Sequence record: MN508624.2
DNA length: 64,000 nt
Strand: one strand, 5' to 3'
Origin: Enterobacter phage EC-F2
In this document: positions 1 to 64,000 of the stretch, one piece after another
How positions within the stretch are numbered: the stretch's first letter is position 1
Layout of the letters: every line of letters begins with the position of its first letter
Program-made: the position numbers and the translations under genes
The notes under the pieces: model-generated
What the model saw: the letters and a program-made list of their open reading frames with translations, nothing else
The model's database searches: none
Told to the model about the DNA's origin: nothing

Positions 1-2
1 CA

Positions 3-371
3 ATTAATACATCATCAACAGCAGGGGCAAAACTTATTAATAATGCAATTGCAGGAAATGGCCCTACACCTACTGTATCTAATGGTTCGATTATAAGCGA
101 TCAGGCGGTGGATTTTGTTACTAATATAGAAGTTATTAAATCGCCTCCAGTGTGGTTTATTCGTGACTTCCAGACAGGTGACAGTTTGCGGTTCCCTCAT
201 TCCACGTTCGGGCCAGCAGGTATTACCAGCGTTCGTTTCGGGCGTACAATGGACAACATTGTAAATACGTTAAGAGAATCACCGAACACCCCGATCGCAG
301 TTGAAATCGAAATTCAGTTTATGGAACTGATCGATATGCGTCAGGATTCGATTTTTGATACGCAGTATTAA
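3..371 (+). CDS. 48: baseplate tail-tube cap gp48, C-terminal part (N-terminus lies off the window edge)
   Basis: The frame is open from the window edge with no stop, so the 87-aa ORF beginning at 108 is only its tail. It sits directly upstream of gp54, as gene 48 does in T4. Confidence 0.5.
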   Translation: MNTSSTAGAKLINNAIAGNGPTPTVSNGSIISDQAVDFVTNIEVIKSPPVWFIRDFQTGDSLRFPHSTFGPAGITSVRFGRTMDNIVNTLRESPNTPIAVEIEIQFMELIDMRQDSIFDTQY

Positions 372-380
372 GGGGGAACA

Positions 381-1244
381 ATGTTCTATAGCGTAGATGA
401 ATTTTTGTCAGGAATGGCAAACCGAGACTTCCAGCGAAGCAACCTGTTTAGTGTTGTATTCGCAACCAGTCCAGCATCACGCATTCTCGACAGCACGATC
501 GGGAGTATCCGCGATACTTTAATTGATGGTACTATGAGTTCCATTAACGCGAATAACCCGAACGAGTTCATGAACGCTATTACAGGGGGCGTAAGCAAGC
601 TATTCAGCTATACGGTTGATAAAGCTATTATGTCCCTGAACAAAACAGGTTTCAGTAAAATCATGGGGGCGTTAAGCCCTCGTTTAATTACTTCCCTGTT
701 TGGTGATAGTGTTTACGGACAGATGCTAACAGAATTCCGTGACAAAATGATGTACAATATGGGGTTGAGCATCGTTGGTGTTCAGTTGCCTGGTAAAACA
801 CTGGGTTATGAATACGTGTATAATGGCGGTGTACCCCAGATCCGATTCACCCGACCGGAGAATGGTGAATTATCGCTAACGTTCCGTGTGGATTCAGAAG
901 CGCGTAACCTGAAAGTATTCAACGAATGGTTATCAGCTATTCGTGATGATGTCTCAGGCCAGTTCGCATTCATTGATGAAGTATCAAGCGCGATCCAGGT
1001 AAACTTGCACAATCGCGATGGTGTCCCGCACAGCACGTATGTATTCCAGAAGTGTTTGCCTGTTAAAGTCAGCAACCCAGAACTGAGTTATGAAAGCAAT
1101 AACGAAATCTGGACATTCACTGTTGACTTTGCATATAAAACAGGCTGGCTTGTTGAAGCAGATAAAGAAGGTTGGGACGGATTCAAACAATCACTTATCG
1201 AAGGTGCAGCAATTGCCGTTCGTGGTGTGGTTACAGGACAATAA
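381..1244 (+). CDS. 54: baseplate tail-tube initiator / junction protein gp54
   Basis: The N-terminus MFYSVDEFLSGMANRDFQRSNLFSVVFATSP matches T4 gp54 (MYSLEEFNNQAINADFQRNNMFSCVFATTP) as I remember it. The C-terminal conserved block LSYESNNEIWTFTVDFAYK is also present. An RBS-like GGGGGAACA lies just upstream. Confidence 0.8.
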   Translation: MFYSVDEFLSGMANRDFQRSNLFSVVFATSPASRILDSTIGSIRDTLIDGTMSSINANNPNEFMNAITGGVSKLFSYTVDKAIMSLNKTGFSKIMGALSPRLITSLFGDSVYGQMLTEFRDKMMYNMGLSIVGVQLPGKTLGYEYVYNGGVPQIRFTRPENGELSLTFRVDSEARNLKVFNEWLSAIRDDVSGQFAFIDEVSSAIQVNLHNRDGVPHSTYVFQKCLPVKVSNPELSYESNNEIWTFTVDFAYKTGWLVEADKEGWDGFKQSLIEGAAIAVRGVVTGQ

Positions 1245-1266
1245 GGGGCGAAAGCCCCTTTTGAGG
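1244..1266 (+). terminator. rho-independent terminator hairpin GGGGCGAAAGCCCC followed by TTTTG
   Basis: A GC stem with a GAAA loop and a T-run sits immediately after the gp54 stop. The identical 26-nt sequence recurs at 60797-60822. Confidence 0.6.
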
Positions 1267-1271
1267 TTAAA

Positions 1272-2015
1272 ATGATTGATATAATCCGCGTAAAACTCCC
1301 TGGTGGAGTGAAGCGATTCCCTATGTTTACCGTGCGCGATCAGTTGAGTTTCTTACTCACAAGCGCGGACATGGAAGGGAAGACGCTCACAGAACAGCAA
1401 GAAATGCTGGATGAAATTTTAGATATTCTGTATCCGGGTTATTCCCGCACCGAACAGGAAAACATTTTCACTAAGGTGTATTGTGTATCGTTCGGTAAGA
1501 ACGCAATCAAGATCCGAATCAAAGGCAGCAGCGGACAATCAGAAGCATTCATGCATGTAACTGATTACGTTTTGCAAAATGAATATGCCCTTGATGACTC
1601 GCTTACTCTGGGATTCAAATTCCCGAAACATCGTAACAACAGTGAACAATTATTCCTTGAATGTATCCAGTATGTCAAGCAGGACGGCGAAAGATACGAA
1701 TGGAATGCATTAGACGAGGATACAAAGAACGCGATCCTGGATCTGGTGTCTATTGAAGATATGGAAAATATCGTTAAACTGTTACGCAAGTCCTGTCATG
1801 TTACCGTGCGTGATATTGAGTTCAGCGACTTATTGACACTGTACAAAATCCTGTTCAACAAATCAGAACTGAATGAGTTCTTCAAAACCAACTATTTGTT
1901 AAATAAGAATACCGTACAGATTGAACCTATAATGAATGGAAGCCCGATGGAACGTTCAATTTACGTTGCACTGCTGGCGGAAGACTTGAAACGAAAAGAG
2001 AATGCAAATGCGTAA
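1272..2015 (+). CDS. 51: baseplate hub assembly catalyst gp51 (by synteny and size)
   Basis: A 247-aa protein lies between gp54 and gp26, as in T4 (gp51 is 249 aa). No diagnostic motif was recognised. Confidence 0.5.
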   Translation: MIDIIRVKLPGGVKRFPMFTVRDQLSFLLTSADMEGKTLTEQQEMLDEILDILYPGYSRTEQENIFTKVYCVSFGKNAIKIRIKGSSGQSEAFMHVTDYVLQNEYALDDSLTLGFKFPKHRNNSEQLFLECIQYVKQDGERYEWNALDEDTKNAILDLVSIEDMENIVKLLRKSCHVTVRDIEFSDLLTLYKILFNKSELNEFFKTNYLLNKNTVQIEPIMNGSPMERSIYVALLAEDLKRKENANA

Positions 2016-2565
2016 ACATACACCCCGACATATCCCAAAATATAATGTGACTTATCGCCCGTTAACCATTGGCGATCTTGATGACACGGATAACTTCATT
2101 ATTGAAGGTGATGTGTTCAAGCATCAGCGCGATTATGTTTACATTATGGCTCTGTTCGACAGTATCAACAAAGAGACTGTAGATCTCCAAATCAAATGCC
2201 CTGAATGCGGGGAACTGATTAAGTTTGTGCTCAATCGTCATCATATCATGGTGGATGAATACGAAGAAAAGCTGTACGGCAATGAGATCAAGATTTCAGT
2301 CGAACCACACCGCACCGGAAAGGAAGAGTTACCCGAACTGATTAAGTTTGTAGTCATCGACGGTGAACAAATCTTATGGGATGACTGTAAAGAGTCAGAG
2401 AAAGAAGCCGTTCTGGATAGTATCGACTATCCGGTCTTTAAATCAATAAATAGCGCTCTGGATAAGCCAGCAATCGTTGCAAACATTCCGGTAAGGTGTT
2501 CGTGTGGCTACGAGCATATCGTTGCACTGAGAGGCTTAGAGGCGTTTCTAAAGGTGGTTGGATAA
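2002..2565 (+). CDS. 26: baseplate hub subunit gp26 (by synteny and size)
   Basis: A 187-aa protein sits immediately upstream of gp25 and overlaps both neighbours. It contains CPECG...CSCG cysteine pairs. Confidence 0.5.
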   Translation: MQMRKHTPRHIPKYNVTYRPLTIGDLDDTDNFIIEGDVFKHQRDYVYIMALFDSINKETVDLQIKCPECGELIKFVLNRHHIMVDEYEEKLYGNEIKISVEPHRTGKEELPELIKFVVIDGEQILWDDCKESEKEAVLDSIDYPVFKSINSALDKPAIVANIPVRCSCGYEHIVALRGLEAFLKVVG

Positions 2566-2959
2566 AATGGGTGTTAACCTTCGCTTACTGTATAGCGATA
2601 TCGATCCCAACTTAACAAAAGACTGGAACAATGACGTAGCCGCCTCGAAAGGGGCGGCAGCGGTAAAGAATAGTCTGATCGGTATCGTAACAACACAAAA
2701 AGGCACACGGCCTTTCGATAGCAACTTTGGTTGTGAGATCGGGGAACAGATTTTCGAGAACATGAACCCGCTAACAGCGGAAGCAGTAAGGACTTCGATT
2801 GTCTCCGCGATCCGTGCATACGAACCCCGTGTTTACAATCTGGATGTTGAAGTGATTCCGCAGTATGACGAAAACGCAATCACCGTGACGATTTACTACA
2901 GCATCATTGATGAACCGGAAGAAGTAGAAAGAATCAAACTCCAGCTATCATCCTCATAA
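2558..2959 (+). CDS. 25: baseplate wedge protein gp25
   Basis: The 133-aa product carries LYSDIDPNLTKDWNNDV...TQKGTRPFDSNFGCEIGEQIFENMNPLTAEAV...IKLQLSS, which is collinear with T4 gp25 (LYSDIDPEMKMDWNKDV...TRKGSRPFDPEFGCDL...IKLQLASS). Confidence 0.85.
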   Translation: MDKMGVNLRLLYSDIDPNLTKDWNNDVAASKGAAAVKNSLIGIVTTQKGTRPFDSNFGCEIGEQIFENMNPLTAEAVRTSIVSAIRAYEPRVYNLDVEVIPQYDENAITVTIYYSIIDEPEEVERIKLQLSSS

Positions 2960-2961
2960 CA

Positions 2962-2986
2962 AAAAGCCCCGAAAGGGGCTTTTCTT
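2962..2986. terminator. bidirectional terminator hairpin AAAAAGCCCCGAAAGGGGCTTTTCTT
   Basis: The hairpin has T/A runs on both sides. It lies between convergent gp25 (+) and the minus-strand accessory block. Confidence 0.6.
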
Positions 2987-3482
2987 ATTCCATCACGATC
3001 CAGCCCATTAGCTGTTGATATCGCAATTCGAACGGGGTGATGAAAGAGCGGTTATTGATAACCTTCGTTCCGTTGTAGGACTTAATCACTTCCTCACCAC
3101 GAAGCACATATTCGTATACTTCGTCCATCGTATCATAACGCACTTCTTCGACTTCGAAGCAGAAGTTGGAATATTCAATCATCCCGATCTTGTTCGCGTA
3201 ACGACGTTCGATACAGCCCTGTTTTTCAATCTGAGTGATCGCAGTATCAATGAACTGCGCAAGTGCTTGCATGAAATTACCACATTCGACTTCACGGCCT
3301 CCGCTTGAGATAGCCAGGTAAACGCGGCTCAATCCATCATTGCCGATGTAACCGATACAGTCACCGCCAATATAGACAGACCAGACTTTACCCATCGGCC
3401 CCATACCCATACGATTCTCACTACCAGAAACACCTTTCAGTAACAGTGCCATGATACCGCCGCGAACGTAATTAATTTTCAT
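2985..3482 (-). CDS. hypothetical protein (165 aa)
   Basis: This is the first minus-strand ORF after gp25. I recognise no motif. Confidence 0.4.
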   Translation of the reverse strand: MKINYVRGGIMALLLKGVSGSENRMGMGPMGKVWSVYIGGDCIGYIGNDGLSRVYLAISSGGREVECGNFMQALAQFIDTAITQIEKQGCIERRYANKIGMIEYSNFCFEVEEVRYDTMDEVYEYVLRGEEVIKSYNGTKVINNRSFITPFELRYQQLMGWIVME

Positions 3483-3492
3483 GATAAGCCCC

Positions 3493-3723
3493 TTATTTTT
3501 TCAGGTTGATTAACCAAGATGGTTGGGTTTCTAAACTAACCGCTTTCCAAGCATATGCAACACTATAACCGGAATACGTCTGACATACAACAGCATTTTC
3601 ATTTAAATATTTCACTTTGTGATCTGCCTCTTGTTCATCCAGGGCAGCACACACGATATTCTTTTCATACACTCCGCCGTTTGGCTGGATAATGGTTTCT
3701 TCAATCAGATAAACGCTGTTCAT
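3493..3723 (-). CDS. hypothetical protein (76 aa)
   Basis: Compact ORF in the minus-strand operon. Confidence 0.35.
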   Translation of the reverse strand: MNSVYLIEETIIQPNGGVYEKNIVCAALDEQEADHKVKYLNENAVVCQTYSGYSVAYAWKAVSLETQPSWLINLKK

Positions 3724-3935
3724 GCTAATTCCTTCTCGATTGCTTCGATGATGTGGAGAACGTAACCGTTCAGTTCTTTTGCTTTATCAGCGGCTTCAAC
3801 CATACCATAACGAGGAACTTCTAAAACGTTCGCACCTTCGAGCAGGTTGCTTTCGATGTCTACGATTACATAGCTCTCACCGATTGCCGCGCCTTTTCTC
3901 CAGTCTTTTACGAACTTCATCATTTTAGCTTTCAT
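3720..3935 (-). CDS. hypothetical protein (about 72 aa, start MKAKMMKF)
   Basis: The ATG at 3935 is preceded by AAAAGGAACGAGAAC. The longer annotated start at 3992 would fall inside the PeSL hairpin. Confidence 0.4.
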   Translation of the reverse strand: MKAKMMKFVKDWRKGAAIGESYVIVDIESNLLEGANVLEVPRYGMVEAADKAKELNGYVLHIIEAIEKELA

Positions 3936-3959
3936 GTTCTCGTTCCTTTTGGCTGTTCC

Positions 3960-4012
3960 GTTTCGATATGTGTAATATAACAAAGCCCTCACGCGAACGC
4001 AAGGGCTTTTTT
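3960..4012 (-). promoter_or_regulatory. PeSL-type cassette #1: stem-loop with embedded sigma70-like early promoter and conserved leader
   Basis: Read on the minus strand: AAAAAAGCCCTTGCGTTCGCGTGAGGGCTTTGTTATATTACACATATCGAAACGG. The -35 TTGCGT lies inside the stem, then a 17-nt spacer, then the -10 TATATT. The leader runs to the SD AAGGAA and the ATG at 3935. Confidence 0.55.
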
Positions 4013-4015
4013 GGA

Positions 4016-4669
4016 TTAACTGAATTTATTATAGAGAGTAAAATTAATCCCTATAGAATTCAGTGCTTTACATGTTGCATCAAGATCTGTTGGTTCGATT
4101 TCGATGATGTATTTCAACGCTGTGTTTACTGGAATGGTTTCTGGTTCTTCGAAAGATGCCAGGGTTGGTGCTTTCACCGTTTCTGGTTCAGCAAGCACGG
4201 TTTTCTTTACGTCAAACGCTTCTTTGAACTTGTTGATTCTTTTTAGCAGGTCATCAATCAATTCGATGTTAGCTCCGTCGAATTGTCTGGTTTGTTCCAG
4301 CATACTCGTAATCTTTCCGTATGTAGTGCGTCTGGTTTGTTCCGTGTAATTCCCGACTTCATAACGGTCGATCCGGTCGATGATTGCCCGAATGTGTCCA
4401 AGATTAGCGCGATCGAAATACGCAATCAGCTTAGATTTTCTGAACACGAACATATATGGAGCATTACCGACAATGTAATGAGTTGCCGTTAGACCAAAAC
4501 TAGGATCGATCAGAATTTTAACCGTGTTGAAATACGGGATTAAATTTATTTCACGTTCAGGTAAACGGAAAACTTCATCTTTAAAGTTCTTCCCAATCCG
4601 GTCGATCTCTTCCAGAGTTTTACCCATCATCGACGAAATTATTTCAATTTTTTTAGATACATAAGCCAT
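4016..4669 (-). CDS. hypothetical protein (217 aa)
   Basis: First ORF of the transcription unit after PeSL #2... no, after PeSL #1 is passed, reading downstream. No motif recognised. Confidence 0.45.
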   Translation of the reverse strand: MAYVSKKIEIISSMMGKTLEEIDRIGKNFKDEVFRLPEREINLIPYFNTVKILIDPSFGLTATHYIVGNAPYMFVFRKSKLIAYFDRANLGHIRAIIDRIDRYEVGNYTEQTRRTTYGKITSMLEQTRQFDGANIELIDDLLKRINKFKEAFDVKKTVLAEPETVKAPTLASFEEPETIPVNTALKYIIEIEPTDLDATCKALNSIGINFTLYNKFS

Positions 4670-4687
4670 TTTTCAATTCTCATTTAA

Positions 4688-4978
4688 TTAATGCATAAAA
4701 GATTTGACGTACTTCACGATTTCTTCACGACACATATCGACCGGAGTATCCTCAGCAATAGCAGCATGACAGAAGATTTCACCATCCAGCCAGAACGATA
4801 GCATGTACTGAATATCCCGACCTTCGTTTTCTTTCTGGTGTTTCTTGATGCGATCAAATGCATCATCCATGCTTTCGGTAGCTGTAAGCATTTCAGATTC
4901 ACCCGCTACAGCAGCCATTTCCCCAGCTTCATCACTGAATTCGCTTTCCAGTTCTTCCCAGTATACTATCGTTATCAT
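4688..4978 (-). CDS. hypothetical acidic protein (96 aa)
   Basis: ORF rich in Glu and Asp. Confidence 0.35.
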   Translation of the reverse strand: MITIVYWEELESEFSDEAGEMAAVAGESEMLTATESMDDAFDRIKKHQKENEGRDIQYMLSFWLDGEIFCHAAIAEDTPVDMCREEIVKYVKSFMH

Positions 4979-4981
4979 GGA

Positions 4982-5122
4982 TTACCCCAAACAGATTTTA
5001 CATTTACAGAGAGGACATTCCGCCTCTTTAACGCGCAAGCGCTTTGTTGCTGTTCGCTTCGCTGTGTTGTGATCATACACATGCAAACAGCGATAACAGA
5101 TCACCAATCGTTTAGCCGTCAT
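4982..5122 (-). CDS. hypothetical Cys-rich mini-protein (about 46 aa, MTAKRLVICYRCLHVYDH...CPLCKCKIC)
   Basis: Found by manual translation; it is below the 60-aa cut-off of the supplied track. It has a C-x2-C...C-x2-C-x-C-x2-C zinc-ribbon-like pattern. Confidence 0.25.
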   Translation of the reverse strand: MTAKRLVICYRCLHVYDHNTAKRTATKRLRVKEAECPLCKCKICLG

Positions 5123-5579
5123 AACCACCACCGCAACGAACATCACCTTCAATGAACAGTTCGCGGTTATCTCTCAGGAGATTGTATTTCTTTTCGAGTT
5201 CCGGCCCGAATGCGTCCGCGTCGTCATACCAGTCATAGTCATAACTTCCGGTTTCATCGTCGTATTCCGGTTCGTCGCCGCGCTCATTGAAGTGAACGAT
5301 TTTAACATCATCCAGATTCAGTTCTTTCAGCTTGTCCCAGATGCGGGTTATTTCGACGCTATTACATCCGAACGCTTCCAGTGTGATTGTGCCGTCATCG
5401 TGTATTTGAGGTAAATCCCAGCGAGGACGAGTATCATCAAACATATCCATCAGAGATTCAACGTTTGACTCACCGTAAATCTTTGCAACTTCCTGTTCTT
5501 TACCAGGGCGGACAAGTCCGACCCCGATGATAAAACTACTGCTTGAGCTATTGCTAACGAACCCAGAACGAATCTTCAT
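5112..5579 (-). CDS. hypothetical protein, 'MKIRSGFVSNSSSSSFI' family paralog A (155 aa)
   Basis: Its N-terminal 17 residues are identical to those of ORF 9017-9529. The acidic C-terminus carries YDYDWYDD motifs. Confidence 0.5.
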   Translation of the reverse strand: MKIRSGFVSNSSSSSFIIGVGLVRPGKEQEVAKIYGESNVESLMDMFDDTRPRWDLPQIHDDGTITLEAFGCNSVEITRIWDKLKELNLDDVKIVHFNERGDEPEYDDETGSYDYDWYDDADAFGPELEKKYNLLRDNRELFIEGDVRCGGGYDG

Positions 5580-5767
5580 CGTCTTGCCTCATATTTCGCG
5601 TTCTCCGCGATTTTCTCATGATACAGGTTGTATGACAACACCAGCGGGATACAAGCTACTATAAGCCCGATGATAGCCAGTTGATATTCGCGTTTATCGA
5701 ACGCCATGAATGTAATCGTAGCGCCCAGAATAAACACACCTAACGCAATGATGAAGAATAATGTCAT
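5576..5767 (-). CDS. small membrane protein (63 aa, two predicted TM helices)
   Basis: Two hydrophobic segments: FFIIALGVFILGATITFMAF and LAIIGLIVACIPLVLSY. Confidence 0.4.
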   Translation of the reverse strand: MTLFFIIALGVFILGATITFMAFDKREYQLAIIGLIVACIPLVLSYNLYHEKIAENAKYEARR

Positions 5768-6390
5768 TTTGGCAGGGTATCCATTTCACGAGATTTTGCT
5801 TTCAGGATGTCAATCACAGTAGTCATCGCCTGTTCTACATCACCATCATAGTGAATCAGGAATGTTTTGTGAAGTCCCATGATCAGACGATTGATGATAT
5901 AAGCCATTTCTGACGGCAACAGTTTACCATTCTGGCGATCGTACTTTCCAAACAAGCGGTAGAGTTCTGCGCTGTTGCCTGGCTTCTCAATGCTGAAATT
6001 ATGCATCCCAGACAGAATACCATCCAGATACAGAACAGTTTTGTTATCACTGCGCAGGTGTCCGCCGACCTTGTAGTAGTTGCTGAATACATACGGTTTT
6101 TCGCGGATATCTTCGATATCGAAATCACCATGATCTTCGATGTTGCCAACATGGGCGAAGAAATGATGATCTTCCAGTTCGAGAAGGATTGCACCCTTTT
6201 TGTATGGGAATCCGACTAAATCGATCTGCCAGCCATTTTCACCGACAAAGACATCATCGACAACCACGAAATCCGGCAGCATAGGCGCGTATGCGTGGTT
6301 CTTTTCGTTGTTTTCACGATAGGCTTGTGGTTCGGACAGATACAGGATATCGCCTTTTACAACTTCACCCCAGAATACGTTACGTGACAT
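5764..6390 (-). CDS. hypothetical protein (about 208 aa, start MSRNVFWGEV)
   Basis: The ATG at 6390 follows a terminator hairpin and the RBS GAGGAAAATAAT. The longer ORF starting at 6429 would overlap that hairpin. Confidence 0.4.
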   Translation of the reverse strand: MSRNVFWGEVVKGDILYLSEPQAYRENNEKNHAYAPMLPDFVVVDDVFVGENGWQIDLVGFPYKKGAILLELEDHHFFAHVGNIEDHGDFDIEDIREKPYVFSNYYKVGGHLRSDNKTVLYLDGILSGMHNFSIEKPGNSAELYRLFGKYDRQNGKLLPSEMAYIINRLIMGLHKTFLIHYDGDVEQAMTTVIDILKAKSREMDTLPK

Positions 6391-6407
6391 ATTATTTTCC
6401 TCAATAT

Positions 6408-6423
6408 GCCCCCTTTCGGGGGC
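6408..6423 (-). terminator. terminator hairpin GCCCCCTTTCGGGGGC downstream of the vWA gene
   Basis: GC stem with a TTTC loop between the vWA gene stop (6432) and the next ORF. Confidence 0.5.
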
Positions 6424-6431
6424 GGTCATTG

Positions 6432-8678
6432 TTAGATTTTGACTTCTTTTTCTTCCAGGACGATTTCACATTCGAATGATGTGGTTTCCCAGACTTTCCA
6501 GAAATCGGATGGAATATTATCTTCTTTCGGAAGAATATCTTTTGCAGCGATAGAAACTTTGGTTTCTTCGAAGTCCAGATCCGCGAACCATGCATGGGCT
6601 ACTACAACACCGTACATTACGCGACTTAAACGGGCATTCAGTTTACGGACTTCCTGAATCGTTGCCTTTGTCTGCTTATCAAGATACTCGACTACCTGAT
6701 CTTTGTCAAGCGCATCCAGTTCAGATTTCACCTGATCATAAGCCCACAGGATAATCAGGTCGCCGTTGTTCAGTTTCTTCTTACCTTCTTCACGCTTCGC
6801 GACGGTAGCCGCTACAGCAGGAAGGGAGGAAACACCCTTGATTTTCACGTTCAGTTCTTTCGACATGTAAACATCAGTCGATTCTGTGCGCTCAACCTTC
6901 GGAGAGAACCCGTAATCACGAATACCCTGTTCAGACAGCCATTCACCCGCAGCCTCACCAAAGCGCTGTTTCAGCCCTTCTGCGTTGCGCAGTCCGATCG
7001 CGTTGTCACGGAAGAACTTCATAACCTTCTGACGGCCTTTCAGGATTTCCAGACGCACGTTATCAGTCACGAACTCTTTACCGCTTAACCCGCGAGTCAT
7101 GCCACGGTTAACCAGAGGCAGAGAGGTAAAGTCTACCAGAACAGACATACGATCATCACCGATTTTTTCGAGCGGCTTGATAGTCAGGCCAGAAGCACGA
7201 AGGTTTTTCAGTGTCGGAATATCGGTTTCCAGCGGCAGAACTTTAACGTTCACGATACCATCTTTAACGATGGTGAAGTTACGCACCTGCTTAGTTTCGA
7301 CTTTTTCCGGCAGACCGAATTCTTTCTGTTTGCTTTCTGGGATAGTCACATACCCTTCCAGATCCGTGTTGATGGAAATGTTCGGACGGGAACTGTTACC
7401 CACCAGATGTTTAACCGATACTTTGGTTGTGGTTTGGGTAAATTTCGGTGTCCAGACTTCATGCGCTACCATTTGCGCCGCCAGTGCTTTACGTTCTTCT
7501 GGGGTTGCAGCGTTTGCGATCTGTTCGGTCAGTTGATCCAGTGTATCATCTTCTTTCTGTACCGTCTGACGGCCTGTGCGGTTGTACGCCCAGTGCTCAG
7601 AAGACAGGTCGATCACTGTGTCAGTTTGTGCCAGCAGTTCGAGCGCATCAACCAGAGTGAACGCGTTTTCGTCTGGAACCATGTTGTAATCAATACCATC
7701 AACGAAACGCTGTGATGGATCTACAACAGCCTGTGCAATCAGGTCTTTCGCGTTGGAGTAGTCCTGTTTGGTAAAGCAGTTGTCATACGCCTTGATCAGA
7801 CGGACATCACCCAGCTTTTGAAGCACTTTCCATGCCAGATCAGGGTTCATTGTGTGCAGTGCATGATAAAGCACGACATACAGAACTTGCTGTTCGCTGG
7901 CGATGTTCGGATCGAAACCGTCAACATCGTTGATCGCGTTTTCACCCAGCGCCCAGATGTTTTTGATGTGTTCTGGAACCAGCACAACACCGTTTGCAGC
8001 GTTCAGGACATACACGCGCCCTTCGTCCAGGTAGATCGCGTGGGTAGCATCAGCAACTTTGACTTCGATACGTGCGGAAGTCTGCGCGGTGATGATTTCG
8101 TTAAATGCTGGTTCGTATGCGTCGAAACCTTCAACGAATTTGTGCAATGCGTTGGTTGCTTCTGCCATTTTTTCCAGCAGAGGACGGTTTACATAATAAC
8201 CGTATTCCAGGAACGCGATACTGTTGAAAGTCAGTGGCAGAACCGCACACGCTTTCAGAATATCATCGGTACGCCAGCAGTTATCATAACCATCGGTCAG
8301 GAAGATCAGGCTGTTCAGGTTGCCGTTTTCGGATTGCAGATCGGTAGCGATTTCCGCAGCCAGATTCAACGGCTCAACAAAGCCAGTACAACCCGTAGGT
8401 TTCAGGTAACGGTCGATAGCCGCGCAGATGTTAGACAGGTCAGAGACATTGCTAACCTTCTCACCACGGAACACCGTGCCGTAATCGCCTTTGCTGGAGA
8501 AGTACAGGATCGAAACGGTGTCATCCTGTTTAACCAGACTCGCCAGGTTTGCTTTCAGGTGTTTACGGATCTTAGGCAGTTCGTTGTACATTGAACCGGA
8601 TACGTCACACACGAAAACGTGGTTTGTCGGGGTTGGCTTCGATACAGCGTTTTTGAATTCGATATTTGTGATTGACAT
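6432..8678 (-). CDS. von Willebrand factor A (vWA) domain protein with MIDAS motif, 748 aa
   Basis: The N-terminal domain reads VFVCDVSGSM (MIDAS DxSxS), then TGCTGFVEPLN, then FLTDGYDN. These are canonical vWA/MIDAS elements. The remaining roughly 550 aa have no motif I recognise. Confidence 0.65.
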   Translation of the reverse strand: MSITNIEFKNAVSKPTPTNHVFVCDVSGSMYNELPKIRKHLKANLASLVKQDDTVSILYFSSKGDYGTVFRGEKVSNVSDLSNICAAIDRYLKPTGCTGFVEPLNLAAEIATDLQSENGNLNSLIFLTDGYDNCWRTDDILKACAVLPLTFNSIAFLEYGYYVNRPLLEKMAEATNALHKFVEGFDAYEPAFNEIITAQTSARIEVKVADATHAIYLDEGRVYVLNAANGVVLVPEHIKNIWALGENAINDVDGFDPNIASEQQVLYVVLYHALHTMNPDLAWKVLQKLGDVRLIKAYDNCFTKQDYSNAKDLIAQAVVDPSQRFVDGIDYNMVPDENAFTLVDALELLAQTDTVIDLSSEHWAYNRTGRQTVQKEDDTLDQLTEQIANAATPEERKALAAQMVAHEVWTPKFTQTTTKVSVKHLVGNSSRPNISINTDLEGYVTIPESKQKEFGLPEKVETKQVRNFTIVKDGIVNVKVLPLETDIPTLKNLRASGLTIKPLEKIGDDRMSVLVDFTSLPLVNRGMTRGLSGKEFVTDNVRLEILKGRQKVMKFFRDNAIGLRNAEGLKQRFGEAAGEWLSEQGIRDYGFSPKVERTESTDVYMSKELNVKIKGVSSLPAVAATVAKREEGKKKLNNGDLIILWAYDQVKSELDALDKDQVVEYLDKQTKATIQEVRKLNARLSRVMYGVVVAHAWFADLDFEETKVSIAAKDILPKEDNIPSDFWKVWETTSFECEIVLEEKEVKI

Positions 8679-9017
8679 TTAAATTTTCTCGTATTTGAAT
8701 TTTTCTAAAATTTCGTTAACTTTATTGCTTACTGCTTCGACTGTACGATCACACCCGAACTTACGCGCCAGGAGTTCAACGTATTCATCCATCGTAGTGA
8801 GTTTGGATTCAGCAACGTCAAACGCAAGCGCATACATTACCGGATTCCATACCCGAACGATTTGGAGAGTATACTCGTTCAGTTCAAATCGTTCAAGATA
8901 TTTTCGCAAAGAAAATACATCAAACGGTGCGGGACGATCCTGGCTAAAGGGGATCGACTCCCCTAATGCATAGCGAGGCATAACAACACAAACTTCTGTT
9001 TTCAGTTTATTATCCAT
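8679..9017 (-). CDS. hypothetical protein (112 aa)
   Basis: ORF lying between paralog B and the vWA gene. Confidence 0.4.
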   Translation of the reverse strand: MDNKLKTEVCVVMPRYALGESIPFSQDRPAPFDVFSLRKYLERFELNEYTLQIVRVWNPVMYALAFDVAESKLTTMDEYVELLARKFGCDRTVEAVSNKVNEILEKFKYEKI

Positions 9018-9529
9018 CAGTGATGACTCTTTGATGTGTGTTCAAGGTTGCGGAAGATGTTTCCATGTTCCAGTTGAGTTCCGATCGGGCCGCATTCATC
9101 GGAGTACGTGAATTCATAGATAAACACGCCGTCCTGATTGCCGAACTTCGTGTTGTACTCTTCGTACAACCACATTTTGATCAGAGCGTCTTTCTCTTCT
9201 GTTTCCAGATCGTACCAGTCTCGCCCGTCATACGCAAGCGCGATTTGAGGGTTTGAACGGTAGCGGGTTTCCGCGTTTTCTTCGGTTTCCCAGTCATAGC
9301 GCTTATCGTCGTAGAACGATTCAAAGCTATTACCCAGATGACCGCCTAAGTCACGATGAACGTGACTGACCACTTCTTCCGCTGTCAACGGCGGATCGTA
9401 GTAACCACAATCAGGGACGCAATCGCCCATCATTTCGCGCAGGTTGTCGATATTAGTCGGATCTTTCGGGAACCGGACGATGAAACTACTTGATGAACTG
9501 TTGCTCACAAAACCAGAACGGATTTTCAT
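9017..9529 (-). CDS. hypothetical protein, 'MKIRSGFVSNSSSSSFI' family paralog B (170 aa)
   Basis: Same 17-residue N-terminus as 5112-5579. The acidic, W/Y-rich C-terminus carries YDWETEE and DWYDLETEE. Confidence 0.5.
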   Translation of the reverse strand: MKIRSGFVSNSSSSSFIVRFPKDPTNIDNLREMMGDCVPDCGYYDPPLTAEEVVSHVHRDLGGHLGNSFESFYDDKRYDWETEENAETRYRSNPQIALAYDGRDWYDLETEEKDALIKMWLYEEYNTKFGNQDGVFIYEFTYSDECGPIGTQLEHGNIFRNLEHTSKSHH

Positions 9530-9759
9530 TTTACATCCTCAAATTGTAAGTTTTCTTTGGTTGCGTTCGCAATGGCTTTTTCGTTGTTCAGTGTTACTAT
9601 GCGCAGACGTTCGCCAGTAAAGCCGTCGCATTCAGTGATACTCACCCAGTCAAAAGGTTTAGCCATTTCAATCGCACGTTCCAGCGATACGGTAGAACCG
9701 ACTAAATCACTAAATGTATAGTAATCTTCGCTTAAACTTTCAACAGTATAAATTTTCAT
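9526..9759 (-). CDS. hypothetical protein (77 aa)
   Basis: Its start and stop overlap the neighbouring ORFs. Confidence 0.35.
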   Translation of the reverse strand: MKIYTVESLSEDYYTFSDLVGSTVSLERAIEMAKPFDWVSITECDGFTGERLRIVTLNNEKAIANATKENLQFEDVK

Positions 9760-9998
9760 GATACTTTACCCTTTGTTTCGGATTTCAGGACGATGTTACT
9801 GTAAGGATCTTTTGCTACCAGTTCCCACAGGTCGCCAGGATGTTCCCCGCTACGGTAGACGGATGAACGGATGATTTCGTTAAACTTGCTCAGGGCTTCG
9901 TCGATGTCGTCATACCCGCGTTTGAGGGGCTTACGATTGCAACGAATGAAGAACATTTCGTTGGTATTCTCCCCGCGTTCGGCGTTTTTATTTTTCAT
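9756..9998 (-). CDS. hypothetical protein (80 aa)
   Basis: Its start and stop overlap the neighbouring ORFs. Confidence 0.35.
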   Translation of the reverse strand: MKNKNAERGENTNEMFFIRCNRKPLKRGYDDIDEALSKFNEIIRSSVYRSGEHPGDLWELVAKDPYSNIVLKSETKGKVS

Positions 9999-10267
9999 TC
10001 GAGCACCATTTTACCAATAACTTCTTCATAGGTCACAGGGTTCGGTTCATAACCGTTAGCGCCTATTGTATCGCCTACTCTGTTCCCCACCAATACAGCA
10101 ACCGCAACTTTCTTACCGTCTTTCCATGCGATGAATTCGAGATCATCGGCAACATACGGGAAGGTTTCGTGATTGTTCACTGCGTCGATACAGTCCAGAA
10201 TGGTATCGGATGCGCAGATCAGATTACCAGGCTCACAATCAACAAGACATTCAACAGTATAGATCAT
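9995..10267 (-). CDS. hypothetical protein (90 aa)
   Basis: ORF lying after a terminator hairpin. Confidence 0.35.
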   Translation of the reverse strand: MIYTVECLVDCEPGNLICASDTILDCIDAVNNHETFPYVADDLEFIAWKDGKKVAVAVLVGNRVGDTIGANGYEPNPVTYEEVIGKMVLE

Positions 10268-10283
10268 AATAACTTCCTCACGA

Positions 10284-10305
10284 AAAAAGCCCCTTTCGGG
10301 GCTTG
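10284..10305 (-). terminator. terminator hairpin AAAAAAGCCCCTTTCGGGGCTT
   Basis: GC stem with a TTCG-type loop and flanking A/T runs. Confidence 0.55.
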
Positions 10306-10310
10306 ATTAA

Positions 10311-10589
10311 TCAGTGTCCGAACACACCACGGATAGACTCTGCGAAAGCGTACAGTTCAGGGTTTTTCGCTTTCACTGTTTCGATTTGTTCCAGGATGTA
10401 ATCTGGTTTGTATTTCGCACCGAACCAGCAGTAAGAGAAAGAACGATCCCACATGAACACGTTGTAGTATTCACCGTTACGCACTTCAACCATCACGTAA
10501 CCTGGATTAGAACCCAGCGGGTAATCTTTCAGGAGATTGAATTTCGCACCAGCGCCAGTACATCCGTTAAACAGGTCATTAAAAGTCAT
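10311..10589 (-). CDS. hypothetical protein (92 aa)
   Basis: ORF only. Confidence 0.35.
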   Translation of the reverse strand: MTFNDLFNGCTGAGAKFNLLKDYPLGSNPGYVMVEVRNGEYYNVFMWDRSFSYCWFGAKYKPDYILEQIETVKAKNPELYAFAESIRGVFGH

Positions 10590-10630
10590 GGTATGTTCCT
10601 TTTCAGTTTCGTTTCAACAAGGCCAATATA

Positions 10631-10850
10631 TTACACTTCGTTAAACCATGCAAGATATTTCTTCTCTTGTCTGTTCAAAACGTCATAACAAGAGGCGACA
10701 CAAACGGTTTCCCACACAACTTCATCGTAAGCATTCACGAAGCGAATGATCAGAGTTTTGCCATTAGTCATCAAAGCCGGAGTGAACCCAAGTTCTTTAA
10801 CCGCTTTTACTTTCTTCTGGAATAACGCTTTAGTCATGTTAGCCATTTTG
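10631..10850 (-). CDS. hypothetical protein (about 73 aa, start MANMTKALF)
   Basis: A strong RBS AAGGAGGCACAAA precedes the ATG at 10850. Confidence 0.4.
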
Positions 10851-10886
10851 TGCCTCCTTTGTTTCGGTAAAGCTAAGGTATCACTA

Positions 10887-11807
10887 TCAATCAGACAGTG
10901 CAAGCACTTTTTTAATTTGTTTTGCAATTGCTTCGATCACCGGAACCGAAACAGAGTTCCCTGCCTGTTTATATGCTTGCTTCTTGCTTGTCGGGATCTG
11001 GAATGAATCTGGGAAGCCCTGCAAGCGGAAACATTCACGCGGGGTTAATCGTCGTGGGTTCTTCCCGTCCTGTAACACCAGACATTGAACACCGTCCTTG
11101 AAGTATTGGGCTGTTATCGTCCCAGTACACACAGAATCGCTTGTGACGGCCTGATAACCGAAACCCTTACCGTTTGCCTTATTTCGTTCCTTACGCTCTC
11201 TAAAGCCTTTCCATGCGTTATCTGAGAGGGTGAATGAATCATCAGCATCTTCGAGGATGTCGCCTACGCGTGTAGGTGTACGCGGGGGAACAGGAAATGA
11301 AAAGAATACATCATCCAGGAAGCAGACAATAAACACGCGTTCCCGTCTTTGGGGTAGTCCGAAATCCTTTGTGTTCAGGCGTTGATAGAATACGTTATAT
11401 CCTTCGGCCTCCAGAAGCCCGTAAATCGTTTTAAACGTCTTCCCCTTGTCATGGGTTAGCAGTTCAGGCACGTTCTCAAAGAACAACACACGGGGCTTTT
11501 TAGCGCGTATAATGCGGAGGATTTCGAAGAACACCGTACCGCGTACATCATCAAAGCCCAGTTTCAATCCGGCTTTACTGAACGCCTGACACGGGAACCC
11601 CGCGAGCAGGATATCATGATCAGGTACTTTGTTTTCATCAATGGCGAATAGATCACCCTGTAGGTTATCATCGCCCCAGTTTTCGATATATGTTTGCTGT
11701 GCGAACTTGTCGATTTCAGACGTTAAAAGGCATTCGACACCGCCGAACGCCTTATCAAATCCTAATCGAACCCCGCCCACACCAGCGCAGAGGTCAATTA
11801 TTTTCAT
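10887..11807 (-). CDS. dcm: DNA (cytosine-5)-methyltransferase
   Basis: C5-MTase motifs are in the canonical order. Motif I is DLCAGVGG, motif IV is GFPCQAFS, motif VI is ENV and the C-terminal region carries QAGNSV. Confidence 0.8.
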   Translation of the reverse strand: MKIIDLCAGVGGVRLGFDKAFGGVECLLTSEIDKFAQQTYIENWGDDNLQGDLFAIDENKVPDHDILLAGFPCQAFSKAGLKLGFDDVRGTVFFEILRIIRAKKPRVLFFENVPELLTHDKGKTFKTIYGLLEAEGYNVFYQRLNTKDFGLPQRRERVFIVCFLDDVFFSFPVPPRTPTRVGDILEDADDSFTLSDNAWKGFRERKERNKANGKGFGYQAVTSDSVCTGTITAQYFKDGVQCLVLQDGKNPRRLTPRECFRLQGFPDSFQIPTSKKQAYKQAGNSVSVPVIEAIAKQIKKVLALSD

Positions 11808-12073
11808 ACGTCAAAATCAATCTCGTCGATTTTGTATGAGTTTTCGTCAATGTCCGCCCATAGGGTTACATTAACGTGTTTGCTATCTTCGTACAACTGG
11901 CGACCATCAATCCCGCCCGTGTAATTACTTTCGGTACGTTCAGTAACTTCCAGTCGGAGGCTATCGCGCATGATCTGAACAACAGCCTGTTCCAGTGTAA
12001 CTGCGTCTGGGTTTTTGGTATCGCCCAGTACAACATCTTTAACGTTCAAAATAATATCAGTCATTAGTGCCAC
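11804..12073 (-). CDS. hypothetical protein (89 aa)
   Basis: ORF with an ATGA overlap to the dcm start. Confidence 0.35.
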   Translation of the reverse strand: MALMTDIILNVKDVVLGDTKNPDAVTLEQAVVQIMRDSLRLEVTERTESNYTGGIDGRQLYEDSKHVNVTLWADIDENSYKIDEIDFDV

Positions 12074-12306
12074 TCCGTTTTAATACCATGTCGGTATGCG
12101 TCAATCCCCAGCGGGGTAATCAGCAACCATGCTTTCGAATTATCGTGATAGCCCGTTACCCTTCGAGCGTAACCTTTTTGAATCAGGGCATCACGCCCTG
12201 ATTTGCTGGGTACGTCATCGAAATCTAAGTCTAGCACCTTAGTTGCATATCCGTAAAGTTTATACAGAACATCAATTTCAGCGCCGGACAATTTAGGATA
12301 CATCAT
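12064..12306 (-). CDS. hypothetical protein (80 aa)
   Basis: ORF only. Confidence 0.35.
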   Translation of the reverse strand: MMYPKLSGAEIDVLYKLYGYATKVLDLDFDDVPSKSGRDALIQKGYARRVTGYHDNSKAWLLITPLGIDAYRHGIKTEWH

Positions 12307-13304
12307 TTGTAATACCCCACAACATGATCGCGGTATACGCGTTCGATGAAATCGTTCCAGAATTCGCGGTCAACTTCTTTCGGATATGTTGAAATCGCTG
12401 CAAGCCGTTCGACTTCGCCCATGACTTCTTCCAGCTTTTCCTGTACGGTTGCGAACGGTACACCGCCAGCTTTAACCAGTTTCAGGAATGCGCTATCAGG
12501 CAGAGGATAAACGATATCACCATCTTTGTAAATCTGGATCAACTGCATACCACCGCGTAAAGCGTGACTTAAAGCCTTCCAGTCGATGCCGTTGTTGGCT
12601 TCTGCTTGTCGTGCGCGTTCTCCGTATTCATCCCAGAGTTTATACACAGACTTACGCATTTCATCGGCTTTGATCGTGAACTGGAATTTACGCCCCAGCA
12701 CTTCATAGAAGTCCTGACAACCAGATTTCATTGTCGTGTCGGTAACGAATCGACAGAACTCGTTTGTAGGGAAACGATCCTTGATGTCAGACACTTTCAC
12801 TTCACGCGTATAGCGTTTCATATCTGGTGTGAATTCCTGAATACCACCGATCGTTTCGGTTTCTTTCAGTACATCGACAACTTCGCGCAGTGCAGCCAGT
12901 CGGGAACCCTTCACGCCATATTTCGCGGCTTGCTTACGAACATAACCGAACAAGCCAGTTAGTTCAGTGGTGTAAAAACGCCAGCGGTTAGCGCGGATAT
13001 ACTGCCAGATTTCAGAGTTAGCGATCAGCTTGTCATCCGAAGCGTGAAGCATATCGAGCGCTACGGTATCACCATCACACGCAAGACTAATGAACTTAGT
13101 CAGACTATACAACTGACGGTCAACGTCGTCTACGGTGTTTTTAGAGCTTTTATCGCCTGTGCTGGTGTCAATAGTCTTCGGGGCTTTCCCCAGGAGAATA
13201 TCGCGCGGGTGCGGGAGAAAGATCCCTTTATAGTCTTTGTCGCTTGTCGGTGTGTTCAGTCCGTACAGGTGAGAACCGAACACGGTTTCCATTACAGTTT
13301 TCAA
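12303..13304 (-). CDS. polymerase-beta-superfamily nucleotidyltransferase (333 aa)
   Basis: The N-terminus reads FGSHLYGLNTPTSDKDYKGIF. This is the GS...10 residues...DxD signature of minimal nucleotidyltransferase-fold enzymes. Confidence 0.55.
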   Translation of the reverse strand: MKTVMETVFGSHLYGLNTPTSDKDYKGIFLPHPRDILLGKAPKTIDTSTGDKSSKNTVDDVDRQLYSLTKFISLACDGDTVALDMLHASDDKLIANSEIWQYIRANRWRFYTTELTGLFGYVRKQAAKYGVKGSRLAALREVVDVLKETETIGGIQEFTPDMKRYTREVKVSDIKDRFPTNEFCRFVTDTTMKSGCQDFYEVLGRKFQFTIKADEMRKSVYKLWDEYGERARQAEANNGIDWKALSHALRGGMQLIQIYKDGDIVYPLPDSAFLKLVKAGGVPFATVQEKLEEVMGEVERLAAISTYPKEVDREFWNDFIERVYRDHVVGYYK

Positions 13305-13699
13305 AATTCAACCCCCAGGGTTTTTGCGATACCGCGCAGTTCAGCGGTAGTGATATTTGGTACACGCGTTACATGTCCACGACCGAACGCGTCTTTGATT
13401 TTATCAGTAAGTTCGACACGGTACAAATGTTCTTTGTATTCGTCTTCGCTGTGATAACCCTGTGTATGGTTATTCCAGTCATTAGCGCTACCAGTTTTTC
13501 GATCAAGTCGCTCAACACGGAAATCTTTAATATCGGTGATATTTGGATCTTCCGACGCATACAGGTATTGACGGGCAACCTTGATCACATACAGGGTGCG
13601 CGGTCGTGGGGTATTGTGATGACTGTATCGACGAATACCAGGATCAAACAGGGTATCACCCACTTTCACATCAGTTAAATCTATCATTTCATTTTCCAA
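13301..13699 (-). CDS. hypothetical protein (132 aa)
   Basis: ORF only. Confidence 0.35.
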   Translation of the reverse strand: MENEMIDLTDVKVGDTLFDPGIRRYSHHNTPRPRTLYVIKVARQYLYASEDPNITDIKDFRVERLDRKTGSANDWNNHTQGYHSEDEYKEHLYRVELTDKIKDAFGRGHVTRVPNITTAELRGIAKTLGVEF

Positions 13700-13935
13700 C
13701 GTTTTGACTTTTCACAGTAGAACACCGGAAGACGTGCCAGAACTGGCTTCACTACGTCTTCCCCTGTGTTCGTGTTATGAACCACTTCGATCGTAAGGGA
13801 TTGCCCTTCGGACGGCCTTACAATGTCCAGTTCCAGGATCTCGCGATTACCCTTTGTATTGATTTCCGCTACGTAGTAATCGTGCCCGTTGATGTTTACG
13901 ACATCACCCATAATAACGCTAATTGTGTGAATCAT
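13684..13935 (-). CDS. hypothetical protein (83 aa)
   Basis: ORF only. Confidence 0.3.
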   Translation of the reverse strand: MIHTISVIMGDVVNINGHDYYVAEINTKGNREILELDIVRPSEGQSLTIEVVHNTNTGEDVVKPVLARLPVFYCEKSKRWKMK

Positions 13936-14489
13936 GAGTATGCAAACTTAATTTTAACATTCAGGGAATCCAGCAGGATCGCGTCACGTCCATCAATGAC
14001 GGTTAATCCCATGTATTTGTTATCGTCTGTGCTCTTACGGGAGTACATGCGACAAACCAGAGAACCATCTTGTGCGATGTATTCGACGTGGTATTCACGG
14101 CGTTCTGACGTGAAGATATCCCCAACAACAACCGGACGATCGACGGGTTGGCGTTTAGTCCCTTCGTAGGACAGTTTGCCGTTGCCGTCTGGGGTACATT
14201 CCGCACCTTTCAGCAGGATTTGTGTCACTCGAACAGATTCTACGGTTCCCGCGATCAACATTGCTGGATCAGCGGTTCCCATTTTCAGGATCAGCGTTGA
14301 ACTTGTTTTGTACCGTGATGGTTCAGTGACGAACACGTAAACCATATCGTTCTTATCACGGGCAACAGATTGCAGCGTGAATTGCATTTGACCAGGCAGT
14401 CCAGACATCGCAATGTGAACACGATTACCAGGTTCCAGCGCCATACGAGATTTTACATCAGTGATACCGCTAACAGTTGCTACTTTCAT
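13932..14489 (-). CDS. hypothetical protein (185 aa)
   Basis: ORF only. Confidence 0.4.
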   Translation of the reverse strand: MKVATVSGITDVKSRMALEPGNRVHIAMSGLPGQMQFTLQSVARDKNDMVYVFVTEPSRYKTSSTLILKMGTADPAMLIAGTVESVRVTQILLKGAECTPDGNGKLSYEGTKRQPVDRPVVVGDIFTSERREYHVEYIAQDGSLVCRMYSRKSTDDNKYMGLTVIDGRDAILLDSLNVKIKFAYS

Positions 14490-14758
14490 GATTTAATTCC
14501 TTCAAAGTCTTCATTATATTTCCAGTACACGTTAAAGTTACGACAATCGTGGTCAGAAGTCAACGTATATTTTTCTTTTGTTTTCTCGTCGGTGATCACC
14601 ATCGTTTCGTTTTCAATCGAGTCAACACCATAGACGAACACTTTATCACCGCGTTTATTCAGGAACGCTTCACCTGTTTCAATCAACTGCCAGCAGTTGA
14701 CGGGTAAACCACCCGCGCAAATCGGACGGTTTACGAGGCAGTAAGGACGTTTAATCAT
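14486..14758 (-). CDS. hypothetical protein (90 aa)
   Basis: ORF only. Confidence 0.35.
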   Translation of the reverse strand: MIKRPYCLVNRPICAGGLPVNCWQLIETGEAFLNKRGDKVFVYGVDSIENETMVITDEKTKEKYTLTSDHDCRNFNVYWKYNEDFEGIKS

Positions 14759-14949
14759 TTAAATTCTTCCATTGCATAGGAAGTAAGATCTTTGAAATAC
14801 CTTGCGGTGTTGCCTTCTGGGTTGTTTGTAATCTCCATCAGGATAACAGCACCATCAACTCCTGCTTTCTTAGCCATGAATGAAATGGCTTCGGTAGCAA
14901 TAATCGTTGCTTTCATAACATCAGCTTTAGAAACGTTGATCGTATTCAT
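14755..14949 (-). CDS. hypothetical protein (64 aa)
   Basis: First ORF downstream of PeSL #2. Its RBS is AAGGAAGAAAA. Confidence 0.35.
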   Translation of the reverse strand: MNTINVSKADVMKATIIATEAISFMAKKAGVDGAVILMEITNNPEGNTARYFKDLTSYAMEEFK

Positions 14950-14964
14950 TTTTCTTCCTTTTCA

Positions 14965-15026
14965 TTATTCATGCGGTATGTGTATATAATACAAAAGCCC
15001 TCACGCGAACGCAAGGGCTTTTTTAA
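14965..15026 (-). promoter_or_regulatory. PeSL-type cassette #2 (identical hairpin to #1)
   Basis: Read on the minus strand: AAAAAAGCCCTTGCGTTCGCGTGAGGGCTTTTGTATTATATACACATACCGCATGAA. The -35 TTGCGT, a 17-nt spacer and the -10 TATTAT are present. The hairpin also terminates the upstream NatV-like gene. Confidence 0.55.
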
Positions 15027-15033
15027 TCTTTTA

Positions 15034-16101
15034 TCAGAGTCCCGTGAAAGCCACAACGATTTGATAGTGGTCATCGAAGAATTCCCCTTGTCGTTGTACG
15101 ACCTCATGTAAGGGCATCCAGAACGCCTCTAGCGCATCGTCAGAACCGCCCATAATGCGGGGCAGACTACCATCATTGTTAGGCTCTAACTTGATGTACT
15201 GCGCCACAGTCGGTTTTGAGAAGTATACGGAACGCTTCGGATGATCGAACAGCATCGAATTACGGATTGAACCACGAATAACCTTTTCAGGAACCTTGAT
15301 CCGTACCTCTTCGAGCAGTTCACGGATCGCACAATCCAGGAACGTTTCATTTGCGTTTTTGTGTCCACCAGGAAGGGCTAACGCGTCTTTACCTGGGGCA
15401 AACTTACGGCGAATTACCAGCAGGTGATTGTTACACACAACCACACTATCACCCGTGCAGCAGTTTAGCGCTTCTGGGTATGGGTAGTTTTTGAATTTCT
15501 CCAATTCGCTTTCCCATTTCTCGTATTCGTAGTACAGTCGCCAAAATGTATCCGTCATCATCCATGAATTGATATAACTCACAGTAGACGAAGGAACATA
15601 ACGAGATAGTTTCTTATCCCATCCATTCTTATGCAAAAAGATGGTTGGTCGCAAATCGGTCGCAGATAAATCTTTCCCGTCAACCTTAACTGGATCTACC
15701 GGAACATGAGTCCATCCAAACGCTTTCAGCCAGTATGAATCAGCATCCTTTTCGTAACCATAGATCGCGATGTTGTCGCCTTTGGTTTCGTCGATTGCTG
15801 TACGAACAGAGGTTTTCCATTTTTCTTCGTTGTAAAGATAATCAGGAATATGAGCAAATTTAACACGACAAACATCTTCGTATTTGTATTCAGTCATCAG
15901 CCACGAAAAGATCATTCTTTCGCGTTCGTTCGCTGTCAGCGGGTTTAAAACGTTAGGGTAAGCATATGCTGAACCCAGAAGGATGTAAACGGTTTTTGCT
16001 TCTTCGAGTGCTTTACGCACCATTGCTGCATGACCATTATGGAAGGGTTGGAATCTGCCAATTACGACAGCTTTATCAAATTGTTTCATAACGTGCTCCA
16101 C
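15034..16101 (-). CDS. natV: bifunctional NMN adenylyltransferase / Nudix hydrolase (NatV-like)
   Basis: The N-terminus VVIGRFQPFHNGHAAM carries the (H/T)xGH nucleotidyltransferase motif of NadM-type NMNATs. The C-terminus PGGHKNANETFLDCAIRELLEEVRI is a Nudix box. The architecture is that of the phage KVP40 NatV type. Confidence 0.75.
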   Translation of the reverse strand: MEHVMKQFDKAVVIGRFQPFHNGHAAMVRKALEEAKTVYILLGSAYAYPNVLNPLTANERERMIFSWLMTEYKYEDVCRVKFAHIPDYLYNEEKWKTSVRTAIDETKGDNIAIYGYEKDADSYWLKAFGWTHVPVDPVKVDGKDLSATDLRPTIFLHKNGWDKKLSRYVPSSTVSYINSWMMTDTFWRLYYEYEKWESELEKFKNYPYPEALNCCTGDSVVVCNNHLLVIRRKFAPGKDALALPGGHKNANETFLDCAIRELLEEVRIKVPEKVIRGSIRNSMLFDHPKRSVYFSKPTVAQYIKLEPNNDGSLPRIMGGSDDALEAFWMPLHEVVQRQGEFFDDHYQIVVAFTGL

Positions 16102-16115
16102 GTTTAAAGGTTAAT

Positions 16116-16213
16116 CATAAAACAGACGCAATCACCAATACACCAAGAAAACCGCCAATAAAGCCGAAGAATAGCGAAATGAAGATAGTAAGGATGATCT
16201 GTTTTATGTTCAT
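16116..16213 (-). CDS. hydrophobic mini-protein (32 aa, single TM: MNIKQIILTIFISLFFGFIGGFLGVLVIASVL)
   Basis: Found by manual translation; it is below the track cut-off. Confidence 0.25.
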
Positions 16214-16231
16214 TGTAGTATTCTCGTTCGG

Positions 16232-16260
16232 AGAAAGCCCCCGCTCTGGGGGCTTTAAAC
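16232..16260 (-). terminator. terminator hairpin AAAGCCCCCGCTCTGGGGGCTTTAAA
   Basis: GC stem immediately 3' of the SPFH gene on the minus strand. Confidence 0.5.
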
Positions 16261-16262
16261 CC

Positions 16263-17189
16263 TTATTTACGAGAATCGAAAATCACTTTACCAGCGTAAT
16301 CAGAACCCATGACAGTTTGAGGTACACCGCCCTGATATTTTTCCGCGATGGTCTGCTGAACATCAAGTTCTTTCCAGCGGATCATTTCTGGGGTGATTGT
16401 GCGTTGCAGAATGGCGTTCGCTTCGGCTTCTTTCTTAGCCGCATACAGACGGGCATCAGCATCACGTTCGTTAGCTTGTGCAGCGTTGCTACGGGCTTCT
16501 TTGTCGGCTACTGCCTGAACAACCGCCTGTTGAGCGATTTGCTCTTTACGCGCAAGTTCTGCTTTTTCTGCATTCACCTGTTCTTCACGAATTTTCGTGT
16601 TTTCAACCTGTTTCTTGATCGCTTCCGGCAGGTCGATATCCTGCAAGAATACCTGTTTCACGGTGTAACCGTAAGGACGGGCATACTCTTCTACTTCCTG
16701 CTGAATCGCGATCTGTAGCTGGCTTTGAACTTCTGCATTATACAGATCCTGTGCTTTCGGTACAGATTTACCGAACTCACGGACAGTTGACAGAAGTTTT
16801 TCAGTCACATATTTATCCAGCGCCTGATCCTGACTACCCGCATTGATACGGTTGATCGGGGCTTTGCTACCATCGAACTGTAACATCACGGTCATATCCA
16901 CAGTGGATTTGAATTTATCCTGGGACGGAACCTGCAATTTGTCAAACTTCATTGCGATGTCTTTGGTGTTGAACACCTCGAAATCAGCCAGTGGGTTTAC
17001 CAGGTGGAAGCCAGGCAGAACAGGCTTCGGTGAAACTTTACCCATGAAGGTTTGAGTTTTTACCGTACCATCCTGAACGATAGTGTACGAGTTCGGAACC
17101 AGCCACAGTGCGGCGATTACGCCCAGAGCGATCAGAGTGGTTTTCTTTGGGTTGTTTACGATAGTGTTTAAGTTCATCATTATTTCCAT
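16263..17189 (-). CDS. SPFH/band-7 (prohibitin/HflC-like) membrane protein
   Basis: An N-terminal TM segment TLIALGVIAALWLV is followed by an SPFH-like core with TIVQDGTVKTQTF and PVLPGFHLVNPLADFEVF. A long Ala/Glu/Gln-rich coiled-coil tail follows, as in HflK/HflC. Confidence 0.55.
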   Translation of the reverse strand: MEIMMNLNTIVNNPKKTTLIALGVIAALWLVPNSYTIVQDGTVKTQTFMGKVSPKPVLPGFHLVNPLADFEVFNTKDIAMKFDKLQVPSQDKFKSTVDMTVMLQFDGSKAPINRINAGSQDQALDKYVTEKLLSTVREFGKSVPKAQDLYNAEVQSQLQIAIQQEVEEYARPYGYTVKQVFLQDIDLPEAIKKQVENTKIREEQVNAEKAELARKEQIAQQAVVQAVADKEARSNAAQANERDADARLYAAKKEAEANAILQRTITPEMIRWKELDVQQTIAEKYQGGVPQTVMGSDYAGKVIFDSRK

Positions 17190-17250
17190 TGGGTTTATGT
17201 TTCAATTCGATAGTTATTCTATCATCACTTTTTCGCTTGTCAAACTCTTT

Positions 17251-17640
17251 TTAAGAAAGTTTTGTCAGCTTGTAAATCGTTTGATAGCACAAGCCTTTGA
17301 TCTCGTCCAGGACGTTCTTCAATGAACTATCTACTGAATCATAGATTTCGTTGGCTTCATCGGCTATTTTACGGAGATACGCGACCGTGTCAAGCACATT
17401 TTCTGTTTTTAATACGGGTTTGTATCGACCAGTAATGCCTATATGGATTTCGGTGAATTTATCAACCAAATCCTGCATATCTTCGTAAAACCCTTCAAAT
17501 GCTTTATGCTGTGAATATGAACCAGTCGCAAAATGTGCGCTGTGCATATAGGTTACAGACATTAAGCAAGTGCCAATAAAGGCATCAATTTTACTCGCGG
17601 TATCGCGTTCTGTTACTTCGTTAAACGTCTGCATCTTCAT
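17251..17640 (-). CDS. hypothetical protein (129 aa)
   Basis: ORF only. Confidence 0.35.
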   Translation of the reverse strand: MKMQTFNEVTERDTASKIDAFIGTCLMSVTYMHSAHFATGSYSQHKAFEGFYEDMQDLVDKFTEIHIGITGRYKPVLKTENVLDTVAYLRKIADEANEIYDSVDSSLKNVLDEIKGLCYQTIYKLTKLS

Positions 17641-17643
17641 CCC

Positions 17644-17934
17644 TTATGAACGATGAATAGCGGCGAATTCACTTGCAACCCGTAGCCCTAAACGTTTACA
17701 TTCGGGTTCGGATTTACATTGCTTCTGCTGCCATTTTCGTTCCATGTAATTATAGAATAGTTCACTGGTATTTACGCTGGGAGGGATGGTGTCAAGATAT
17801 ACCTGTAGCGCCGCATTGATATAGTAATCGAACTCTTTGGCGACTACTGACCTATCATCAGCATGTGATGACGGAGACAAGATTAACAAACCAAACATCA
17901 GCGCTTTAGATATGCGTTTAATGTTCATAAGCAA
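17644..17934 (-). CDS. small secreted/periplasmic protein (signal peptide, then mature N-terminus DDR...)
   Basis: The cleavable signal peptide is MNIKRISKALMFGLLILSPSSHA|DDRS. It is a paralog of 20628-20948. Confidence 0.45.
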   Translation of the reverse strand: MLMNIKRISKALMFGLLILSPSSHADDRSVVAKEFDYYINAALQVYLDTIPPSVNTSELFYNYMERKWQQKQCKSEPECKRLGLRVASEFAAIHRS

Positions 17935-17985
17935 TTCTCTACGTGCTTACGGATCAACAATAGATCCGTTCCTGTATATATTTAT

Positions 17986-18012
17986 AGCAAAAAAGGGGCG
18001 AATCGCCCCTTA
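17986..18012 (-). terminator. terminator hairpin AAAAAGGGGCGAATCGCCCCTTAT
   Basis: GC stem with flanking A/T runs between 17934 and 18036. Confidence 0.5.
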
Positions 18013-18035
18013 TGTAAAATTAGTCTAAAAATACA

Positions 18036-18428
18036 TCAAGTTATCTCATACCAGCATAAGCTACGCTCAAAAGCGCGGATCTTATTTGCGTTCTCGATAT
18101 TTTCATCCCATCCAATCACGCCAGCTTTCATCCGGCGTAACTCCTGACGCATTTTAGCGCGTACTTTCGAATCAATCTTTTTCACAGCGATTGAAAGCAT
18201 CGCGGAGATATCACGATGAGCTTTGTTACCGTCGCGATTCAGGTTTTTATCGAACCGGATATATGCACAACCTGATTTGTGTTTCCAGTTGGTTGTATAC
18301 CAACGTAAACCATCAGAACTTTCCCCGTGCTGTGCATAATACTCTGAAAATGCTTTTGTCTCTTCGATCTGTTCGATGGAGGACTTATCACGGACTGGAA
18401 CATATTTCTTACGGTAAGTACGGCTCAT
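18036..18428 (-). CDS. hypothetical basic protein (130 aa)
   Basis: ORF only. Confidence 0.35.
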   Translation of the reverse strand: MSRTYRKKYVPVRDKSSIEQIEETKAFSEYYAQHGESSDGLRWYTTNWKHKSGCAYIRFDKNLNRDGNKAHRDISAMLSIAVKKIDSKVRAKMRQELRRMKAGVIGWDENIENANKIRAFERSLCWYEIT

Positions 18429-18458
18429 AGTGTTCTCCTTTGTTTGTCTGAATACACC

Positions 18459-19127
18459 TTAACAGTTCAGACCAACATTATCAAGAAGTTTTTCGTGATA
18501 ATGTTTGCGACAGAGCGAAACGTATTTGTCTTCGGCTCCGATCTCAACCTGCTCCCCTTCGGTTACGAAGTTGCCTTGTGCGTCGATACGTGCAACCGTA
18601 GTTGCTTTGCTTCCACAGTGACACATTCCGCGCAGTTCTCGGATCTCGTCTGCCCAGGCCAACAACCAGTAAGAACCCTCGAACAGATTCAACTGGAAAT
18701 CAGTACGCAGACCGTAAGCCATTACAGGGATTTCGAGTTCGTCAACAACGCGACATAGATCGAAAACATTTTTCTTCGAAAGGAATTGCGCCTCGTCAAC
18801 GAAGATGCAAGCAATTTTATTCCGGCGCTGAATGTCCCAGAACAGATCCATATCAGGCGCAATCAATTGACACTTTTCGTTCAGCCCGATACGCGAACTC
18901 ACTGTGTTTGATGTGCGGGTGTCGATTGCTGGCTTATAGATTACAACACGCATACCGCGTTCTTTGTAATTGTGCGCGTCCGTCAACAGTCGCGCACTCT
19001 TTCCAGCGTTCATTGATGCATAGTGATAATACAATTTAGCCAATTGTAAACCATCCTTTACCCATGAGTTTTTTGTTACGTCGCGCAAGATGCTCTTTGA
19101 TTTCCGGCATCTGGATAGCAATATCAT
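18459..19127 (-). CDS. tk: thymidine kinase (exact start uncertain; TK core begins near 19040)
   Basis: The sequence YHYASMNAGKS is the P-loop (compare T4 Tk FTYAAMNAGKS). FVDEAQF and the zinc-ribbon CHCG...CRKH are also present. Confidence 0.8.
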   Translation of the reverse strand: MILLSRCRKSKSILRDVTKNSWVKDGLQLAKLYYHYASMNAGKSARLLTDAHNYKERGMRVVIYKPAIDTRTSNTVSSRIGLNEKCQLIAPDMDLFWDIQRRNKIACIFVDEAQFLSKKNVFDLCRVVDELEIPVMAYGLRTDFQLNLFEGSYWLLAWADEIRELRGMCHCGSKATTVARIDAQGNFVTEGEQVEIGAEDKYVSLCRKHYHEKLLDNVGLNC

Positions 19128-19251
19128 ACTCTTCTTTCGTCATGGTATGATTTGCGCAACCCATACACCCGCACACCTGCGCGTTACACCAACGGAGTGT
19201 TCCGTATGTCGCAATCACCTTCATTGCTTTAGCTTTGATTTTGTCAGTCAT
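19036..19251 (-). CDS. hypothetical Cys-rich protein (about 72 aa from MTDKIKAK)
   Basis: ORF carrying the cysteine motif CNAQVCGCMGC. Confidence 0.3.
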   Translation of the reverse strand: MTDKIKAKAMKVIATYGTLRWCNAQVCGCMGCANHTMTKEEYDIAIQMPEIKEHLARRNKKLMGKGWFTIG

Positions 19252-19531
19252 GATTATAACCGCCCATTTCGCTATCTTGTGCTTTATGGATATCAAGATA
19301 CCACATATTGATTTTGCTTTTCAGTTCGCCCATTTCTTTATCCAGTCCTTCATCAACAAGACAAAGAATGTCAACCACCGTTTTACGCTGTGTGATGTTG
19401 ATTTTGTTCGCTTTCATGGACTGCGCCAGCGCTTCACAGGTTTTCACCAGTGCGGCGCGTTGTCCTTTGATTGCGGCGATCCGTTTGTTCGCTTTCTTGA
19501 TCGCCCGACCTGCTTTGATAGGATCAATCAT
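19244..19531 (-). CDS. hypothetical protein (95 aa)
   Basis: ORF only. Confidence 0.35.
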   Translation of the reverse strand: MIDPIKAGRAIKKANKRIAAIKGQRAALVKTCEALAQSMKANKINITQRKTVVDILCLVDEGLDKEMGELKSKINMWYLDIHKAQDSEMGGYNHD

Positions 19532-19736
19532 GATTAGCTCGCTCCACTGCTACCGCATCACGAACAGCATCTTCGATTTCATTTTCAACGAAATCCAGGA
19601 TATCCGCTGTAATGTCGTCGATACAGGATTGATTGTAGTTGCGTGAATCAGGATCATCATCTTCGGCATAATCCTGATACGCTTCGCCCAGTTGTTTCAG
19701 TTTATGTTTTAACAGCTTTTGTTCTTGTGGTCTCAT
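19524..19736 (-). CDS. hypothetical acidic protein (70 aa)
   Basis: ORF only. Confidence 0.3.
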   Translation of the reverse strand: MRPQEQKLLKHKLKQLGEAYQDYAEDDDPDSRNYNQSCIDDITADILDFVENEIEDAVRDAVAVERANHD

Positions 19737-19909
19737 TCTCTCGCCTCTTTACGTCCGGCATCAACCAGATCATCCACAAAGCTAACGATATCATCCCACC
19801 AATCCAGCGCTTCCTGTGATGCTTTCGCGTCACCATCAAGGAAACGGTCACGAGCGCTCGCAAACTTCTCTATTTTGCTATAGAGCTTTTCTTTATTTGC
19901 TTCAATCAT
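19736..19909 (-). CDS. hypothetical protein (about 57 aa, MIEANKEKLYSKIEKF...)
   Basis: Found by manual translation; its start and stop overlap the neighbours. Confidence 0.25.
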
Positions 19910-20406
19910 GATAAGTCCGCCTTACGTGGATCAACCGATGGATCGAAGTGAACGACGATGATCGGGTAATCTCCCGTACACTCGTCAATAATAGCGCTAA
20001 TACGCAACCAATCGCCCCCAGCAAGCCCCGCACCGATAAGAGGGGTAATGATAGGCAATTTTTCAGGAAACGCACTGGCGCGTTCTACGGCGCTCACAAA
20101 GCATGACCGGATTGCATCATAATCCACTTGTGGGCCAGTACCCCAGAATTTAAACTGAGTGTAGGCATTGAAGACAATCTGACCTTCTTCCGTCATGTAG
20201 ATGGAGTTAGTGCCTAACTTCCGCTGATCGCCTTTCATAGTCAGTGCATCAATTTTGAACGCACCAGGGATTTTGTGCTTCACTTCTTTAGCAATACCCG
20301 CGCCCATGTTGCAATAACAGTTACACCCATGAATCAAGTGTACTTTTCGTTTCAGGAACAACTCTACAGCGTTCCCTTTGATTTCTTTAATAATCATTTT
20401 CATCAC
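19906..20406 (-). CDS. macro-domain (ADP-ribose binding/processing) protein
   Basis: The block VHLIHGCNCYCNMGAGIAKEV corresponds to the macro-domain N...GGGV...AI region. The block ITPLIGAGLAGGDW corresponds to the distal glycine-rich phosphate-binding loop. Confidence 0.6.
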   Translation of the reverse strand: MMKMIIKEIKGNAVELFLKRKVHLIHGCNCYCNMGAGIAKEVKHKIPGAFKIDALTMKGDQRKLGTNSIYMTEEGQIVFNAYTQFKFWGTGPQVDYDAIRSCFVSAVERASAFPEKLPIITPLIGAGLAGGDWLRISAIIDECTGDYPIIVVHFDPSVDPRKADLS

Positions 20407-20627
20407 CTGTATAGTGGCGGTAAGCCAGCACAGCCAGCCCCGCGATCACAACCACAACACACATTAAGATATAACCTGTGTTCATTTAAATTGGTCATCC
20501 CATCTTTGCCACGCTTCCAACTCGTCATCATACACAGGGAACGAGGTTTCGTTTGGCTGTTTAACGTAATACCAGATAATGATTGCAGCAGCAATCACAC
20601 ACCCATAAAAGATCACTAATCCCAACA

Positions 20628-20948
20628 TCAGTATAATCCTATGCCAGCAACATATTCATCAACCAGGTAAGTACGGAGTTTTTCACAACGTTCCTTATTT
20701 GGCGCATTGGTACAGAGGTTCATCATTGGTTCAGACTGTAAAAACTCATGCAGTTTAACCAACTTCTGACGCTTGAAGAGGTGCGCGTTTTCTTCGCCCC
20801 ACACATAAGCCGCGTCCAGTTGTTCGGCAATCACCTGTTCACATACCGCAACGTCTTTAATGTCACGATTATTGCAGAGTTCAGCCAGTCGATCATCAGC
20901 ATGAGCAAAGCCAGCAAACAGAGTGAGTAACAGCGCAAGTTTTTTCAT
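20628..20948 (-). CDS. small secreted/periplasmic protein (signal peptide, then mature N-terminus DDR...), paralog of 17644-17934
   Basis: The signal peptide is MKKLALLLTLFAGFAHA|DDRL. It has four Cys and a C-terminal ERCEKLRTYL that matches PECKRLGLRV in the paralog. Confidence 0.45.
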   Translation of the reverse strand: MKKLALLLTLFAGFAHADDRLAELCNNRDIKDVAVCEQVIAEQLDAAYVWGEENAHLFKRQKLVKLHEFLQSEPMMNLCTNAPNKERCEKLRTYLVDEYVAGIGLY

Positions 20949-20957
20949 CGTTTTACC

Positions 20958-21569
20958 TTAGTATGAATCGTTTTCGATAGGGGTATAATAATGGGTTTCA
21001 CAGACATACGCAAGCACTGATCGCAAACTATCGCTTTCAAATTCTGGCTTTTGATTGCGTTTCAGGCTCCAGCCAGTGAAACACATCCAGCGTTCTTCTG
21101 CAACGTCAAATGCTAACCAGTACGTATTGAACTCTGAACATGTATGTTCGAAGATATCGAACAGTAATTTACCGCCGATCGGCTTCACATATGGCTTCAC
21201 GCGTTGAAGCGATTTCAGAACTGATTCGAGGTTACTGCGATCCTCATTCATCGCAATACGGAGAATATGCTGATTGGTTTCTGGGTTATACCCATCGATC
21301 GCAAGTCCCATATCCTGGAAGAACTTAGTCGCATCACGGAAAATTTCATGTCCGCTGTTCGGTGAATTGATGTAAAACTCCATACGTTGTTTTGGAGTCA
21401 TCGCACGGACGCGGGACGCGGTAGCCTTGTCGATCTCTTCTTTGATCTCCTGACGGCCTTTCAGTAACCCGTTCAGCTTTTCCTGATAGGGTTTCATTAC
21501 CGCCCTGATCTCGTCGATACGTTCATCAACGATCGCTAACTGCTGTTCCGGTGTCAGTTTAGTTTCCAT
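20958..21569 (-). CDS. hypothetical protein (203 aa)
   Basis: ORF only. Confidence 0.4.
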   Translation of the reverse strand: METKLTPEQQLAIVDERIDEIRAVMKPYQEKLNGLLKGRQEIKEEIDKATASRVRAMTPKQRMEFYINSPNSGHEIFRDATKFFQDMGLAIDGYNPETNQHILRIAMNEDRSNLESVLKSLQRVKPYVKPIGGKLLFDIFEHTCSEFNTYWLAFDVAEERWMCFTGWSLKRNQKPEFESDSLRSVLAYVCETHYYTPIENDSY

Positions 21570-21570
21570 G

Positions 21571-21975
21571 TTAAGCCCCTACGCGCACAAAGCGATCTTC
21601 AATTGCATCATTAACACATTCGTAAATGCTAACGTCATTCGGGACGTGCTTACGAATACCCACTTTCACGATATCCATGATCTCTTTGTTGCTACCCCAC
21701 ACGTTCAGGTTGAAGTAAACACCGCCGCTATGAATTGTGTTGTTGCCAACATCAAGATACGTATCTTGACTTTCGCAGATAAACAGTTTGCGTTTTTCTT
21801 CACCATATGCGAAGTAAATGCTGAAAGATTCCATGCGATGACGATCGACCGTGATGGTGTCTACTTTAACCTTTGGATCTTTGTTCAGTTCGTCCAGCAC
21901 ACCCTGAATGATGTGCAGCATGTTAGGCTTGATGATAGTTGGATGACTGGTAATAACTCGATGTGATGTGCTCAT
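21571..21975 (-). CDS. hypothetical protein (134 aa)
   Basis: First ORF downstream of PeSL #3. Its RBS is GAGGATTAAATT. Confidence 0.4.
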   Translation of the reverse strand: MSTSHRVITSHPTIIKPNMLHIIQGVLDELNKDPKVKVDTITVDRHRMESFSIYFAYGEEKRKLFICESQDTYLDVGNNTIHSGGVYFNLNVWGSNKEIMDIVKVGIRKHVPNDVSIYECVNDAIEDRFVRVGA

Positions 21976-22008
21976 AATTTAATCCTCAATAGTTGGTACA
22001 CACATAAT

Positions 22009-22041
22009 AAAAAAGCCCCTGCGAAATTGCAAGGGCTTTTT
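22009..22041 (-). promoter_or_regulatory. PeSL-type cassette #3
   Basis: Read on the minus strand: AAAAAGCCCTTGCAATTTCGCAGGGGCTTTTTTATTATGTGTGTACC. The -35 TTGCAA lies in the stem, with a 17-nt spacer and the -10 TATTAT. Confidence 0.5.
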
Positions 22042-22042
22042 A

Positions 22043-22693
22043 TCAGATAATGCGTTTTTCTTCTAACAGCTTCGCGGTATGGTTAACCATGCGAGCGTAA
22101 TCACGGGCTTCTTTCTTTGAATACTTGAATCCCGCGTTGTAACTCGCCAGCGCCTTTTTCAAGTCGCCTTTGTGGTAATCAAGCCAGTATTCCAGTTCGT
22201 GAAGTGCATACTTGGAACCACCCCGAAGGGTTTCGAGCTTATTGATTACTACGCGTTTGGAATATGATTTATCCATTCGTGCGGACGCGCTACGGGCTGT
22301 TACTTGAAAACAACCATAAGCATGATGATTCTTTTTGCCTTTCCCTACGTTCTCACATGCGCGAGACTCGATCCAGGCAATAGCCGCTAAATGATATCCC
22401 AAACGTTTCGATGTTTCCGATTCAACTGGCTTTGCAGTTTTGAGATCGTATTCGTTACCGATCCTGAAAGCGTACTCCAAAACCTTTTTCTGCTTTGGTG
22501 TAATATCATCCAATTCCTTAACATAACTGGGGGCATTGGCTGGCGCTTTCTTCATTACTGTTGCTTGTTGTAGCGGTAAAGTTGACTTCACAGAAGGGAG
22601 TGTTTGGATAAACTCTCCTAACGGATCAGTCGCCGCGTTGCCAGAAAAAGAGCATAAGGCAACAACAAAAGGTAGTATCCATTTGAATTTCAT
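22043..22693 (-). CDS. lytic transglycosylase (SLT domain) with N-terminal signal peptide
   Basis: The signal peptide is MKFKWILPFVVALCSFSGNA. The SLT motifs are AIAWIESRA (catalytic Glu-Ser), GCFQV and ASYNAGF. Confidence 0.65.
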   Translation of the reverse strand: MKFKWILPFVVALCSFSGNAATDPLGEFIQTLPSVKSTLPLQQATVMKKAPANAPSYVKELDDITPKQKKVLEYAFRIGNEYDLKTAKPVESETSKRLGYHLAAIAWIESRACENVGKGKKNHHAYGCFQVTARSASARMDKSYSKRVVINKLETLRGGSKYALHELEYWLDYHKGDLKKALASYNAGFKYSKKEARDYARMVNHTAKLLEEKRII

Positions 22694-23229
22694 GGGCTTT
22701 CCTTATTATAAAAAGTTCCAAAATTTAACAACGCTGATTTTTTATACACATTACTTGCTTCTTCGGGATCATCAAAAGAACCGAGATATGTCACTTTACC
22801 ATACAATGTTATTTGCGCAATCCATTTTTGGTTTGAGCTATTCCATGTAACACCAGTAAATCCAGAAGTGTTGTTTTTCTGCATACCTTTCTTTTGTGAA
22901 TTTTGTGTGTTGGTTACTTCTTGTAAGTTTCTAATACCATCACCAAAAGCAACGCCTTTTTTATGATCTATCATGACAGGGAGATTGCCAGTAGAAACAT
23001 AATAGACTATTCGATGTCTTCTAAGCTGTTTTCCTTTGAAGTTTATAACTGTGTATCCGTCCTTTCTTAGTGTTCCTGCAACAGAACCAATTTTAATCTT
23101 TCTATTGGTTGATACAGTCCATACACATAGTCCGGTTGACGTATCAACACTAATATAGTTAAGTAATTCGTCTATCAGGTCTTTTTCTTCTGATAGCGTT
23201 CTTTCTCCCCATCCATAAGATTTCTTCAT
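22690..23229 (-). mobile_element. free-standing HNH homing endonuclease with AP2 DNA-binding domain (#1)
   Basis: The HNH core reads RHRIVYY...VMIDHKKGVAFGDGIRNLQEVTNTQN. The AP2 domain reads SGFTGVTWNSSNQKWIAQITLYGKVTYLGSFDDPEEA. It is a paralog of 25613-26137. Confidence 0.65.
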
Positions 23230-23281
23230 TGTAATACCTTTTTTGTAACAAGAGAGGGCTATGATACCCTCGTCTTATTAT

Positions 23282-23851
23282 TTATGCAACGATTTCACGC
23301 TGTTTTGCTTCGGTCAGCTTGTTCTCGATGAATTCAGCAATGTTATAGTTTGAAATTGACGCAATCGGATCGTGCAGCGCTATGATTTCATCAAACGATA
23401 CCCGAACCACATGTTTAAAGTGAACGCTCCAGCTAGTCGTAAAGATTTCGCTGTTGTTGAACCCACAATCAGGGCTGAACATGGCGCGATATTCGTACCC
23501 TGTGTATTCTTTCAAACGGTTTGCGCTGTGCGCGTTGCTGGTGATCAGGAATTTCCCCTGGTGAGTCTCAACCACAAAGAAATAGCCCAGACGTTCTTTA
23601 TTGTCCAGCATCGTTTCAAACTTACGATTATTTTCTTCGCGATCAACACGGGTTTCGATCATCTTCCAGACCTGTTCATATTCAGGCCAATCATGCTCGA
23701 CAACAACCGCTTCCAGGGGTTCTTTGTGTTGCTCTTTTCGGTAGCGCTCAACTTTACTTAGCACCGCAGAGAGAAGCAGTTTATCGCTATCACTTAACGC
23801 GGAATCAATATCCGCATGTTTCATCACGACATAACGTTCTTCACGTTTCAT
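23282..23851 (-). CDS. hypothetical protein (189 aa)
   Basis: ORF only. Confidence 0.4.
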   Translation of the reverse strand: MKREERYVVMKHADIDSALSDSDKLLLSAVLSKVERYRKEQHKEPLEAVVVEHDWPEYEQVWKMIETRVDREENNRKFETMLDNKERLGYFFVVETHQGKFLITSNAHSANRLKEYTGYEYRAMFSPDCGFNNSEIFTTSWSVHFKHVVRVSFDEIIALHDPIASISNYNIAEFIENKLTEAKQREIVA

Positions 23852-24018
23852 ACTACTACATCCTTATCACAGACCGGACACCGAATCACACGATACACAT
23901 CACGACCGCCAGTGTAATCAGTTGATACCTTTTCTTTGACATCCTGCGCAGTGTATGACAGAACAGCACCACAACGACAGGCAGTTTGTTTTGGGGTAAT
24001 GCTTACAACTTGAACCAT
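23848..24018 (-). CDS. zinc-ribbon mini-protein (56 aa, CRC...CPVC)
   Basis: Found by manual translation. Its stop overlaps the ATG of the next gene (ATGA). Confidence 0.3.
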   Translation of the reverse strand: MVQVVSITPKQTACRCGAVLSYTAQDVKEKVSTDYTGGRDVYRVIRCPVCDKDVVV

Positions 24019-24025
24019 AATAACC

Positions 24026-24220
24026 TCACAAGAATAGTTTCACTTCGCTACCGCATTTCGGGCAGACGATATGTTTTTTCACGATGTAATCAGCAGCACG
24101 GAAGAAACCGTTGTAGAACACTTCGTTTTTCTTCTGTACATCAGACAGTTCATACTCTAACCCACTTTTGCAATTAGCGCAAACGGTAATTAGCTTTGGA
24201 CTGATAATAACGTTGATCAT
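24026..24220 (-). CDS. zinc-ribbon mini-protein (64 aa, CANC...CPKC)
   Basis: Two CxxC pairs. Confidence 0.35.
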   Translation of the reverse strand: MINVIISPKLITVCANCKSGLEYELSDVQKKNEVFYNGFFRAADYIVKKHIVCPKCGSEVKLFL

Positions 24221-24229
24221 GTATACCTC

Positions 24230-24256
24230 ACGAAAAAGGGGCCGAAGCCCCCTTGA
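24230..24256 (-). terminator. terminator hairpin AAAAAGGGGCCGAAGCCCCCTTGATC
   Basis: GC stem after the PIN-PhoH stop. Confidence 0.45.
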
Positions 24257-25603
24257 TCAAAAATTGTCTTCAACAAAAGCTGCAAGTCGCCCACGATATA
24301 CGGTATCCAGGATCACATGACTTGAATGACCGTACTCTTTAAGTTTTTCAACCGCATACACAAAGCCGTTGTTAACAGCAGTATTGCGCGGGTTGTCAAT
24401 CTGTTTAATGTTCCCGCATAGTATCAGAAGGGTGTTCTCACCGCAACGGGAAATGATGGATTTGATTTCGTGATTGCTCAAGTTTTGACATTCATCAACA
24501 ATCAGAACCGAACCTTTACCCGGATCAGGATGCCCGATTGAGCGCCCACGGAAGTAATACAGGCTAGGGAACTGGACAACGTTTTTCTCCAGCAGCCCTT
24601 CTACGTATTTGTCAACTTCCGGTTGATCCTTAAACAGAATGTTCAGGCTCGTAATACATGGTTCTACAGCAGGACGCAGTTTTTCGCCAAGAGTACCAGG
24701 TAAGAACCCGATTTCGCCCGACAGAGGGCTATCTGCCTTGACATACATCAGGTTTGCGAAGTGTCCCGCGTTTACCATGTGCATTGCACCAGCAACAGCC
24801 AGCATGGTTTTACCTGAACCCGCCGCGCCCATGATGGTCACAACGTCATTGTTTTTGTCCAGAATAGCATCAACGAATGACGCTTGCAGAGCATCGCGAG
24901 GCTGGATTGTTTTCATCAGCTTACGCTTTAACGCCTGTTCGTGCTTAATAGGCAACACTTCAAGCTGAAACTCTCCAGCATTCACCACACGCCCTACAAT
25001 CTCACCACACGATAGAATGTATTGGTTAGGGTAGAAATCCGCGTCAGGAAGCGATGAATACGTTATAACGGCAACAGGCCCGACATACTCCAGGACTTCA
25101 ACAGTTTCCCAGAACAGAGGCAGGTCGATATAACCTGAATACAACACATCACTATCTTTCAGCGAGTCATCGCCAGTGTATTGAAGAACCGAACAACCTT
25201 TAGACATCGCGATCAACAGCATGTTAATGTCACGAGTCACCAGAGTTGCGCCCTGCTGAATACAAGTTGCAATGATCCGCACATCCTGTTTATCCAGAGG
25301 GAATTCTTCGGTGCCGTCATAATCGACGATTTTCAGTGTTACGCTTTCCGGTACTGCTGGGTTCGATAAGTTTAACGAAACCCCTGTTTGGGTAATTGCT
25401 TCATAATTTTGTCCCAGGATTGCTTTGGACAAAAGCCGGATCGCCAGTCGTGCTTCATGAGCGGTTCGCTCTTTGCTTTTCAGGTGATCCAGTTCTTCCA
25501 TCGTTGCAGCGGTGATAATGATTTCGCTGTCAGGTTCGATGTAAGAATAGATTGAATATGGGTTACTAATCAAAACATTGGTGTCTAATACGTATTTTGA
25601 CAT
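24257..25603 (-). CDS. phoH: PIN-domain / PhoH-like ATPase fusion protein (PhoH2/YlaK-like), 448 aa
   Basis: The N-terminus VLDTNVLISNP marks a PIN domain. The C-terminal PhoH ATPase carries Walker A TIMGAAGSGKTMLA and Walker B VLIVDECQNLS. Confidence 0.7.
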   Translation of the reverse strand: MSKYVLDTNVLISNPYSIYSYIEPDSEIIITAATMEELDHLKSKERTAHEARLAIRLLSKAILGQNYEAITQTGVSLNLSNPAVPESVTLKIVDYDGTEEFPLDKQDVRIIATCIQQGATLVTRDINMLLIAMSKGCSVLQYTGDDSLKDSDVLYSGYIDLPLFWETVEVLEYVGPVAVITYSSLPDADFYPNQYILSCGEIVGRVVNAGEFQLEVLPIKHEQALKRKLMKTIQPRDALQASFVDAILDKNNDVVTIMGAAGSGKTMLAVAGAMHMVNAGHFANLMYVKADSPLSGEIGFLPGTLGEKLRPAVEPCITSLNILFKDQPEVDKYVEGLLEKNVVQFPSLYYFRGRSIGHPDPGKGSVLIVDECQNLSNHEIKSIISRCGENTLLILCGNIKQIDNPRNTAVNNGFVYAVEKLKEYGHSSHVILDTVYRGRLAAFVEDNF

Positions 25604-25612
25604 ACATTAACC

Positions 25613-26137
25613 TTATGTGGTTTCGTTAAAAAATGTGCCGAAAACCTCTTTCGCTTTCCGGTCATAAACGGCTTTTGCTTCTTCTGGAGTGGTATAATAC
25701 CCCAAAAATTTTCTTTTTCCATCTATGTTTATCTGCGCTTTATACTTCCCATTTGCTTTGTGATAAGAAACACCTTTCAACCCCGTACTGCTGTTTGAAT
25801 TACATTTCTTTTTCATCGCGTTTTGTTGGTTCGTCGCTTTCTGTAGATTTCTTGCTGTATCTCCATTTTCAACACCATGCACATGATCTACGATAGGAGG
25901 AAGATAACCATTCTCAACGTAAAACACTATTCGGTGTCGCAAATACATAGAACCTTTAAAATGAATTTGGGAATACTCGTTCTTGCTTCCGGCTTCACTT
26001 CCAGGAGACATAGGGCCGCGCTGAATTTTCCAATACACTTTTCCCGTAGATGTATCAACATCTACATAACTCAGAAGAGACTCAATCCCTTGAATCTCTT
26101 CCTGTATGGTTCTTGATGAATAACCATGACTTTTCAT
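25613..26137 (-). mobile_element. free-standing HNH-AP2 homing endonuclease (#2; start probably MKSHGYSS)
   Basis: The HNH core reads RHRIVFYVENGYLPPIVDHVHGVENGDTARNLQKATNQQN. The AP2 domain reads TGLKGVSYHKANGKYKAQINIDGKRKFLGYYTTPEEA. Confidence 0.6.
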
Positions 26138-26607
26138 TACATACCCAAACGGATAATATGGATATATGGGAACGGGTGAAGATGACTTGAACGCATACAC
26201 AAGGTCAGCGTTTTTGCCAGTTCAAACCGTTCGTCGATCGTCGTGTCACATTCATCGAAAATCAGGTTGATTGCCTGATACTTGATCGTTTGTCCACGGA
26301 AAATGGTATTCAGATCTTGTTTTTTCGACAGAATGAAAGACGAATCATCGCCCTTATCCAGTCCATGTTCTGTCGCAGCACAAATACCCATTTGCTTTGT
26401 CGGTGCAACGTAGATATTCAGTGTCCCTTTCGACTGCTTGATGATATCGAAAGCTGCTTTGGTTTTACCCGACATCCGGCCCATATCCAGCGCAGTTTCG
26501 AAAATAGACACACCGCCGCATTCTTGCCCCCAACGCCCATCAATGATTCGCGCAAGGTGCAGGTTACGTGACTGCTTTACAGCGTCAACATAGAATTGTG
26601 AAATCAT
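26137..26607 (-). CDS. P-loop ATPase fragment (Walker A, SF1-helicase-like motif Ia, Walker B; then frame decays), possibly a truncated gene
   Basis: GRMSGKTKA is Walker A, YVAPTKQMG resembles SF1 motif Ia (compare Dda AAPTHAA) and LIFDECD is Walker B. The ORF terminates about 20 aa later, inside the start region of the HNH gene. Confidence 0.35.
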   Translation of the reverse strand: MISQFYVDAVKQSRNLHLARIIDGRWGQECGGVSIFETALDMGRMSGKTKAAFDIIKQSKGTLNIYVAPTKQMGICAATEHGLDKGDDSSFILSKKQDLNTIFRGQTIKYQAINLIFDECDTTIDERFELAKTLTLCMRSSHLHPFPYIHIIRLGM

Positions 26608-26616
26608 GTTGTCGCC

Positions 26617-27012
26617 TTATGCAAGTTCAACGTGTGGTGCGTCGATAAATTTCGTTTCAATAGGAAGATTTGGATCGTTCTTCCAGTTGATACCGTAACG
26701 CAGTTTTACACCCTGTTCATCAGCGGCTTGTTTCACTGCATTCAGGACAGGCAACCACACTTTCGGGTTAGTCTGCCAGCCAGCAGGGAGAACGCTAGGA
26801 TACAGATCCACAGCATCACCAGTGATGTGTTTTGAGTTCATGGTCTGGGAAACACCCTTGCGGACGTTCTCGCGCTGTTGCTCTACGGTGCGCAAACCTT
26901 CGCGTACACCAAAATCAACAGGTGAGAGTTCCAGAGCACGTTTTACTACCTTAACCAGTTCCGGCTTCACGCCTTGCAGGTTGTTCAGGCTTTTCTGACT
27001 AAATTTAAACAT
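26617..27012 (-). CDS. peptidase M15 family (L-Ala-D-Glu / D-Ala-D-Ala type) - candidate endolysin
   Basis: SKHITGDAVDL is the SxHxxGxAxD zinc-binding motif of LAS/M15 peptidases. A downstream DAPHVEL supplies the second His. Confidence 0.6.
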   Translation of the reverse strand: MFKFSQKSLNNLQGVKPELVKVVKRALELSPVDFGVREGLRTVEQQRENVRKGVSQTMNSKHITGDAVDLYPSVLPAGWQTNPKVWLPVLNAVKQAADEQGVKLRYGINWKNDPNLPIETKFIDAPHVELA

Positions 27013-27082
27013 ACATACCTCTATTATGAAAATACCCTATATGGGCTACACAGGGTATTTACGGTTTAAGAGGCGCAACGTT

Positions 27083-27508
27083 TTACATGTAACCCCAAAT
27101 TGCATCTTCCGCGCGATCGCGTTTCCAGCGAATCGTCATTTCAACACTCTCCTGTTTGTCATCAGGAGGAAGTTTATCATTATTGATTTGTTCAATATAT
27201 GCTTGCGCATCTGCTTCGCTACGGAACAACGCATGGAAATTATAATGGTTGCGCCCAGTTACGTTACGATCATCCAGAGAGAATTGACCTTTATTTTCCC
27301 AATCATCATACACAGTGATTCCGTTAACAAACAGCCCCAGCCCACGATGTTCACGCGGGAAGCCAGTGATGATATGTTTTCGACCCATCTGTGCCTTTTC
27401 ACCAGTGATACTGATTACTTCGTACAGGATTGCGCCAGGTTTGATATCTTTCAGGACAGCACGTTTTTCAAAAGCGTTCATAATGTATTCCTCACAATTA
27501 GTTTTCAT
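27083..27508 (-). CDS. hypothetical protein (141 aa)
   Basis: ORF only. Confidence 0.35.
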   Translation of the reverse strand: MKTNCEEYIMNAFEKRAVLKDIKPGAILYEVISITGEKAQMGRKHIITGFPREHRGLGLFVNGITVYDDWENKGQFSLDDRNVTGRNHYNFHALFRSEADAQAYIEQINNDKLPPDDKQESVEMTIRWKRDRAEDAIWGYM

Positions 27509-27536
27509 ATACAGATTACCACAATCTGTTTTGATG

Positions 27537-27857
27537 TCAACAAGGTTTATCGTTTTTATTTGGGAAAGTTAGCGTAAACAGGCGATCGTGTAATGCCTCG
27601 ATCCGGTCATACGCTTGTTTCAGGATCGTCTTATCTTCTGGGTTCGTTGTCTCGATGCAGATCAGTTCGTCCGAGTCGATAGCGATCACATCATCCATCA
27701 GTGAAGCGAATACGTTCACGTCAGGGTGAGTCAATTCCTTTATCTCCGCTTCCATCCCGTCATGCTGGGATAACAGTTCGATGATATCGCGCTGTAAATC
27801 TCCCTGGTACGGGAATCCGGTTTGAAGATGGTTGATAATTCTTTCTGCTTTGGTCAT
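27537..27857 (-). CDS. hypothetical protein (106 aa)
   Basis: ORF lying after the hairpin at 27864-27890. Confidence 0.35.
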   Translation of the reverse strand: MTKAERIINHLQTGFPYQGDLQRDIIELLSQHDGMEAEIKELTHPDVNVFASLMDDVIAIDSDELICIETTNPEDKTILKQAYDRIEALHDRLFTLTFPNKNDKPC

Positions 27858-27863
27858 ATTTCA

Positions 27864-27890
27864 CCTACAAAAAAGCCCCTTTCGGGGCTG
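27864..27890 (-). terminator. terminator hairpin AAAAAAGCCCCTTTCGGGGCTGGG
   Basis: GC stem with a TTCG-type loop. Confidence 0.5.
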
Positions 27891-27893
27891 GGA

Positions 27894-28157
27894 TTAAATG
27901 TCTTTGCACTGGCAAACACCGTATTTGGTGAAAGGCTTGTCACCGCTCAGGTAAGACCAGAAATCGCAAGCCTGTTCAGCGGTTTCGAAGATTGCAGCAT
28001 CATAGAAGCCGTGTTCTTCGTTACCATCTTTATTGAGGAACACAGGAAGCCAGCTTTGCGGTTTGAAGCAGTCAGTAACAACTACCCAACCTTCTTTCGC
28101 TTTCATTGCTTCTTTGTTCGCTTCAACCATTTCCAGCATTTCGTTCAGTAAGTTCAT
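27894..28157 (-). CDS. hypothetical protein (87 aa)
   Basis: ORF only. Confidence 0.35.
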   Translation of the reverse strand: MNLLNEMLEMVEANKEAMKAKEGWVVVTDCFKPQSWLPVFLNKDGNEEHGFYDAAIFETAEQACDFWSYLSGDKPFTKYGVCQCKDI

Positions 28158-28229
28158 TTTAATCCCCTTGTTTATCTGTTTCGTTGTCTACGAGAGAGAT
28201 ATTACCACAACGGGGATTAGTGTCAACAG

Positions 28230-28493
28230 TTATTCGAAACGAATTGTGCTATTTTTGAAAAACATTCCAGAGCACACAGATCCTTTGATCTGCTTGCCGT
28301 TCACACCAGTTGCTTCGAATCCGGTTGAATATGTGTCTTTTTCGGAACACGCAAACCACTTGTAACCCGTGAACTGGATGTTCGTATAACCCTGTGCTTC
28401 CAGGATACGCTGTGCTTCTTTCTCGTCAGTACAGCTTGACTGCAAGAGCACAACAACGGCAACCATCAAAATACACACAACAATTTTCCACAT
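28230..28493 (-). CDS. small secreted or lipoprotein-like protein (87 aa)
   Basis: A hydrophobic leader MWKIVVCILMVAVVVLLQSSC is followed by Cys. The protein has four Cys. Confidence 0.4.
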   Translation of the reverse strand: MWKIVVCILMVAVVVLLQSSCTDEKEAQRILEAQGYTNIQFTGYKWFACSEKDTYSTGFEATGVNGKQIKGSVCSGMFFKNSTIRFE

Positions 28494-28496
28494 AAT

Positions 28497-28922
28497 TTAT
28501 ACTCTTTTAAGGTTAGTTTTGCTGGCTTCGATCCAGCTTACTTGGTTAGATCCAATATCACCCAGACATACAGTTGTATGACTAAATGTGTTCGGTAAAG
28601 AAACACCATCAGGAGATAACAACAAATCATGTACACTTACGCTGGTTGCATACAAATAACCACCGGACGTATACAGTGTTTTTATGAAATCATATGAATC
28701 GTTGGGCCACTTGAAACGGTATTTCTGGTTCCAGAGTTCAACTTCATGCACATCATATTCATCGAACAGGGGATCGTTGCCCTTTGTCGCTTCGTAAAGC
28801 GCACCGCGCCATTCAACTAAATCCGCTTCGATATCACTTACACAAAACTCTTCTTTTGCGCTCAGTTTATCAAGCATCATTTCAATAGTGCGGATAGCCA
28901 TGCTTAATTCACGATCGAGTTT
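28497..28922 (-). CDS. hypothetical protein (start probably MKLDRELS)
   Basis: ORF. The longer N-terminal extension overlaps the upstream gene. Confidence 0.35.
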   Translation of the reverse strand, partial: KLDRELSMAIRTIEMMLDKLSAKEEFCVSDIEADLVEWRGALYEATKGNDPLFDEYDVHEVELWNQKYRFKWPNDSYDFIKTLYTSGGYLYATSVSVHDLLLSPDGVSLPNTFSHTTVCLGDIGSNQVSWIEASKTNLKRV

Positions 28923-29335
28923 CATACAATACCCTCTTCTTCGAGCACTTCCCAGATCAGGCGATCCAGGTGCATCAGGTTCCACATAACGGAGTCATAC
29001 GAACCCAGCGAGCGGGAGTAAATCACTCCCCATGAACGATAAGCCTTTTGGAATGATTCAGCACTGTTTTCATCGTGCGGCATATCGTCACCCGAAGCGA
29101 TCAGCAGTTTCAGAACCATCAGGCTATTAAGCGCCTTTGGCGTGAATTCTTGTTCGCTTAACTTCATCGCGTAGCGTTCGATGATCGCGATTGACTTCGG
29201 ATCTTTAATACGCCCATCTGTACGGCGCGTTTTAAACGCGCTCATTAATTCATCGACTACGGCGATACACTTCATATGCTTCATCCTTTTCCTGTGCAGA
29301 CATCCGATTATAGCGGATCTCTTCGCGCTGTTCAA
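28922..29335 (-). CDS. hypothetical protein (137 aa)
   Basis: ORF only. Confidence 0.35.
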   Translation of the reverse strand: MNSAKRSAIIGCLHRKRMKHMKCIAVVDELMSAFKTRRTDGRIKDPKSIAIIERYAMKLSEQEFTPKALNSLMVLKLLIASGDDMPHDENSAESFQKAYRSWGVIYSRSLGSYDSVMWNLMHLDRLIWEVLEEEGIV

Positions 29336-29630
29336 CTTCTCTCACGGCTTCGGCTTTCTTCTCAGCAGTGAGTATGTGATGAACTACAGCGTTTCGGATT
29401 CCCCAGAGATATTCAATCATCTGCATATCTTCAACGGTGTGATAACCTTTCGCATCACATTCAAATACAATTTCATCGCGTTCTGTCATTGCTAACTGTG
29501 CAGTAGAAGGACAAATAACCATTCCAGAGTATTTTTCAATCAACGATTCCAGTGTACGCGGTTTTGCTGGAATGTCAATAGATACCGGAACCATTCGCAT
29601 CGTTGAATCGTTATGGGATTGATAAATCAT
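29250..29630 (-). CDS. hypothetical protein (126 aa; 5' overlap with neighbour, start uncertain)
   Basis: ORF only. Confidence 0.3.
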   Translation of the reverse strand: MIYQSHNDSTMRMVPVSIDIPAKPRTLESLIEKYSGMVICPSTAQLAMTERDEIVFECDAKGYHTVEDMQMIEYLWGIRNAVVHHILTAEKKAEAVREVEQREEIRYNRMSAQEKDEAYEVYRRSR

Positions 29631-29923
29631 CAGTAAGTAATCTCCGCAAACTGCATTCTACGCTCAATCGCATGGATAGCGTTATCACGCTGTTCTTTGT
29701 TTTCATATCCAGCCCAGGTAATCGGGGTTGAACAGATCAGGTGAAAAGTGATTGCTGGGTGTCTCTTCCCTTCAACAACGATTGTTGCATCATCTTCGAT
29801 CCAGGTTACGTGATCCAGATTCACCGGATAGTTTCTTACGGTAACAGATTCACCAACCAAAGGCGACACGTCCAGAATATCACGATCGCTGACATATGAT
29901 TTAATACGAGATACGATTAACAT
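29630..29923 (-). CDS. hypothetical protein (97 aa)
   Basis: ORF only. Confidence 0.35.
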   Translation of the reverse strand: MLIVSRIKSYVSDRDILDVSPLVGESVTVRNYPVNLDHVTWIEDDATIVVEGKRHPAITFHLICSTPITWAGYENKEQRDNAIHAIERRMQFAEITY

Positions 29924-31074
29924 TATTTTAACTCCACTGCATATACATCGGTTTCAGGGGCTTTGTGTACGCGCATATCTTTACCACATACCGCATAAGC
30001 CGGACAGTTACGGCAACCGTTATGATCCTTGTTGCCCGTCAGTTCTTTACGGAACTGTTTTGTTTTCGGGTGTTCCCAGATATCCTTCACAAAATCTTCG
30101 GCTTCCAGAACATCCAGACCTTCTTCCCAGCCACCTTCAACCCAGCGTTCGGTAAACGAGCAAGGGAAGAACTGACCACGTTCGTTGATATAAGAGCTAA
30201 ACATCGTCGCTTCACAGTCTTCGGCGTATTGCTTGTACTGTTCGAAGTTCGGGTGTCCCTCCATCGCTTCAACGAAAGCGGGGGCTGAACAGCTATCGAA
30301 TCCAAATCCTACACCAGAATCGAGGCAATATTCAACAAGTTTTTTATATTGTTCGCGGGTAACGGTGTCCCAGTTCTTACCGCGTCCTTTTTGTTTCAGT
30401 CCCAGGAACACGATCGCGTTGACTTGTTTCAGGCGCGGATCATTCTTCACGGCATCAACCACGTTAAACGCATCATCATAGGTTTTCGAGCTAACCATGA
30501 AGTGAAGGTTGATTTGCTGTTGTCCGGCTTCTGTCAGGTTCGCTACTGAGTCGAAAGCGACATCAAAACCAGCGTGTTTATAAACCGATACCGCAACAGC
30601 CCCAGCAACCGCCGCTAAACGCGCTGCAACGTCTTTTGATACGTCAGCAATGGTAAGGTTCGGCACAATGCCTTTAGAACGCGCATACGCCATCATATCG
30701 AACATATCGGGGTTTGTTTGCCCCTGTGCATCAGCACCGAGTGCGCATTGAGTAAGCCAGGGCATTTTGTCGATGATTTTTTTGAAGTTGGCAAGATCCA
30801 TGTTGAACCCGTTCGGGTTATTGGACTTGTAGCAGAACCCGCAGAGTTTACCCGCTGGACCGTTGCATTTGGTAGTGATCTCGATATCGAGAATTTCGGG
30901 GAATGGTGCGTATTCTGGATCGTGGGAATATGTTGCACCCCAGCGAGCGAATTCACCAGTATCAACGTTGAAATTATAGTTGTAGAACTTCGAGCGAGCG
31001 AAGCGCATATTGCCGTGTTGATAGATGAACAGGGACGGCGCTTTGATGCTGGTAACGATATCGACAGTTTTCAT
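29923..31074 (-). CDS. Cys-rich putative Fe-S / radical-SAM-like protein (about 383 aa from MKTVDIVTS)
   Basis: LDIEITTKCNGPAGKLCGFCY is a Cx7Cx2C cluster in the sequence context typical of radical-SAM cores. A second C-terminal cluster reads CRNCPAYAVC. Confidence 0.35.
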   Translation of the reverse strand: MKTVDIVTSIKAPSLFIYQHGNMRFARSKFYNYNFNVDTGEFARWGATYSHDPEYAPFPEILDIEITTKCNGPAGKLCGFCYKSNNPNGFNMDLANFKKIIDKMPWLTQCALGADAQGQTNPDMFDMMAYARSKGIVPNLTIADVSKDVAARLAAVAGAVAVSVYKHAGFDVAFDSVANLTEAGQQQINLHFMVSSKTYDDAFNVVDAVKNDPRLKQVNAIVFLGLKQKGRGKNWDTVTREQYKKLVEYCLDSGVGFGFDSCSAPAFVEAMEGHPNFEQYKQYAEDCEATMFSSYINERGQFFPCSFTERWVEGGWEEGLDVLEAEDFVKDIWEHPKTKQFRKELTGNKDHNGCRNCPAYAVCGKDMRVHKAPETDVYAVELK

Positions 31075-31084
31075 AATATAATTC

Positions 31085-31291
31085 TCAAAATTTAACATGG
31101 GATTGGAAGACAGCGCGAGCAAGGCTTTCATTGTCGAACGGTATCGACTGGTGTTTCTCTTTGCTGTCAATGTTAACGCGCCAGAACTCACTCGAACCGT
31201 TTTTGGTGGAGTAATGCATCAGCGTTACCGTTTTATTCTTTTCCAGGAAAGTACGTTTGTCAATCTCTGTTTTGATTTCGTGCTGCATCAT
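31085..31291 (-). CDS. hypothetical protein (68 aa)
   Basis: ORF only. Confidence 0.3.
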   Translation of the reverse strand: MMQHEIKTEIDKRTFLEKNKTVTLMHYSTKNGSSEFWRVNIDSKEKHQSIPFDNESLARAVFQSHVKF

Positions 31292-31548
31292 TTTACACTC
31301 CGTTTCAGTTTACGTTCGTCAGCCAGTTCTTTTTTGTACAGTTTAATGTACTTCCCGTTAAGGGTGCGAAGCTGTTGGAAAACCTTGTTGCACAAAGCAC
31401 GTTTCGCTTTGTATTCCGGCGTATTGCGGATTGATTCGATCGTCATACCCATTTCGTTTTTAGGGTAAGCGCTTAACTCCGCGCCGATCTCTCTGTACCA
31501 GTTGCTTAACTGATCACGCTGTGCTTTGTACTCTTCAAAAGTTAACAT
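31288..31548 (-). CDS. hypothetical basic protein (86 aa)
   Basis: ORF only. Confidence 0.35.
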   Translation of the reverse strand: MLTFEEYKAQRDQLSNWYREIGAELSAYPKNEMGMTIESIRNTPEYKAKRALCNKVFQQLRTLNGKYIKLYKKELADERKLKRSVK

Positions 31549-31690
31549 TATAACTGATCTCCGTAATCTTTCGCTGCATCTTCGGGGGTTGCATCCAGTC
31601 GGTAAAGCTCAACGGCTAACGGACTGGGTTTGATTTCGCGGTTCAGGATCTCACTGATACCGCGAAGGAATTCGATATAAGGACGGAATC

Positions 31691-31942
31691 TCATTTGATA
31701 CGTACCGCGTTAAAAGCCTGGTTGCGCAGTTCATAAGCCTGTTCAAGCTGTTCAGTAGTGAACAGAGGGCTATCGGTATTAGTGGTGAAACTACAAATGG
31801 TTTTGTTGTCGGCGTTGACTTCTTCAACAACGATTTCATAACCCCATGCCCCACTGTACTCACATTTCACGTTCCGGTACTTGATGTAAACTGCTGCAAC
31901 ATCTTCTTTTTTGTAGTTCCGGCTTTTGTAGATGATTTCCAT
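31691..31942 (-). CDS. hypothetical protein (83 aa)
   Basis: Preceded by a PeSL-like leader CACACATCGAAACGAAGGAGGAAATC. Confidence 0.4.
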   Translation of the reverse strand: MEIIYKSRNYKKEDVAAVYIKYRNVKCEYSGAWGYEIVVEEVNADNKTICSFTTNTDSPLFTTEQLEQAYELRNQAFNAVRIK

Positions 31943-31996
31943 GATTTCCTCCTTCGTTTCGATGTGTGTACAATAACAGATCAGGGTTATGGAGTT

Positions 31997-32170
31997 TTAG
32001 CAATTCGTGCTAATTACAGTAGCATTTCCATTTGCAACAGAACGCTCCAGGGATTCGGCGGTAACAGTGAATTCAGGGAACCATTGACCGATATTGCTTG
32101 ACCACCACCAGACATTCACGCCGTCAGTTTTGAATTCGATGTTCAGGTAGTTACTGAAAATATGTTTCAT
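31997..32170 (-). CDS. hypothetical Trp-rich protein (start MKHIFSNY)
   Basis: ORF. The internal start is preferred. Confidence 0.3.
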   Translation of the reverse strand: MKHIFSNYLNIEFKTDGVNVWWWSSNIGQWFPEFTVTAESLERSVANGNATVISTNC

Positions 32171-32180
32171 GTTATTCCCC

Positions 32181-32459
32181 TTATGCCATTTTCTTAGCGA
32201 TTTTCCATGCGGCTTTGAACGCTGGAACATCTTCAACATCAACCCAGAAACCAGAACCGAAACCATCGTTGTAGCAAGGGCAACCGTCGCAGTAGTTTTC
32301 CCAGGTCATCACTTTACCACCAACAGAAGCACCAGTTTCCATCGCACGTAATGCATCTTCAACTTTTTCCAGTTTTTCTGCATTGTCGTCATAAATGATG
32401 AAGTACCATTTGCCGTTGTATTCGTTACCCAGTTTGATTGCTTCGCGAACAAGTTTCAT
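32181..32459 (-). CDS. hypothetical protein (93 aa, MKLVREAIKLG...)
   Basis: The ATG at 32459 follows the conserved leader CAGAGAAAGGAAAACATC. The upstream in-frame extension would enter the hairpin. Confidence 0.45.
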   Translation of the reverse strand: MKLVREAIKLGNEYNGKWYFIIYDDNAEKLEKVEDALRAMETGASVGGKVMTWENYCDGCPCYNDGFGSGFWVDVEDVPAFKAAWKIAKKMA

Positions 32460-32535
32460 GATGTTTTCCTTTCTCTGTTTCGTTTCGATGTGTGTAATAT
32501 AACAAAAGCCCCTGGCGGTTGCAAGGGGCTTTTTA
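32460..32535 (-). promoter_or_regulatory. PeSL-type cassette #4
   Basis: Read on the minus strand: AAAAAGCCCCTTGCAACCGCCAGGGGCTTTTGTTATATTACACACATCGAAACGAAACAGAGAAAGGAAAACATC. The -35 TTGCAA, a 17-nt spacer and the -10 TATATT are present. Confidence 0.55.
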
Positions 32536-32546
32536 AACAAAAAGTG

Positions 32547-32792
32547 CTATTTTGTTTCTTCGAGGATTCGAAGGATTTCGGCGCGGGTGATTGGATGTTT
32601 TGCCAGCTCACGGATCGCGTGGTCAACGTGTATCTTACACATCAAAAACTTCTCCCCGCACTTGTCGCATGTTGCATACATATCGCCATGTATACGCCCG
32701 ATTGCATCAGTCACCCAATAACGCATCCATGCATAAGGAGTTCCCCGCATCCATCCGGTAGCAACATGATTGCATTTACGTTTACCGAACAT
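32547..32792 (-). CDS. hypothetical Cys/His-containing protein (81 aa)
   Basis: ORF with CDKCG and CKIHVDH. Confidence 0.35.
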   Translation of the reverse strand: MFGKRKCNHVATGWMRGTPYAWMRYWVTDAIGRIHGDMYATCDKCGEKFLMCKIHVDHAIRELAKHPITRAEILRILEETK

Positions 32793-32793
32793 A

Positions 32794-33396
32794 TCACCAC
32801 CCGTTAGGATTGCGGAAATGGGTTTGCCAGTAGCGCAGTTGTTCGCGGTTCATGTTTTGGTTATCAATCACCATACCCTGAATCATCTGCAACATCATGC
32901 GGGTTTGATTGACATCCTCCAGGCTCGCTATACGCTGTTTTAAGGCTTTGTTTTCCTCTTCTAACTCAACCATACGGTTGTATGCGTTGACGCGCTCCAG
33001 AGGCATATCAGGGCGCTCTTTGAGGACACGGGCGCGGGATACTTCGCATTCGTGATTTGCTTTCCAGTGCGCGGCTTCTGATTCTGCTTTTTGCTTGTCT
33101 CGAAGCGCGAGTGACAGATCGCTAACCAGATCCAGAACCGTTTGCGGATCTACGGTTTCCAGATATTTTCCGAGACCCTCTTCCCAGCTTTTAATCTGTG
33201 TAGGGCTGTCGCCATATGGAACACCATATGAGAACGCGCGTTTATACTCTTTGCCCCTGAAACCATATTCCTGATTTCCCTGGATGCTCATATTTTCAAC
33301 GAGAGTCCACTTACTACCCATCATAGAAGAAATCGAACGGGCTGATTTTTCAATTTCTTCAAGTTTTTCACTTGTTACTTTCATTTTGTACTCCAC
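32794..33396 (-). CDS. hypothetical coiled-coil protein (200 aa)
   Basis: ORF with heptad-rich stretches. Confidence 0.4.
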   Translation of the reverse strand: MEYKMKVTSEKLEEIEKSARSISSMMGSKWTLVENMSIQGNQEYGFRGKEYKRAFSYGVPYGDSPTQIKSWEEGLGKYLETVDPQTVLDLVSDLSLALRDKQKAESEAAHWKANHECEVSRARVLKERPDMPLERVNAYNRMVELEEENKALKQRIASLEDVNQTRMMLQMIQGMVIDNQNMNREQLRYWQTHFRNPNGW

Positions 33397-33797
33397 AAAT
33401 CATATTGTGCGCGAAGGATAGCGTAAAGGCTACCGATATTGATTGAATCGACCGGACACTGGAACAAATCAGAGCGCATCATATTGAACTCAATATTGTT
33501 CTGTTCAACGAAGTTACCGATCATTGATGTCCAGCCCATCACCAGGTTATATCCGTCTTCGGATAACCCGTAAGCTAGGTTAACCCTGATACAACGCTTA
33601 TCAGCCAGTTCTACGCTGATACAGTTACTTGAATGCATGGAATTGCATGGGAATTTGCTAGGAAACTTACGGAACATCTGGGTAAGGAGTTTAGCCGTTT
33701 CAATGTTGATTGCGCGTTCCTGATCCCTTTGCGCCTGGTTGTCATGACGGCGATTCAGATACTTTTCCATTTTTGGGTTGAGATTCACATGTTGCAT
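33381..33797 (-). CDS. hypothetical protein (138 aa)
   Basis: ORF only. Confidence 0.35.
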   Translation of the reverse strand: MQHVNLNPKMEKYLNRRHDNQAQRDQERAINIETAKLLTQMFRKFPSKFPCNSMHSSNCISVELADKRCIRVNLAYGLSEDGYNLVMGWTSMIGNFVEQNNIEFNMMRSDLFQCPVDSINIGSLYAILRAQYDLWSTK

Positions 33798-34006
33798 AAT
33801 ATATTCCTCACAGGTTTAAAGCGTTCTTTTCCGGTTCCATTACATGAACTGCATTTCGGAGATCGGTCGCTATCATATCGCCCCGATCCGTTACATGCAA
33901 CACATTTCCGTAATTTCCAGCCATACACGAACCGCATGTAATAATCGGTTCGTGCGGCCTTGCGTTCGTGGAAGTTCATACTTTGTTGTAAACCTGAACC
34001 AGCCAC
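33785..34006 (-). CDS. small protein with DnaJ-type CxxCxGxG zinc-finger repeats
   Basis: CVACNGSG and CSSCNGTG form two CxxCxGxG repeats. Confidence 0.4.
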   Translation of the reverse strand: MAGSGLQQSMNFHERKAARTDYYMRFVYGWKLRKCVACNGSGRYDSDRSPKCSSCNGTGKERFKPVRNILCNM

Positions 34007-34179
34007 ATTTCGATGTTCGGCGCGTAAGTAACGTTTACCATCGGCATAGTGCGGTATTTGTAAGCGGCTTTGTATGCTTCCAGTTCGGTCGCAACACAGA
34101 AAGAGAAACCGTTGTCATAACGTTCGGCGTTAGCAACTTCACAACCAACAACAGCAGCAATGTTTTTGTTCATGTTCAT
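33976..34179 (-). CDS. hypothetical protein (67 aa)
   Basis: First ORF downstream of PeSL #5. Its leader is AGAGAAAGGAAAATCATC. Confidence 0.4.
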   Translation of the reverse strand: MNMNKNIAAVVGCEVANAERYDNGFSFCVATELEAYKAAYKYRTMPMVNVTYAPNIEMWLVQVYNKV

Positions 34180-34255
34180 GATGATTTTCCTTTCTCTGTT
34201 TCGTTTCGATGTGTGTAATATAACAAAGCCCCTGCATTACTGCAAGGGCTTTTTT
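34180..34255 (-). promoter_or_regulatory. PeSL-type cassette #5
   Basis: Read on the minus strand: AAAAAAGCCCTTGCAGTAATGCAGGGGCTTTGTTATATTACACACATCGAAACGAAACAGAGAAAGGAAAATCATC. The -35 TTGCAG, a 17-nt spacer and the -10 TATATT are present. Confidence 0.55.
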
Positions 34256-34259
34256 GATA

Positions 34260-34565
34260 TTATTCGAAATTTTCCGGCAATTGATCTACAAGTGCTTGAG
34301 TTTGATGAAGTTCTTCACTCAATTTATCGCGATAATGAACCAGTTCGCGGGTTCTTGCCGCTGAATAGCTAATGATTTTATCAGCAGTAGCGGTGTACCC
34401 GTAGCCGGAACACGCAATTTCCAGCTTTGCATTATCACCGTTAGGTACGCGGATATGAGCATAACCAAGCAGGTTTTTAACCGCTTGCAACAGGTCATGA
34501 TCTTCTTTACCGATGATAAACTGGTTTGGTTCTACTGAATCAATAAGTTCTTCGTCTTTGTTCAT
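34260..34565 (-). CDS. hypothetical protein (101 aa)
   Basis: ORF only. Confidence 0.35.
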   Translation of the reverse strand: MNKDEELIDSVEPNQFIIGKEDHDLLQAVKNLLGYAHIRVPNGDNAKLEIACSGYGYTATADKIISYSAARTRELVHYRDKLSEELHQTQALVDQLPENFE

Positions 34566-35074
34566 TTTGCAGCCTTATACATTTCCAGGACGCGGTTCAT
34601 ATGCTCTTGTGATTGAGGCACACCCGCGAAGTTCAATTTGATGAAGAATTCCAGACGATCCTTTTTGGTACATTCATCCAGCCCCAGGGCAGGTAATGAC
34701 ATGTTTTCAAAGGTTCGCTGTTCGTGTCGTGGCAATTCGTCCCAGAACAATCGGGAACCGTCCGGCATAGGAAGACCAATTTCACCTTCGTAAAATTTGA
34801 TAATCGTTGTCAGGCGTTGTTTGCCGTCGATGACTTCTACCCAGTGAGTTTCATTAAACTGACTATCAACCGCGATCGCGATGACACCACAAGGGAAACC
34901 AGTCATTAACGTAGTCAGGAATGCATCTTGCTCTTTCTGCGTCCACACATAGGGGCGCTGATAGGATGGATTCAGATCCAGATCGTTATGCTTCCACCAG
35001 TTGAGATAGCTCCCAACCATGATCGCGACTGCGAAAAGTTCGGAGTTCCCGAAGTCGGTTATGTATAATTTCAT
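34562..35074 (-). CDS. DUF262 / ParB-like nuclease-NTPase-domain protein (170 aa)
   Basis: YQRPYVW and the motif VIDGKQRLTTI (the DGQQR signature) are typical of the DUF262 / GmrSD N-terminal domain. Confidence 0.45.
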   Translation of the reverse strand: MKLYITDFGNSELFAVAIMVGSYLNWWKHNDLDLNPSYQRPYVWTQKEQDAFLTTLMTGFPCGVIAIAVDSQFNETHWVEVIDGKQRLTTIIKFYEGEIGLPMPDGSRLFWDELPRHEQRTFENMSLPALGLDECTKKDRLEFFIKLNFAGVPQSQEHMNRVLEMYKAAK

Positions 35075-35412
35075 CAGACATGATTAATCACCCATCCCAA
35101 CAAACCAGTATTGATAGCCGCAACGGTAAAGCAGATCACAGCCAACACCCGCGCGTTGTGTACTTTGGTTTTCAGTTCTGCGATCTCCTGATCCTTTTCA
35201 CTTTCGAACTCGTCACGGGTTCCATAGTAACCAGGATCAGCAGCGGTTGCGATACGCACCTTATCGGTTTCGAAGAGTGTTGATTTGCCATGATCAACGC
35301 CAACCACACCCAGAATACCATCACGATCGGTATTCACGATCCCGTGCTTTCCGGCTTCGGCATATTTGCCGTTCTTAATGGTAACTACACGATCGCCAGC
35401 TTTGTAAGTCAT
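35074..35412 (-). CDS. hypothetical protein with C-terminal TM segment (112 aa)
   Basis: ORF with the hydrophobic tail LAVICFTVAAINTGLLGWVI. Confidence 0.35.
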   Translation of the reverse strand: MTYKAGDRVVTIKNGKYAEAGKHGIVNTDRDGILGVVGVDHGKSTLFETDKVRIATAADPGYYGTRDEFESEKDQEIAELKTKVHNARVLAVICFTVAAINTGLLGWVINHV

Positions 35413-35417
35413 AATAA

Positions 35418-35783
35418 TTACTCTTTCACGTTTTGTTGTAGGAACTCTAACAGCTTTCCTTCGGCCTGTAAAGCATAAAGTTTATTCAGCTTTGCTATGT
35501 TCTCAAAGTCTGATTTTTCGCTGAACGACCAGACACCATCATCGGAAACCAGCGCACCAACCGATACGCCAGTTTCAGGATCACGCGTCAACGCCAGCCC
35601 CAGGGGATGTAGGATATCTTTATTGATTTTCCAGATCAACCCCAATTGAGATAAGGTGTTGAAATCAACGTGACTCATTAGGCATCGCACCGAATGACAA
35701 CAGCCCCATACGATGATCGTTATCTGATTCACCAGTGCTGAATTCAAATTCTTCACCGCTGATACTGATAGCACGGAAACCAT
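35418..35783 (-). CDS. hypothetical protein (start uncertain; overlaps next ORF in another frame)
   Basis: ORF only. Confidence 0.25.
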   Translation of the reverse strand: MVSVLSVSAVKNLNSALVNQITIIVWGCCHSVRCLMSHVDFNTLSQLGLIWKINKDILHPLGLALTRDPETGVSVGALVSDDGVWSFSEKSDFENIAKLNKLYALQAEGKLLEFLQQNVKE

Positions 35784-36060
35784 CTTTCAGGTACGGCAAC
35801 AGATACAGAGGGATCAGCATCATTTTTGAATCGTCATCCCACTTACGGAAGCCCAGGTTTTTCATTTCTTCCAGAGTCAGGTCATTTGGATCGACTGGTT
35901 CGAAATCAGGGGAAGCGTAAAGGCGTCCTGGAAGATCGCGAATATTTTTCACGGTGAATGAATCACCCCATGACTTATACGCGATAGGTTCAGCGGCGCG
36001 GGTTGCGGTAGCCAGAAGGATCATTTGGCAGATTTGGAAAGTAGTTGCTTTTGGTTTCAT
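35665..36060 (-). CDS. hypothetical protein with probable signal peptide (131 aa)
   Basis: N-terminus MKPKATTFQICQMILLATATRAA. Confidence 0.35.
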   Translation of the reverse strand: MKPKATTFQICQMILLATATRAAEPIAYKSWGDSFTVKNIRDLPGRLYASPDFEPVDPNDLTLEEMKNLGFRKWDDDSKMMLIPLYLLPYLKDGFRAISISGEEFEFSTGESDNDHRMGLLSFGAMPNESR

Positions 36061-36470
36061 GATGTATATCCCACAAGTTTAGTCAGTAAATTCCCCATAG
36101 TCTTACGCGCATGATCGCGGATCTGGCTATACGGAACATATTTGAAGTCATCCATTTCAGTAATGGTTCGACCATTTTTAACGAAGGTTGAAGCACAAAC
36201 ACATTTTTCTGCTTCGGGGTAATTATTACCCACATATACGAATAACACAAGCTCTTTTTTACTCGTATAATCAATCAGACCCAGGCTCAACAGTTCGTGT
36301 TGTTCAACTACAACGCCCGTTTCCTCGAAGCATTCACGGATAGCAGCATTGATCGGGGATTCGCCTTTTTCGATATGCCCCTTTGGGATGTCCCAATGAG
36401 GCGTTTCGGTTGCGTGGCCCATTAAAACGCTGCCGTTATTCAGGAAGAGAATACCAGCAGACCGTTCCAT
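36057..36470 (-). CDS. Nudix hydrolase
   Basis: The Nudix box reads GHIEKGESPINAAIRECFEETGV. Confidence 0.7.
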   Translation of the reverse strand: MERSAGILFLNNGSVLMGHATETPHWDIPKGHIEKGESPINAAIRECFEETGVVVEQHELLSLGLIDYTSKKELVLFVYVGNNYPEAEKCVCASTFVKNGRTITEMDDFKYVPYSQIRDHARKTMGNLLTKLVGYTS

Positions 36471-36715
36471 TACTGTGCTCCGAACTTACGATCGTATGCT
36501 GCCAGCGCTTTATCTGCTGCATCAACTGCCTGAGTGTGTTTGTTAGCGGATTTCTCGCTGAACACTTCGCGGTAAATGGCAACCCAGAGGGATCGGCGGG
36601 TCTGTTCGCTTTCTTCATTGACGCGAGAAGCCGCAAAAGCGTTATGTTCTTTGATCAGTTGTGCGAATTCAGCATCATGATCAATGGTTTGTTGTTGAAT
36701 AGCTGTAGAAGTCAT
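36470..36715 (-). CDS. hypothetical protein (81 aa)
   Basis: ORF only. Confidence 0.3.
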   Translation of the reverse strand: MTSTAIQQQTIDHDAEFAQLIKEHNAFAASRVNEESEQTRRSLWVAIYREVFSEKSANKHTQAVDAADKALAAYDRKFGAQ

Positions 36716-36978
36716 AATTCACCTATTTCTTTCAGTTCAGTTTTGAGTTTTTCGAGGGTTGATTGGTACTGAATGCCGTTCACAATGTCGTTGCGTCGGG
36801 CATAATACAGCGTACCAGTTTTGTTTATCTCTGCCAACACTTCTTTATCGAGTTTATCAGGTTCATTGCTAAATGCAATCCTGAACATTTCTTCGGCGTT
36901 CGGCGCGAATCCGTTACAGAACGTGATACCGAGTTTCGGATCGAAGAATATCAGGGATACTTTATTCACTTTTTCCAT
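36712..36978 (-). CDS. hypothetical protein (start probably MEKVNKVS)
   Basis: ORF. The internal start avoids a 137-nt overlap. Confidence 0.3.
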   Translation of the reverse strand: MEKVNKVSLIFFDPKLGITFCNGFAPNAEEMFRIAFSNEPDKLDKEVLAEINKTGTLYYARRNDIVNGIQYQSTLEKLKTELKEIGEL

Positions 36979-37264
36979 AATGTTCTTCGTAATCCTCGCA
37001 TTCTGGGAGATAGGTTTCGCAGAACATACACAGCGTGAAGAATGTAGGCTGGCGAATTCCGATATTATCGGGTAAGTACATCCAGAACGTGTTAGCAAAC
37101 ACGATGAACGTTTTCAGGTTTTCAACGGTTACGGTACTGATACCGTCATAACCGGATTGAGTAATTGCGCGTTCCAGGGGAACAGGGTATTGCTCGCAGT
37201 AGTTGGCGTAATGTTCGCTTGTCACCAGCGCATTAGCCGCTTTTACGAGATCGGTAATTTTCAT
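36962..37264 (-). CDS. hypothetical protein (100 aa)
   Basis: ORF only. Confidence 0.35.
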   Translation of the reverse strand: MKITDLVKAANALVTSEHYANYCEQYPVPLERAITQSGYDGISTVTVENLKTFIVFANTFWMYLPDNIGIRQPTFFTLCMFCETYLPECEDYEEHYGKSE

Positions 37265-37527
37265 TCAATATATCCCCAACGAATTTTTACGTTATCTTCT
37301 GACGCCGGACTTGTAGGAGTCGGGTACGGATAGCTTTGCGCTTCCCACAGATAAACAACAGCATGTTTTGTCAATTCTTCGATAACTTCATCGAAAGTAC
37401 CGACACTGGTTTGTAAAGGCAACGAGAAAGGTTTATCGTTGGTTTCTACTTGAGCGATTGGCCCATCTACCAAGATAACACGAACCGTTGTGTGCTCAGA
37501 CATATGAGCATAGATTTTGTTTTTCAT
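37261..37527 (-). CDS. hypothetical protein (88 aa)
   Basis: ORF only. Confidence 0.35.
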   Translation of the reverse strand: MKNKIYAHMSEHTTVRVILVDGPIAQVETNDKPFSLPLQTSVGTFDEVIEELTKHAVVYLWEAQSYPYPTPTSPASEDNVKIRWGYIE

Positions 37528-37862
37528 GCGGGTACATATTCCACTTTGACAGGTTTTGCGATAAGGCGTTCTTTAGTGAAGCCTTGCCCGTTACAGATAT
37601 CACAAGTAACATTGAAGTCTTCCATCTGATCAACCCAGCCAGAATCCGGTAAGCCAGAAGGATACGTGTTAACACGTTTGACTTCGAACCCTTTACCCTC
37701 GCATTTCGGGCATTTGTGTGGGTACTGGGATTTAACCATACTCAGCAGTTGCCCCAGCGTTGTTGAACGATCGAAGCGTTCGACCAGTGCCATTACATCA
37801 GCAATACGAATCGAACCAGCATCAATAACGGTATACAGGTTTTTCGGTACATTTGAGCGCAT
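37524..37862 (-). CDS. zinc-ribbon protein (about 113 aa, CPKCEGKG...CDICNGQG)
   Basis: Two CxxCxGxG-like pairs. The start is MRSNVPKN. Confidence 0.35.
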   Translation of the reverse strand: MRSNVPKNLYTVIDAGSIRIADVMALVERFDRSTTLGQLLSMVKSQYPHKCPKCEGKGFEVKRVNTYPSGLPDSGWVDQMEDFNVTCDICNGQGFTKERLIAKPVKVEYVPA

Positions 37863-37872
37863 AGTATATTTC

Positions 37873-38013
37873 TCACTTAAAAAATTTTTTGATGAAAGAG
37901 AGGAACAATCCACCACCGAACATGATCCAGTATCCCGCGCCGTCACCGTTAAACAGGACATACACAGCGACACCATAGCAAAAGATTTCCGCGATATTCA
38001 GTAAGTTTCTCAT
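37873..38013 (-). CDS. hydrophobic mini-protein (46 aa, MRNLLNIAEIFCYGVAVYVLF...)
   Basis: Found by manual translation. A strong RBS AAAGGAGGGAGTT precedes it. Confidence 0.3.
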   Translation of the reverse strand: MRNLLNIAEIFCYGVAVYVLFNGDGAGYWIMFGGGLFLSFIKKFFK

Positions 38014-38058
38014 AACTCCCTCCTTTGTCTACACCAGGTATTTTACCAGAAAGTAGAT

Positions 38059-38223
38059 TACTGTCAACAACAAAGTTTTATCAACCCACTTATCACCAGT
38101 CATTAGTAATCCCCTACAGGTTGAGAAGATGCAACGCTCAGGATACGGAAAGAGCATTCATTCCATTTGCAATAAGTTTTCGCACAGTGAACAGTGCCTT
38201 TCATTACAAACCCGTTTGAGAAC
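38059..38223 (-). CDS. hypothetical Cys-containing mini-protein (about 55 aa, MKLYWLVFSNGF...)
   Basis: First ORF downstream of PeSL #6. Its leader is GAAACAAAGGAGGCAATC. Confidence 0.3.
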
Positions 38224-38235
38224 ACCAGCCAGTAA

Positions 38236-38290
38236 AGTTTCATGATTGCCTCCTTTGTTTCGACACCCCTAATATAACAAAAGCCCCTGC
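38236..38290 (-). promoter_or_regulatory. PeSL-type cassette #6
   Basis: Read on the minus strand: AAAAAAGCCCTTGCATTAGTGCAGGGGCTTTTGTTATATTAGGGGTGTCGAAACAAAGGAGGCAATC. The -35 TTGCAT, a 17-18-nt spacer and the -10 TATATT are present. Confidence 0.5.
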
Positions 38291-38309
38291 ACTAATGCAA
38301 GGGCTTTTT

Positions 38310-38867
38310 TCAAATATTTTTCAACATGTGTAGTTGAGGCGGACAATCTTTTGAAGCAATCAGGCGATCCAGGCGTGACATAACGCGTCTGTAGCCGTCA
38401 TACTCGAACTTGATTTTGGGTGCGATGTAGTTTACATGGATTGCGTTTCGCGTGTTCAGGCTCAACGTGTACTCAGGGATAACGGTTCGGAATCGTAAAG
38501 CAATCACTGGCTTTTCGTGAGCAACCGAATCATCCATGTTTTCTAACATCTGGACGGTGAACGCACAGGCAAACACTTTGCCATTAATCCGGCGATATGC
38601 AATGACTTCTTGCATACCTTCGTTTTTCGCTTTCACCGCGTAATACAGAACGTTACACGAATAATGTTTAGCGAGACTATTAAGAATTTCACTGTAGATC
38701 GCAAAGTCTTTTTTGACTGACGCGGAACGATCCAGGAATCGGTCTGCGATGTGATCTGTAGTCATTGAAACCTTTGTCACATACCAATCACTTAACGCTT
38801 TACTGAAATTTTGGTTAACTTCTCTGCGTAAGTTATTGATAACATACATCAATCGTGCTCTGTTCAT
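38310..38867 (-). CDS. hypothetical protein (185 aa)
   Basis: ORF only. Confidence 0.4.
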   Translation of the reverse strand: MNRARLMYVINNLRREVNQNFSKALSDWYVTKVSMTTDHIADRFLDRSASVKKDFAIYSEILNSLAKHYSCNVLYYAVKAKNEGMQEVIAYRRINGKVFACAFTVQMLENMDDSVAHEKPVIALRFRTVIPEYTLSLNTRNAIHVNYIAPKIKFEYDGYRRVMSRLDRLIASKDCPPQLHMLKNI

Positions 38868-38870
38868 AAA

Positions 38871-39494
38871 TCACCCATTATGTTTAAAGTATTCGATTTG
38901 ACGCAGACGTTTTTCCGCTGCCTCTTTCGAATCATATTCACCAAGTTCTTTCGTGCGATCATGGTTCAGTATAACCCACTTATCGCCGCGATGTTCGATG
39001 TGCTCCGTGATGTCTTCGACTTTTTTATCCAGATCCAACGGTTCAGCATCTTCCTGGATGATAGTCAAATCTACGGGCAATGTCAACAGTCTTTTAACTC
39101 CGCTGATATCTTCGATGCGGGAATCATACGCGAGGGTTACATGTGGTTTGTAATCGTCATAATCGTATGTTGCTCCAGCATCCATTGCATCTTTGAAGCG
39201 GCTATGGAGATAATCAGACTCCAGAACACCCACGATCGTATTACCGTATTTCGTTTCCCACTTCTCCACGTCAACCAGTCGGGCAGGTTCAGAGATACCG
39301 GATGCAGGGAACAGATCAACCGTCTTACGGCTATACACAATCGTTGTATGCAGCTTTGCAGCGGAAACAGGATTCTCTACACCCAGAAGTTTTTGCACCT
39401 TCGCGAGCGCTTCACAGGAAGCCTGATCGAACTTCGCACACATATAGATCCCCGGATCAACTACGGGTTTCGCTACTTCAATAAAACTTTTCAT
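38871..39494 (-). CDS. 57B: 2H-phosphoesterase-fold protein at the position of T4 57B (Acb1, anti-CBASS cyclic-oligonucleotide phosphodiesterase) - candidate Acb1 homologue
   Basis: Two H-x-T/S motifs, HTTIVYS and HVTLAYD, lie about 80 aa apart. This is the 2H signature. The gene sits immediately 5' of gp57A and gp1, as 57B does in T4. Confidence 0.5.
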   Translation of the reverse strand: MKSFIEVAKPVVDPGIYMCAKFDQASCEALAKVQKLLGVENPVSAAKLHTTIVYSRKTVDLFPASGISEPARLVDVEKWETKYGNTIVGVLESDYLHSRFKDAMDAGATYDYDDYKPHVTLAYDSRIEDISGVKRLLTLPVDLTIIQEDAEPLDLDKKVEDITEHIEHRGDKWVILNHDRTKELGEYDSKEAAEKRLRQIEYFKHNG

Positions 39495-39512
39495 GTGTAC
39501 TCCAAATGAAAA

Positions 39513-39530
39513 GGGGGCTTTCGCCCCCCA
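39513..39530 (-). terminator. hairpin GGGGGCTTTCGCCCCC between gp57A and the 57B-like gene
   Basis: GC stem with a TTTC loop. Confidence 0.4.
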
Positions 39531-39553
39531 GTGGTTAAACGCCTAAGCGTTAA

Positions 39554-39820
39554 TTATGCTTTTGATGCATCAATCGCTTCATCGTCGCCAGCGGTTTCTG
39601 CTGTTGCTGGCAGAAGTGCTTTGATCGCGCCGACCAGGGCATCAGGGGATACACCCTGCGAACCGTCGATTTCCAGAAGACTGCAAATTTGGCCTACGAG
39701 TTGACGGTGATTTGCCAGTTCTTGTTCTTTACCCTGAATGATTTCGTTCAGGTCGAATACACGGGCTTTCAGGATCAGGACATCGTTTTGAAGCTGTTGG
39801 GTTTGGTTTTGTTCAGTCAT
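39554..39820 (-). CDS. 57A: tail-fibre assembly chaperone gp57A
   Basis: The 88-aa, Q/L-rich protein MTEQNQTQQLQNDVLILKARVFDL resembles T4 gp57A MSEQTIEQKLSAEIVTLKSRILD. Its position 5' of gene 1 is also conserved. Confidence 0.65.
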   Translation of the reverse strand: MTEQNQTQQLQNDVLILKARVFDLNEIIQGKEQELANHRQLVGQICSLLEIDGSQGVSPDALVGAIKALLPATAETAGDDEAIDASKA

Positions 39821-39823
39821 TGT

Positions 39824-40492
39824 TTACACTCTTAAAAGATTGAATACATTAAGCACGTTACGTTTCAAATCGTCTAACGTACCATTATTTAGGATTGTAT
39901 AATCACTCAAGCCAGGTGTCAAACCTTGCTCTGTTGAATGATTATCTTCAATACCAGTTTCACGTTCAAGGAACACAAAGCGAGTCCCGAACTTGCTCAG
40001 GTATTTATATTCATGCGGTTGACGCACATCGGTAATGATAAAGTGATCCTCGTAGGATTTCAACATTTTTTGAAGCGCAATTGAAGTCCAGATAGACGGA
40101 TCTATTTTACAAACAATATCAGTCCCGAACACCTGCATCAAACGGCGAATCGTCCAGGGCTGGCTGTTTTCTTCGCAAATTTTATGAGCGATAACATCTG
40201 CGTTACTCATGAAGAACCCGCGAGAACTTAATTTTTTGATACCGCTAGAAAACAGCGCGTATGCATCGTTATTGGACATCACCAGCGGGGCTTCACGATC
40301 ACCCTCATAGAATGGGTTCTTCGCTGCCAGCGCTCGCAATTGCGTGTTATCGTGATGTTCCATAGAACGTTTCAGGATAGCTTTGATTTCGTCGGCTAAC
40401 GCGATAACTTCAACATTGCGGAAGTTATGCACAACCATTTGAGCAACGGTATCTTTACCCGTTCGCTTTTTACCACAAATACCATAAATCAT
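39824..40492 (-). CDS. 1: deoxynucleoside monophosphate kinase gp1
   Basis: The N-terminal P-loop is IYGICGKKRTGKDTVA (compare T4 gp1 IFLSGVKRSGKDTTA). Its size and position match gene 1. Confidence 0.75.
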   Translation of the reverse strand: MIYGICGKKRTGKDTVAQMVVHNFRNVEVIALADEIKAILKRSMEHHDNTQLRALAAKNPFYEGDREAPLVMSNNDAYALFSSGIKKLSSRGFFMSNADVIAHKICEENSQPWTIRRLMQVFGTDIVCKIDPSIWTSIALQKMLKSYEDHFIITDVRQPHEYKYLSKFGTRFVFLERETGIEDNHSTEQGLTPGLSDYTILNNGTLDDLKRNVLNVFNLLRV

Positions 40493-41040
40493 TTTTGCGT
40501 TTTCCGTGGAGTAGGCACGATCACCCGTCCGTCGATCTCAATTTCCATGTGAGCGAAGTTGAACATCGTCATACAGGATACGGCTTCATCCGAATCATTG
40601 GTATACATAAGCTCAAGCTCTCCGAGGTTGGAGGGCCAAGCGCCATAGAAGCGAAATGTCGCTACAGTTTTTGACTGCGAGTTATCCAGGATATGCAAAG
40701 CCATTGCCTGTTGTGGTTCACTCCAACGCACGGAATCGAAGGTGTTAAAATCGACAGTACCGAGCATCCAAAGGTAAACCCCAAGATACGATCGCAGTTC
40801 TTCATCAACAGCAAAACGAATAGTCAGTGGATCGAACTCCATTGCAGATCCTGGGATCTTCCCTCGAATCATTGGGTTCAGTGGGACATCCGTAATTGGA
40901 ATGTTGATAGCAGGTAGTGTAACACCCTGAACCTGTAGTTTCAACCCTTTTACATAATCATTGTCAGGAATATCTAACATGAAGTTAGTAGGTGAAATCT
41001 GGTTCAGGATCATAGCAGTTGTATTCATGATGATCTCCAT
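40489..41040 (-). CDS. 3: tail completion / sheath stabiliser gp3 (tail-tube-fold protein)
   Basis: The C-terminus GAWPSNLGELELMYTNDSDEAVSCMTMFNF resembles the gp19-family block GLWPTNVGELQLDWDSNNEIQTFEV. It has gp3 size and sits between gene 1 and gene 2 as in T4. Confidence 0.6.
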   Translation of the reverse strand: MEIIMNTTAMILNQISPTNFMLDIPDNDYVKGLKLQVQGVTLPAINIPITDVPLNPMIRGKIPGSAMEFDPLTIRFAVDEELRSYLGVYLWMLGTVDFNTFDSVRWSEPQQAMALHILDNSQSKTVATFRFYGAWPSNLGELELMYTNDSDEAVSCMTMFNFAHMEIEIDGRVIVPTPRKTQK

Positions 41041-41296
41041 TTTATAGATATTTAGATCAAGACCGTGAGCGAAGCGAACACACGAACGAAGTGAGTGTTA
41101 TGTACGATGTACTGTTTATAATATTTATATTTTATATATAGAGAAAACAGTACATTTCCGTATACTTTTTATACAATCGTTAACTATCCGTCTTCGCTTC
41201 GCTTGACGGAACTCGCTTCGCTCGCGATCTAATTTTTAGTTGATCTATTCAATAAATAGGTATATCATACCTATACTTTCAAAAGAGATTGAAAAC
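41041..41296. promoter_or_regulatory. divergent intergenic control region with nested palindromes, GCGAA pentamer repeats and late-promoter-like boxes
   Basis: GAGCGAAGCGAAC (about 41068-41080) pairs with CTCGCTTCGCTCG (about 41211-41223). Inside them, ATGTACTGTTT (41101-41111) pairs with AAACAGTACAT (41145-41155) around a 28-nt pure-AT core. TATTTATA at 41122-41129 is TATAAATA on the minus strand, upstream of gp3. AATAAATA at 41251-41258 lies upstream of the plus-strand internal-protein gene. Confidence 0.45.
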
Positions 41297-42082
41297 ATGA
41301 AATCATTCAAAGAACTACTTTCTGAATCTGTTCAGAACAAAAAATTTGCTAAGACCGTTGATCTGGTTGACCGTGGTAACGCTGCAAAAGGTCAGATTGG
41401 TTTCCTGCATTTTGCACATGGTGCTGATTACGATGTGTATGCGCCGGACTCCCACGATCTCGCTTACTTCGGTAAAGGTGTTGTCCGCCTGAAAGGTAAA
41501 ACCACTGGCAAGACTCAGGCAGCGTATATTGACTGGGCGAAAGGCACTGTTTCATTCTACAGCGGTGATCCTGCTGACGATCTGAAATTTGACAAGCCAC
41601 TGAAATTCAAAGGCGCTTCCCTGTACAAAGAAGCCGAAGAAAACCTGGATCTGTACAATCAGTTGGCGGAAGATTTCGAGATTGATCTGCCTCTGGATGA
41701 AGCATTGGTGAAAGGAAAGGTGTACAAGCTCCCAAGTAACGATATGTGCTTGCTGTATACCGGACGTACCAAAACCAAAGAAACAGGTGAATACGCCGTG
41801 TTTACGGTTGTAGATGCCTCTGGAAAGCCTCGTCTGGTATCGGGTAAACGCTTTACCCAGGAATACAAAGGTGATGTTCTGTCTAAACTGGTTCTAGCTG
41901 AATCAGAAGATTTGAACGAAGCCGCTAAAGGTATTCGCGAAAAAGTTATTGCGGTGTTGGTGAAACGCGGGTTTAACGAAAAAGACGCAGAAAAGATGGT
42001 TGATAAAAACCTGAAAGATGCGATGAAGATTCGACCTGGTGCAACCCCTGGCAAACTCGCGGAAATCGTGAGTACCCTGTAA
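41297..42082 (+). CDS. internal head protein (IP) with T4-type capsid-targeting sequence
   Basis: The N-terminus MKSFKELLSE|S aligns with the T4 IPI/IPII/IPIII/Alt capsid-targeting sequence MKTYQEFIAE|A, including the L/I-x-E prohead-protease site. The protein is basic and Lys-rich like IPIII. It is preceded by an AATAAATA box and the RBS GAGATTGAAAAC. Confidence 0.6.
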   Translation: MKSFKELLSESVQNKKFAKTVDLVDRGNAAKGQIGFLHFAHGADYDVYAPDSHDLAYFGKGVVRLKGKTTGKTQAAYIDWAKGTVSFYSGDPADDLKFDKPLKFKGASLYKEAEENLDLYNQLAEDFEIDLPLDEALVKGKVYKLPSNDMCLLYTGRTKTKETGEYAVFTVVDASGKPRLVSGKRFTQEYKGDVLSKLVLAESEDLNEAAKGIREKVIAVLVKRGFNEKDAEKMVDKNLKDAMKIRPGATPGKLAEIVSTL

Positions 42083-42086
42083 AAAT

Positions 42087-42116
42087 AAAGCCCCTTCCTT
42101 TCGGTTGGGGCTTTTT
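42087..42116. terminator. bidirectional terminator AAAGCCCCTTCCTTTCGGTTGGGGCTTTTT between the convergent IP gene and gp2
   Basis: A GC stem with T/A runs on both sides. Confidence 0.55.
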
Positions 42117-42117
42117 G

Positions 42118-42972
42118 TTAATATCTGTTCCAAACTTTCTTCGCGCTGTATGGTTTTCCTTTGGACTGGAAAGCCTGTGTAGGCAACCAAACTGCTTTAG
42201 CCCAATCTTTCGGGGCGATCTCTGCAAGCGGTGAACGTAGATGGGCTGGCAGGTAGGCTTTGATCATTTGATCAGCCCCGCGCATTCCCTTCACGTTGTT
42301 CCAATTGATTTTCAGTCTGGTTTTGTTAGAAAGTCGATCTGTTGATCCGTAGCCACGTTTCAGGAGTTCTTCTAAAAACTCTTGACGTGCTCGCGGTGGC
42401 GCATAGTGCAAGTTCAGCCCGTACAGAACCAAGTTACCCGCTTTCGAACGTCCTGAACCCAGGAAAATGATCAGCGGGAACCGATCCCAGTATGGCAGGG
42501 TGTCTTTGTATTTCGCATCGTAGATGAACGTATACAAGCGACCCGTTGCTGGTTTCGCAACCCTGTGCGTCTTAATGCTGGTTTTGATGAAATCACCAAA
42601 CCAATCGGTCGAATCTTTCTGACGTTTCGCAGCGGTTACGCCAACAGTCATTTTCTTCAAACTGTTGCGGAAATCGTTTACGATATCAACCGCGTGTTTT
42701 TTGCGATAGTCATTACGTTTGCGTCGGGCTTCGGTTTCTGCTTTACGGCGTTCGATTTCATCATCAATCTGCTGCTTATAGCGGTGCATAGACTTTGTGA
42801 ACGTTGCGTATGCAATCCCGTTTTCGTCCGCGAACTTTTTGGCTGTCATGCCTTTTAATTTTGCGCGTCGGAATTTGATACCAAGTTCAACCCATTCACC
42901 CAGCTTTCGCTTCGGTGGCGGTTTTGGCTTGTCTTCTTCTGCGATGATCTCGAACTCAAAAATAAAACTCAT
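42118..42972 (-). CDS. 2: DNA end protector protein gp2
   Basis: A 284-aa basic protein with the T4 gene 2 position (between gene 3 and gene 4) and size (274 aa). Confidence 0.6.
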   Translation of the reverse strand: MSFIFEFEIIAEEDKPKPPPKRKLGEWVELGIKFRRAKLKGMTAKKFADENGIAYATFTKSMHRYKQQIDDEIERRKAETEARRKRNDYRKKHAVDIVNDFRNSLKKMTVGVTAAKRQKDSTDWFGDFIKTSIKTHRVAKPATGRLYTFIYDAKYKDTLPYWDRFPLIIFLGSGRSKAGNLVLYGLNLHYAPPRARQEFLEELLKRGYGSTDRLSNKTRLKINWNNVKGMRGADQMIKAYLPAHLRSPLAEIAPKDWAKAVWLPTQAFQSKGKPYSAKKVWNRY

Positions 42973-42990
42973 AATTCCCTCCGTTTAGGG

Positions 42991-42998
42991 TATTTATT
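42991..42998 (-). promoter_or_regulatory. candidate late promoter box AATAAATA (minus strand) upstream of gp2
   Basis: The plus-strand TATTTATT is AATAAATA on the minus strand, 19 nt upstream of the gp2 ATG and overlapping the gp4 stop. It is the same box as at 41251-41258. Confidence 0.3.
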
Positions 42999-43461
42999 GC
43001 CCTTTCCATCCGAACACACGTTTCAATGTGTCCTCTGTGATGATCTTGAACTCCCAGCCCTTTTGTTTTGCTGCTGCATTCGCGGCTTTCCATTTGTCGA
43101 TGTTTACCGCATAAGTATACAGCGCATCAACAAATTTCTTTTTGTTGTGAACGTTGTTGTTCGCTGGCTTAGGTGGGGGCAACGTTTCTTTCATCGGTTT
43201 GACTTCCCAAAGGTAGGTCACACCGTTATCCATTTCAACATAGAAATCCATGAAATAGCGCCGTCGCTTTCCGTCTGCGTTGCTGAAATAAGGGATCACA
43301 ACCTCTTCACTGTTCCAGCGTTTCACATGCGGGTTTCTATCAAGCCAGTTCATAATATATTTTTCCCAGCTTGAACGATACGTTATCTTTCGCGGATCTC
43401 CCTTATATTTCTGTATGTTCTGGGGCATAAAAGACCCCTTGTATGTCTGTCTTCCAGCCAT
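42994..43461 (-). CDS. 4: head completion protein gp4
   Basis: A 155-aa protein with a PD-(D/E)xK-like core FMDFYVEMDNGVTYLWEVKP. It is divergent from gene 53, as in T4. Confidence 0.6.
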   Translation of the reverse strand: MAGRQTYKGSFMPQNIQKYKGDPRKITYRSSWEKYIMNWLDRNPHVKRWNSEEVVIPYFSNADGKRRRYFMDFYVEMDNGVTYLWEVKPMKETLPPPKPANNNVHNKKKFVDALYTYAVNIDKWKAANAAAKQKGWEFKIITEDTLKRVFGWKGQ

Positions 43462-43469
43462 TTTAGATC

Positions 43470-43477
43470 CTAAATAT
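43470..43477 (+). promoter_or_regulatory. candidate late promoter box CTAAATAT upstream of gp53
   Basis: A 7/8 match to the T4 late consensus TATAAATA (core TAAATA intact), 27 nt upstream of the ATG. The same CTAAATA(T/C) box recurs before gp6 and gp7. Confidence 0.35.
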
Positions 43478-43504
43478 AGTAAACATTAGATAGGGGAAAT
43501 TACA

Positions 43505-44059
43505 ATGTTATTTTCGTTCTTTCCACCAGTTGATTACAAAGGCACACCAACTACTGATATCTACCGCGATTATCGTTTTTACTTTAACCGTGTGATCAGG
43601 AATTATAAGCCGCGTACATATCAACTGACAGGTTCATTAAGACCCGAACAATTAGCGGAAACGCTATACGGAAACCAGCAATACTACTGGGTTATCCTGA
43701 TGCTTAACGATAATTATGATCCGTTTTACGGATGGATTACCGATCAGGAAACGGCTTATCAATGCGCTATCCAGCGTTATTCAAAAGCAGGTGGTGAACA
43801 GGTTCTTTATCATATGGATGGTAAGGGCAACCGTTATTACAATTTGGTTGAAGACCCTACGAATTCCGGTCATTGGTATGACAAAGGCGATAAGAACATG
43901 CGTTATTTGCAGTACCAGGGAACATTAGTCCCTGTAGATATTTATGAAGATGCGGTGCTTCAAAATGAAGCAAAACGAACCATCAAGATTATTAACCCCT
44001 CTGATATTCAATCGTTTGTAAGTGATTATATCAAGGAAATGGAAAAGGCAAACCTATGA
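43505..44059 (+). CDS. 53: baseplate wedge protein gp53
   Basis: MLFSFFPPVDYKG...YRDYRFYFNRVIRNYKPRTYQLTGSLRPEQLAETLYGNQQYYWVILMLNDNYDPFYGWITDQETAYQ is collinear with T4 gp53 (MLFTFFDPIEYAAK...LYWVLLMCNDNYDPYYGWITSQEAAYQ). Confidence 0.85.
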   Translation: MLFSFFPPVDYKGTPTTDIYRDYRFYFNRVIRNYKPRTYQLTGSLRPEQLAETLYGNQQYYWVILMLNDNYDPFYGWITDQETAYQCAIQRYSKAGGEQVLYHMDGKGNRYYNLVEDPTNSGHWYDKGDKNMRYLQYQGTLVPVDIYEDAVLQNEAKRTIKIINPSDIQSFVSDYIKEMEKANL

Positions 44060-45816
44060 AATACGGTGGAAATAAATACTCCCCTTTCTTTGAGGGGGTG
44101 GTCGAAGAAGTCGATGATCCTCGTCTATTGGGGCGTGTTCAGGTGCGTGTATTCGGTGAGCATCCGGCACAGAAACAAAAATCTGAAACTATCGGTATTC
44201 CGGTTGAGGAATTGCCGTGGATGATGCCTATTCAGGATATTCGCAGCGCCGCTATTTCTGGTGTTGGTTTTTCCCCGACTGGTATCACGCGCGGTAGTTT
44301 TGTTATCGGTTACTGGCGCGATAAATGGCACCAGGACGGCGTTATACTGGGAACCTTTGCGGGTGAGTACCGAGAGAAGCCGGACACCCAGAAAGGCTTC
44401 TGTGACCCGTTTGGCGAGTATCCTCGTTATGTAGGTAACGATGTCAACGTACTGGCTCGTGGTGGCGCAGAGGGGCGCGGTTCTTCGAGCGTGATTATTC
44501 GTGATGCTAACAGTTCGTTAGCTGTCAATCCAGATGATCGCCCACTTGACGAGATCCCAGAAGATAACCGTCCTGATACTGGCGGGTTCACTATCGAAAC
44601 CATGCTTAAACAGGATGAAGGTATCCGCACAAAATGGTATATTGATAGTGAAGGTTATCCGACTATCGGGATCGGGCATTTGCTTATCATGGAGAAAACC
44701 CGTGATACTGCGAAGATTAACGCCGCGATCAGTAAAGCAGTTGGTCGAGAAGTAACCAATGGAACGATCACAGCAGAAGAAGTTTCAACGCTGTTTGCTC
44801 AGGATTTGGCAAAAGTCCGGCAGGGGATCAGCAACACTTCAAACGTTCGAGAAGTATACGTGACGTTAAACCGTCCTCGTCAAATGGCAATCGAAAACAT
44901 GTGCTTCCAGATGGGTGTTGGTGGTGTTGCCAAATTTACTAATGCTCTGGCTGCTATGAAGCGTCAGGACTGGCAAACCGCTTACAACGAACTGCGAAAC
45001 TCAACATGGGCTAACCAGACACCAGGACGTTCTTCACGCGTATCTAAAATCGTGCTGACGGGCAACCTCGAATCATACGGTGTTCAGGTTCCAGATCCAG
45101 AAGGGCGTTCATTGAGTGCTGCATACAATGCTGTTGTGTTGGCTGCATCAAACCCAGAAGATCCTTTTGTTCCTGGTGATACTCGCGTAATGTTCGAGGA
45201 ACCTAAATCCGCATACGCTGCTGAATATCCATACAACATGGTATTCGAATCCCGTTCTGGACACATTCAGGAATTCGACGATACACCAGGCTTTGAACGT
45301 TACAACCGTGTTCACCCAGCAGGATCATACGAAGAAATTCGCCCTGATGGAACCCGTGTTGTTAAAATCGTTGGTGATGATTATCAAATCGTCATGCAAG
45401 GCCGTAAATTAAACGTTAAGGGTAATTTACAGGTTGTTATCGAGGGTGATGCGTTCATTTACAATATGGGTAACGTTCAACAGACCGTTGATGGTAACGT
45501 GACCGAGTTCGTTCGCGGTAATGTAAATCAAACCGTTGAAGGTGAATATTTTGGGCTGATTAAAGGCAACGCAGAATTAACCGTTGAAAAAGATGCAACC
45601 GTAAACGTGAATCAGAATTTAATGGCTAACGTTAAACAGAATGCAACCGTTGCCGTAACAGAAGATGCAACAATTACCGCAAAAAATGCTCTGATTGATA
45701 TTGAGCAAGATTTGGATATTGGCGCACGTAATATCAACATGCGAGCATCGAATAATACTTTCATTGATTCCGGCGCACTGACTAAGATCACTGGCGGTAC
45801 TGTACAGGTAGGCTAA
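44056..45816 (+). CDS. 5: baseplate central spike / tail lysozyme gp5
   Basis: It has an N-terminal OB-fold region. The central T4-lysozyme-like domain reads [34 protein letters not shown] (compare T4L [28 protein letters not shown]). The C-terminus has VxGxxxxx beta-helix repeats ([32 protein letters not shown]...). Confidence 0.85.
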   Translation: [586 protein letters not shown]

Positions 45817-45818
45817 AC

Positions 45819-47906
45819 ATGATCATGGATTATGAAACCATCATTGATGGGATTATGCAAAACTTTCAGCATCCTTGCGATGCTGAGATCCCCGCTGGAT
45901 ATTACAGACGCGTTATCTGGCAGGGACACACAGAAAATTACCCTGCTGTTGGGGTAGAATGGGCGACCGAAATCATCCCGATCGGAACTCACCTGTATAC
46001 GAGTTCCCCTTTCGGACAGAAAAGCGATCCGCTTCCGGTGGTGAACTCTCCAAACGTACCCACGAATCCAGACGGAACCCCAGGGGTTTCTACTGACATT
46101 CTGGTTACGAAGATTGGTTATTATTTCGCCAGTCAAGCGGATATTGATGCCTATATCGCATCTATCGGGGCTACTAAGCTCGCGGGTAATGACTGGTACG
46201 GGGCGGATCTATCAAAAGCGAATCTGTTCAAGAACCCTGGCGAACTCGCGATGTACAAGGTGGAAAACTCCGGTGGTTACTTGCTGACTTCCGGCCCCCG
46301 TTGCGATCCGCGAATCCGACAGGTATATAACCAGACTACAGGCGCGTTTACCAGCATTGATTACTACTGGAATGGTAATCGTATTGCGTACATGAAACAC
46401 GACGAATCCCCCGCGCACCAGTGCAAATATACAGGGATGTCAGTAAACACGAACGCAGATACCAGCATTCCTCCGGTTCCCCCTGCTCTCCCGTCAACGT
46501 ATGGGGCGCTACCGAGTGAAACCAGATTGTTTTCTGCTCGCTCTGGATTGGGCTGTATTCCGGCGACCGTAGGGTTCCCGTATACGAATATCAGCGATGC
46601 TATGCTTTCCGCGTGGAACGAGACTCGTAAAACGTTCAAGCTGGCTTTCGATATGCTGACGGGTACAATTAAAAATGGCTCTGGTATCGCGACGATGTTT
46701 GACGGGCTTTCGATCGGTATGGAAGAAATCACAGCGGGTGCTCTGGCATTGTCACAGCAAGCATGGCAAACCGCAATGAAGGTGTTCCGGCAGATCATTA
46801 GCTCTGCGTTTAACATCGTGGGTGGGGCATGGAGTCTGATCAATAACTTCCTCCCGACTGTTGCGATCCTGGGTGTTGCAATCAACATTTACGATCTGGT
46901 GTTTGGTGATAGTTCGGTTCAATCCCTGAAAGATTCTTTCCAGGCTCTGATTGACTCCGGCACACAGACGTATGAAAGCGTCATAAACGCAATCTACGGG
47001 GCTATAGGCAGTTCTTACAACTACACCGTTGAATATGTCAAGGCTGGCGCTCGCGACCTTGTAGACGCTTGTAGCGCGTTATTTGACTGGTGTTTGACTA
47101 TGTTCCAAAACGGTTGCGTTGCTCTGGTGGATTTGTACGGGCGTATGATGCAGATCTGGTCAATGCCTCCAGAAACACCAAACCCGCTTTGGTCTGCGGT
47201 GCTGGCTATCCGTAACATCATGCGACAGATTAAACCTCTTGATGTAATTCTGGGCGGTAACTTCCCAGGGTTTACAGCAATGGATCTGTATCAGCAAGCA
47301 CAAGCGAAAGTGAAAGCGTTCATTGATGCATCCTATGCGCAGATCTCCGCACTGTATGATCAGGGGCAAGAACTATTCAACACCCTGAAAGCACAGACAC
47401 AGGAAAGGGATTCGATTAAACGTAAGTTCGATCAGTACCTAAACTGGATGTGGGAACCTGTAAAGGAAGCAACGACTGCTGCTTATCAGGCTGCACTTGA
47501 TGCCGCTAACGCTGCTGTGAATGCGACTAAGGCAACATATGAGGGCATCAAGGCGCAGATCGCATTGTTGCAGGATGGATTGAAAGACACCTACAGCATG
47601 GCGATGGATGAACTCAAGAAACTTCCTGTAATGGCTCAGATTAACCAGTTCTTAGGTTACTGTGGGGTTGCATTCGATGACCTGTTAAAAACGTATGACA
47701 ACGCACTGACGGGCGCTAAATCGCTATACAAAGACTTTGTTGACAGTTCCAGATCGTTTAAGGATACATGCAAAGTAATATATAACCAGATTTGTACGCT
47801 TGCCCTAAGTAAAGTGACTCAATATGTTAACAAGCTATTGTCTCTGATTGGACTTGCGATCACTTTCGGTTCGATTAGTGTTTGCGTCCCTATGGTTCAA
47901 TACTAA
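45819..47906 (+). CDS. large hypothetical protein (695 aa) inserted between gp5 and gp6; helical/hydrophobic C-terminal half
   Basis: The ORF is tightly packed with 3-nt gaps and is preceded by the gp5 stop. The C-terminal half has long amphipathic or hydrophobic helices, such as AFNIVGGAWSLINNFLPTVAILGVAINIYDLVFG and LLSLIGLAITFGSISVCVPMV. It matches no T4 gp5.1-5.4 as I remember them. Confidence 0.5.
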   Translation: MIMDYETIIDGIMQNFQHPCDAEIPAGYYRRVIWQGHTENYPAVGVEWATEIIPIGTHLYTSSPFGQKSDPLPVVNSPNVPTNPDGTPGVSTDILVTKIGYYFASQADIDAYIASIGATKLAGNDWYGADLSKANLFKNPGELAMYKVENSGGYLLTSGPRCDPRIRQVYNQTTGAFTSIDYYWNGNRIAYMKHDESPAHQCKYTGMSVNTNADTSIPPVPPALPSTYGALPSETRLFSARSGLGCIPATVGFPYTNISDAMLSAWNETRKTFKLAFDMLTGTIKNGSGIATMFDGLSIGMEEITAGALALSQQAWQTAMKVFRQIISSAFNIVGGAWSLINNFLPTVAILGVAINIYDLVFGDSSVQSLKDSFQALIDSGTQTYESVINAIYGAIGSSYNYTVEYVKAGARDLVDACSALFDWCLTMFQNGCVALVDLYGRMMQIWSMPPETPNPLWSAVLAIRNIMRQIKPLDVILGGNFPGFTAMDLYQQAQAKVKAFIDASYAQISALYDQGQELFNTLKAQTQERDSIKRKFDQYLNWMWEPVKEATTAAYQAALDAANAAVNATKATYEGIKAQIALLQDGLKDTYSMAMDELKKLPVMAQINQFLGYCGVAFDDLLKTYDNALTGAKSLYKDFVDSSRSFKDTCKVIYNQICTLALSKVTQYVNKLLSLIGLAITFGSISVCVPMVQY

Positions 47907-47910
47907 ATAC
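47903..47910 (+). promoter_or_regulatory. candidate late promoter box CTAAATAC upstream of gp6
   Basis: Lies 20 nt upstream of the gp6 ATG, followed by the RBS AAAGAGGGG. Confidence 0.35.
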
Positions 47911-47929
47911 CCGATAAAGAGGGGTAATA

Positions 47930-49840
47930 ATGGCTACTTTAAAGAAACAAATTAATCAGATCCCCGATATTTTTGTCGGGGCTACTTTCGAAGAAATCAA
48001 AGCGGACTTAATTAACTGGCTCCGTGGACAAGAAGAATTCAAAGACTACGATTTTTCAGGCTCGCGTATGAACGTGCTTGTGGATCTGCTGGGTTATGCT
48101 ACTCTGTACATTCAACAGATGGGTAACACTGCACTGTTCGAATCGTTTATTCGTACTGCGGCGCTTCGTAGCTCTGTTGTGCAACACGCTCAAGATTTGG
48201 GCTATATGCCGGATTCCCGTACTGCTGCAAGCACTGCGATCATGGTTACTGCTAAAAACCCACTGAACCCGACATCGATCCGTATTCCGCGCGGTACGAA
48301 ATTCATCGGTACAGTAAAACAGACAAACAGTTTCCCGTTCGTCGTATCTGATGACGTGGTTATCGTTCGTGACAAAGACAACAACTATGTTTCTATGCTG
48401 AACATCGTTCAGGGGCGTTTAGTACGTACCGAAGTCATCTTCGACGGCTCTACTATCCTGATTCGAGATCCAAACATCGATCGTAGTCAGGTTCGCGTTA
48501 CTGTTAACGGCGCACAATGGGATGACTGGACGAATGAAAGTATCGTAAACGCCACGGGCGCATCAACAATTTTCTATATGCGTGAAACTGTGGACGGACA
48601 CACCGAAGTTTACTTTGGTGAAGGTGAAACAAGCCAACAAGTCGCGGGTGGTGCTCTGACTGCTGATTATATCGGTGGTCTGAAACCAGCAAACGGATCA
48701 ACTATCGTTATTGAATATATTTCGACGAACGGAGAAGATGCTAACGGTGCTGAAAACTTTGTTTACGTGGATACGCTGACAAACATTAGCATTACCAGCA
48801 TCACCGAAAACCCTACAGATTCCTCTGATTATGTCGGTGCTGATGGTGGTGGCGAACCGGAGAATATTGAACGTATTCGTGAACTGGCTCCGATCATGCG
48901 TGAGACACAGCGACGTTGCGTTACTGCATCGGATTATGAATCGTTCTTGTCACACCGTTTCGGTTCTGTTATTCAGGCGGTTCAGTGTTTTACCGATAGC
49001 GAGAAACCTGGTTATGCATTCATTTCCGTTAAGCCTAAATCTGGTTTACGGTTGACTTCTGTACAAAAAGAAGACATGCAAAACTATCTTGCGAAGTATA
49101 ATCTTGCGACGATCACGCCGTCTATTCTCGACCCGAACTACTTGTATATTGTACAAAGCATCAAAGTAACGTATGATATCAGCAAACTCGTTGAGTCGGA
49201 AGAATGGTTGCGCGGTCAGGTAATCACAGCGATTGATAATTACTATACTGATAACGTTGAAATTTTCAACAAATCATTCAGTAAGTCCAAAATGTTAACC
49301 TATGTTGATAATGCGGACGTGTCGATCATTGGTTCCTCTGCTACGATTAGCCTGTTGCGTGAACTGGACAACTACTACAGCGCCCCAATGTCAGGTATTC
49401 ACTTCCTGAACCAAGTAGCGCCGCGCAGTATTGTTTCGAACGGTTTCAAGTACACAAACGCCGCTGGTGATTCGTATAACGTTCGTTATGCGTCAACCGC
49501 TGCCAACAGTTCTGGACGGGCAAAAATCGTGATTGGGCCTTTCAAAAACGGCGATATCGCTATTACTGCGTATACAGGAACCGATTTTAATAAATACCCA
49601 GGAGTCACGGATCGTACTAAATATTACGAAGTCGGATATGCGGAACACTACACTGATTTCATTAGTTTCGATCTGGGTGTGCTTAACGTCCCTGCTGAAC
49701 GCTTTAGCGCTGCATACATCGAACTGACAGCAACACCGTTAGAAGAAACTATTTTCACCCGCGATGGTTCCTTGATTGTATTTGAAAACGATCTACGTCC
49801 TCAATATACAACGCTGACGATGAACCCGATCAGTCAATAA
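47930..49840 (+). CDS. 6: baseplate wedge protein gp6
   Basis: IPDIFVGATFEEIKADLINWLRGQEEFKDYDFSGSRMNVLVDLLGY aligns with T4 gp6 IPEIFVGGTFAEIKQNLIEWLNGQNEFLDYDFEGSRLNVLCDLLAY. The C-terminus FTRDGSLIVFENDLRPQYTTL is identical in pattern. Confidence 0.9.
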   Translation: MATLKKQINQIPDIFVGATFEEIKADLINWLRGQEEFKDYDFSGSRMNVLVDLLGYATLYIQQMGNTALFESFIRTAALRSSVVQHAQDLGYMPDSRTAASTAIMVTAKNPLNPTSIRIPRGTKFIGTVKQTNSFPFVVSDDVVIVRDKDNNYVSMLNIVQGRLVRTEVIFDGSTILIRDPNIDRSQVRVTVNGAQWDDWTNESIVNATGASTIFYMRETVDGHTEVYFGEGETSQQVAGGALTADYIGGLKPANGSTIVIEYISTNGEDANGAENFVYVDTLTNISITSITENPTDSSDYVGADGGGEPENIERIRELAPIMRETQRRCVTASDYESFLSHRFGSVIQAVQCFTDSEKPGYAFISVKPKSGLRLTSVQKEDMQNYLAKYNLATITPSILDPNYLYIVQSIKVTYDISKLVESEEWLRGQVITAIDNYYTDNVEIFNKSFSKSKMLTYVDNADVSIIGSSATISLLRELDNYYSAPMSGIHFLNQVAPRSIVSNGFKYTNAAGDSYNVRYASTAANSSGRAKIVIGPFKNGDIAITAYTGTDFNKYPGVTDRTKYYEVGYAEHYTDFISFDLGVLNVPAERFSAAYIELTATPLEETIFTRDGSLIVFENDLRPQYTTLTMNPISQ

Positions 49841-49848
49841 TTTCAACC

Positions 49849-49870
49849 CCTGTCATCCGGCAGGGGTTTT
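49849..49870 (+). terminator. hairpin CCCCTGTCATCCGGCAGGGG followed by TTTTTTG after gp6
   Basis: GC stem with a T-run. Confidence 0.55.
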
Positions 49871-49877
49871 TTGTTTG

Positions 49878-49885
49878 CTAAATAT
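49878..49885 (+). promoter_or_regulatory. candidate late promoter box CTAAATAT upstream of gp7
   Basis: Lies 35 nt upstream of the gp7 ATG, just 3' of the gp6 terminator. Confidence 0.35.
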
Positions 49886-49920
49886 GGGATATAAGTAAAA
49901 CGCAAATTTGGAGAAACATA

Positions 49921-52900
49921 ATGATTAAAGCGCCGTCAATTACCAGTTTGCGCGTTGATAAACTGGCTGCTAACTTCGTATATTTGAAGTGGGATAGCGT
50001 AGGCATGGATTTCTACTACGTGGTAGAAATGGCTGAAACTCGCGGTGCGGGTGGTGCTGTGGTTCCAGATGATGAACTTACCTGGTTTCAATTAGGTTAC
50101 GCATATCAGAACGAATGGTTTTCTTCTGACGTACAGCCCAACAGCTATTACAAATATCGCGTCATGGTTACGCATAAAGGCTTTGACCCGTCTGACTGGG
50201 TTTATACAGAGGAACTCTGGACATTCGATCTCAACGCATACACATATTCGACTATGCGTGAATTCACACCAAGTGATGCATTCATAAACGAAAAATTTTC
50301 AAAGAATAACAGAAACTACGTGAATTTTGATTCTGATGTGGTAATGGCGGCTCTGATGAAAGAAGACTTTGTGTTTTCTCCATTATACACCGACGTTTCA
50401 CAAATCAGTGATAAAATCCTTACTCAAGAAAACTATCATGAGATCCAGGATCATATCGAACACGTTTGTAACGACATTAACAGAACTTTCCTGGTAGCGT
50501 CAAACGGTTTATTGTACCTGTTTGAACGTTTTCAGAACATGGCGAAGGTGTCAAACGACAAAGGGCAAACATGGCATTACTACAAGGCGTTTAACGACCG
50601 CGTAGGAAACCCTGTATCGCGCTCTGTTGCGTATCAAAGCCGAAACACAACCTATGTACTGGGTTACGATCGTATCTTCTACGGGCGCACCTCAACAGAT
50701 ATTCGCTGGTCTGCGGACGATGTGCGATTCTCTGCTGATGATGTTACGTTTGCCAAACTGGGGAACCAGACGGGCTTAGATTTCGATGTAGACTCATACA
50801 ACACGTTTGCTAAATTGCCTGGTAACGTGGCGAAATATGCCGAAGCAATGGCCTGTTCTGATGGCTGGCTCTATGTTGCTGCTAAAAACGTCATGCGTCG
50901 TATCGCTCTGAAACAGACACCGATCGATACGAACCCAAGTTCACCAACGTTCGGGGAAAAGATTTTCGATACTGTTAGCTATACAATCGTACCTGGTAAT
51001 GATAAGATTGTTGTTAAGAAAATGGATGTTATGGACGGCATTCTGTACGCGCTTGTAACGGGTGAGGTGAAAACTGCTCTGTTAGATCCAACAAAACCTG
51101 CTAACGTTAAATCGTCTACTGCATCCGGTGTGTATCAGTGGCAAGAAGACACTAAAACTTTTGTACGCCTGTACGGGAACACGGAAAAAGAACGTTTCTT
51201 CATTGAACATCAATACACCAATATGTCAACAAACGGTACAGAAATTTTCATTTCTGTTGCAAACTACAAGTATCCTGGAACTTTACCAGATCCAGAACTG
51301 GTGGTGGAAAACCCAGCGTTGGTTGATGCGGTGAAATATGATCTGCGTCCTGGCTATACCTCCAGCCTTGCGATCAACTTCACGACGATTCGCGCACACA
51401 TCGACGATCCTACTGTGTGGAAATTTGGTGCTCAGGAATACTACAACGAGGCAAACTATAGTTGGTTCTTCCGCGATTCTGTTCGCACATGGATTACCAA
51501 TGATAACCGTCCTCTGGTGGTGTACCCGAAAATAACGTATACGCTAGTTACTGATAGTGCTGGCACGTCATCATCGCTTCGTGTTAACCGTGAAGTGTGG
51601 GATCGTGGTAATGTGAAAATCTATATCAACAACATCAAGTTTACTGGTTTTACCAAGTACACTAACGGTGTGTTACTGTATAAGAGTTCAGGCGAAATCA
51701 TCGGATTTTATGAGTTGAGTTATCGCGCCCGTGACAGTTTAACGATTTTCTGGAAACCAGACAATACTTTGTTGATTGCTAATCTGATTCAGCAGGAACG
51801 AGAAAAACCATATACGCCAGATCTGTCTCCTGGTTTGATTGACCCAGATTTAAGCCATATGATTACGCGCTTTGCGCCTCAAAGCTATCTGGAACAGCAA
51901 TATTTCGAGAAGTTCGGGGAATATTATTTGCAGTTCGTTTCATTGGGTGAAAATACCTATTATAACAAACTGTTGAACCTGATCAGGAACAAATATCCTC
52001 GCGAACCAAACAGCGTTGAATATCTCTGGTCGGAAGTAAACCGCCGTAATATCTACCTGGATAAATCGAAACGTGATCAGGTTGTTCGGTTCTTCGAATC
52101 CCGTGCGAGTGACTTCTATTCGTCAAAGGGTATCGAAACCAGTTACAAATTCCTGTTCAAAATGCTGTATAACGAAGATGTTACCGTTGAAATCGAAAGT
52201 TCAAACACTCTCGAATATGATATTTTGGTATCGTCAACGAATATCAGCCAGGATATTGTAGGCCGGACGATTTACACACCAACAGCAAGAGCTAACGTGA
52301 CGTATATCGAACGCAACTATGAAAACGGACAATTACGCTGGTCAATGACTCTGCATAACGTGATAGGAAACTTCCTTGAAGGTCAGGTTGTCAAGTCAGA
52401 AAAAACTAACTTTACTGGAATGGTTCTGCGTGGTGTTCGTGGTAAACAAATGGCGAATAACTCGATCGACTACTTCAACCGTGGACGTTCGTACTATGTG
52501 ATGAAAATTCGTTCGAATCTACCAGCATCCCGTTATAAGGATGATGTTCTGCGATTCGTTCACCCTGTAGGCTTCGGTTTTATTGGAATCACGATGTTGA
52601 CTGTTTTCATTAACTCTGGTTTGTCTATGACGCATAGCGAAACGATTATTGATATTCTTCGAAATTATCGCTATGACAGTGGTTATCCGAAGTATTGGCC
52701 TGATCGTGTAGCCCGTCTTGATGGTAACGGAAATCAGACATTCGACCTCGTAACAGGAGAAGCATTATATGATGCACATCCTAAAGCCGGACAGCTTTTT
52801 GATGTTCCTCCTGAATATGATGTTGATGAACAACCGCTGAATGGTGTTTTACCTTCTGCGCGTCGATTTGATCAAAGTCCACTGTTCGATAGCTCTGCGG

Positions 52901-53004
52901 TTAAATACTCTCAGTTCCGTAACTTAGTGGAAAAACGATTGAAAGATGACGCTGGTAATCCACGCGATCCAAATCCACCGTCACAAAGAAAGGTAGGAAA
53001 ATAA
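49921..53004 (+). CDS. 7: baseplate wedge protein gp7
   Basis: A 1027-aa protein between gp6 and gp8 (T4 gp7 is 1032 aa). An RBS GGAGAAACATA precedes it. Confidence 0.7.
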   Translation: MIKAPSITSLRVDKLAANFVYLKWDSVGMDFYYVVEMAETRGAGGAVVPDDELTWFQLGYAYQNEWFSSDVQPNSYYKYRVMVTHKGFDPSDWVYTEELWTFDLNAYTYSTMREFTPSDAFINEKFSKNNRNYVNFDSDVVMAALMKEDFVFSPLYTDVSQISDKILTQENYHEIQDHIEHVCNDINRTFLVASNGLLYLFERFQNMAKVSNDKGQTWHYYKAFNDRVGNPVSRSVAYQSRNTTYVLGYDRIFYGRTSTDIRWSADDVRFSADDVTFAKLGNQTGLDFDVDSYNTFAKLPGNVAKYAEAMACSDGWLYVAAKNVMRRIALKQTPIDTNPSSPTFGEKIFDTVSYTIVPGNDKIVVKKMDVMDGILYALVTGEVKTALLDPTKPANVKSSTASGVYQWQEDTKTFVRLYGNTEKERFFIEHQYTNMSTNGTEIFISVANYKYPGTLPDPELVVENPALVDAVKYDLRPGYTSSLAINFTTIRAHIDDPTVWKFGAQEYYNEANYSWFFRDSVRTWITNDNRPLVVYPKITYTLVTDSAGTSSSLRVNREVWDRGNVKIYINNIKFTGFTKYTNGVLLYKSSGEIIGFYELSYRARDSLTIFWKPDNTLLIANLIQQEREKPYTPDLSPGLIDPDLSHMITRFAPQSYLEQQYFEKFGEYYLQFVSLGENTYYNKLLNLIRNKYPREPNSVEYLWSEVNRRNIYLDKSKRDQVVRFFESRASDFYSSKGIETSYKFLFKMLYNEDVTVEIESSNTLEYDILVSSTNISQDIVGRTIYTPTARANVTYIERNYENGQLRWSMTLHNVIGNFLEGQVVKSEKTNFTGMVLRGVRGKQMANNSIDYFNRGRSYYVMKIRSNLPASRYKDDVLRFVHPVGFGFIGITMLTVFINSGLSMTHSETIIDILRNYRYDSGYPKYWPDRVARLDGNGNQTFDLVTGEALYDAHPKAGQLFDVPPEYDVDEQPLNGVLPSARRFDQSPLFDSSAVKYSQFRNLVEKRLKDDAGNPRDPNPPSQRKVGK

Positions 53005-53997
53005 ATGGCTCAACAAAACATTTACCGTGCGGTTGTAACTGGTAAGTTCCGCACGGAAAACATGATGAACTTTCGCGAAATGATCGGGGATGCCTCCGAT
53101 CATAACTCGATTTATATGTCGATCGGGAGAACTGAACAATGGGCGGATAATGAATCCGACCCAGAATTCGCGCCCCCTTATCCTAACGATGATACAGATG
53201 GTATTGTCGATATGTGGACGCATATGATCGGGATGACTAAAGTTCCTGGCGAAATGATTGATGCGATCGTTCCCCGTAAAGACTGGGGCGATACACGATA
53301 TCCGAACCCTAAAATCTTTTACGTTAATGATATTGTGGTTGTCAACTCCGCTCCTTATAACCGTACTGACTACGGTAAAGGATGGATGGTATATCGCGTT
53401 GCTGACGTTCCTGATATCGGTTCTTGCTCTATCTCCAGCATCACGGGGAAAGTTGAATGTGTGCGTATTGGTGGCGTTTGGACACCTACACACGAATCGA
53501 TCGAACCTCCACGCGGAGAAGCGAACGGTATTGATATGGGCGACGGTTATATCTGGGAATATCTCTACACGATTCCACCAGATGTTGTGATCAACCGTTG
53601 CACAAACGAACATATCGTTGTTCCGTTCCCGAATGAACTCGAAGAAGATCCGGTTCGCTGGGGTTACGACAACGTAATCAAATGGTATCCAGATATGTAT
53701 GATTTGGTTTACCGAATGAAGGTTCACTCAATGCGATTCCGTGCGTATATGGATTCGTTGTTCTTCCCGCAAGCCTCTTTACCTGGGAACCGTGGATTCC
53801 GTCAAGTAAGCGTTATTGTAAACCCGCTACTTAAAAAGGCGCAACCCTCAGACCCAGAAGTAAAAGCAACAGGCCAGTATTACACACGGAATCAACTTGA
53901 ACTGGATTCAGGACAAATGATCTATATGGAAAACCGTCAACCGATTATTCGTTCTCCTGATCAGACCGAAGAAGTCAGTATTATTTTCGAATTCTAA
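53005..53997 (+). CDS. 8: baseplate wedge protein gp8
   Basis: IYRAVVTGKFRTENMMNF...PYPNDDTDGIVDMWTHMIGMTKV...RKDWGDTRYPNP...DGYIWEYLYTIPPDVVINRCTNEHIVVP...YMENRQPII matches T4 gp8 throughout. Confidence 0.9.
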   Translation: MAQQNIYRAVVTGKFRTENMMNFREMIGDASDHNSIYMSIGRTEQWADNESDPEFAPPYPNDDTDGIVDMWTHMIGMTKVPGEMIDAIVPRKDWGDTRYPNPKIFYVNDIVVVNSAPYNRTDYGKGWMVYRVADVPDIGSCSISSITGKVECVRIGGVWTPTHESIEPPRGEANGIDMGDGYIWEYLYTIPPDVVINRCTNEHIVVPFPNELEEDPVRWGYDNVIKWYPDMYDLVYRMKVHSMRFRAYMDSLFFPQASLPGNRGFRQVSVIVNPLLKKAQPSDPEVKATGQYYTRNQLELDSGQMIYMENRQPIIRSPDQTEEVSIIFEF

Positions 53998-54007
53998 GGA
54001 AACCATA

Positions 54008-54871
54008 ATGGCATATCAAACAGGTAAAAAATTGATTGACGTGGGGCAGATCGGCAACCCGTCAACTGGTGATCCGCTGTATGACGGCGGTGTTAAATTA
54101 AACGAAATGGTAACGAACATATACAACGCATTTGGTGATGTTCGTCTGCTTAGTGCTAATAATGGCGTTGGTACAATGTTGCTTCACGCGACTGGTTATT
54201 ATCAAAAGCTGCCTCGCACATATTATTCAGGGAACCCGATCGAATTGGGTTCTTTGCATGATATGGATACTTCTACAGGGCCGATTACAGTTGTTCTCCC
54301 TACGGGTAAGTTAGGTGAAGGATGCTATTTCATAAATAGTAACGGTAGCGTTTCTGTTGATCGCCCTATTGTTTTCCGTCCTCAAGTTGGCGATGGAATT
54401 ACGGGAGTACAGGATCAGCTTTACGTGACCTCCCCGTATACCCGCGTTATGCTGTGGTGTACGAAGAAAGAGGGTTCAGTAACTACATGGGATTATTCAG
54501 TAGAATCAATGTTCGGTTCTAAAACAATGCCCGTTGACGCTACCAAACTAATTTTGAAAGCATCATCTACCGCAATACCGTTATTTGGTTACAGTGAGTT
54601 CAGCGGCGCGAAACTTCTCGTGTATGCTGAAAATATGAGAGGTACAGTCACTAAAATGGCTGAAATTCTGTTAGGCGTGGATCGTGTCGCTCGAAATGTG
54701 TATTCAACTGAATATGCAGTATTGAAAAACAGCGACGATGATATGTACACGCTAAACTTCACTGTTGGCGCTGGTGATGTGGTATATGCTAACGTTCAAT
54801 CCAAACTCGAAGATCGTATTAAGTTTACGATTAAAGCGATTGACACCATTAAATCAGGGATCGCAGCATGA
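54008..54871 (+). CDS. 9: baseplate wedge / long-tail-fibre socket protein gp9
   Basis: 287 aa (T4 gp9 is 288 aa) in the conserved position between gp8 and gp10. Confidence 0.65.
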   Translation: MAYQTGKKLIDVGQIGNPSTGDPLYDGGVKLNEMVTNIYNAFGDVRLLSANNGVGTMLLHATGYYQKLPRTYYSGNPIELGSLHDMDTSTGPITVVLPTGKLGEGCYFINSNGSVSVDRPIVFRPQVGDGITGVQDQLYVTSPYTRVMLWCTKKEGSVTTWDYSVESMFGSKTMPVDATKLILKASSTAIPLFGYSEFSGAKLLVYAENMRGTVTKMAEILLGVDRVARNVYSTEYAVLKNSDDDMYTLNFTVGAGDVVYANVQSKLEDRIKFTIKAIDTIKSGIAA

Positions 54872-56685
54872 AACAAGAAATTATTATTGGTAACGTGGTT
54901 GATGACGGCGCTGGCGATTACTTACGCCGTGGTGGTCAAAAGACAAACGCGAACTTTACCGAACTTTACAACAAGCTGGGTGATGGGGAAATCCCTCACC
55001 CAGCGGGTGCATGGAAAACGCATTCAGCCCCTACGCTATCCCCTATTTTCGGTGATTCGTGGGCGCTGAATACAAGTAACAACCGTATTACTGTAAACCT
55101 CCCTAAAGGCGGCGTAAGCGATTATAACAAGGTTATTCGTCTACGTGACGTATGGAGTAAATGGGCTACCAACAACGTGCGTCTGATTCCTGCAAGCGGA
55201 GACACCATTAAAGGTTCCCCGACTTACAAAGAATTGTACAAAGATTTCATGGATGTTGAATTGGTTTATTGTTCTCCTGGTCGCTGGGAATATGTCGAAA
55301 ACAAACAGATCGACAAAATCACTACTTCGGATCTTGCAACCGTATCGAAAGAAACGTATATCGCTACACAGGGACAGACAGACTTTCCTAACGTATTTGG
55401 CCCTAATAACTCGTATAACGTCCGTGCTCTGGAAGTTTACTATCGCGGTAACTTGCTGTACATCGACGACAAAAACGGCTTTGTAGAGGCAAACAGTGAT
55501 TACGGTTCGCCTGGTGCTAGCGCCGGACAACTGGTAGATCTGGATGGGGTGAATATTCGCCTCAAACGTCCGTGTAACGCTGGTGACACGCTTCAATTCG
55601 TTACCTATCTGGATGGTATTGCCGCATGGCGTTCGACGTATGAGGCGCATACTATGCGCGTATACAACACAGGCGACACCGAACAGGTTAGTGTTCCTGG
55701 CGAAATCTGGGTTGGTGACTTGTCAACCAAACGCGAATTCACCAATGCCGAGTTCGGGATCAGTCCTCGTATTCTGGTAAACCCTAACTCGTTTGAACTG
55801 CTGCTTAACGGTCGTCAACTGGTTAAAGCTGGTGATGCGGATCTCCCGACCTTTACGTGCGAAGGGGCACAAGGTTACGATGAATCAAGCTGTTTGGCTA
55901 ACTCCGGTGCGTGGGTTCCCTCTGGACAGGACTACAGCCTAATTTTCGTTGATTCTATTGTAACTGGTATCAAATTCGCTCAACCTCTGGAAACTCGCGA
56001 TGTCGTAACAATTCGTTGGTTCAACAATGATATCGGTACGGTGATGGAATGGGACGGTGTAGGCGGTATTAAAGAACATACTGATAAGATTTATCTGAAC
56101 AACGAAGAAGAAGTTGTTCTGGTGAATCAGATTGAATATACCGATTACAACAACCCGACACAGAAAACCGCTCGAAAAGTAGCCGATACCTTTACTGGTC
56201 GTCTGCTGGATCTGCAAGCGTTCTTTGATGTGATTCACCCGATTGGGACAATCTACGAAAACGCACACAACGACGCGAACCCAGGCGATTATATGGGCTT
56301 TGGTATCTGGACACGTTATGCCGAAGGAATGTTCCTTGCTGGCTGGACTACCGATGAAGCCGATAGTGATTTTGGTCTGAATAATAACGATCTGGATGGT
56401 TCCGGTCAACCAACTCATACTTCTGGTGGCACTGGTGGCGAACGTGGTTACGAAATCAAACCGATCAACGTTCCTCAAATTCAGTCAACCGATAAGGTTC
56501 TGATTAAAGACGCGAACGGGATCATTATTATCGGGGGCTGTCAGGTTGATCCTGATGCGAAGGGGCCAGGTTACACTAAATACCGCGAGGATGTAATTAA
56601 AGTAAATCAGGGTAACACTACCCCCGATAAACTTAGAACGCTCCCGCCATATATTACTGTTCATCGCTGGATAAGGGTAGCATAA
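54868..56685 (+). CDS. 10: baseplate wedge / short-tail-fibre attachment protein gp10
   Basis: 605 aa (T4 gp10 is 602 aa) in the conserved position, with translational coupling (ATGA) to gp9. Confidence 0.65.
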   Translation: MKQEIIIGNVVDDGAGDYLRRGGQKTNANFTELYNKLGDGEIPHPAGAWKTHSAPTLSPIFGDSWALNTSNNRITVNLPKGGVSDYNKVIRLRDVWSKWATNNVRLIPASGDTIKGSPTYKELYKDFMDVELVYCSPGRWEYVENKQIDKITTSDLATVSKETYIATQGQTDFPNVFGPNNSYNVRALEVYYRGNLLYIDDKNGFVEANSDYGSPGASAGQLVDLDGVNIRLKRPCNAGDTLQFVTYLDGIAAWRSTYEAHTMRVYNTGDTEQVSVPGEIWVGDLSTKREFTNAEFGISPRILVNPNSFELLLNGRQLVKAGDADLPTFTCEGAQGYDESSCLANSGAWVPSGQDYSLIFVDSIVTGIKFAQPLETRDVVTIRWFNNDIGTVMEWDGVGGIKEHTDKIYLNNEEEVVLVNQIEYTDYNNPTQKTARKVADTFTGRLLDLQAFFDVIHPIGTIYENAHNDANPGDYMGFGIWTRYAEGMFLAGWTTDEADSDFGLNNNDLDGSGQPTHTSGGTGGERGYEIKPINVPQIQSTDKVLIKDANGIIIIGGCQVDPDAKGPGYTKYREDVIKVNQGNTTPDKLRTLPPYITVHRWIRVA

Positions 56686-57350
56686 TGAAACAACAATTTA
56701 TTTCCAAAACAAGGGAGGGGGCGAAAGTCCCTTCCCGCGAAGCAGATTTTTTACAATATGAAATGGGTACGAAAGACCCTTTGATTGGTGGTAAACGTAC
56801 TATCGGCGGCGCTAACGTCGATCAGCTTCGCAAAGGGGTTGATTACCCTAACGTACAATCAGCAATCGACGATCTATATTCTTTATCTCAGCAGATCCCG
56901 ATTAACGGGGTGATTATGATGACCGAAGATAGTCCGCCGTCTGCTGTTCAGCAAGTAGAAACAATTAAGTTTGGCGGTGCTGTATTAAACCCAGACCCGG
57001 ATCAGACAAAAGCAACTATTCACGTATACGGATTCCCATTTGTATTCGATAATACAACTAACGCATCAAGTGTGTGTGAAGAAGTATATAACACCTTTAA
57101 CGATTTTGTTACCCATGAAAAATATTTCGATTTGGTGACTCGTAAAGGGCTTAACGGGGAAATGCTGGAAGTTCGTTTTATTGATGCAGTTCCGCATCCG
57201 GTAACTAATAAAACAGAAAACGGTATTTCGATGGTTGGTACGATCGACGTTCAGGCTAAATCTGGTTATGGAACATGGTCGAAATTGGGGGAAGTTGATT
57301 TGGCAGTCACACCAGCAGTTCCGATCTACTATTTCCAGCGTATTGCATAA
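56685..57350 (+). CDS. 11: baseplate wedge / short-tail-fibre attachment protein gp11
   Basis: 221 aa (T4 gp11 is 219 aa) in the conserved position. Confidence 0.65.
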   Translation: MKQQFISKTREGAKVPSREADFLQYEMGTKDPLIGGKRTIGGANVDQLRKGVDYPNVQSAIDDLYSLSQQIPINGVIMMTEDSPPSAVQQVETIKFGGAVLNPDPDQTKATIHVYGFPFVFDNTTNASSVCEEVYNTFNDFVTHEKYFDLVTRKGLNGEMLEVRFIDAVPHPVTNKTENGISMVGTIDVQAKSGYGTWSKLGEVDLAVTPAVPIYYFQRIA

Positions 57351-57359
57351 GGATAACAA

Positions 57360-58751
57360 ATGAGTAACAACACAATTAACCACGTAAGCGATGCGTCCGT
57401 TTACGTGACTTTTGATCCTACGGGTACGCAATGGCCTAGCACGTATAAAAACGTCCAACAGGCTCTTGCTGTTATCGGTAGTTGGGCGCGTACTGATGTT
57501 GGCTTGCCTGTTGCTGCTCCTGGCTTCCGTGGTATAGCCGCGATCGCGACACAGGCGCAAATTGACGCTGGTACTGATAACACAACGATTGTTACCCCTG
57601 CATTGCTGCAATATCGTTTACAGAACCCTCATGCGTCACAAATCGTATGGGGGTACACTCGCTATGCAACTGATGCCGAATCGGTAACTGTTTCGAACGA
57701 TCTGGTAACTATTACCCCTCGTTCGTTGAATTACGTGTTCAATAACAGAAAATCAACAGAAACCGTGTGGGGTTCTGCTAAACTGTCAACTACTGCTCAG
57801 GCAACGTCCGGCACTGATGACACGACCGCAATGACTCCACTGAAAGTGAGGCAAGCGATCTCTGCTCTGGTTCCGGTACAATCCAACGCAACAGAAAGTT
57901 CATTTGGTTTGGTTCAGTTGGCTACCGTAGCAGAAGTCCGCGCAGGTACAATCCGTGATGGATTTGCTATTTCACCATACACGTTTATTCGTCTTACTGC
58001 AAGCGAAAGCGATTTAGGTTTACTCCGTATCGCTACCCAGGCAGAAGTAAACGCGGGTACTGATAATACCAAAGCGATCACCCCGCAAAAACTTGCGGCT
58101 GTTAAGGGTTCCGGCTCTGCTTTCGGTATGGTTAAATTATCAACAGAAATCAATACTGGATTAGCAAACACCGCGTTATCTGCTGGTGCAAACGTTGTTC
58201 CGAGTAACCGAAACAGTGCGATCACTGGCGGTGCATTGTATCAGGGTTCTATTGACGTTGACAATAAATACCAGACAAAGACTGATGTTGACGCAAATAT
58301 CCCGATCGGATGCATGATGCTTGCTGCATTCAACTCCGATGCCGGAAACCTGTTTATCTGTAACGGGCGAGCGATGAACCGCAATTCAAACCCAGAACTG
58401 TTTGCCCGAATTGGTTATACATACGGCGGTTCTGGTGATATTTTCAACTTGCCTGATATGCGCGGTGTTGCTGCTCGCGGATTTGATGCTGGACGTGGTT
58501 TAGATCCAGGTCGCGGGTTTGGTACATACCAAGCGGACATGTTCGCATATCACGAACACGATCTCCAGATGGTATATCAGAACGGTGGAAACCTTCCAGC
58601 AAGTCTAGTTCAGTACGAACTCAAAAGCGCAGTGAAGAATGACCAGATGCTTAGACACTTGAATAACCAATACAGTAAAGCGTTAGGAACTGGCGGAAAC
58701 GAAACACGAATGAAAAACGTTGCGGTCAACTATGTAATTCGAGTACGATAA
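57360..58751 (+). CDS. 12: short tail fibre protein gp12
   Basis: The N-terminus has repeated ...AQ(I/V)DAGTD(N/D)T... fibre repeats. The C-terminal receptor-binding 'tail collar' domain carries FNLPDMRGVAARGFDAGRG. Confidence 0.8.
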   Translation: MSNNTINHVSDASVYVTFDPTGTQWPSTYKNVQQALAVIGSWARTDVGLPVAAPGFRGIAAIATQAQIDAGTDNTTIVTPALLQYRLQNPHASQIVWGYTRYATDAESVTVSNDLVTITPRSLNYVFNNRKSTETVWGSAKLSTTAQATSGTDDTTAMTPLKVRQAISALVPVQSNATESSFGLVQLATVAEVRAGTIRDGFAISPYTFIRLTASESDLGLLRIATQAEVNAGTDNTKAITPQKLAAVKGSGSAFGMVKLSTEINTGLANTALSAGANVVPSNRNSAITGGALYQGSIDVDNKYQTKTDVDANIPIGCMMLAAFNSDAGNLFICNGRAMNRNSNPELFARIGYTYGGSGDIFNLPDMRGVAARGFDAGRGLDPGRGFGTYQADMFAYHEHDLQMVYQNGGNLPASLVQYELKSAVKNDQMLRHLNNQYSKALGTGGNETRMKNVAVNYVIRVR

Positions 58752-58762
58752 AGGGGTTATCC

Positions 58763-60793
58763 ATGATTTCAAAACTTAACCCGTTACCTAAGATCCCGTT
58801 TGTTGATGGAGTCCCTACGGACTCCACTCAAACTAAGATCCAATGGATTATTAACGGCGAAACTCTCAATGGTGCAAACACCAAAACCACTAACGAGGGT
58901 TCATTAAACAGAAGCGGTGTTATGGTTCAACAGAACGCCGTACAACTGGAACAAAACACAAATACACAGACATCGAAGATCAACGAAGTCATTGATCAGG
59001 TTAACCTCATTAGTGAAAACCTTGCCGCAATCTCTGATGAAAGTGTAATTGACAAGCTGGATCAGGTTGTTTCTGATGTATCTGTTCTTAAAGTCGATAT
59101 GACTGGCGTTCAGAATACCGTAGCAGGTCAAGTGCTCAAAGTAAATGACATCGAAACAGAAATTGGTGTATGGGATTCGACAACCGATCCTAAACACCGC
59201 ACGATCCGCAAAGATATCATTTTCCTGAAAGGTGAACTGGGTGCATATCCTGGGTTTAACGAAAACGGTGATGTAGATTCTTCGTCTACTGGTTCCGGCA
59301 TGAAATACAAAATCATGACGAACGCACAGGCGATTTCTATCCACGAAGGGCGTATTACCCGCCTTGAAGATGACTGGGCGAACTCAGACGTAGGACACCT
59401 AACCGATGAAGTTACCGATCTGCGTAACGAAATGGGGCCGAAACATTTGGCAACCTTCGAATCCGTATATGTTCGCTTAAATGGTATCGGTACGCGTTTA
59501 ACAGGCGTTGATAACGAACTGACAAGCATCAACCAGTATATCGGTCGTAGTGGTTCTGGTGGCACTGGTAGCATCGTTAACCGTATGAATGTAGCAGAAC
59601 AGAACATCGTTACTTTGCAAACTCAGGTAAACGATCCCGTTGTTGGTGTTCTGCCTCGCGTGATTGTGCTCGAAAGTTCTGTTGGTAACTCTCAGGTTCC
59701 TGGTAGTATCCGTTATGATATCAGTACCATGAAGCGAGACATTGGCGATCTTAGTATGATTGTCGGTGAATCAAGTGATGATGGTCTGCGCGGAGAAATG
59801 GCGCAGGTATTAACGGACATCGGTGCTGACGTACAACCAACGAGTATGAAAGGCCGTATTCTGAACCTGGAAAACACCCAGCGTGACGATCATCAATCAC
59901 TCATTGATGTTACTGCAATTGTTGGTAATACATCGTCTGGTCTGGTAGCTGCTAATATTGCGATGGGTAAAGCCGTCTATGGTGATGCAGCAAGTTCAGA
60001 TCCGTTCCTGAAAGACGGTATTCAGAAAACTGCTCGCGATAGTAAAGCTGCAATCGGCGTGAACACTACTGGTTCTGAAACTGGTTTATATAAACTTATT
60101 TCCGATCTGACTGCTCGCGTTGCTGCTCTTGAAAGTGGTTCTGGTGGCGATCTCACGACCCGTGTTACTGAACTGGAAAACAGCAAAGTATCTCACAATG
60201 ACCTTGATTCTGCTCTGGTTCCGTATATTACAGAAGTTGAAGCAGATGCGAAATATGTTGCAAAAACTGCTCCAATGGTGTTCGACCAGAACATTTCTGG
60301 AAACAGTGACTACACCGAAGGTGGTACTATTTCGTTCAGCGTAGTTGTTTCGGGTGGCGCTACCCCTTACACGTATCAGTGGAAGAAAGATAATGCCAAC
60401 GTAGGAACCAACAGCGCAACATTCTCTAAAGCGGGGGCAACCTCTGCTGATGATGGTGTTTACAAAGTTGTCGTGACTGATGCGGAAAATACTGTAATTA
60501 CTTCTAACGAAATTACTGTTACCGTTCATCCGGTTCTGTCATTAAGCACTGATATTTCTGATGTGACTGTAACTACTGGCGACCCGCTAACGCTTCATGT
60601 TGTGGCAACTGGTGGTAAATCTCCATACGCGTATCAGTGGAATAAAGACGGCTCTGATTTGAATGGTGAAACTCTGGATACTCTGACAGTAGCATCGGCG
60701 GCAAGCGAAAACGCTGGCGTGTACTTTGTTTCTGTTCTTGATGATCTGGGTAACACAATCGAATCAACTCACGCAACCGTAACGGTTCAATAA
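58763..60793 (+). CDS. wac: fibritin-like neck whisker protein (wac) with two C-terminal Ig-like domains
   Basis: About 480 aa of heptad-rich segmented coiled coil (LEQNTNTQTSKINEVIDQVNLISENLAAISDESVIDKLDQVVSDVSVLK...) sits between gp12 and gp13. It is followed by two tandem 90-aa Ig-like repeats (GGATPYTYQWKKDNANVG...GVYKVVVTD and GGKSPYAYQWNKDGSDLNG...GVYFVSVLD) in place of the T4 foldon. Confidence 0.65.
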   Translation: MISKLNPLPKIPFVDGVPTDSTQTKIQWIINGETLNGANTKTTNEGSLNRSGVMVQQNAVQLEQNTNTQTSKINEVIDQVNLISENLAAISDESVIDKLDQVVSDVSVLKVDMTGVQNTVAGQVLKVNDIETEIGVWDSTTDPKHRTIRKDIIFLKGELGAYPGFNENGDVDSSSTGSGMKYKIMTNAQAISIHEGRITRLEDDWANSDVGHLTDEVTDLRNEMGPKHLATFESVYVRLNGIGTRLTGVDNELTSINQYIGRSGSGGTGSIVNRMNVAEQNIVTLQTQVNDPVVGVLPRVIVLESSVGNSQVPGSIRYDISTMKRDIGDLSMIVGESSDDGLRGEMAQVLTDIGADVQPTSMKGRILNLENTQRDDHQSLIDVTAIVGNTSSGLVAANIAMGKAVYGDAASSDPFLKDGIQKTARDSKAAIGVNTTGSETGLYKLISDLTARVAALESGSGGDLTTRVTELENSKVSHNDLDSALVPYITEVEADAKYVAKTAPMVFDQNISGNSDYTEGGTISFSVVVSGGATPYTYQWKKDNANVGTNSATFSKAGATSADDGVYKVVVTDAENTVITSNEITVTVHPVLSLSTDISDVTVTTGDPLTLHVVATGGKSPYAYQWNKDGSDLNGETLDTLTVASAASENAGVYFVSVLDDLGNTIESTHATVTVQ

Positions 60794-60796
60794 TTA

Positions 60797-60822
60797 ATAA
60801 GGGGCGAAAGCCCCTTTTGAGG
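60797..60822 (+). terminator. terminator hairpin TAAGGGGCGAAAGCCCCTTTTGAGG (identical to 1241-1266)
   Basis: A 26/26-nt identity with the post-gp54 terminator. Confidence 0.6.
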
Positions 60823-60827
60823 ATCAT

Positions 60828-61751
60828 ATGATTACTAACAACCCTGAACAACTGAAAGATGAAATTCTTCGTCGTCTGGGCGCACCAATCATCAAAATCG
60901 AAATCACACAAGACCAGATTTATGACTGCATTCAACGTGCTCTCGATTTATACGCAGAATATCATTACAATGGTACGAATAAAAGTTATATTATTCTGAC
61001 CCTGGGTGAAGATAACCCGCGTAACGTGTTCGATTTAAGCAAAGAGCATATTTTCGCGATCACAAAAGTATTGCGTACAAACATGGGTTCACTGACCACG
61101 ATGGACGGTACAGCGGTTTATCCGTGGTTTACCGATTTCCTGATGGGGCTTACTGGTGGTTCTCTGGGCGGTCGATGTGCATCAAGCGTTTATGGTATGA
61201 ACGCATACGGGGCGGATATGGGTTACTTTACCCAAATGATGTCTTACCAACGTTCAATGCAAGACCTGCTGGCTCCGTTGCCTGATTACTGGTTCAACGA
61301 TGATACTGGTCAGTTCTGCGCATGGGGGCAAGTTAACACTGGGGATATTCTTGTTCTCGAAGCGATGGTTCGTTCTTTCGTCGATGTTCCGAGTTCCGTA
61401 GGAAGCATCGCAGGATACGCCACAGCGGGTTCTAACGCAGTGGAAGACCAATCCATAGCCGACATATACGATAACCCTTACAACAGCGTTGTGGGTGGTG
61501 TACGCGCGGGACAGGGTTCAACTGTTACTGGTGGAACGTCTGCATATAACAACCGCTGGGTAAAAGACTACTCTACAGCACTGGTCAAAGAGATCAACGG
61601 ACAAATTCTGGCTAAATTCCAGGGGATGCAATTACCTGGAGGTGTTTCTCCAGATGGTACACGATTGATTCAGGAAGCAGAAACCAAACTACAAGGTCTT
61701 CGCGATGAACTGATCTCGATGTCCGACGCAATCCCGATTATTATGGTGTAG
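60828..61751 (+). CDS. 13: neck protein gp13
   Basis: 307 aa (T4 gp13 is 309 aa) in the conserved position after wac. Confidence 0.65.
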   Translation: MITNNPEQLKDEILRRLGAPIIKIEITQDQIYDCIQRALDLYAEYHYNGTNKSYIILTLGEDNPRNVFDLSKEHIFAITKVLRTNMGSLTTMDGTAVYPWFTDFLMGLTGGSLGGRCASSVYGMNAYGADMGYFTQMMSYQRSMQDLLAPLPDYWFNDDTGQFCAWGQVNTGDILVLEAMVRSFVDVPSSVGSIAGYATAGSNAVEDQSIADIYDNPYNSVVGGVRAGQGSTVTGGTSAYNNRWVKDYSTALVKEINGQILAKFQGMQLPGGVSPDGTRLIQEAETKLQGLRDELISMSDAIPIIMV

Positions 61752-61759
61752 GGGGAATA

Positions 61760-62506
61760 ATGCAAAAATGGGATGAAAATTTATTCGCTCAGTTATCTAC
61801 GGGTGAAGGTGTTGACCGAAATTTAAAGGAAAACGTCACTAACCCGTATGTAAACTGGTACAAATATAATCCGACACAACAGCTACATGATTCATTGACC
61901 GCTGAATCAATCCAGATGAAATCGCCTGATATGTATTACGTCCGGCGTGACTTCGTGAATATTGATAAGATTCTTGGAGAAGACCGAGAATCTAAATTTA
62001 CGAAGTCATGGAAAATTGCTGCGTATATTGAATCGTATGCCAACTATGAAGGGCAACGAGATTTCTTTAGTAAATTTGGTTTGAACTCAAACGATGAAAT
62101 GACGCTGGTAATAAATCCTCGTTTGTTCGCACATCAAACTGATGGTGGTATTCCTGTTCTGGGGGATTTGATTTATTTCCCTATGGATAATAGCCTTTTT
62201 GAAGTTACATGGGTAGAAGCCGATCCGTTCTATCAGTTCGGTGATCGTCCTCAACGTAAAATCAACCTGGCGAAATTCATCTACACTGGTGAAGAACTGG
62301 CTCCTGAATTGCAGCGAAATGAAGGAATCCATATTGAACCTGATGCAGAACTGGATCTCGAACCGATTCGAAATCTCGATGGACTAGCGGATATTAACAT
62401 TGAACAGTACGAAGAAGACAAAGTATTTGAAAGAGAAGGTGAGGAATTCATCGAATCTTTTGATGTTGTCAACGGACGCGGTTCACCGTTTGCAAGTCTG
62501 CCATAA
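61760..62506 (+). CDS. 14: neck protein gp14
   Basis: 248 aa (T4 gp14 is 256 aa) in the conserved position. Confidence 0.65.
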   Translation: MQKWDENLFAQLSTGEGVDRNLKENVTNPYVNWYKYNPTQQLHDSLTAESIQMKSPDMYYVRRDFVNIDKILGEDRESKFTKSWKIAAYIESYANYEGQRDFFSKFGLNSNDEMTLVINPRLFAHQTDGGIPVLGDLIYFPMDNSLFEVTWVEADPFYQFGDRPQRKINLAKFIYTGEELAPELQRNEGIHIEPDAELDLEPIRNLDGLADINIEQYEEDKVFEREGEEFIESFDVVNGRGSPFASLP

Positions 62507-62558
62507 ATACGTTATATGGGTATAGGCGGAAGTCTATACCCTCTTCGAAGAGGATTTT

Positions 62559-63173
62559 ATGATATACACAAAACTTAAAGAATGGTTGCCTCATGATCTA
62601 TACGTTGAGTATGTTGATATCATAAAGGCTTCTCCAAAAACTGAACACACAGAAAAACATCATATATTACCACGTTCTTTATTTCCTGAATTCGAACACG
62701 AACCGGAAAATTTAGTAGAACTTGATATAATGAAGCATTTGATGGCCCATAGGACATTAGCAAAAACCAATGATCCTAAAATGATTCTTGCGTTCTTCAT
62801 GATGTTCACCTATGAACACAAACGCTATTCATCATTATCTGAACAAGAACAGCAGTTCATTCTTGAAGAAAAGACAAAGGCGAGAAAAGCAATGCGCATT
62901 GTTAAAAAAGAACAGATGAAAGGCAAACATGACGGTAAAAACAACCCATTTTACGGGAAAACCCATACCGACGAATTCAGAAAAAGAATTGGTGCTGTTC
63001 ATAAAGGAAAGAAGCTATCACCAGAACATATAGCAAGTCTCGTTGCTGCTCACAAAGGCAAAAAACGAGAAAAGGTACAATGCCCCCATTGTGGGATAAT
63101 GTGCGCCGCTAATACAGCGAAGCGCTGGCACTTTGATAACTGTAAGTCTGGACGCGTCCAGCAGGGGGATTAG
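62559..63173 (+). mobile_element. free-standing HNH homing endonuclease with NUMOD3-type DNA-binding repeats (Mob-like), inserted between gp14 and gp15
   Basis: The HNH core reads HHILPRSLFPEFEHEPENLVELDIMKHLMAH. NUMOD3-like repeats follow: NNPFYGKTHTDEFRKRIGAVHKGKKLSPEHIASLVAAHKGKK. The 3' end has the Cys cluster CPHCG...C...C. Confidence 0.65.
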
Positions 63174-63224
63174 AAAATTTTTGGCTACTGGTATAATAGT
63201 TCGCTGCGTAACTACATTGTTCTT

Positions 63225-63998
63225 ATGGGACAATTGTTTAACCATGTTCAGGTTAAAAGAGTACGCGGCGATCAAGAAAAATACATAAAGGTTCCGATCA
63301 CCTATGCATCGAAAGAGAAGTTTCTCGCTTCCATGAACAAACTTAACTACACGTTGAGTCAGGAAAACGTTGCTAAAACGGAAACGATTTTACCGCGCAT
63401 GAACTTATCACTGGTGGATCTGCAATATAACGCAATCCGTAAAACCAGTATCGCGGTCAACCAAAAAATGACACAGTTAGCAACCCCACGAAAAACGATC
63501 ACACAGTTTAACCCTGTGCCATATCGTCTGATTTTCGAACTGGGTGTGTATACGCTATATGAAGATGATATGTTCCAGATCGCAGAACAGATTTTGCCAT
63601 ATTTTCAACCGCATTTCAACTGTAAGATTACCGAACTGCATAAGAACGATATCACAGTTGACCGAGACATCAAAATCAGTCTCCAATCGGTTGCGCCGGA
63701 TACCACATTCGAGGGCGATGCAAATCAACGCCGTCATGTTGAGTGGTCATTTATGTTTGAATTACAGGGTTATCTGTACCCGCCTGTAACTGATGTCAAA
63801 GGCGAAATCAGAACCGTTTACACGGATTTCTTCGCTAACATAAACCCGTTAGATAAAGATAACTTTGAATCCGTAGATAGTCAAGTTGATCCGGTAGATT
63901 TGCCTATGCAGGACTACACGGGCGAAGAATATATTCAGACGTACTCGCACGATAAGCCGATCCCGTCTGGTGATGAACCTCCTAAGCCGAGGGAATGA
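63225..63998 (+). CDS. 15: tail sheath stabiliser / tail terminator gp15
   Basis: FNHVQVKRVRGDQEKYIKVPITYASKEKFLASMNKL...ETILPRMNLSLVDLQYNA...DMFQIAEQILPYFQPHFN is collinear with T4 gp15 (FSNIQIKRQLESGDKFIRVPITYASKEHFMMKLNKW...ETILPRINLHLVDFSYNA...DMFQIVEQILPYFQPHFN). Confidence 0.9.
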   Translation: MGQLFNHVQVKRVRGDQEKYIKVPITYASKEKFLASMNKLNYTLSQENVAKTETILPRMNLSLVDLQYNAIRKTSIAVNQKMTQLATPRKTITQFNPVPYRLIFELGVYTLYEDDMFQIAEQILPYFQPHFNCKITELHKNDITVDRDIKISLQSVAPDTTFEGDANQRRHVEWSFMFELQGYLYPPVTDVKGEIRTVYTDFFANINPLDKDNFESVDSQVDPVDLPMQDYTGEEYIQTYSHDKPIPSGDEPPKPRE

Positions 63999-64000
63999 AA

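Follow-up and report, generated by a model that had tools for sequence, protein, structure and literature searches.

Six PeSL cassettes, probably serving both as early promoters and as terminators, at gene junctions of Enterobacter phage EC-F2

Six repeated loci of Enterobacter phage EC-F2 are, with good probability, the PeSL cassettes of the RB43 group, elements of about 45 bp doubling as early promoter and terminator. The window, i.e. the whole stretch of 64 kb analysed here, is from a Pseudotevenvirus (RB43 group), and its minus strand carries six copies of the pattern A5-6-GCCC(C)TTGC-loop-GGGGC-T3-6. A repeat search carried out without prior bias returned the cassettes as its top three families (D1-D3), and for a narrower cassette pattern 0.00 chance matches are expected; both searches confirm the six repeated minus-strand cassettes described by the first-pass annotation. 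Each copy follows the stop codon of one gene and precedes the Shine-Dalgarno sequence (SD) and ATG of the next, and all six are in the transcribed orientation. The general layout is an A5-6 tract, a 12-13-bp GC-rich hairpin with TTGCnn in its 5' arm, a spacer made up of the 3' arm, and a -10 box. The cassettes belong to an already described kind, the PeSLs, as the same annotation had proposed: their architecture agrees with the published definition, in which an intergenic, A/T-rich region has two sigma70-like boxes separated by about 17 bp and a stable stem-loop that can occupy the interval or overlap the -35, with an SD and an ATG coming next (PMC2839356; PMC4122927).

Read on the minus strand, c1 (3933..4012) comprises a hairpin at 4012-3982, the -35 hexamer TTGCGT at 4002-3997, a 17-nt spacer, a TGn with the -10 box TATATT at 3979-3974, the leader and an ATG at 3935-3933. 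In c2 (14947..15024), directly 3' of an NMN-adenylyltransferase/Nudix gene, the hairpin (15024-14993), TTGCGT (15014-15009) and TATTAT (14991-14986) are followed by a leader of its own and an ATG at 14949-14947. c3 (21973..22041) also has its own leader, between TATTAT (22009-22004) and the ATG (21975-21973); its hairpin (22041-22009) has a loop of 6 nt and its -35 is TTGCAA (22032-22027). It lies directly 3' of an SLT-domain (Vs.1-like) gene; this transglycosylase gene, once taken for the first of a block, is actually the last before c3. c4 (32457..32534; hairpin 32534-32504, TTGCAA 32524-32519, TGn and TATATT 32501-32496, ATG 32459-32457) and c5 (34177..34255; hairpin 34255-34225, TTGCAG 34245-34240, TGn and TATATT 34222-34217, ATG 34179-34177) have the long conserved leader, and the GNRA loop of c5 (GTAA) is GTAA, GCAA or GAAA across relatives. 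c6 (38241..38310) has its hairpin at 38310-38279, where it shares bases with the upstream gene's stop codon, TTGCAT at 38300-38295, an 18-nt spacer, TGn and TATATT at 38276-38271, a short GTCGAAACAAAGGAGG leader and an ATG at 38243-38241; its first delimitation, 38236-38290 (38292 as the end of the whole finding), missed the 5' half of the hairpin, which extends to 38310. The -35 and -10 hexamers first proposed are thus borne out at all six loci and the 17-nt spacer at five of them, c6 having 18 nt. The -35, which had been placed in the downstream arm of the stem, actually begins in the upstream (5') arm and continues into the loop. That every copy parts blocks of different function, as first proposed, is unsupported, the function of most flanking genes being unassignable.

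The copies are unequally related. The longest exact shared runs are those of c4/c5 (43 nt) and c1/c2 (31 nt, the hairpin, which had rightly been noted as identical); most other pairs share 13-20 nt, and c2/c4 and c3/c4 10-11 nt. A leader conserved at all loci had been described; alignment retains it in its long form, ACACAYATCGAAACGRAACAG...AAAGGAA, for c4, c5 and, less well, c1 only. The leaders of c2 and c3 are unrelated to either form, and a shorter one, GTCGAAAC(A/G)AAGGAGG, is common to c6 and to a degenerate "half" cassette (31940..31996, minus strand). The latter, already recognised at 31943-31996 as a copy keeping the leader, indeed has neither hairpin nor -35; it retains TGn and TATTGT (31975-31970), a cassette-type leader (ACACACATCGAAACGAAGGAGG) and an ATG at 31942-31940, and is adjoined by a 164-bp indel (32016..32181) in Cronuts, Miller and Kp_GWPR59. 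A further promoter-like site of cassette type without hairpin (10587..10653, minus strand) has TTGCAT (10653-10648), 17 nt, TATATT (10630-10625), a cassette-like leader GAAACGAAAC...AAAGGAAC and an ATG at 10589-10587; the ORF upstream of it is replaced in 7 of 8 relatives (Cronuts is without the region), the crossover, at 10615-10639, separating -10 box from leader. The family is larger than these six: the whole genome of the close relative EcL22g holds 9 strict copies and at least 3 variants, and a -10-like box comes after each of the 9 strict hairpin matches, as do an SD and an ATG.

The six hairpins fold, as RNA, with -18 to -21.2 kcal/mol and z-scores of -4.2 to -5.5, a stability reached by none of 200 shuffles (c1, -18.0 kcal/mol, z -4.39; c2, -18.9, z -4.51; c3, -21.2, z -5.54; c4, -19.2, z -4.21; c5, -20.4, z -4.94; c6, -20.3, z -4.50). 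The 20-kb scans for terminator-like sites rank five of the six at the top, c2 and c1 being ranks 1 and 2 in the window's 1-20 kb, c6 rank 1 in 20-40 kb and c3 rank 2. Among 51 distinct copies, compensatory pairs occur at three stem positions (GC 40/CG 10; AT 45/GC 5/CG 1; AT 24/CG 7/GC 6), and the covariation score of 0.263, compared with 0.139 in shuffles, was reached by 0 of 500 of them and fell to 0.05 or less when the stem partners were slid. The 51-copy set was chosen for TTG, TAnnnT and a hairpin, so that the selection itself partly explains why these features are invariant and the pairing is 100%. The minus-strand U-tract contains an interruption (TTTGTTATATT) that should make termination weaker; read on the plus strand the tail is cleaner, a perfect T6, and plain terminators of the same window keep unbroken runs of T4-6. 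The stability and covariation of the hairpins suggest that they may terminate transcription.

Such hairpins might also be intrinsic terminators only, possibly bidirectional, the promoter-like boxes being a by-product of the A-tract, the GC stem, the T-tract and the AT-rich leader. The T6 tail of the plus-strand reading would fit this, and so would the weak promoter scores: the -35 matches TTGACA at just 3-4 of 6 positions, and the sigma70 scoring proposed at first sustains only c3 (9/12) and c4 (9/12, with TG), the other four cassettes being left uncalled by the consensus scan, in which promoter-like sites show no excess over shuffles. Likewise many unrelated phage contigs have the hairpin core, AAAGCCCTTGC-N10-GGGCTTT, as a plain terminator, and the records of Miller, Margaery, CfP1 and Matisse annotate the sites just as "terminator". 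We nevertheless hold this reading to be unlikely. The T-run is broken exactly where TGnTATATT arises, unlike the runs of the plain terminators of the same genome; the distance of the -10 box from TTG is 17-18 bp in all strict copies of EcL22g but in few matches that are not T4-like, the core of unrelated phage contigs mostly lacking a -10 box; paralogues with unrelated leaders remain similar up to the final base of the -10 box, where similarity stops; the hairpin-less copy at 10653-10625 retains TTGCAT-N17-TATATT and the leader; and an SD and an ATG come directly after each cassette.

Independent predictions point in the same direction. In Nolan 2006 (PMC1524935, Additional files 3 and 6), early promoters and TransTerm terminators had been predicted for RB43 at the loci orthologous to c1-c6: all six orthologues were called, with scores of 17.4-31.2, by an HMM trained on T4-type early promoters, and the terminators nest inside four of them (PMC1524935). 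These are Pe:67362 with terminator 67332-67352 (c1), Pe:79242 (c2), Pe:85900 with 85869-85890 (c3), Pe:95419 with 95389-95409 (c4), Pe:96875 (c5), and Pe:100921, marked "1 bp ins", with 100890-100911 (c6) (PMC1524935). Promoters and terminators were tabulated separately, and the available text of that article does not remark on their overlap, on a repeat family or on a role in recombination; Arbiol 2010 mentions RB43 "PeSL-like sequences" only at the g43 locus, data not shown (PMC2839356). As the RB43 group is devoid of motA and middle promoters, early promoters of the sigma70 type are the expected class. Among the 51 copies the -10 box is TATATT in 38 and TATTAT in 8, TG occurs at -15/-14 in 35, and the spacer is 17 nt in 38 and 18 nt in 13. 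From these signals we infer that the cassettes are early promoters, active early in infection; the searchable literature yielded no transcript data for the RB43 phage group. Stronger stand-alone TTGACA promoters are also present nearby, at 17243, 28226 and 38067.

The cassette would thus be read twice. As DNA it would be an early promoter of the host sigma70 type, with the A5-6 tract at the position of an UP element (about -45 to -40), TTGCnn, in the palindrome's 5' arm, as -35 box, the 3' arm as 17-18-bp spacer, and a G that interrupts the T-run and creates an extended -10 (TGnTATATT, or TATTAT). The start of transcription would lie about 7 nt past the -10, in ACACAC or GGGGTG, and in the resulting short, A-rich, unstructured leader 6-9 nt would separate the SD from the ATG. 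In RNA transcribed from further upstream, the same sequence would form the 12-13-bp GC-rich hairpin, mostly with a tetraloop, and a U-rich tract, halting transcription directly after the preceding gene. Since a transcript started at the cassette would not contain the hairpin, the cassette would insulate the upstream unit from the one it drives. As a by-product the cassettes are dispersed direct repeats, between which the phage recombination system might occasionally cross over, deleting or exchanging the intervening genes.

Absence of the repeats from relatives would have refuted the earlier annotation; all six cassettes are present there, syntenic across two genera, Pseudotevenvirus and Slopekvirus, and on one side at least each copy keeps its neighbouring gene. 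Of 178 related records, 167 have an intact c6 together with its two flanks. Synthetic cassette-by-cassette junctions were compared with the natural sequences of about 180 genomes. The c4xc5 junction was found in the Cronobacter phages leB and Banach and c5xc6 in the Klebsiella phage Tauntaun, i.e. in just 3 genomes; c1xc2, c2xc3, c3xc4 and c4xc6 recombinants were looked for and none was found, and two control junctions of non-cassette spacers gave no exact match. In leB and Banach the five-ORF block between c4 and c5 (32535..34224, minus strand) is lost as a unit, the single-piece junction consisting of the c5-upstream flank, a hybrid hairpin (c5-type A6 tract, c4 loop AACCGCC, 5' arm GCCC in leB and GCCCC in Banach) and the c4 leader and gene. 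vB_KpnM_Tauntaun_ER47, whose genome is 170.7 kb versus 174-177 kb in Slopekvirus-size records, lost the block of about 4 kb between c5 and c6 (34256..38278, minus strand); its single-piece junction joins the c6-upstream flank and a c6-type hairpin (loop TTCG) to the c5 leader and gene. The crossover lies inside the cassette each time: in the 5' arm (leB), at the border of A-tract and stem (Banach), or in the interval from loop to -10 (Tauntaun). At c2 the hairpin is retained and the -10 box, leader and first ORF are exchanged, the incoming ORF being unrelated, with crossovers at 14984-14992 (Kp_GWPR59, Miller) and 15023 (phi5). The loss of blocks as units, suspected from the start, is thus observed, and recombination between neighbouring cassettes probably accounts for these occasional deletions. 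Breakpoints at cassettes are, on the other hand, not enriched in an eight-phage panel (1/6 vs 18/81 and 2/6 vs 35/81 for cassette and other gene junctions; Fisher p about 0.8). Other causes, among them HNH endonuclease-like ORFs and microhomology deletions, account for most indels of this panel.

Crossovers located within cassettes could further suggest that a dedicated recombination or nicking activity, specific for structure or site, acts on the hairpins, making the cassettes programmed exchange sites like integron attC in spirit rather than passive patches of homology. Arbiol et al. raised this possibility for GGGG...CCCC stems (PMC2839356), HNH endonuclease-like ORFs lie in the same region, and the leB crossover fell outside the identical 43-nt stretch of -10 and leader, in the 5' arm, where the shared sequence is short (about 10-15 nt). 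We find it very unlikely: the crossover positions vary between leB, Banach, Tauntaun and c2, which homology or microhomology would explain more readily than cleavage at a fixed site; cassette junctions are no hot spots in the panel and cassette-by-cassette deletions are rare; and similar multi-kb deletions occur at 8-nt microhomology without any cassette. That the repeats are a selfish, self-spreading miniature element (MITE- or REP-like), as their dispersion, palindromic core and near-identical pairs (c1/c2 hairpin, c4/c5 leader) might evoke, is hardly credible given their synteny with conserved neighbours, a steady 4-6 strict copies per region in all relatives with no new insertion, the absence of target-site duplications, and the position of all copies, in the transcribed orientation, exactly between stop codon and SD.

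The reading as promoter-terminator cassettes finds its closest precedent in the PeSLs of RB49 and phi1, which are likewise intergenic after a stop codon, with boxes about 17 bp apart, a GC-rich stem-loop, an SD and an ATG (PMC2839356). Both sets lie in early accessory regions, and in both groups recombination between neighbouring copies removes ORFs, with crossovers in or next to the stem-loop. In the PeSLs of RB49/phi1 the boxes are close to perfect TTGACA/TATAAT and the G(n)-loop-C(n) stem occupies any of five positions (PMC2839356), whereas the EC-F2 cassettes have one fixed layout, a GCCC...GGGC stem and a weak TTGCnn -35, apparently offset by the TGn extended -10. RB43-type cassettes are also less numerous, at about 12 per genome, and keep their positions much more stably; and promoter, terminator and mini-circle activity was established by experiment for RB49/phi1 (PMC2839356), the EC-F2 cassettes being putative promoters and terminators. 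Comeau, Arbiol and Krisch 2014 described PeSLs of the Vibrio phages nt-1 and KVP40, and of PST and T4 (PMC4122927). The nt-1/KVP40 consensus (A3-4 G3-loop-C3 T3-4 stem; TTGYVH-N17-TAWWAT; PMC4122927) is nearly the formula found here, A5-6 GCCC-loop-GGGC T3-6 with TTGCnn-N17-TATATT or TATTAT, and the degraded "half" PeSLs of that study resemble our copies at 31943-31996 and 10625-10653. In its figures the stem-loop stands just 5' of the promoter; in EC-F2 it encloses the -35 and forms the spacer. The clades also differ, Schizo-T-even and T-even for nt-1/KVP40/PST/T4, RB43 group for EC-F2. Morons of lambdoid phages are single insertions of deviant GC content with unrelated flanking signals. Like them, the cassette-bounded units are accessory ORFs that would have their own promoter and terminator, so that their gain or loss would leave the neighbours undisturbed; Nolan 2006 contrasts lambdoid morons with T4-like ORFs (PMC1524935). 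Unlike morons, EC-F2 reuses at many junctions one conserved composite signal, which would itself provide the homology for exchange.

Read on the minus strand, the six loci all carry the same module: an A5-6 tract, a hairpin formed by GCCC(C)TTGC, a loop and a G-rich 3' arm ending in GGGGC or GAGGGC, then a short T-run, (G)T-TATATT or TATTAT, a leader, a Shine-Dalgarno (SD) sequence and ATG. A regular-expression scan of both strands found exactly six TTGC-type hairpins in the window, all in minus orientation, at 3982-4012 (cassette c1; plus-strand coordinates here and below), 14993-15024 (c2), 22009-22041 (c3), 32504-32534 (c4), 34225-34255 (c5) and 38279-38310 (c6). The narrower cassette pattern has 0.00 matches expected in shuffles, and the three largest direct-repeat families returned by an unbiased repeat search of the window are the cassettes. 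The six-locus family described by the first-pass annotation is thus real, and so are the identity of the c1 and c2 hairpins (31 nt shared) and the degenerate, leader-only copy at 31943-31996, which has no hairpin. Some coordinates and details had to be corrected. The c6 hairpin reaches 38310, and was cut by the end previously given to c6 and to the whole family; the -35 hexamer, which had been placed in the downstream arm, starts in the upstream arm and enters the loop in the direction of transcription, the downstream arm being the spacer. The 17-nt spacer holds for five cassettes but c6 has 18 nt; likewise the long conserved leader is found in c4, c5 and partly c1, and is shorter in c6 and in the degenerate copy, whereas the leaders of c2 and c3 are unrelated to it.

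Enterobacter, Cronobacter and Klebsiella phages share 94-99% identity with the window, and the annotated relatives that we fetched (phi5, EC-W2, Cronuts, Miller and others) are classed as Straboviridae, Pseudotevenvirus, RB43 group. Between about 2985 and 41040 genes are nearly all on the minus strand, and this early block (3-41 kb) holds the six cassettes and the two half copies, i.e. their hairpin-less relatives; the late-gene parts, which total about 26 kb of the window, have none. Within the window the cassettes thus show the preference for hyperplastic (accessory, early) regions of the promoter-early stem-loops (PeSLs), the terminator and early-promoter cassettes of T4-like phages. Each of the six fills the 66-87 nt between the stop codon of one minus-strand gene and the ATG of the next, so that, as in PeSLs, a stop codon lies at or just before the element and SD and ATG at its 3' end; the c6 hairpin even overlaps the stop codon of the upstream gene. 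The A5-6 tract, 4-5 nt upstream of TTG in six out of six cassettes, corresponds to the A/T-rich, UP-element-like stretch of PeSLs. The gene before c2 encodes cytidylyltransferase-like and NUDIX domains, which fits a predicted NMN adenylyltransferase/Nudix protein of 'NatV' type. An SLT transglycosylase domain is encoded by the gene before c3, so that the transglycosylase gene closes the unit that c3 would terminate, and does not begin a block as initially proposed. Two other structures of the window deserve mention. At 41040-41240, the 200 bp that separate the early genes (minus strand) from a divergent gene on the plus strand hold a long, imperfect inverted repeat (folding as RNA at -61.9 kcal/mol), whose AT-rich core bears TATAAATA-like motifs. 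A repeated module, AATAAGGGGCGAAAGCCCCTTTTGAGG...ATGATT, made of a hairpin, an RBS and a start codon, occurs in two late-gene regions at 1240-1297 and 60796-60853 (plus strand); its hairpin family (GGGGCGAAAGCCCC; repeat family D4) is unlike that of the early cassettes.

The cassette stems have 12-13 bp and their RNA folds range from -18.0 to -21.2 kcal/mol (z from -4.2 to -5.5, none of 200 shuffles being equally stable), so that, as in PeSLs, a stable stem-loop is part of the promoter or adjoins it; the layout is a subclass in which the stem-loop overlaps the -35 box and fills the spacer. To follow covariation we used 51 distinct copies, taken from relatives, from RB43 and from IMG/VR contigs and each folded separately and anchored on TTG. 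Three stem positions display compensatory pairs (GC 40/CG 10; AT 45/GC 5/CG 1; AT 24/CG 7/GC 6), and the -35 bases T, T and G have partners that switch between Watson-Crick and wobble pairing; in RB43 copies, compensated stem changes turn AGCCC...GGGCT into ACCCC...GGGGT. In a same-register alignment of 21 tetraloop copies, the covariation score was 0.263, against 0.139 when shuffled (0/500 reached it) and at most 0.05 with slid partners. The 100% pairing in this count is partly by construction, since copies were selected for folding. RNAalifold found no structure in a MAFFT alignment of 38 copies, where differences in loop length had shifted the stem variants out of register, and was replaced by the anchored folding and the same-register alignment. 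Tetraloops are found in 36 of the 51 copies, TTCG and GNRA being prominent. The c5 loop (34225-34255 and orthologues) is GTAA, GCAA or GAAA across phages, always a GNRA tetraloop, and the loops of c1, c2 and c6 are TTCG, TTCT or TTAG; such variation within types suggests that selection may act on the loop type as well as on the stem. Rfam has no family match anywhere in the window.

As promoters, the cassettes read TTGCnn-N17-TATATT or TATTAT (N18 in c6), which scores 8-9 out of 12 against TTGACA/TATAAT, with a TGn extended -10 in c1, c4, c5 and c6; the -10 boxes of c1 to c6 lie at 3974, 14986, 22004, 32496, 34217 and 38271. The consensus promoter scanner calls only c3 and c4 among the six, and no overall excess of promoter-like sites was found with it in the window; the cassettes are favoured as promoters because of their geometry and its conservation. 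Indeed in all 51 copies the spacer has 17 or 18 nt; the -10 box is TATATT in 38 and TATTAT in 8, and TG occupies -15/-14 in 35. The close relative EcL22g has nine strict hairpin matches genome-wide, and all nine are followed by a -10-like box, SD and ATG; copies beyond the orthologous region of EcL22g include those at 65426, 95871, 110107, 110849, 117620 and 123690. Paralogues with unrelated leaders are similar up to the end of the -10 box and no further, and the hairpin-less site 10653-10625 (minus strand) has the same TTGCAT-N17-TATATT with a cassette-like leader. According to Nolan 2006 (PMC1524935), the RB43 early-promoter consensus is A-rich at -40 to -44, where the cassette A-tract sits, and agrees with the C at -36 of the cassettes. 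The hairpin core by itself was rejected as a diagnostic: in an IMG/VR scan it is a common plain terminator of unrelated phages, where a -10 box accompanies 48 of 136 matches, most of these 48 in T4-like contigs. For this reason the invariance of TTGC in our collected set is not independent evidence for a -35 box. Reading TTGC... as a MotA box, hence a middle promoter, is dismissed, as there is no TGCTT, the sequence is as far from the -10 as a -35 box would be, and, in Nolan 2006 (PMC1524935), the RB43 group is described as devoid of the motA gene and of a middle-promoter consensus. Early promoter activity of the cassettes in vivo is predicted, with HMM calls at all six RB43 orthologues; literature searches for Pseudotevenvirus and Slopekvirus returned no transcript-level data.

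These HMM calls belong to the 43 early promoters listed for RB43 in the supplementary tables of Nolan 2006 (PMC1524935). Reading the RB43 sequence at six of them identified the orthologues of c1 to c6 as Pe:67362, 79242, 85900, 95419, 96875 and 100921; the latter is annotated '1 bp ins' (Nolan 2006, PMC1524935), in agreement with the 18-nt spacer of c6. TransTerm terminators of 100% confidence at 67332-52, 85869-90, 95389-409 and 100890-911 (Nolan 2006, PMC1524935) fall inside four of these six promoter windows, and further RB43 early promoters enclose terminators, e.g. Pe:4005, 11463, 12201, 26374, 157530 and 178646. The RB43 orthologues of the cassettes were already predicted, in 2006, as promoters and terminators.

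In the window too, the hairpin is a predicted transcription terminator or attenuator. Among terminator-like sites ranked by the consensus scanner, c1 and c2 are the top two of 1-20 kb, and c6, c3 and c5 the top three of 20-40 kb; the Miller record has 'terminator' features at positions matching c2, c3, c4 and c6, and other records annotate one terminator under the c6 region. Plain AAGCCCC...GGGGCTT hairpins were found at 2961, 10283, 16234 and 42087 by regular-expression scan, and a fifth at 27869 by repeat search. Those at 10283-10303 and 27869-27889 are identical over 21 nt (AAAAAAGCCCCTTTCGGGGCT, plus strand) and have the same AGCCCC/GGGGCT stem base as the cassettes, without embedded promoter. 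The region also has stand-alone terminators (10304, 16256, 18011, 27889, 39529) and stand-alone consensus promoters (17243, 28226, 38067), so that the composite cassette is one of several designs in use. At 18011-17975 (minus strand), the terminator hairpin AAGGGGCGATTCGCCCCTT is directly followed by TTTTTTGCTATAAATA, a putative T4-type late promoter motif (TATAAATA) upstream of an rI-like gene; this terminator-plus-late-promoter composite would be a late-mode counterpart of the early cassettes.

A stretch of about 45 bp would thus be used twice: as DNA, it would be an early sigma70-type promoter, and as RNA transcribed from upstream, an intrinsic terminator. The promoter would successively consist of the UP-like A-tract, the -35 box in the 5' arm, the 3' arm as spacer, and the extended -10 in the T-run; this run is an unbroken T4-6 in the plain terminators of the window and is broken in the cassettes exactly where TGn arises. 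The transcript of the cassette itself would begin downstream of the hairpin, so that each cassette would end one early unit and start the next.

The repeats are present in relatives, as expected by the first-pass annotation: the six cassettes occupy orthologous positions in most of a panel of eight (phi5, EcL22g, EC-W2, ENT3, Cronuts, BHU20, Kp_GWPR59 and Miller). The strict pattern misses c1 and c5 of Miller, which are probably represented by the variant-stem copies found in the Miller locus. EC-W2 lacks c5 because of a 2956-bp deletion (window 33038..35995; EC-W2 about 34017-34024), whose junction is an 8-nt microhomology (GGCGCGGG) inside coding sequence, with no cassette at its bounds. In IMG/VR contigs, c1, c3 and c6 have conserved neighbours on both sides; c2 is found after the NMNAT gene in every case, its downstream side being variable, and c5 always precedes the same small ORF, its upstream side being variable. 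In 167 of 178 related records c6 and both its flanks are intact.

The largest window-specific insertions are two ORFs, 22690-23229 and 25613-26200 (minus strand), with HNH_3 and AP2 domains at Pfam scores below the curated cut-offs, which look like homing endonucleases: 22658..23221 is missing from eight of eight relatives, and 25597..26136 is missing or replaced in four (phi5, EC-W2, Miller and Kp_GWPR59). The seven close relatives yield 27 unique boundaries, of which none but those at c2 coincides with a cassette, and breakpoints are not enriched at cassettes (1/6, versus 18/81 other junctions), nor when Miller is included (2/6 versus 35/81; Fisher p about 0.8). Cassettes are therefore not general hot spots; the coincidence of breakpoints and cassettes that had been anticipated holds for individual events, at c2, between c4 and c5 and between c5 and c6, but not as an enrichment over the panel.

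Where events touch a cassette, the crossover lies inside it. At c2, Kp_GWPR59 and Miller have kept the hairpin but carry another -10 box, another leader, which is c6-like, and another first ORF, the swapped-in ORF having no detectable similarity to that of the window. We also searched 50,697 phage records for synthetic junctions that exist only after cassette-by-cassette recombination. In Cronobacter phages leB and Banach, the c4xc5 junction, where the block between c4 and c5 is gone, aligned in one piece (91% coverage, 94% identity). The leB hybrid passes from the c5-upstream flank and a c5-type A6GCCC 5' arm to the loop (AACCGCC), 3' arm, leader and gene of c4; Banach differs only in the switch point, at the border of A-tract and stem. 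The c5xc6 junction was found in Klebsiella phage Tauntaun_ER47 (97% coverage, 79.5% identity), which passes from the c6-upstream flank and a c6-type hairpin to the c5 leader and gene. RB43, Miller and Slopekvirus contigs have both blocks, 32535-34224 (five ORFs) and 34256-38278, so that leB/Banach and Tauntaun have each undergone a deletion; the deleted forms are the genome-side products that would be expected after excision of a mini-circle. No recombinant was found by the junction searches for c1xc2, c2xc3, c3xc4 or c4xc6, and neither of two control junctions, which join non-cassette spacers a similar distance apart, had an exact match. A control match of 62% coverage was discarded as an unrelated 4-kb indel: in Klebsiella phage KP13MC5-1 (Slopekvirus), positions 28279 and 32252 of the window are adjacent (1703-1705), both ends being inside ORFs, and about 4 kb including the radical-SAM gene region is lacking relative to the window. 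An apparent c4/c5-type leader at c6 in leN, Dev_CS701 and YI837 was also discarded, being an alignment extension through the similar hairpin; c6 of leN is ordinary.

A further exchange concerns the half cassette 10587-10653 (minus strand), where seven of the eight relatives have an ORF replacement with a crossover between -10 box and leader; the region is lacking in Cronuts. In these seven, a different promoter, AAAAAAGTG-TTTGCAT-N17-TATCTT or TATATT, is fused to the same leader, with a different ORF upstream, and a remnant resembling this promoter lies at 10883-10851 in the window. This pattern suggests that modules were swapped at a half cassette.

The best interpretation is that cassettes recombine incidentally, as direct repeats scattered through a highly recombinogenic phage. 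The exact runs in common measure 43 nt between c4 and c5, 31 nt between c1 and c2, 13-20 nt in most other pairs and 10-11 nt in c2/c4 and c3/c4; the leB crossover took place at the short identity of the 5' arm, not in the 43-nt run. Alternatively the hairpin, as a cruciform or single strand, could be recognised by a phage nuclease or the replisome and, rather than general homology, direct the exchanges. In that case T4-like phages would have, in the cassettes, a dedicated system of gene-cassette exchange that loosely resembles integron attC sites and reshuffles early accessory genes with each module still correctly expressed. The crossovers inside cassettes would accord with it, but their variable positions argue against a fixed cleavage site, and we hold such a system to be very improbable. 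In this region the cassettes behave above all as stable landmarks of regulation, and gene content does not change chiefly through them. Most differences arise elsewhere, by insertion of endonuclease-like ORFs, microhomology deletions and exchanges at ordinary promoters, which tempers, for this region, the idea of a driver of plasticity.

For annotation, the cassettes mark likely boundaries of early transcription units. They are also natural 'cut points', the two blocks deleted in leB/Banach and Tauntaun being evidently removable without killing the phage, in a clade comprising many Klebsiella, Enterobacter and Cronobacter phages now in development for therapy.

PeSLs are defined as intergenic elements with an upstream stop codon in an A/T-rich region, sigma70-like boxes, and a stable stem-loop between the boxes or overlapping either, followed by SD and ATG; they are concentrated in hyperplastic regions and recombine with each other (Arbiol 2010, PMC2839356). 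Degraded 'half' PeSLs have been described as well (Comeau 2014, PMC4122927). The cassettes have every sequence-level feature of PeSLs, which supports the first interpretation of the repeats, and they constitute a clade-specific member of this known family. For RB43, 'PeSL-like sequences' were mentioned only at the g43 locus, data not shown (Arbiol 2010, PMC2839356), and we found no paper describing PeSLs for Pseudotevenvirus or Slopekvirus in the searchable literature. The PeSL concept is thereby extended to the RB43 group (Pseudotevenvirus, Slopekvirus). Added here are a description of the fixed, fully overlapping layout, the covariation support for the hairpin, the ORF swap within a cassette and, for this clade lacking in the original papers, natural deletions between neighbouring cassettes in three sequenced phages, with junctions resolved to the base. 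Compared with the PeSLs of RB49, the cassettes have sigma70-like boxes, about 17 bp apart as in PeSLs, that match the consensus less well; compared with those of nt-1 and KVP40, whose consensus is an A3-4G3-loop-C3T3-4 stem with TTGYVH-N17-TAWWAT (Comeau 2014, PMC4122927), their box match is within the published range.

Follow-up and report, generated by a model that had tools for sequence, protein, structure and literature searches.

Two minus-strand genes of Enterobacter phage EC-F2 (MN508624.2) begin with the same amino acids and enclose a block of other genes, and the question this locus raises is what a common N-terminus is doing on two proteins that otherwise differ. We examined it in a 64,000-nt stretch of the genome, referred to here as the window. 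Gene A (5112..5579, minus strand) encodes a protein of 155 aa with a pI of 4.3, and gene B (9017..9529, minus strand) one of 170 aa with a pI of 4.7. As a preliminary description of this DNA had reported, both open reading frames are present and their products share an identical 17-residue N-terminus, MKIRSGFVSNSSSSSFI, of which the first 16 residues, MKIRSGFVSNSSSSSF, are called the tag below (5532..5579 in A and 9482..9529 in B, both minus strand). The N-terminal peptide of A and B reads SGFVSNSSSSSFIIGVGLVR. The reported similarity of about 50 nt between the 5′ ends was also confirmed: 40 of 51 nt are identical, with no exact run between the two 51-nt segments longer than 8 nt, and the mismatches are synonymous, among them serine as AGC versus TCA. 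Synonymous differences with such six-fold serine codon switches indicate an old divergence under protein-level selection. An HMM built from 383 tagged proteins matched only A and B in a six-frame search of the window (E 2.5e-11 and 9.6e-11; next best 0.7), and only their orthologues in the complete genome of HK6, a 99%-identical phage. The sharing of the tag by A and B is thus far beyond chance.

Past the tag the two proteins part company. Profile–profile comparison of their families found similarity confined to the first ~35 columns, and the subfamilies end differently: A-type bodies, such as that of A, in GAGRNG-type motifs (family consensus YGAGRNG; GGGYDG in A itself), and B-type bodies, such as that of B, in LEHGNIFRN..H..SHH (LEHGNIFRNLEHTSKSHH in B). 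A and B had been taken for duplicated genes; they belong to two old, separately widespread subfamilies and are not a local duplication, and the acidic, W/Y-rich stretches once read as converging C-termini sit in the middle of the proteins and do not indicate homology there. Both genes lie next to the baseplate module, within an early-type block of small non-structural genes on the minus strand, and ATGA overlaps couple them to their upstream genes. B corresponds to phrog_7397, labelled unknown function. For A, the label head-tail adaptor (phrog_132, also used in some GenBank records) was considered and rejected: the match is partial (residues 75–146, E 1.2e-8), another A-type member has no phrog_132 match, and the gene stands among the small minus-strand non-structural genes, whereas the HK6 annotation puts the neck and connector genes elsewhere.

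A and B belong to a family of small acidic phage proteins that is very large and hitherto undescribed. The tag heads hundreds of otherwise unrelated small acidic proteins; 374 of them fell into 108 body clusters that are mutually unrelated by BLAST. Body length varies between 19 and 279 aa (median 131), the secondary-structure make-up differs among bodies, and acidity is general (median pI 4.8; 82% below 5.5). In large uncultured phages the tagged genes stand in tandem, as many as about 15 to an array, and in bacteria a conserved cassette includes a tagged 134-aa protein, the radical-SAM enzyme described below and an SMEK_N-NACHT NTPase. The earlier suggestion of a leader-like N-terminus on polymorphic proteins therefore holds more widely than for the pair that prompted it, with one 16-residue tag on at least 108 unrelated body types. 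The family was also rightly called unrecognised: searches of Pfam, NCBIfam, PDB and the searchable literature gave no match, and the system of tag and enzyme together is likewise without a Pfam family, a PDB fold match, an informative annotation in PHROG or a paper that describes it.

The tag itself is serine-rich, with the 16-residue consensus M-K-[IVT]-R-x-G-F-V-S-N-S-S-S-S-S-F, and it always begins at the initiator Met codon. Among 448 unique tags, conservation by position (in per cent) was M94, K98, [IVT], R100, x, G94, F98, V95, S99, N100, S100, S99, S87, S75, S96 and F94. The tags make use of all six Ser codons and of both families of Arg codons, which indicates that selection acts on the tag at the amino-acid level.

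What accompanies the tag is a radical-SAM enzyme. When 27 non-T4-like IMG/VR loci were fetched by the tag alone, this enzyme was the sole widely shared non-tag protein, lying within 10 kb on the same strand in 21 of them. Conversely, when the enzyme was used to fetch non-T4-like loci, 73 of 75 had one or more tagged genes within 10 kb (median 4, maximum 13), and no third gene family occurred in more than 10 of the 75. Tagged genes found by a motif scan (68 of 80 enzyme-centred loci) were all on the strand of the enzyme, often less than 100 bp away. The linkage is thus near-obligate. In INPHARED, A matched 173 records and the enzyme, by tblastn, about 173 from the same genera, almost all of the enzyme-matching records being T4-like, and the complete HK6 genome has exactly two tagged genes and one such enzyme. 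In the window the enzyme gene is ~20 kb from B and ~24 kb from A. Its nearest non-T4 relative, at 65% identity, is in locus L042, where an A-type, a B-type and three other tagged genes are packed around it.

The window enzyme (29923..31074, minus strand, 383 aa), a radical-SAM protein with an SPASM/twitch-type auxiliary-cluster domain and the putative maturase of the tags, was found by tblastn from array-linked homologues (46% identity, E 2e-83). It corresponds to phrog_7293, labelled unknown function, and is annotated in relatives as ‘radical SAM protein’. Its cluster motif is ‘CNGPAGKLCGFCYKSN’, and the cysteine triad C70, C78 and C81 is invariant in 15 aligned homologues, spaced as Cx3CxxC in most of them and as a non-canonical Cx7CxxC in the window enzyme. 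Pfam Radical_SAM matched homologues at 2e-7 and 3.8e-14; the window enzyme did not reach E 0.01 with this model and matched Pfam SPASM at 3.3e-5, and the homologues carry Radical_SAM plus SPASM. The auxiliary motif CX12GX4C (‘CEA..G....C’) is formed by C287-x12-G300-x4-C305; this motif, like C262 and C357, is invariant or almost invariant, and since only about four auxiliary cysteines are conserved, the domain is twitch-like or an abridged SPASM. The closest PDB relatives are the twitch domain of BtrN (3.5e-5, auxiliary domain only) and SkfB. A conserved N-terminal extension, YNYxFNxxxGFFARWG, is peculiar to the family, and three homologues gave no Pfam match to a PqqD/RRE-type recognition domain. 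By sequence, the family resembles peptide and protein maturases and twitch-domain enzymes.

This genomic association suggests that the tag is a recognition and modification handle for the radical-SAM enzyme acting as maturase, a reading that we regard as probable, and in which A and B would be the two substrates of this phage in a two-component post-translational system. The first ~12 residues would form a flexible tail, and residues 13–20 (SSSF plus hydrophobic residues) would form strand beta-1 and anchor the tail in each body; the enzyme would then bind the tail and modify it by radical chemistry. Of three candidate chemistries, we prefer formation of a three-residue cyclophane across F7-V8-S9, where the tag resembles an FxSxx motif; Ser might instead be oxidised to formylglycine, as by the related dehydrogenases anSME and BtrN, and epimerisation is the least preferred. 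In keeping with a flexible tail, AF2 gave low confidence to residues 1–10 in two otherwise confident models. Counting against the reading are the 20–24 kb between enzyme gene and tagged genes in the window, the lack of a match to a PqqD/RRE-type domain and, for the window enzyme, its cysteine spacing and its failure to reach the Radical_SAM model.

Variation in the tag offers a further line of evidence. About 6% of tags have another residue in place of G6, among them all 13 tags of two genomes: in L054 all 9 tags carry G6T, which is absent elsewhere among 564 tags, and in L107 all 4 carry G6S plus S9A. The bodies within each of these loci have no mutual BLAST similarity, and concerted variants in unrelated bodies are as predicted for a shared, genome-specific recognition partner, although gene conversion could also produce them. 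L054 and L107 are two of only three loci among the 75 in which the near-invariant Gln of the enzyme (Q187 in the window) is lost. This covariation of enzyme and tag is weak, as under a fair null the two odd loci would coincide in a deviating conserved column with a probability of ~0.17.

Several known systems resemble the proposed one in part. In the prochlorosins (ProcA/ProcM) and the Nif11 and NHLP leader families, RiPP systems in which a promiscuous maturase acts on many precursors with a shared leader, one enzyme gene is likewise linked to many tandem substrate genes whose N-terminal segment is strongly conserved and which are hypervariable beyond it. However, the phage substrates would be folded acidic proteins of 80–230 aa rather than short peptides, the tag is only 16 residues at the extreme N-terminus and probably itself carries the modification instead of being removed as a leader, and the enzyme is a radical-SAM protein without a detectable RRE in a system that is overwhelmingly phage-encoded. 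Like anSME/AtsB and BtrN, the phage enzyme has a C-terminal auxiliary-cluster domain (CX9-15GX4C), and anSME works on full-length proteins, oxidising the Ser or Cys of a short motif, to which the serine-rich tag may be compared. Nevertheless, the relation to BtrN is weak, no NCBIfam anSME model matched, and the tagged proteins are not sulfatases and lack the (C/S)xPxR sulfatase motif; in the tag logo no Ser is followed by Pro/Ala-x-Arg, as (C/S)-x-(P/A)-x-R would require.

The tag segment F7-V8-S9-N10-S11 fits the aromatic-x-x/FxSxx pattern of triceptide and FxSxx systems, which also have a radical-SAM/SPASM-type partner and a setting of biological conflict. These systems, in which FxsA is paired with the radical-SAM/SPASM enzyme FxsB (FxSxx-COOH) or the enzymes form three-residue cyclophanes (triceptides), have been placed in vWA-MoxR conflict systems (Kaur et al. 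2020, PMC7159879). In FxsA the motif is C-terminal on a peptidase-processed precursor, whereas in the phage it is N-terminal on intact proteins; no NCBIfam FxsB or XyeB model matched at E≤0.01, and, unlike in the vWA-MoxR setting, the vWA protein of the window is unlinked to the tag and enzyme. The tag residues R4-x-G6-F7, with a radical-SAM partner, also recall the RVxG[FY] fingerprint of glycyl-radical proteins and their activases (PFL/GrcA). This reading was rejected: R-x-G-F is one residue shorter than R-V-x-G-[FWY], the Gly is 94% conserved rather than invariant and is gone from all L054 and L107 tags, and the partner carries an SPASM/twitch domain, which activases lack.

Other explanations of the tag have to be weighed against modification. 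The strongest of them, which we hold to be clearly less probable but still a serious contender, is that the tag is an intrinsic functional motif of one very divergent superfamily, such as a Lys/Arg/Ser-rich segment for ligand binding, cofactor binding or oligomerisation, and that the enzyme owes its linkage to making the ligand or cofactor or to a shared pathway and not to modifying the tag. The A/B profile similarity does run past the tag, through beta-1 into the start of helix 1, and both AF2 models show S13-F16 and two hydrophobic residues as a strand of the core; conservation from S13 on may be partly structural, and the conserved extreme C-terminus of the A family (GAGRNG) could pair with the N-terminus. 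In addition, a small molecule is what BtrN acts on, the best PDB sequence match and, for the auxiliary domain, the closest solved relative, so that the phage enzyme, too, may have a small-molecule substrate. A single superfamily is hard to reconcile with the length range, BLAST-unrelatedness and differing secondary structure of the 108 body clusters, and the ten most conserved residues are those that AF2 fails to place. A ligand-binding loop would not need a fixed start at residue 1, and the genome-wide concerted changes at position 6 are more readily explained by a macromolecule that reads all the tags than by a small ligand. That the tag is a targeting signal, for capsid packaging and injection, for export, or for delivery to a compartment or protease, we consider improbable, even though a short N-terminal tag on many unrelated small proteins has the architecture of such signals, a flexible tail is predicted, and acidity is a trait that the proteins share with many injected anti-restriction proteins. 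The analogy that had been drawn was to secretion tags and to the capsid-targeting sequence of T4 internal proteins, an N-terminal tag of ~10 residues that ends at a prohead-protease site, (L/I)xE. As there, the tag is a short conserved N-terminus on otherwise unrelated small proteins of T4-type phages; however, no (L/I)xE site lies near it, the first Glu being residue 28 in A and 33 in B, and a hydrophobic h-region, lipobox and twin-arginine motif are all absent. The early-type block described above, in which the genes stand, is neither late nor structural. Tagged proteins are also encoded by phages that are not T4-like and by a cassette in bacterial chromosomes, where there is no virion, and no virion proteomics for the clade of EC-F2 was found. 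Moreover, the sole constant partner is the radical-SAM enzyme and not a capsid, portal or secretion component, which argues for enzymatic recognition. The analogies thus find no support.

The genes between A and B (5576..9017, minus strand) are as they had been described, encoding a 63-aa two-TM protein (tm63), a 208-aa protein, a 748-aa vWA/MIDAS protein and a 112-aa protein. The vWA protein has DxSxS and matches Pfam VWA at 1e-5 to 2e-6; p208 is 221 aa from its first ATG, and both its PHROG match and its HK6 annotation begin at M14. The idea that the shared 5′ ends are direct repeats that move this 3.4-kb block, or that A and B are a recent local duplication, is very unlikely. Two ~50-nt direct repeats do bracket the block, and compact clusters in L042 and L010 hold A-type and B-type genes close together without a vWA gene, so that the block was probably inserted at some point. 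Yet the long near-exact repeats and presence/absence polymorphism of a repeat-bounded mobile cassette are not seen here: the repeats are far from exact, their serine codon switches mark an old divergence, and the A and B bodies are unrelated past column 35. The order B-p112-vWA-p208-A and its spacing are unchanged in nine of nine relatives from three T4-like groups (RB43-like, GAP161/HK6-like and KP15-like), and tm63 alone went undetected in the two KP15-like loci, being detected in the other relatives. The vWA gene moves independently among phage families, with homologues in 503 phage records, including Ackermannviridae, against the roughly 173 records matched by the enzyme; Det7 shares the vWA gene alone, and no homologue was found in the 27 array loci or in L042. 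Since the block order is conserved and the vWA gene also occurs in phages without the system, the proposed excision or insertion through the repeats fails, also by the criterion for refutation that had been put forward with it, and the intervening genes are not considered part of the tag/radical-SAM system.

If the tag is indeed a handle for the maturase, A and B would flank the vWA gene because an ancestral compact cluster of enzyme and array was dispersed in the T4-like lineage. One enzyme would then serve many substrates across the family, and their variable bodies would differ in the target or activity that they supply, with a probable role in host takeover or counter-defence.

The window belongs to a T4-type myovirus, and its region 5000–9700 shares 97–99% identity with Enterobacter phage HK6 (Straboviridae, Pseudotevenvirus; genome 177,845 bp), Cronobacter phage GAP161 and others. 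Two minus-strand genes in this region encode the proteins referred to here as A (5112–5579, 155 aa) and B (9017–9529, 170 aa). As the preliminary description had reported, both start with MKIRSGFVSNSSSSSFI (MK, IR, then SGFVSNSSSSSFIIGVGLVR or SGFVSNSSSSSFIVR in A or B), and the genes lying between them, encoding a 63-aa two-TM protein (tm63), p208, a 748-aa vWA/MIDAS protein and p112 (together, the vWA block), match its listing. Its claim that A and B converge again in acidic, W/Y-rich C-termini does not reflect homology: hhalign of the A and B families aligned the first ~35 columns only (probability 99.1). An HMM of the common N-terminus gave two matches in the window, A and B (E about 1e-11 and 1e-10; next best, 0.7), and detected only their orthologues in the whole HK6 genome.

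The common N-terminus is a 16-residue tag, M-K-[IVT]-R-x-G-F-V-S-N-S-S-S-S-S-F, which heads A, B and many unrelated small acidic proteins. An exhaustive search using an A-family profile recovered 3728 cluster representatives at E ≤ 1e-3, and a tag scan of IMG/VR gave 489 matches. Nearly all of the 150 A-family representatives listed are 130–170 aa in length, start with MK.R.GFVSNSSSSSF and have a GAGRNG-type end, and the C-terminal motif of the B family is YSDE.G...LEHGNIFRN..H..SHH. The N-terminus is invariant even where the bodies of homologues, that is, the remainder of the proteins, are only ~30% identical. The B orthologue of phage RB43 (L006:6069–6551; L-numbers denote loci fetched by the tag or by the enzyme described below) has 160 aa and ends early at ...LEHGNIFP, without the conserved RN..H..SHH tail; a sequencing error, a frameshift or a natural truncation may account for this.

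Across the 27 non-T4-like loci fetched, the first residues of the ORF are always those of the tag, and tagged genes form tandem arrays of up to 14 members by motif scan (15 by HMM scan of that locus, L028). The 374 tagged proteins of the pooled loci fell into 108 BLAST-unrelated body clusters (75 singletons). The logo of 448 unique tags reads M94 K98 [I/V/T] R100 x G94 F98 V95 S99 N100 S100 S99 S87 S75 S96 F94, with two hydrophobic residues directly after F16. Because all six Ser codons and both Arg codon families occur at each tag position, selection acts on the peptide and not on the nucleic acid; an RNA- or DNA-level role of the conserved 5′ end is ruled out by this mixed codon use. Tagged proteins are acidic (median pI 4.8), with a pI below 5.5 in 82% of them versus 28% of the other small ORFs at the same loci. 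In AF2 models of A and B (pLDDT 91.4 and 82.0, respectively), S13–I/V20 forms strand beta-1 and residues 1–10 are of low confidence. The specificity of methionine aminopeptidase is established, and from it we infer that K2 of the tag should block removal of the initiator Met.

Searches of Pfam, NCBIfam, PADLOC and PDB sequences gave no match for A or B, and no fold match was obtained for the tagged proteins either. Pfam held no family for 147 A-family members or for 10 body-class representatives, and the sole entry known, phrog_7397 in PHROGs (B), is labelled ‘unknown function’. A 42-aa tag profile returned short fragments only from a set of 5.8 billion proteins. The largest body class (36 of 374; L011, L012, L014, L018, L020, L022, L024, L025, L030 and others) has a Cys pair right behind the tag (SF[IV]CD.CG...) and further Cys/His beyond, resembling a zinc ribbon joined to the tag; its Cys lie 2–5 residues from the tag, a distance that would permit thioether chemistry.

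Clustering of the ORFs from the 27 array loci revealed one non-tag family in 21 of them, always on the strand of the array. Intact members (~270–410 aa) carry a C..C..CYKSN radical-SAM motif and match Pfam Radical_SAM and SPASM, and NCBIfam indicates weak similarity to mycofactocin, tungsten-cofactor and sactipeptide maturases. By tblastn from this family, the member in the window was located at 29923–31074 on the minus strand (46% identity, E 2e-83). This radical-SAM protein with a SPASM/twitch-type auxiliary domain, hereafter the enzyme, is itself below detection by Pfam Radical_SAM at E 0.01, although its homologues do match; its best PDB relatives are the BtrN twitch domain (3.5e-5) and SkfB. 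In the family alignment, the three Cys of the Cx3-14CxxC motif are invariant, a CX12GX4C motif is present, and about four auxiliary Cys are conserved. The T4-like version has Cx7CxxC (CNGPAGKLCGFC) versus Cx3CxxC in most homologues, and the spacer before CxxC is 7 and 14 residues in L031 and L026, respectively. On one phage contig (L030:7474–9782) an intein interrupts the radical-SAM gene. A Hint domain (Pfam PT-HINT 1e-7, Intein_splicing 6e-7) comes after the N-fragment, whose last residues are ...CAFC, and the C-fragment restarts at ...VHN/CYKGN; therefore, the intein lies inside the CxxxCxxC cluster motif, a position that suggests that the enzyme matters to the phage. The L025 enzyme (L025:10141–11376) has a ~70-residue insertion at another site.

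The reverse test used 80 loci fetched via the enzyme, 75 not T4-like and 5 T4-like. At least one tagged gene was present within 10 kb of the enzyme in 73 of the 75 non-T4-like loci (median 4, maximum 13), and every tagged gene found by motif scan had the same strand as the enzyme, often at a distance below 100 bp. Same-strand linkage of the tag to this one radical-SAM/auxiliary-cluster enzyme is near-obligate. In the five T4-like loci, the tags are 20–25 kb from the enzyme. No other gene family occurred in more than 10 of the 75 enzyme-centred non-T4-like loci, which rules out a third conserved component there and indicates a two-component system. Among 50,697 cultured-phage records, A matched 173 and the enzyme about 173, in the same genera, and the radical-SAM tblastn matches in cultured phages were almost all T4-like.

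Some genomes have tag variants of their own. All nine tags of L054 carry G6T, which was found nowhere else among 564 tags, and all four tags of L107 carry G6S and S9A; within either locus the bodies share no BLAST similarity. Co-evolution with a single reader would be expected to produce such a genome-wide concerted change in proteins that are unrelated, and gene conversion is an alternative source of it. A near-invariant Gln of the enzyme (Q187 in the window, motif G.KQVNIH) is replaced in 3 of 75 enzymes, two of which are those of L054 and L107. The post hoc Fisher test of this covariation gave p 0.003. Under a fairer null, in which one sequence deviates at 3 and the other at 4 of 68 conserved columns, they would have a deviating column in common with a probability of ~0.17, and the covariation is a lead only.

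Given the genomic association, the enzyme probably acts on the tag. It would bind the flexible 12-residue tail of a tagged protein and then modify this tail, with a cyclophane on F-x-S, conversion of Ser to formylglycine and epimerisation as candidate chemistries; small acidic early effectors may thereby be activated or stabilised. A reading that accepts the near-obligate linkage but gives the enzyme a role in which the tag is not its substrate is rather unlikely, and that the tag, N-terminal throughout and borne by unrelated bodies, is a targeting signal appears quite improbable.

That the shared 5′ ends serve recombination, or that A and B are a recent local duplication, is barely credible. 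The tag-coding DNA of the two genes is identical at 40 of 51 positions, with a longest exact run of 8 nt, and the differences are synonymous without exception, including an AGC/TCA serine switch. The proposal that the shared 5′ ends mediate excision of the vWA block had to be abandoned: exact matches of 8 nt cannot drive excision, and the order B–p112–vWA–p208–A is kept with constant spacing in nine of nine relatives, including RB43, RB16, Lw1, CfP1 and KP15-type phages. Among these nine, the 63-aa protein went undetected only in the two KP15-like loci. In L042, tagged genes are packed around the closest non-T4 relative of the enzyme (65% identity): one is A-type, one is B-type (42% identical to B), and there are three more. 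A vWA gene is absent, and the layout of L010 resembles this. In view of these compact vWA-free clusters, the T4-like layout is best read as the dispersed remnant of a compact enzyme-plus-array cluster.

The vWA/MIDAS protein of the window (6432–8678, 748 aa) has a DVSGS motif. Homologues of it were counted in 503 phage records, Ackermannviridae (49% identity) among them; those of Det7, Dickeya and Kuttervirus phages, all Ackermannviridae, are full-length with 45–50% identity, and Rhizobium and Alishewanella phages have weaker ones. The vWA gene is a phage gene exchanged widely. A functional tie to the tag system was rejected, as vWA records number 503 versus ~173 for the enzyme and Det7 has vWA as the sole gene in common.

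Both A and B are coupled to their upstream genes by an ATGA overlap, with a GAGG Shine-Dalgarno sequence at each, and a promoter scan gave no meaningful signal (12 sites versus 13.6 expected). A strong terminator-like hairpin at 10287–10304 on the minus strand (AAGCCCCGAAAGGGGCTT then TTTTT) lies between ORFs of 92 and 90 aa; if functional, it would put B, the vWA block and A into one transcription unit beginning just downstream, the overall count of terminator-like sites being no higher than in shuffled sequence. About 1.4 kb upstream of B, this minus-strand block also encodes a 306-aa C5 cytosine DNA methyltransferase (10887–11807, minus strand; motifs FPCQ and ENV; annotated as Dcm-like in relatives).

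A tag scan of bacteria, with one genome per species, yielded 118 matches, mostly on MAG contigs of phage-like appearance. A four-gene cassette is shared by at least eight genomes, with Acidobacteriota, Verrucomicrobiota and Chloroflexota (Ca. Oscillochloris fontis) among their groups, and encodes an SMEK_N + NACHT NTPase (946–959 aa; PADLOC Avs2 models also match), a ~130–145-aa protein, a tagged 134–137-aa protein (MRIRTGFVSNSSSTSF...) and a radical-SAM/SPASM enzyme (L144:6754–11490; L124:6736–11502; also L122, L135, L137, L139, L141, L142 and L145). Two Phage_integrase-family genes follow the cassette on one side in L124. The NACHT cassette places the tag–enzyme pair in a conflict-system setting and is a candidate defence system; PADLOC did not recognise it as a system. 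Tentatively, one radical-SAM enzyme may covalently modify (crosslink/aldehyde) a universal N-terminal tag and so activate or stabilise unrelated small acidic effectors (up to ~15 per locus), with a mirror-image version wired to bacterial NACHT/STAND immune sensors. If true, this would be RiPP logic on folded proteins in the phage–host arms race.

In RiPPs and anSME systems, one SPASM-type maturase serves many substrates with a common N-terminal segment. The system proposed here would differ in being phage-borne and in having folded-protein substrates, reached via a 16-residue N-terminal tag; as far as we can tell, such a maturase is new. Our literature search turned up no account of the tag, of the arrays or of what the enzyme does. 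Searches on phage radical-SAM/SPASM systems, RB43, KP15 and the virion proteomics of the clade gave nothing relevant except a passage of Kaur et al. (2020; PMC7159879), in whose description of vWA-MoxR conflict systems FxSxx C-terminal peptides accompany radical-SAM/SPASM enzymes. Residues F7-V8-S9-N10-S11 of the tag fit FxSxx, but the tag motif is N-terminal, and no FxsB-type model in NCBIfam matches the enzyme.

In some GenBank records, such as PP889464.1, the A orthologue is called a ‘head-tail adaptor’ and the vWA protein is called a ‘minor tail protein’. The former label is based on a partial phrog_132 match (A residues 75–146, E 1e-8). Since the A and vWA genes lie in a non-structural minus-strand block, both labels look like propagated misannotations, and correcting them is of practical use as they are now spreading in GenBank.

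If the enzyme does act on the tag, hundreds of ‘hypothetical’ early phage genes would be findable by a 16-residue tag and dependent on one enzyme. Interest is high because RB43- and KP15-like phages offer a test case that is readily accessible to experiment: RB43, RB16, KP15 and their relatives, whose hosts are E. coli, Klebsiella or Enterobacter, would each have one enzyme and two substrates. The system could uncover protein chemistry new to radical-SAM enzymes, at a Ser-rich N-terminus, together with a novel class of phage effectors that are matured by an enzyme, and the NACHT-linked cassette could reveal a new effector module of bacterial immunity.

Follow-up and report, generated by a model that had tools for sequence, protein, structure and literature searches.

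A NatV-type NMN adenylyltransferase/Nudix gene of a Pseudotevenvirus and its probable part in the NARP2 pathway of NAD+ rebuilding

What does an apparent gene for a bifunctional NMN adenylyltransferase/Nudix hydrolase do in a phage when the partner with which it would rebuild NAD+ lies outside the sequence at hand? The question is raised by a minus-strand open reading frame in the window, the whole 64-kb stretch of DNA analysed here. An earlier note on this DNA had read the frame as a NatV of the KVP40 type, one half of a pathway whose other half, the nicotinamide phosphoribosyltransferase NadV, was not seen, and had offered two alternatives, that nadV lies elsewhere or that the phage uses NatV with a host enzyme. 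The reading reached here, to which we give a probability of roughly 0.88, is that the gene is the natV of a Pseudotevenvirus and that, with a distant nadV, it forms the NAD+-rebuilding pathway NARP2. The gene, its domains and its motifs are as follows.

15034..16089, minus strand: coding sequence of natV from the ATG at 16089 (351 aa and a stop)
15520..16089, minus strand: N-terminal NMN adenylyltransferase (NadM-type nucleotidyltransferase) domain, approximately residues 1-190
15082..15447, minus strand: C-terminal Nudix hydrolase domain, predicted ADP-ribose pyrophosphatase, residues 215-336
16030..16059, minus strand: GRFQPFHNGH, residues 11-20, with the (H/T)xGH motif for ATP binding at residues 17-20 (HNGH)
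15649..15666, minus strand: SATDLR, the second nucleotidyltransferase signature SxTxxR (ISSTxxR-type), residues 142-147
15298..15366, minus strand: Nudix box GHKNANETFLDCAIRELLEEVRI, residues 242-264, consensus GX5EX7REUXEEXGU

The maximal open reading frame, 15034..16101 on the minus strand, begins with GTG and would encode 355 amino acids. Four codons inside it, the ATG at 16089 is preceded by GGAG 7 nt upstream and agrees with the annotation of Cronobacter phage Dev_CS701, where the CDS has 1056 nt. Because of this GGAG and the annotation in relatives, 15034..16089 was taken as natV, and the ATG is likely the true start rather than the GTG at 16101.

Both halves of the protein are recognised by domain and family models, at scores well beyond chance. 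Pfam assigns residues 9-66 to CTP_transf_like (E 8.5e-9) and residues 215-336 to NUDIX (E 2.6e-14), each match exceeding its gathering score; the NCBIfam NMNAT model PRK13793 covers residues 1-190 (E 5e-26), PHROG 395 matches with an E value of 7.6e-99, and NCBIfam models for bifunctional NMN adenylyltransferase/Nudix hydrolases cover NatV end to end (E 1.4e-74). Two bacterial enzymes of known structure align over nearly the same span, each domain of NatV with the corresponding half: residues 7-338 of the Synechocystis slr0787 NadM-Nudix (2QJO) align to NatV 4-349 with an E value of 2.5e-53, and the Francisella tularensis NadM-Nudix (2QJT/2R5W) likewise aligns over the full length of NatV (2QJT residues 6-342, E 2e-45). 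With the NCBIfam sub-models of PRK05379, NatV scores 251 bits, below the curated equivalog cut-off of 397; as these models represent narrow bacterial clades, the score shows the divergence of the phage clade and not another architecture, and passing the cut-off does not in itself define the family.

Conservation of the catalytic residues was examined in an alignment of ten sequences, comprising the window NatV, the two bacterial enzymes of known structure and seven phage homologues that are 31-75% identical, and the motifs were also matched by regular expression. In the first nucleotidyltransferase motif G11, R12, F13, G19 and H20 are invariant and H17 nearly so; T144 and R147 of the SxTxxR signature are invariant; and in the Nudix box G242, R256, E257, E260 and E261 are invariant, with E248 nearly so. 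The penultimate glycine of the Nudix-box consensus is replaced by arginine in the window NatV. The same position is arginine in 2QJO and asparagine in 2QJT, and the substitution is typical of the family and no defect. Non-conservation of the (H/T)xGH or Nudix catalytic residues on alignment had been named beforehand as the result that would overturn the NatV assignment; the residues are conserved, and the architecture proposed in the earlier note holds in its domains, its motifs and its homology.

The natV reading frame is under purifying selection, with dN/dS values of 0.067 against ENT3, 0.149 against Dev_CS701 and 0.086 against Matisse. That the frame is a decaying or non-functional remnant might be suggested by the fact that it scores below threshold with the bacterial equivalog models, and by nothing else. 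A gene of full length, with no internal stops, with intact catalytic motifs and with dN/dS of 0.07-0.15 leaves that idea next to no credence, and a pseudogene was rejected on the selection values and the intact motifs. Its sequence thus describes an ordinary, intact, full-length NadM-Nudix/NatV, in which an NMN adenylyltransferase is joined to a Nudix hydrolase, with both activities predicted.

The phage group to which the gene belongs is clear from its relatives. The nucleotide identity of the natV region is 98.5% with Enterobacter phages ENT3, BHU20 and Entb_46 and 91-96% with many phages of Cronobacter, Klebsiella, Enterobacter and Citrobacter, and the window is collinear, in reversed orientation, with ENT3 97250..33872. 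The taxonomy lines of these relatives read Straboviridae, Pseudotevenvirus (the RB43/RB16/GAP161 group), which rules out an assignment to Karamvirus. At the amino acid level NatV is 89-99% identical within Pseudotevenvirus and about 75% identical in Slopekvirus, and many records of both genera already carry the annotation NMN adenylyltransferase/Nudix hydrolase. The exact window allele, in its 351-aa and 355-aa forms, was not found in the collections searched.

From the domains, the chemistry of the pathway can be proposed. The N-terminal domain would adenylylate nicotinamide mononucleotide (NMN + ATP -> NAD+ + PPi), and the C-terminal Nudix domain would most likely cleave ADP-ribose (ADPR) to AMP and ribose-5-phosphate. 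The NMN would come from a partner NadV of the NAMPT type, acting on nicotinamide and PRPP, and NadV and NatV together would constitute the published NARP2, or 'salvage II', pathway, which is expected to raise or restore NAD+ during infection and could neutralise NAD+-depleting defences. For the KVP40 pair, Osterman et al. (bioRxiv 2024.02.11.579819) describe just this sequence of reactions as NARP2, the Nampt making NMN from nicotinamide and PRPP and the Nmnat adding AMP to give NAD+; the Nmnat is KVP40 NatV (Lee et al. 2017, as cited in Osterman et al. 2024). In their Table S2 the Nampts of GAP161 (JN882287_00240) and RB16 are entered as 'Nmnat-associated', so that the present phage group is already catalogued as carrying NARP2, and the GAP161 Nampt sequence starts identically to the ENT3 NadV.

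One part of the earlier account of this chemistry needs correction. NadV and NatV had been said to rebuild NAD+ from ADP-ribose and nicotinamide, which is the chemistry of NARP1; NARP2 uses PRPP, nicotinamide and ATP. ADPR could contribute to NARP2 only by a detour, in which the Nudix domain cleaves it to ribose-5-phosphate and the host PRPP synthetase acts next, a route that we infer. The defences said to be countered were Thoeris, DSR, SIR2-type systems and some CBASS effectors. Experiment with the KVP40 genes bears out type I Thoeris and DSR2, whose defence NadV and NatV together abolish (Osterman et al., bioRxiv 2024.02.11.579819), whereas the other named systems are extrapolation.

An anti-defence role for the window gene would follow by analogy with KVP40, and the selective reason for the pathway may be a different one. 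Its benefit could be mainly metabolic, with a larger NAD+ pool serving the needs of the phage irrespective of any defence system, for example in redox support of nucleotide synthesis or in ADP-ribosylation of host proteins; the chemistry would be unchanged. NARP2 raised NAD+ even in defence-free cells, which its authors consider consistent with earlier KVP40 reports (Osterman et al., bioRxiv 2024.02.11.579819). Bacteria, too, use nadV and nadM for ordinary salvage ('salvage II'), where the Nudix half of NadM acts as an ADPR pyrophosphatase and has been solved with ADPR bound, and in the phages NadV and NatV lie in different early-gene regions and not in an anti-defence island. The abolition of Thoeris and DSR2 defence by the KVP40 pair speaks against a mainly metabolic benefit, which is in any case compatible with an anti-defence role, and nothing in the sequence tells the two apart. 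We regard it as a possibility to be taken seriously, though an unlikely one.

The NARP2 reading depends upon a nadV in the same genome. Here the query was a Klebsiella phage Roth27 protein annotated as nicotinamide phosphoribosyl transferase; a human NAMPT sequence served only as bait for annotated phage NadV genes, and all later evidence on NadV comes from database-record sequences. A tblastn search of the 64-kb window with the phage NadV (E<=10, all frames) gave no NadV-like match, which confirms that the partner is absent from this stretch. The same search of ENT3 gave a 476-aa match of 74% identity, corresponding to a minus-strand open reading frame at 7486-8919 that encodes 477 amino acids with no stops, contains NAMPT_N and NAPRTase domains and matches solved NAMPTs (E 1e-105 for the bacterial enzyme and about 1e-85 for the human). 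The distance between nadV and natV in ENT3 is approximately 72 kb, and nadV would be expected about 25 kb past the right end of the window if the genomes are collinear.

NadV was found in all close relatives examined. All 25 of the best natV-region relatives are also among the NadV matches, the numbers of records agree at high identity (61 with NatV at 80% identity or more, 62 with NadV at 90% or more), and between 60 and 80% identity they are 115 for NatV and 117 for NadV, a band that includes the sampled Slopekvirus records. NadV is 97-100% identical in 45 relatives, indicating strong retention. In one relative, Cronobacter phage leE, nadV is split into two CDS, which means that loss can occur. 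This split gene, together with the lack of NadV in the window, would favour a NatV that works without a phage NadV and relies on host-derived NMN. Such an arrangement is nonetheless highly improbable, given both genes in 25/25 closest relatives, the intact NadV of ENT3 at 98.5% nucleotide identity in the natV region, and the retention just described; a 2020 paper states likewise, with reference to earlier work, that all 50 phages then known with NatV also carry nadV. Of the two alternatives left by the earlier note the first is thus preferred, and a nadV elsewhere in the window phage's own genome is strongly favoured, as judged from its relatives.

The position of nadV relative to natV differs among phages. 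In Roth27 and leE nadV is flanked by an RNA ligase 2/DprA-like cluster and a dam methylase gene, and in the vibriophage ValKK3 it was not found in the 20 kb to each side of natV. It directly follows natV in Sinorhizobium phiM19, Caulobacter CcrSC and Stenotrophomonas BUCT608. That T4-type phages keep the two genes apart, when several other phages have them side by side, is mildly unusual, as is the greater variability of NatV (89-99% identity) than of NadV (97-100%) among the same phages.

The immediate surroundings of natV contain further features, given here from upstream to downstream of the gene.

17216..17243, minus strand: strong promoter-like site before the SPFH gene, TTGACA-16-TAGAAT with TG, from the promoter scan
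16263..17189, minus strand: SPFH/band-7 gene (Pfam Band_7, E 7.6e-18), upstream of natV
16234..16256, minus strand: hairpin AAAGCCCCC-AGAGC-GGGGGCTTT, then TACAAT, between the SPFH gene and the 32-aa ORF, seen directly in the sequence
16115..16213, minus strand: hydrophobic ORF of 32 aa, unannotated, just upstream of natV and probably on the same transcript
14955..15025, minus strand: PeSL-type terminator/promoter cassette directly 3' of natV, with its hairpin at 14993..15022; the next gene starts at 14949

The 3' cassette had been proposed in the earlier note, and as a sequence feature it is borne out by a strong hairpin and by membership in a repeated family. The hairpin has a 13-bp stem in the terminator scan and a folding energy of -18.9 kcal/mol (z -4.65), and none of 200 shuffled sequences folded as well. 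TTGCGT lies inside the stem and TATTAT 17 nt downstream, an arrangement that fits the published nt-1/KVP40 PeSL consensus TTGYVH-N17-TAWWAT and that failed a stricter sigma70 consensus scan. Six copies of the approximately 70-nt cassette were aligned from window positions 1-40000; they share AAAAAAGCCCTTGC, a variable loop, a GGGGC/GGGC-TTT 3' arm, GTTATATTAC (or a close variant) and a conserved leader, and their stems vary from copy to copy with pairing kept. The hairpin core at 3982-4008 is identical to that at 14994-15020, where no match is expected by chance. The PeSL elements of T4-like phages (Arbiol 2010; Comeau 2014) are the same kind of stem-loop, with an A-run, a G-C-rich stem and a T-run and with an overlapping sigma70-like promoter, for which the natV cassette has a candidate, and both they and the natV cassette are repeated in hyperplastic early regions; the cassette differs in its weak -35 element (TTGCGT), and its promoter and terminator activities are predicted only.

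On the 5' side of natV, the hairpin at 16234..16256 is interpreted as a degenerate second cassette; at the same spot Dev_CS701 has TTGACT-N16-TATAAT. Transcription of natV probably starts from the promoter-like site at 17243..17216 or from the putative promoter of the degenerate cassette beside this hairpin. ENT3 and Dev_CS701 encode exactly the same 32-aa peptide, and in Matisse its visible C-terminal two-thirds is near-identical, with nucleotide changes that are mostly synonymous. The natV gene sits in a small early unit of its own, with the SPFH/band-7 gene and the conserved 32-aa membrane peptide, and with hairpin/promoter cassettes at its borders.

Two further proposals concern work that NatV might do apart from NadV. 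The first gives the Nudix domain a separate anti-defence job, the destruction of ADPR-derived immune signals (e.g., the cyclic-ADPR isomers of Thoeris) or of free ADPR, independently of NAD+ synthesis. Circumstantial points in its favour are that natV is transcriptionally apart from nadV, some 72 kb away in ENT3, and that the Nudix catalytic residues are strictly conserved; yet the domain is collinear with the bacterial NadM-Nudix ADPR pyrophosphatase, ordinary ADPR hydrolysis suffices as an explanation, and no evidence of other substrates was found, all of which makes the proposal very unlikely. The second, broader proposal is considered because natV is unlinked from nadV, stands in its own small early unit and is more variable than NadV. 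NatV, and especially its Nudix domain, would then have an extra role without NadV, in removal of ADPR or ADPR-derived signals or in a membrane-associated function with its neighbours. We consider this very doubtful; if true, the faster evolution of NatV would reflect an arms race.

Under the NARP2 reading, the window phage most likely carries the complete pathway. This would be relevant to the choice of therapeutic Klebsiella, Enterobacter and Cronobacter phages against hosts with NAD+-depleting defences (Thoeris, DSR, SIR2-HerA). Beyond correct annotation, the identification of natV itself matters little.

The bacterial NadM-Nudix enzymes (2QJO; 2QJT/2R5W) are collinear with the window NatV from end to end, with 33-36% identity, and the FDxPxRS and DDA..W..DH..I blocks are common to them and the window NatV. 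In bacteria, too, the gene is paired with nadV. Unlike bacterial nadM, phage natV forms no operon with nadV and is without NrtR control. The NatV of KVP40 has the same NMNAT and Nudix architecture and a similar length; the available figure, 40% identity over 98% of the length, is for the NatV of ValKK3, a KVP40-like vibriophage (Schizotequatrovirus), and not for KVP40 itself. The KVP40-like phages and the window's group are both T4-type myoviruses with an NAMPT-type NadV at a distant locus of the same genome, and they differ in genus (Schizotequatrovirus and Pseudotevenvirus) and in hosts (Vibrio and Enterobacteriaceae), with the window NatV known from sequence alone. Two other pathways reach the same end, NAD+ restoration in infection, by different means: NARP1 (Adps and Namat) uses ADPR and nicotinamide via ADPR-PP, and NARP3 (PnuC and a NadR-like protein) imports nicotinamide riboside.

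The Pseudotevenvirus and Slopekvirus orthologues (GAP161, RB16, RB43, leB and ENT3; KP15, KP27 and Matisse) are this very gene and stand in the same place, with the SPFH gene on one side and a series of small early ORFs on the other. Against these orthologues the window NatV shows allelic variation only, its best database match, from ENT3, being 99.4% identical. In architecture, motifs and context the window natV does not depart from what is known; dozens of genomes of Pseudotevenvirus and Slopekvirus already have its orthologue annotated, and the pathway in which it would take part is known from KVP40 and catalogued for the group.

The natV gene (window 15034..16089, minus strand), encoding an NMN adenylyltransferase and Nudix enzyme, has neighbouring genes on the same strand, including an unannotated ORF between it and the SPFH gene.

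12303..13304, minus strand, 333-aa ORF with a Pfam RlaP domain (RNA-repair-pathway pol-beta-type nucleotidyltransferase; E 1.3e-10)
13301..13699, minus strand, phage ProQ-C-terminal-like domain protein
16115..16213, minus strand, strongly hydrophobic 32-aa ORF, MNIKQIILTIFISLFFGFIGGFLGVLVIASVL
17251..17640, minus strand, DUF5856 protein, named "starvation-inducible transcriptional regulator" in some records
17644..17934, minus strand, T4-like antiholin-family protein

Sequence comparison showed that the 32-aa peptide is identical in the window, Enterobacter phage ENT3 and Cronobacter phage Dev_CS701, in whose record the ORF carries no annotation, and that the copy in the Slopekvirus phage Matisse is near-identical over its visible part, with mostly synonymous nucleotide changes. 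Because of this conservation, the ORF probably encodes a real small membrane protein; its sole family match, to LydA-holin, was weak and sub-threshold (E 0.009). In the Dev_CS701 record, the orthologue of the RlaP-domain ORF is labelled "thioredoxin", an apparent misannotation.

Directly 3' of natV is one member of a family of PeSL-type (promoter-early stem-loop) cassettes of about 70 nt each, composed of a hairpin, a -10-like element and a leader, and positioned before early genes.

3943-4013, minus strand, hairpin core 3982-4008
14955-15025, minus strand, natV copy, hairpin core 14994-15020
21958-22052, minus strand
32465-32535, minus strand
34186-34256, minus strand
38226-38320, minus strand

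The two hairpin cores listed are identical, and in the remaining cassettes the stem and loop sequences differ with stem pairing kept.

Alignment to ENT3, the closest relative, left six short stretches of the window without a blastn block of >500 nt, and these are probably small indels or replacements.

10614-10909
22658-23221
27067-27161
37714-37860
60257-60794
62541-63174

Identity to ENT3 is only ~91% over 37860-62541, as against 96-98.5% over most of the remainder, which suggests mosaicism.

The KVP40-like Vibrio phage ValKK3 has, in addition to natV, a distinct gene that bears the label "nicotinate-nucleotide adenylyltransferase" (21676-22302) and lies downstream of natV at a distance of three genes (~660 nt); the window showed no equivalent adjoining its own natV. 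The nadV gene of Cronobacter phage vB_CsaM_leE (2977-4399), encoding the NAMPT-type partner of NatV, is annotated as two overlapping CDS of 954 and 486 nt and needed two tblastn pieces for coverage; in this single relative, the split reflects either a frameshift or pseudogene, or else a sequencing error. Across the Pseudotevenvirus genomes of the phage collection, NadV is almost invariant (at least 99% identity in 27 records and at least 95% in 45), whereas NatV is clearly more variable, with at least 99% identity in 3 records and 90-95% in most. The pathway's two halves are evolving, or recombining, at different rates.
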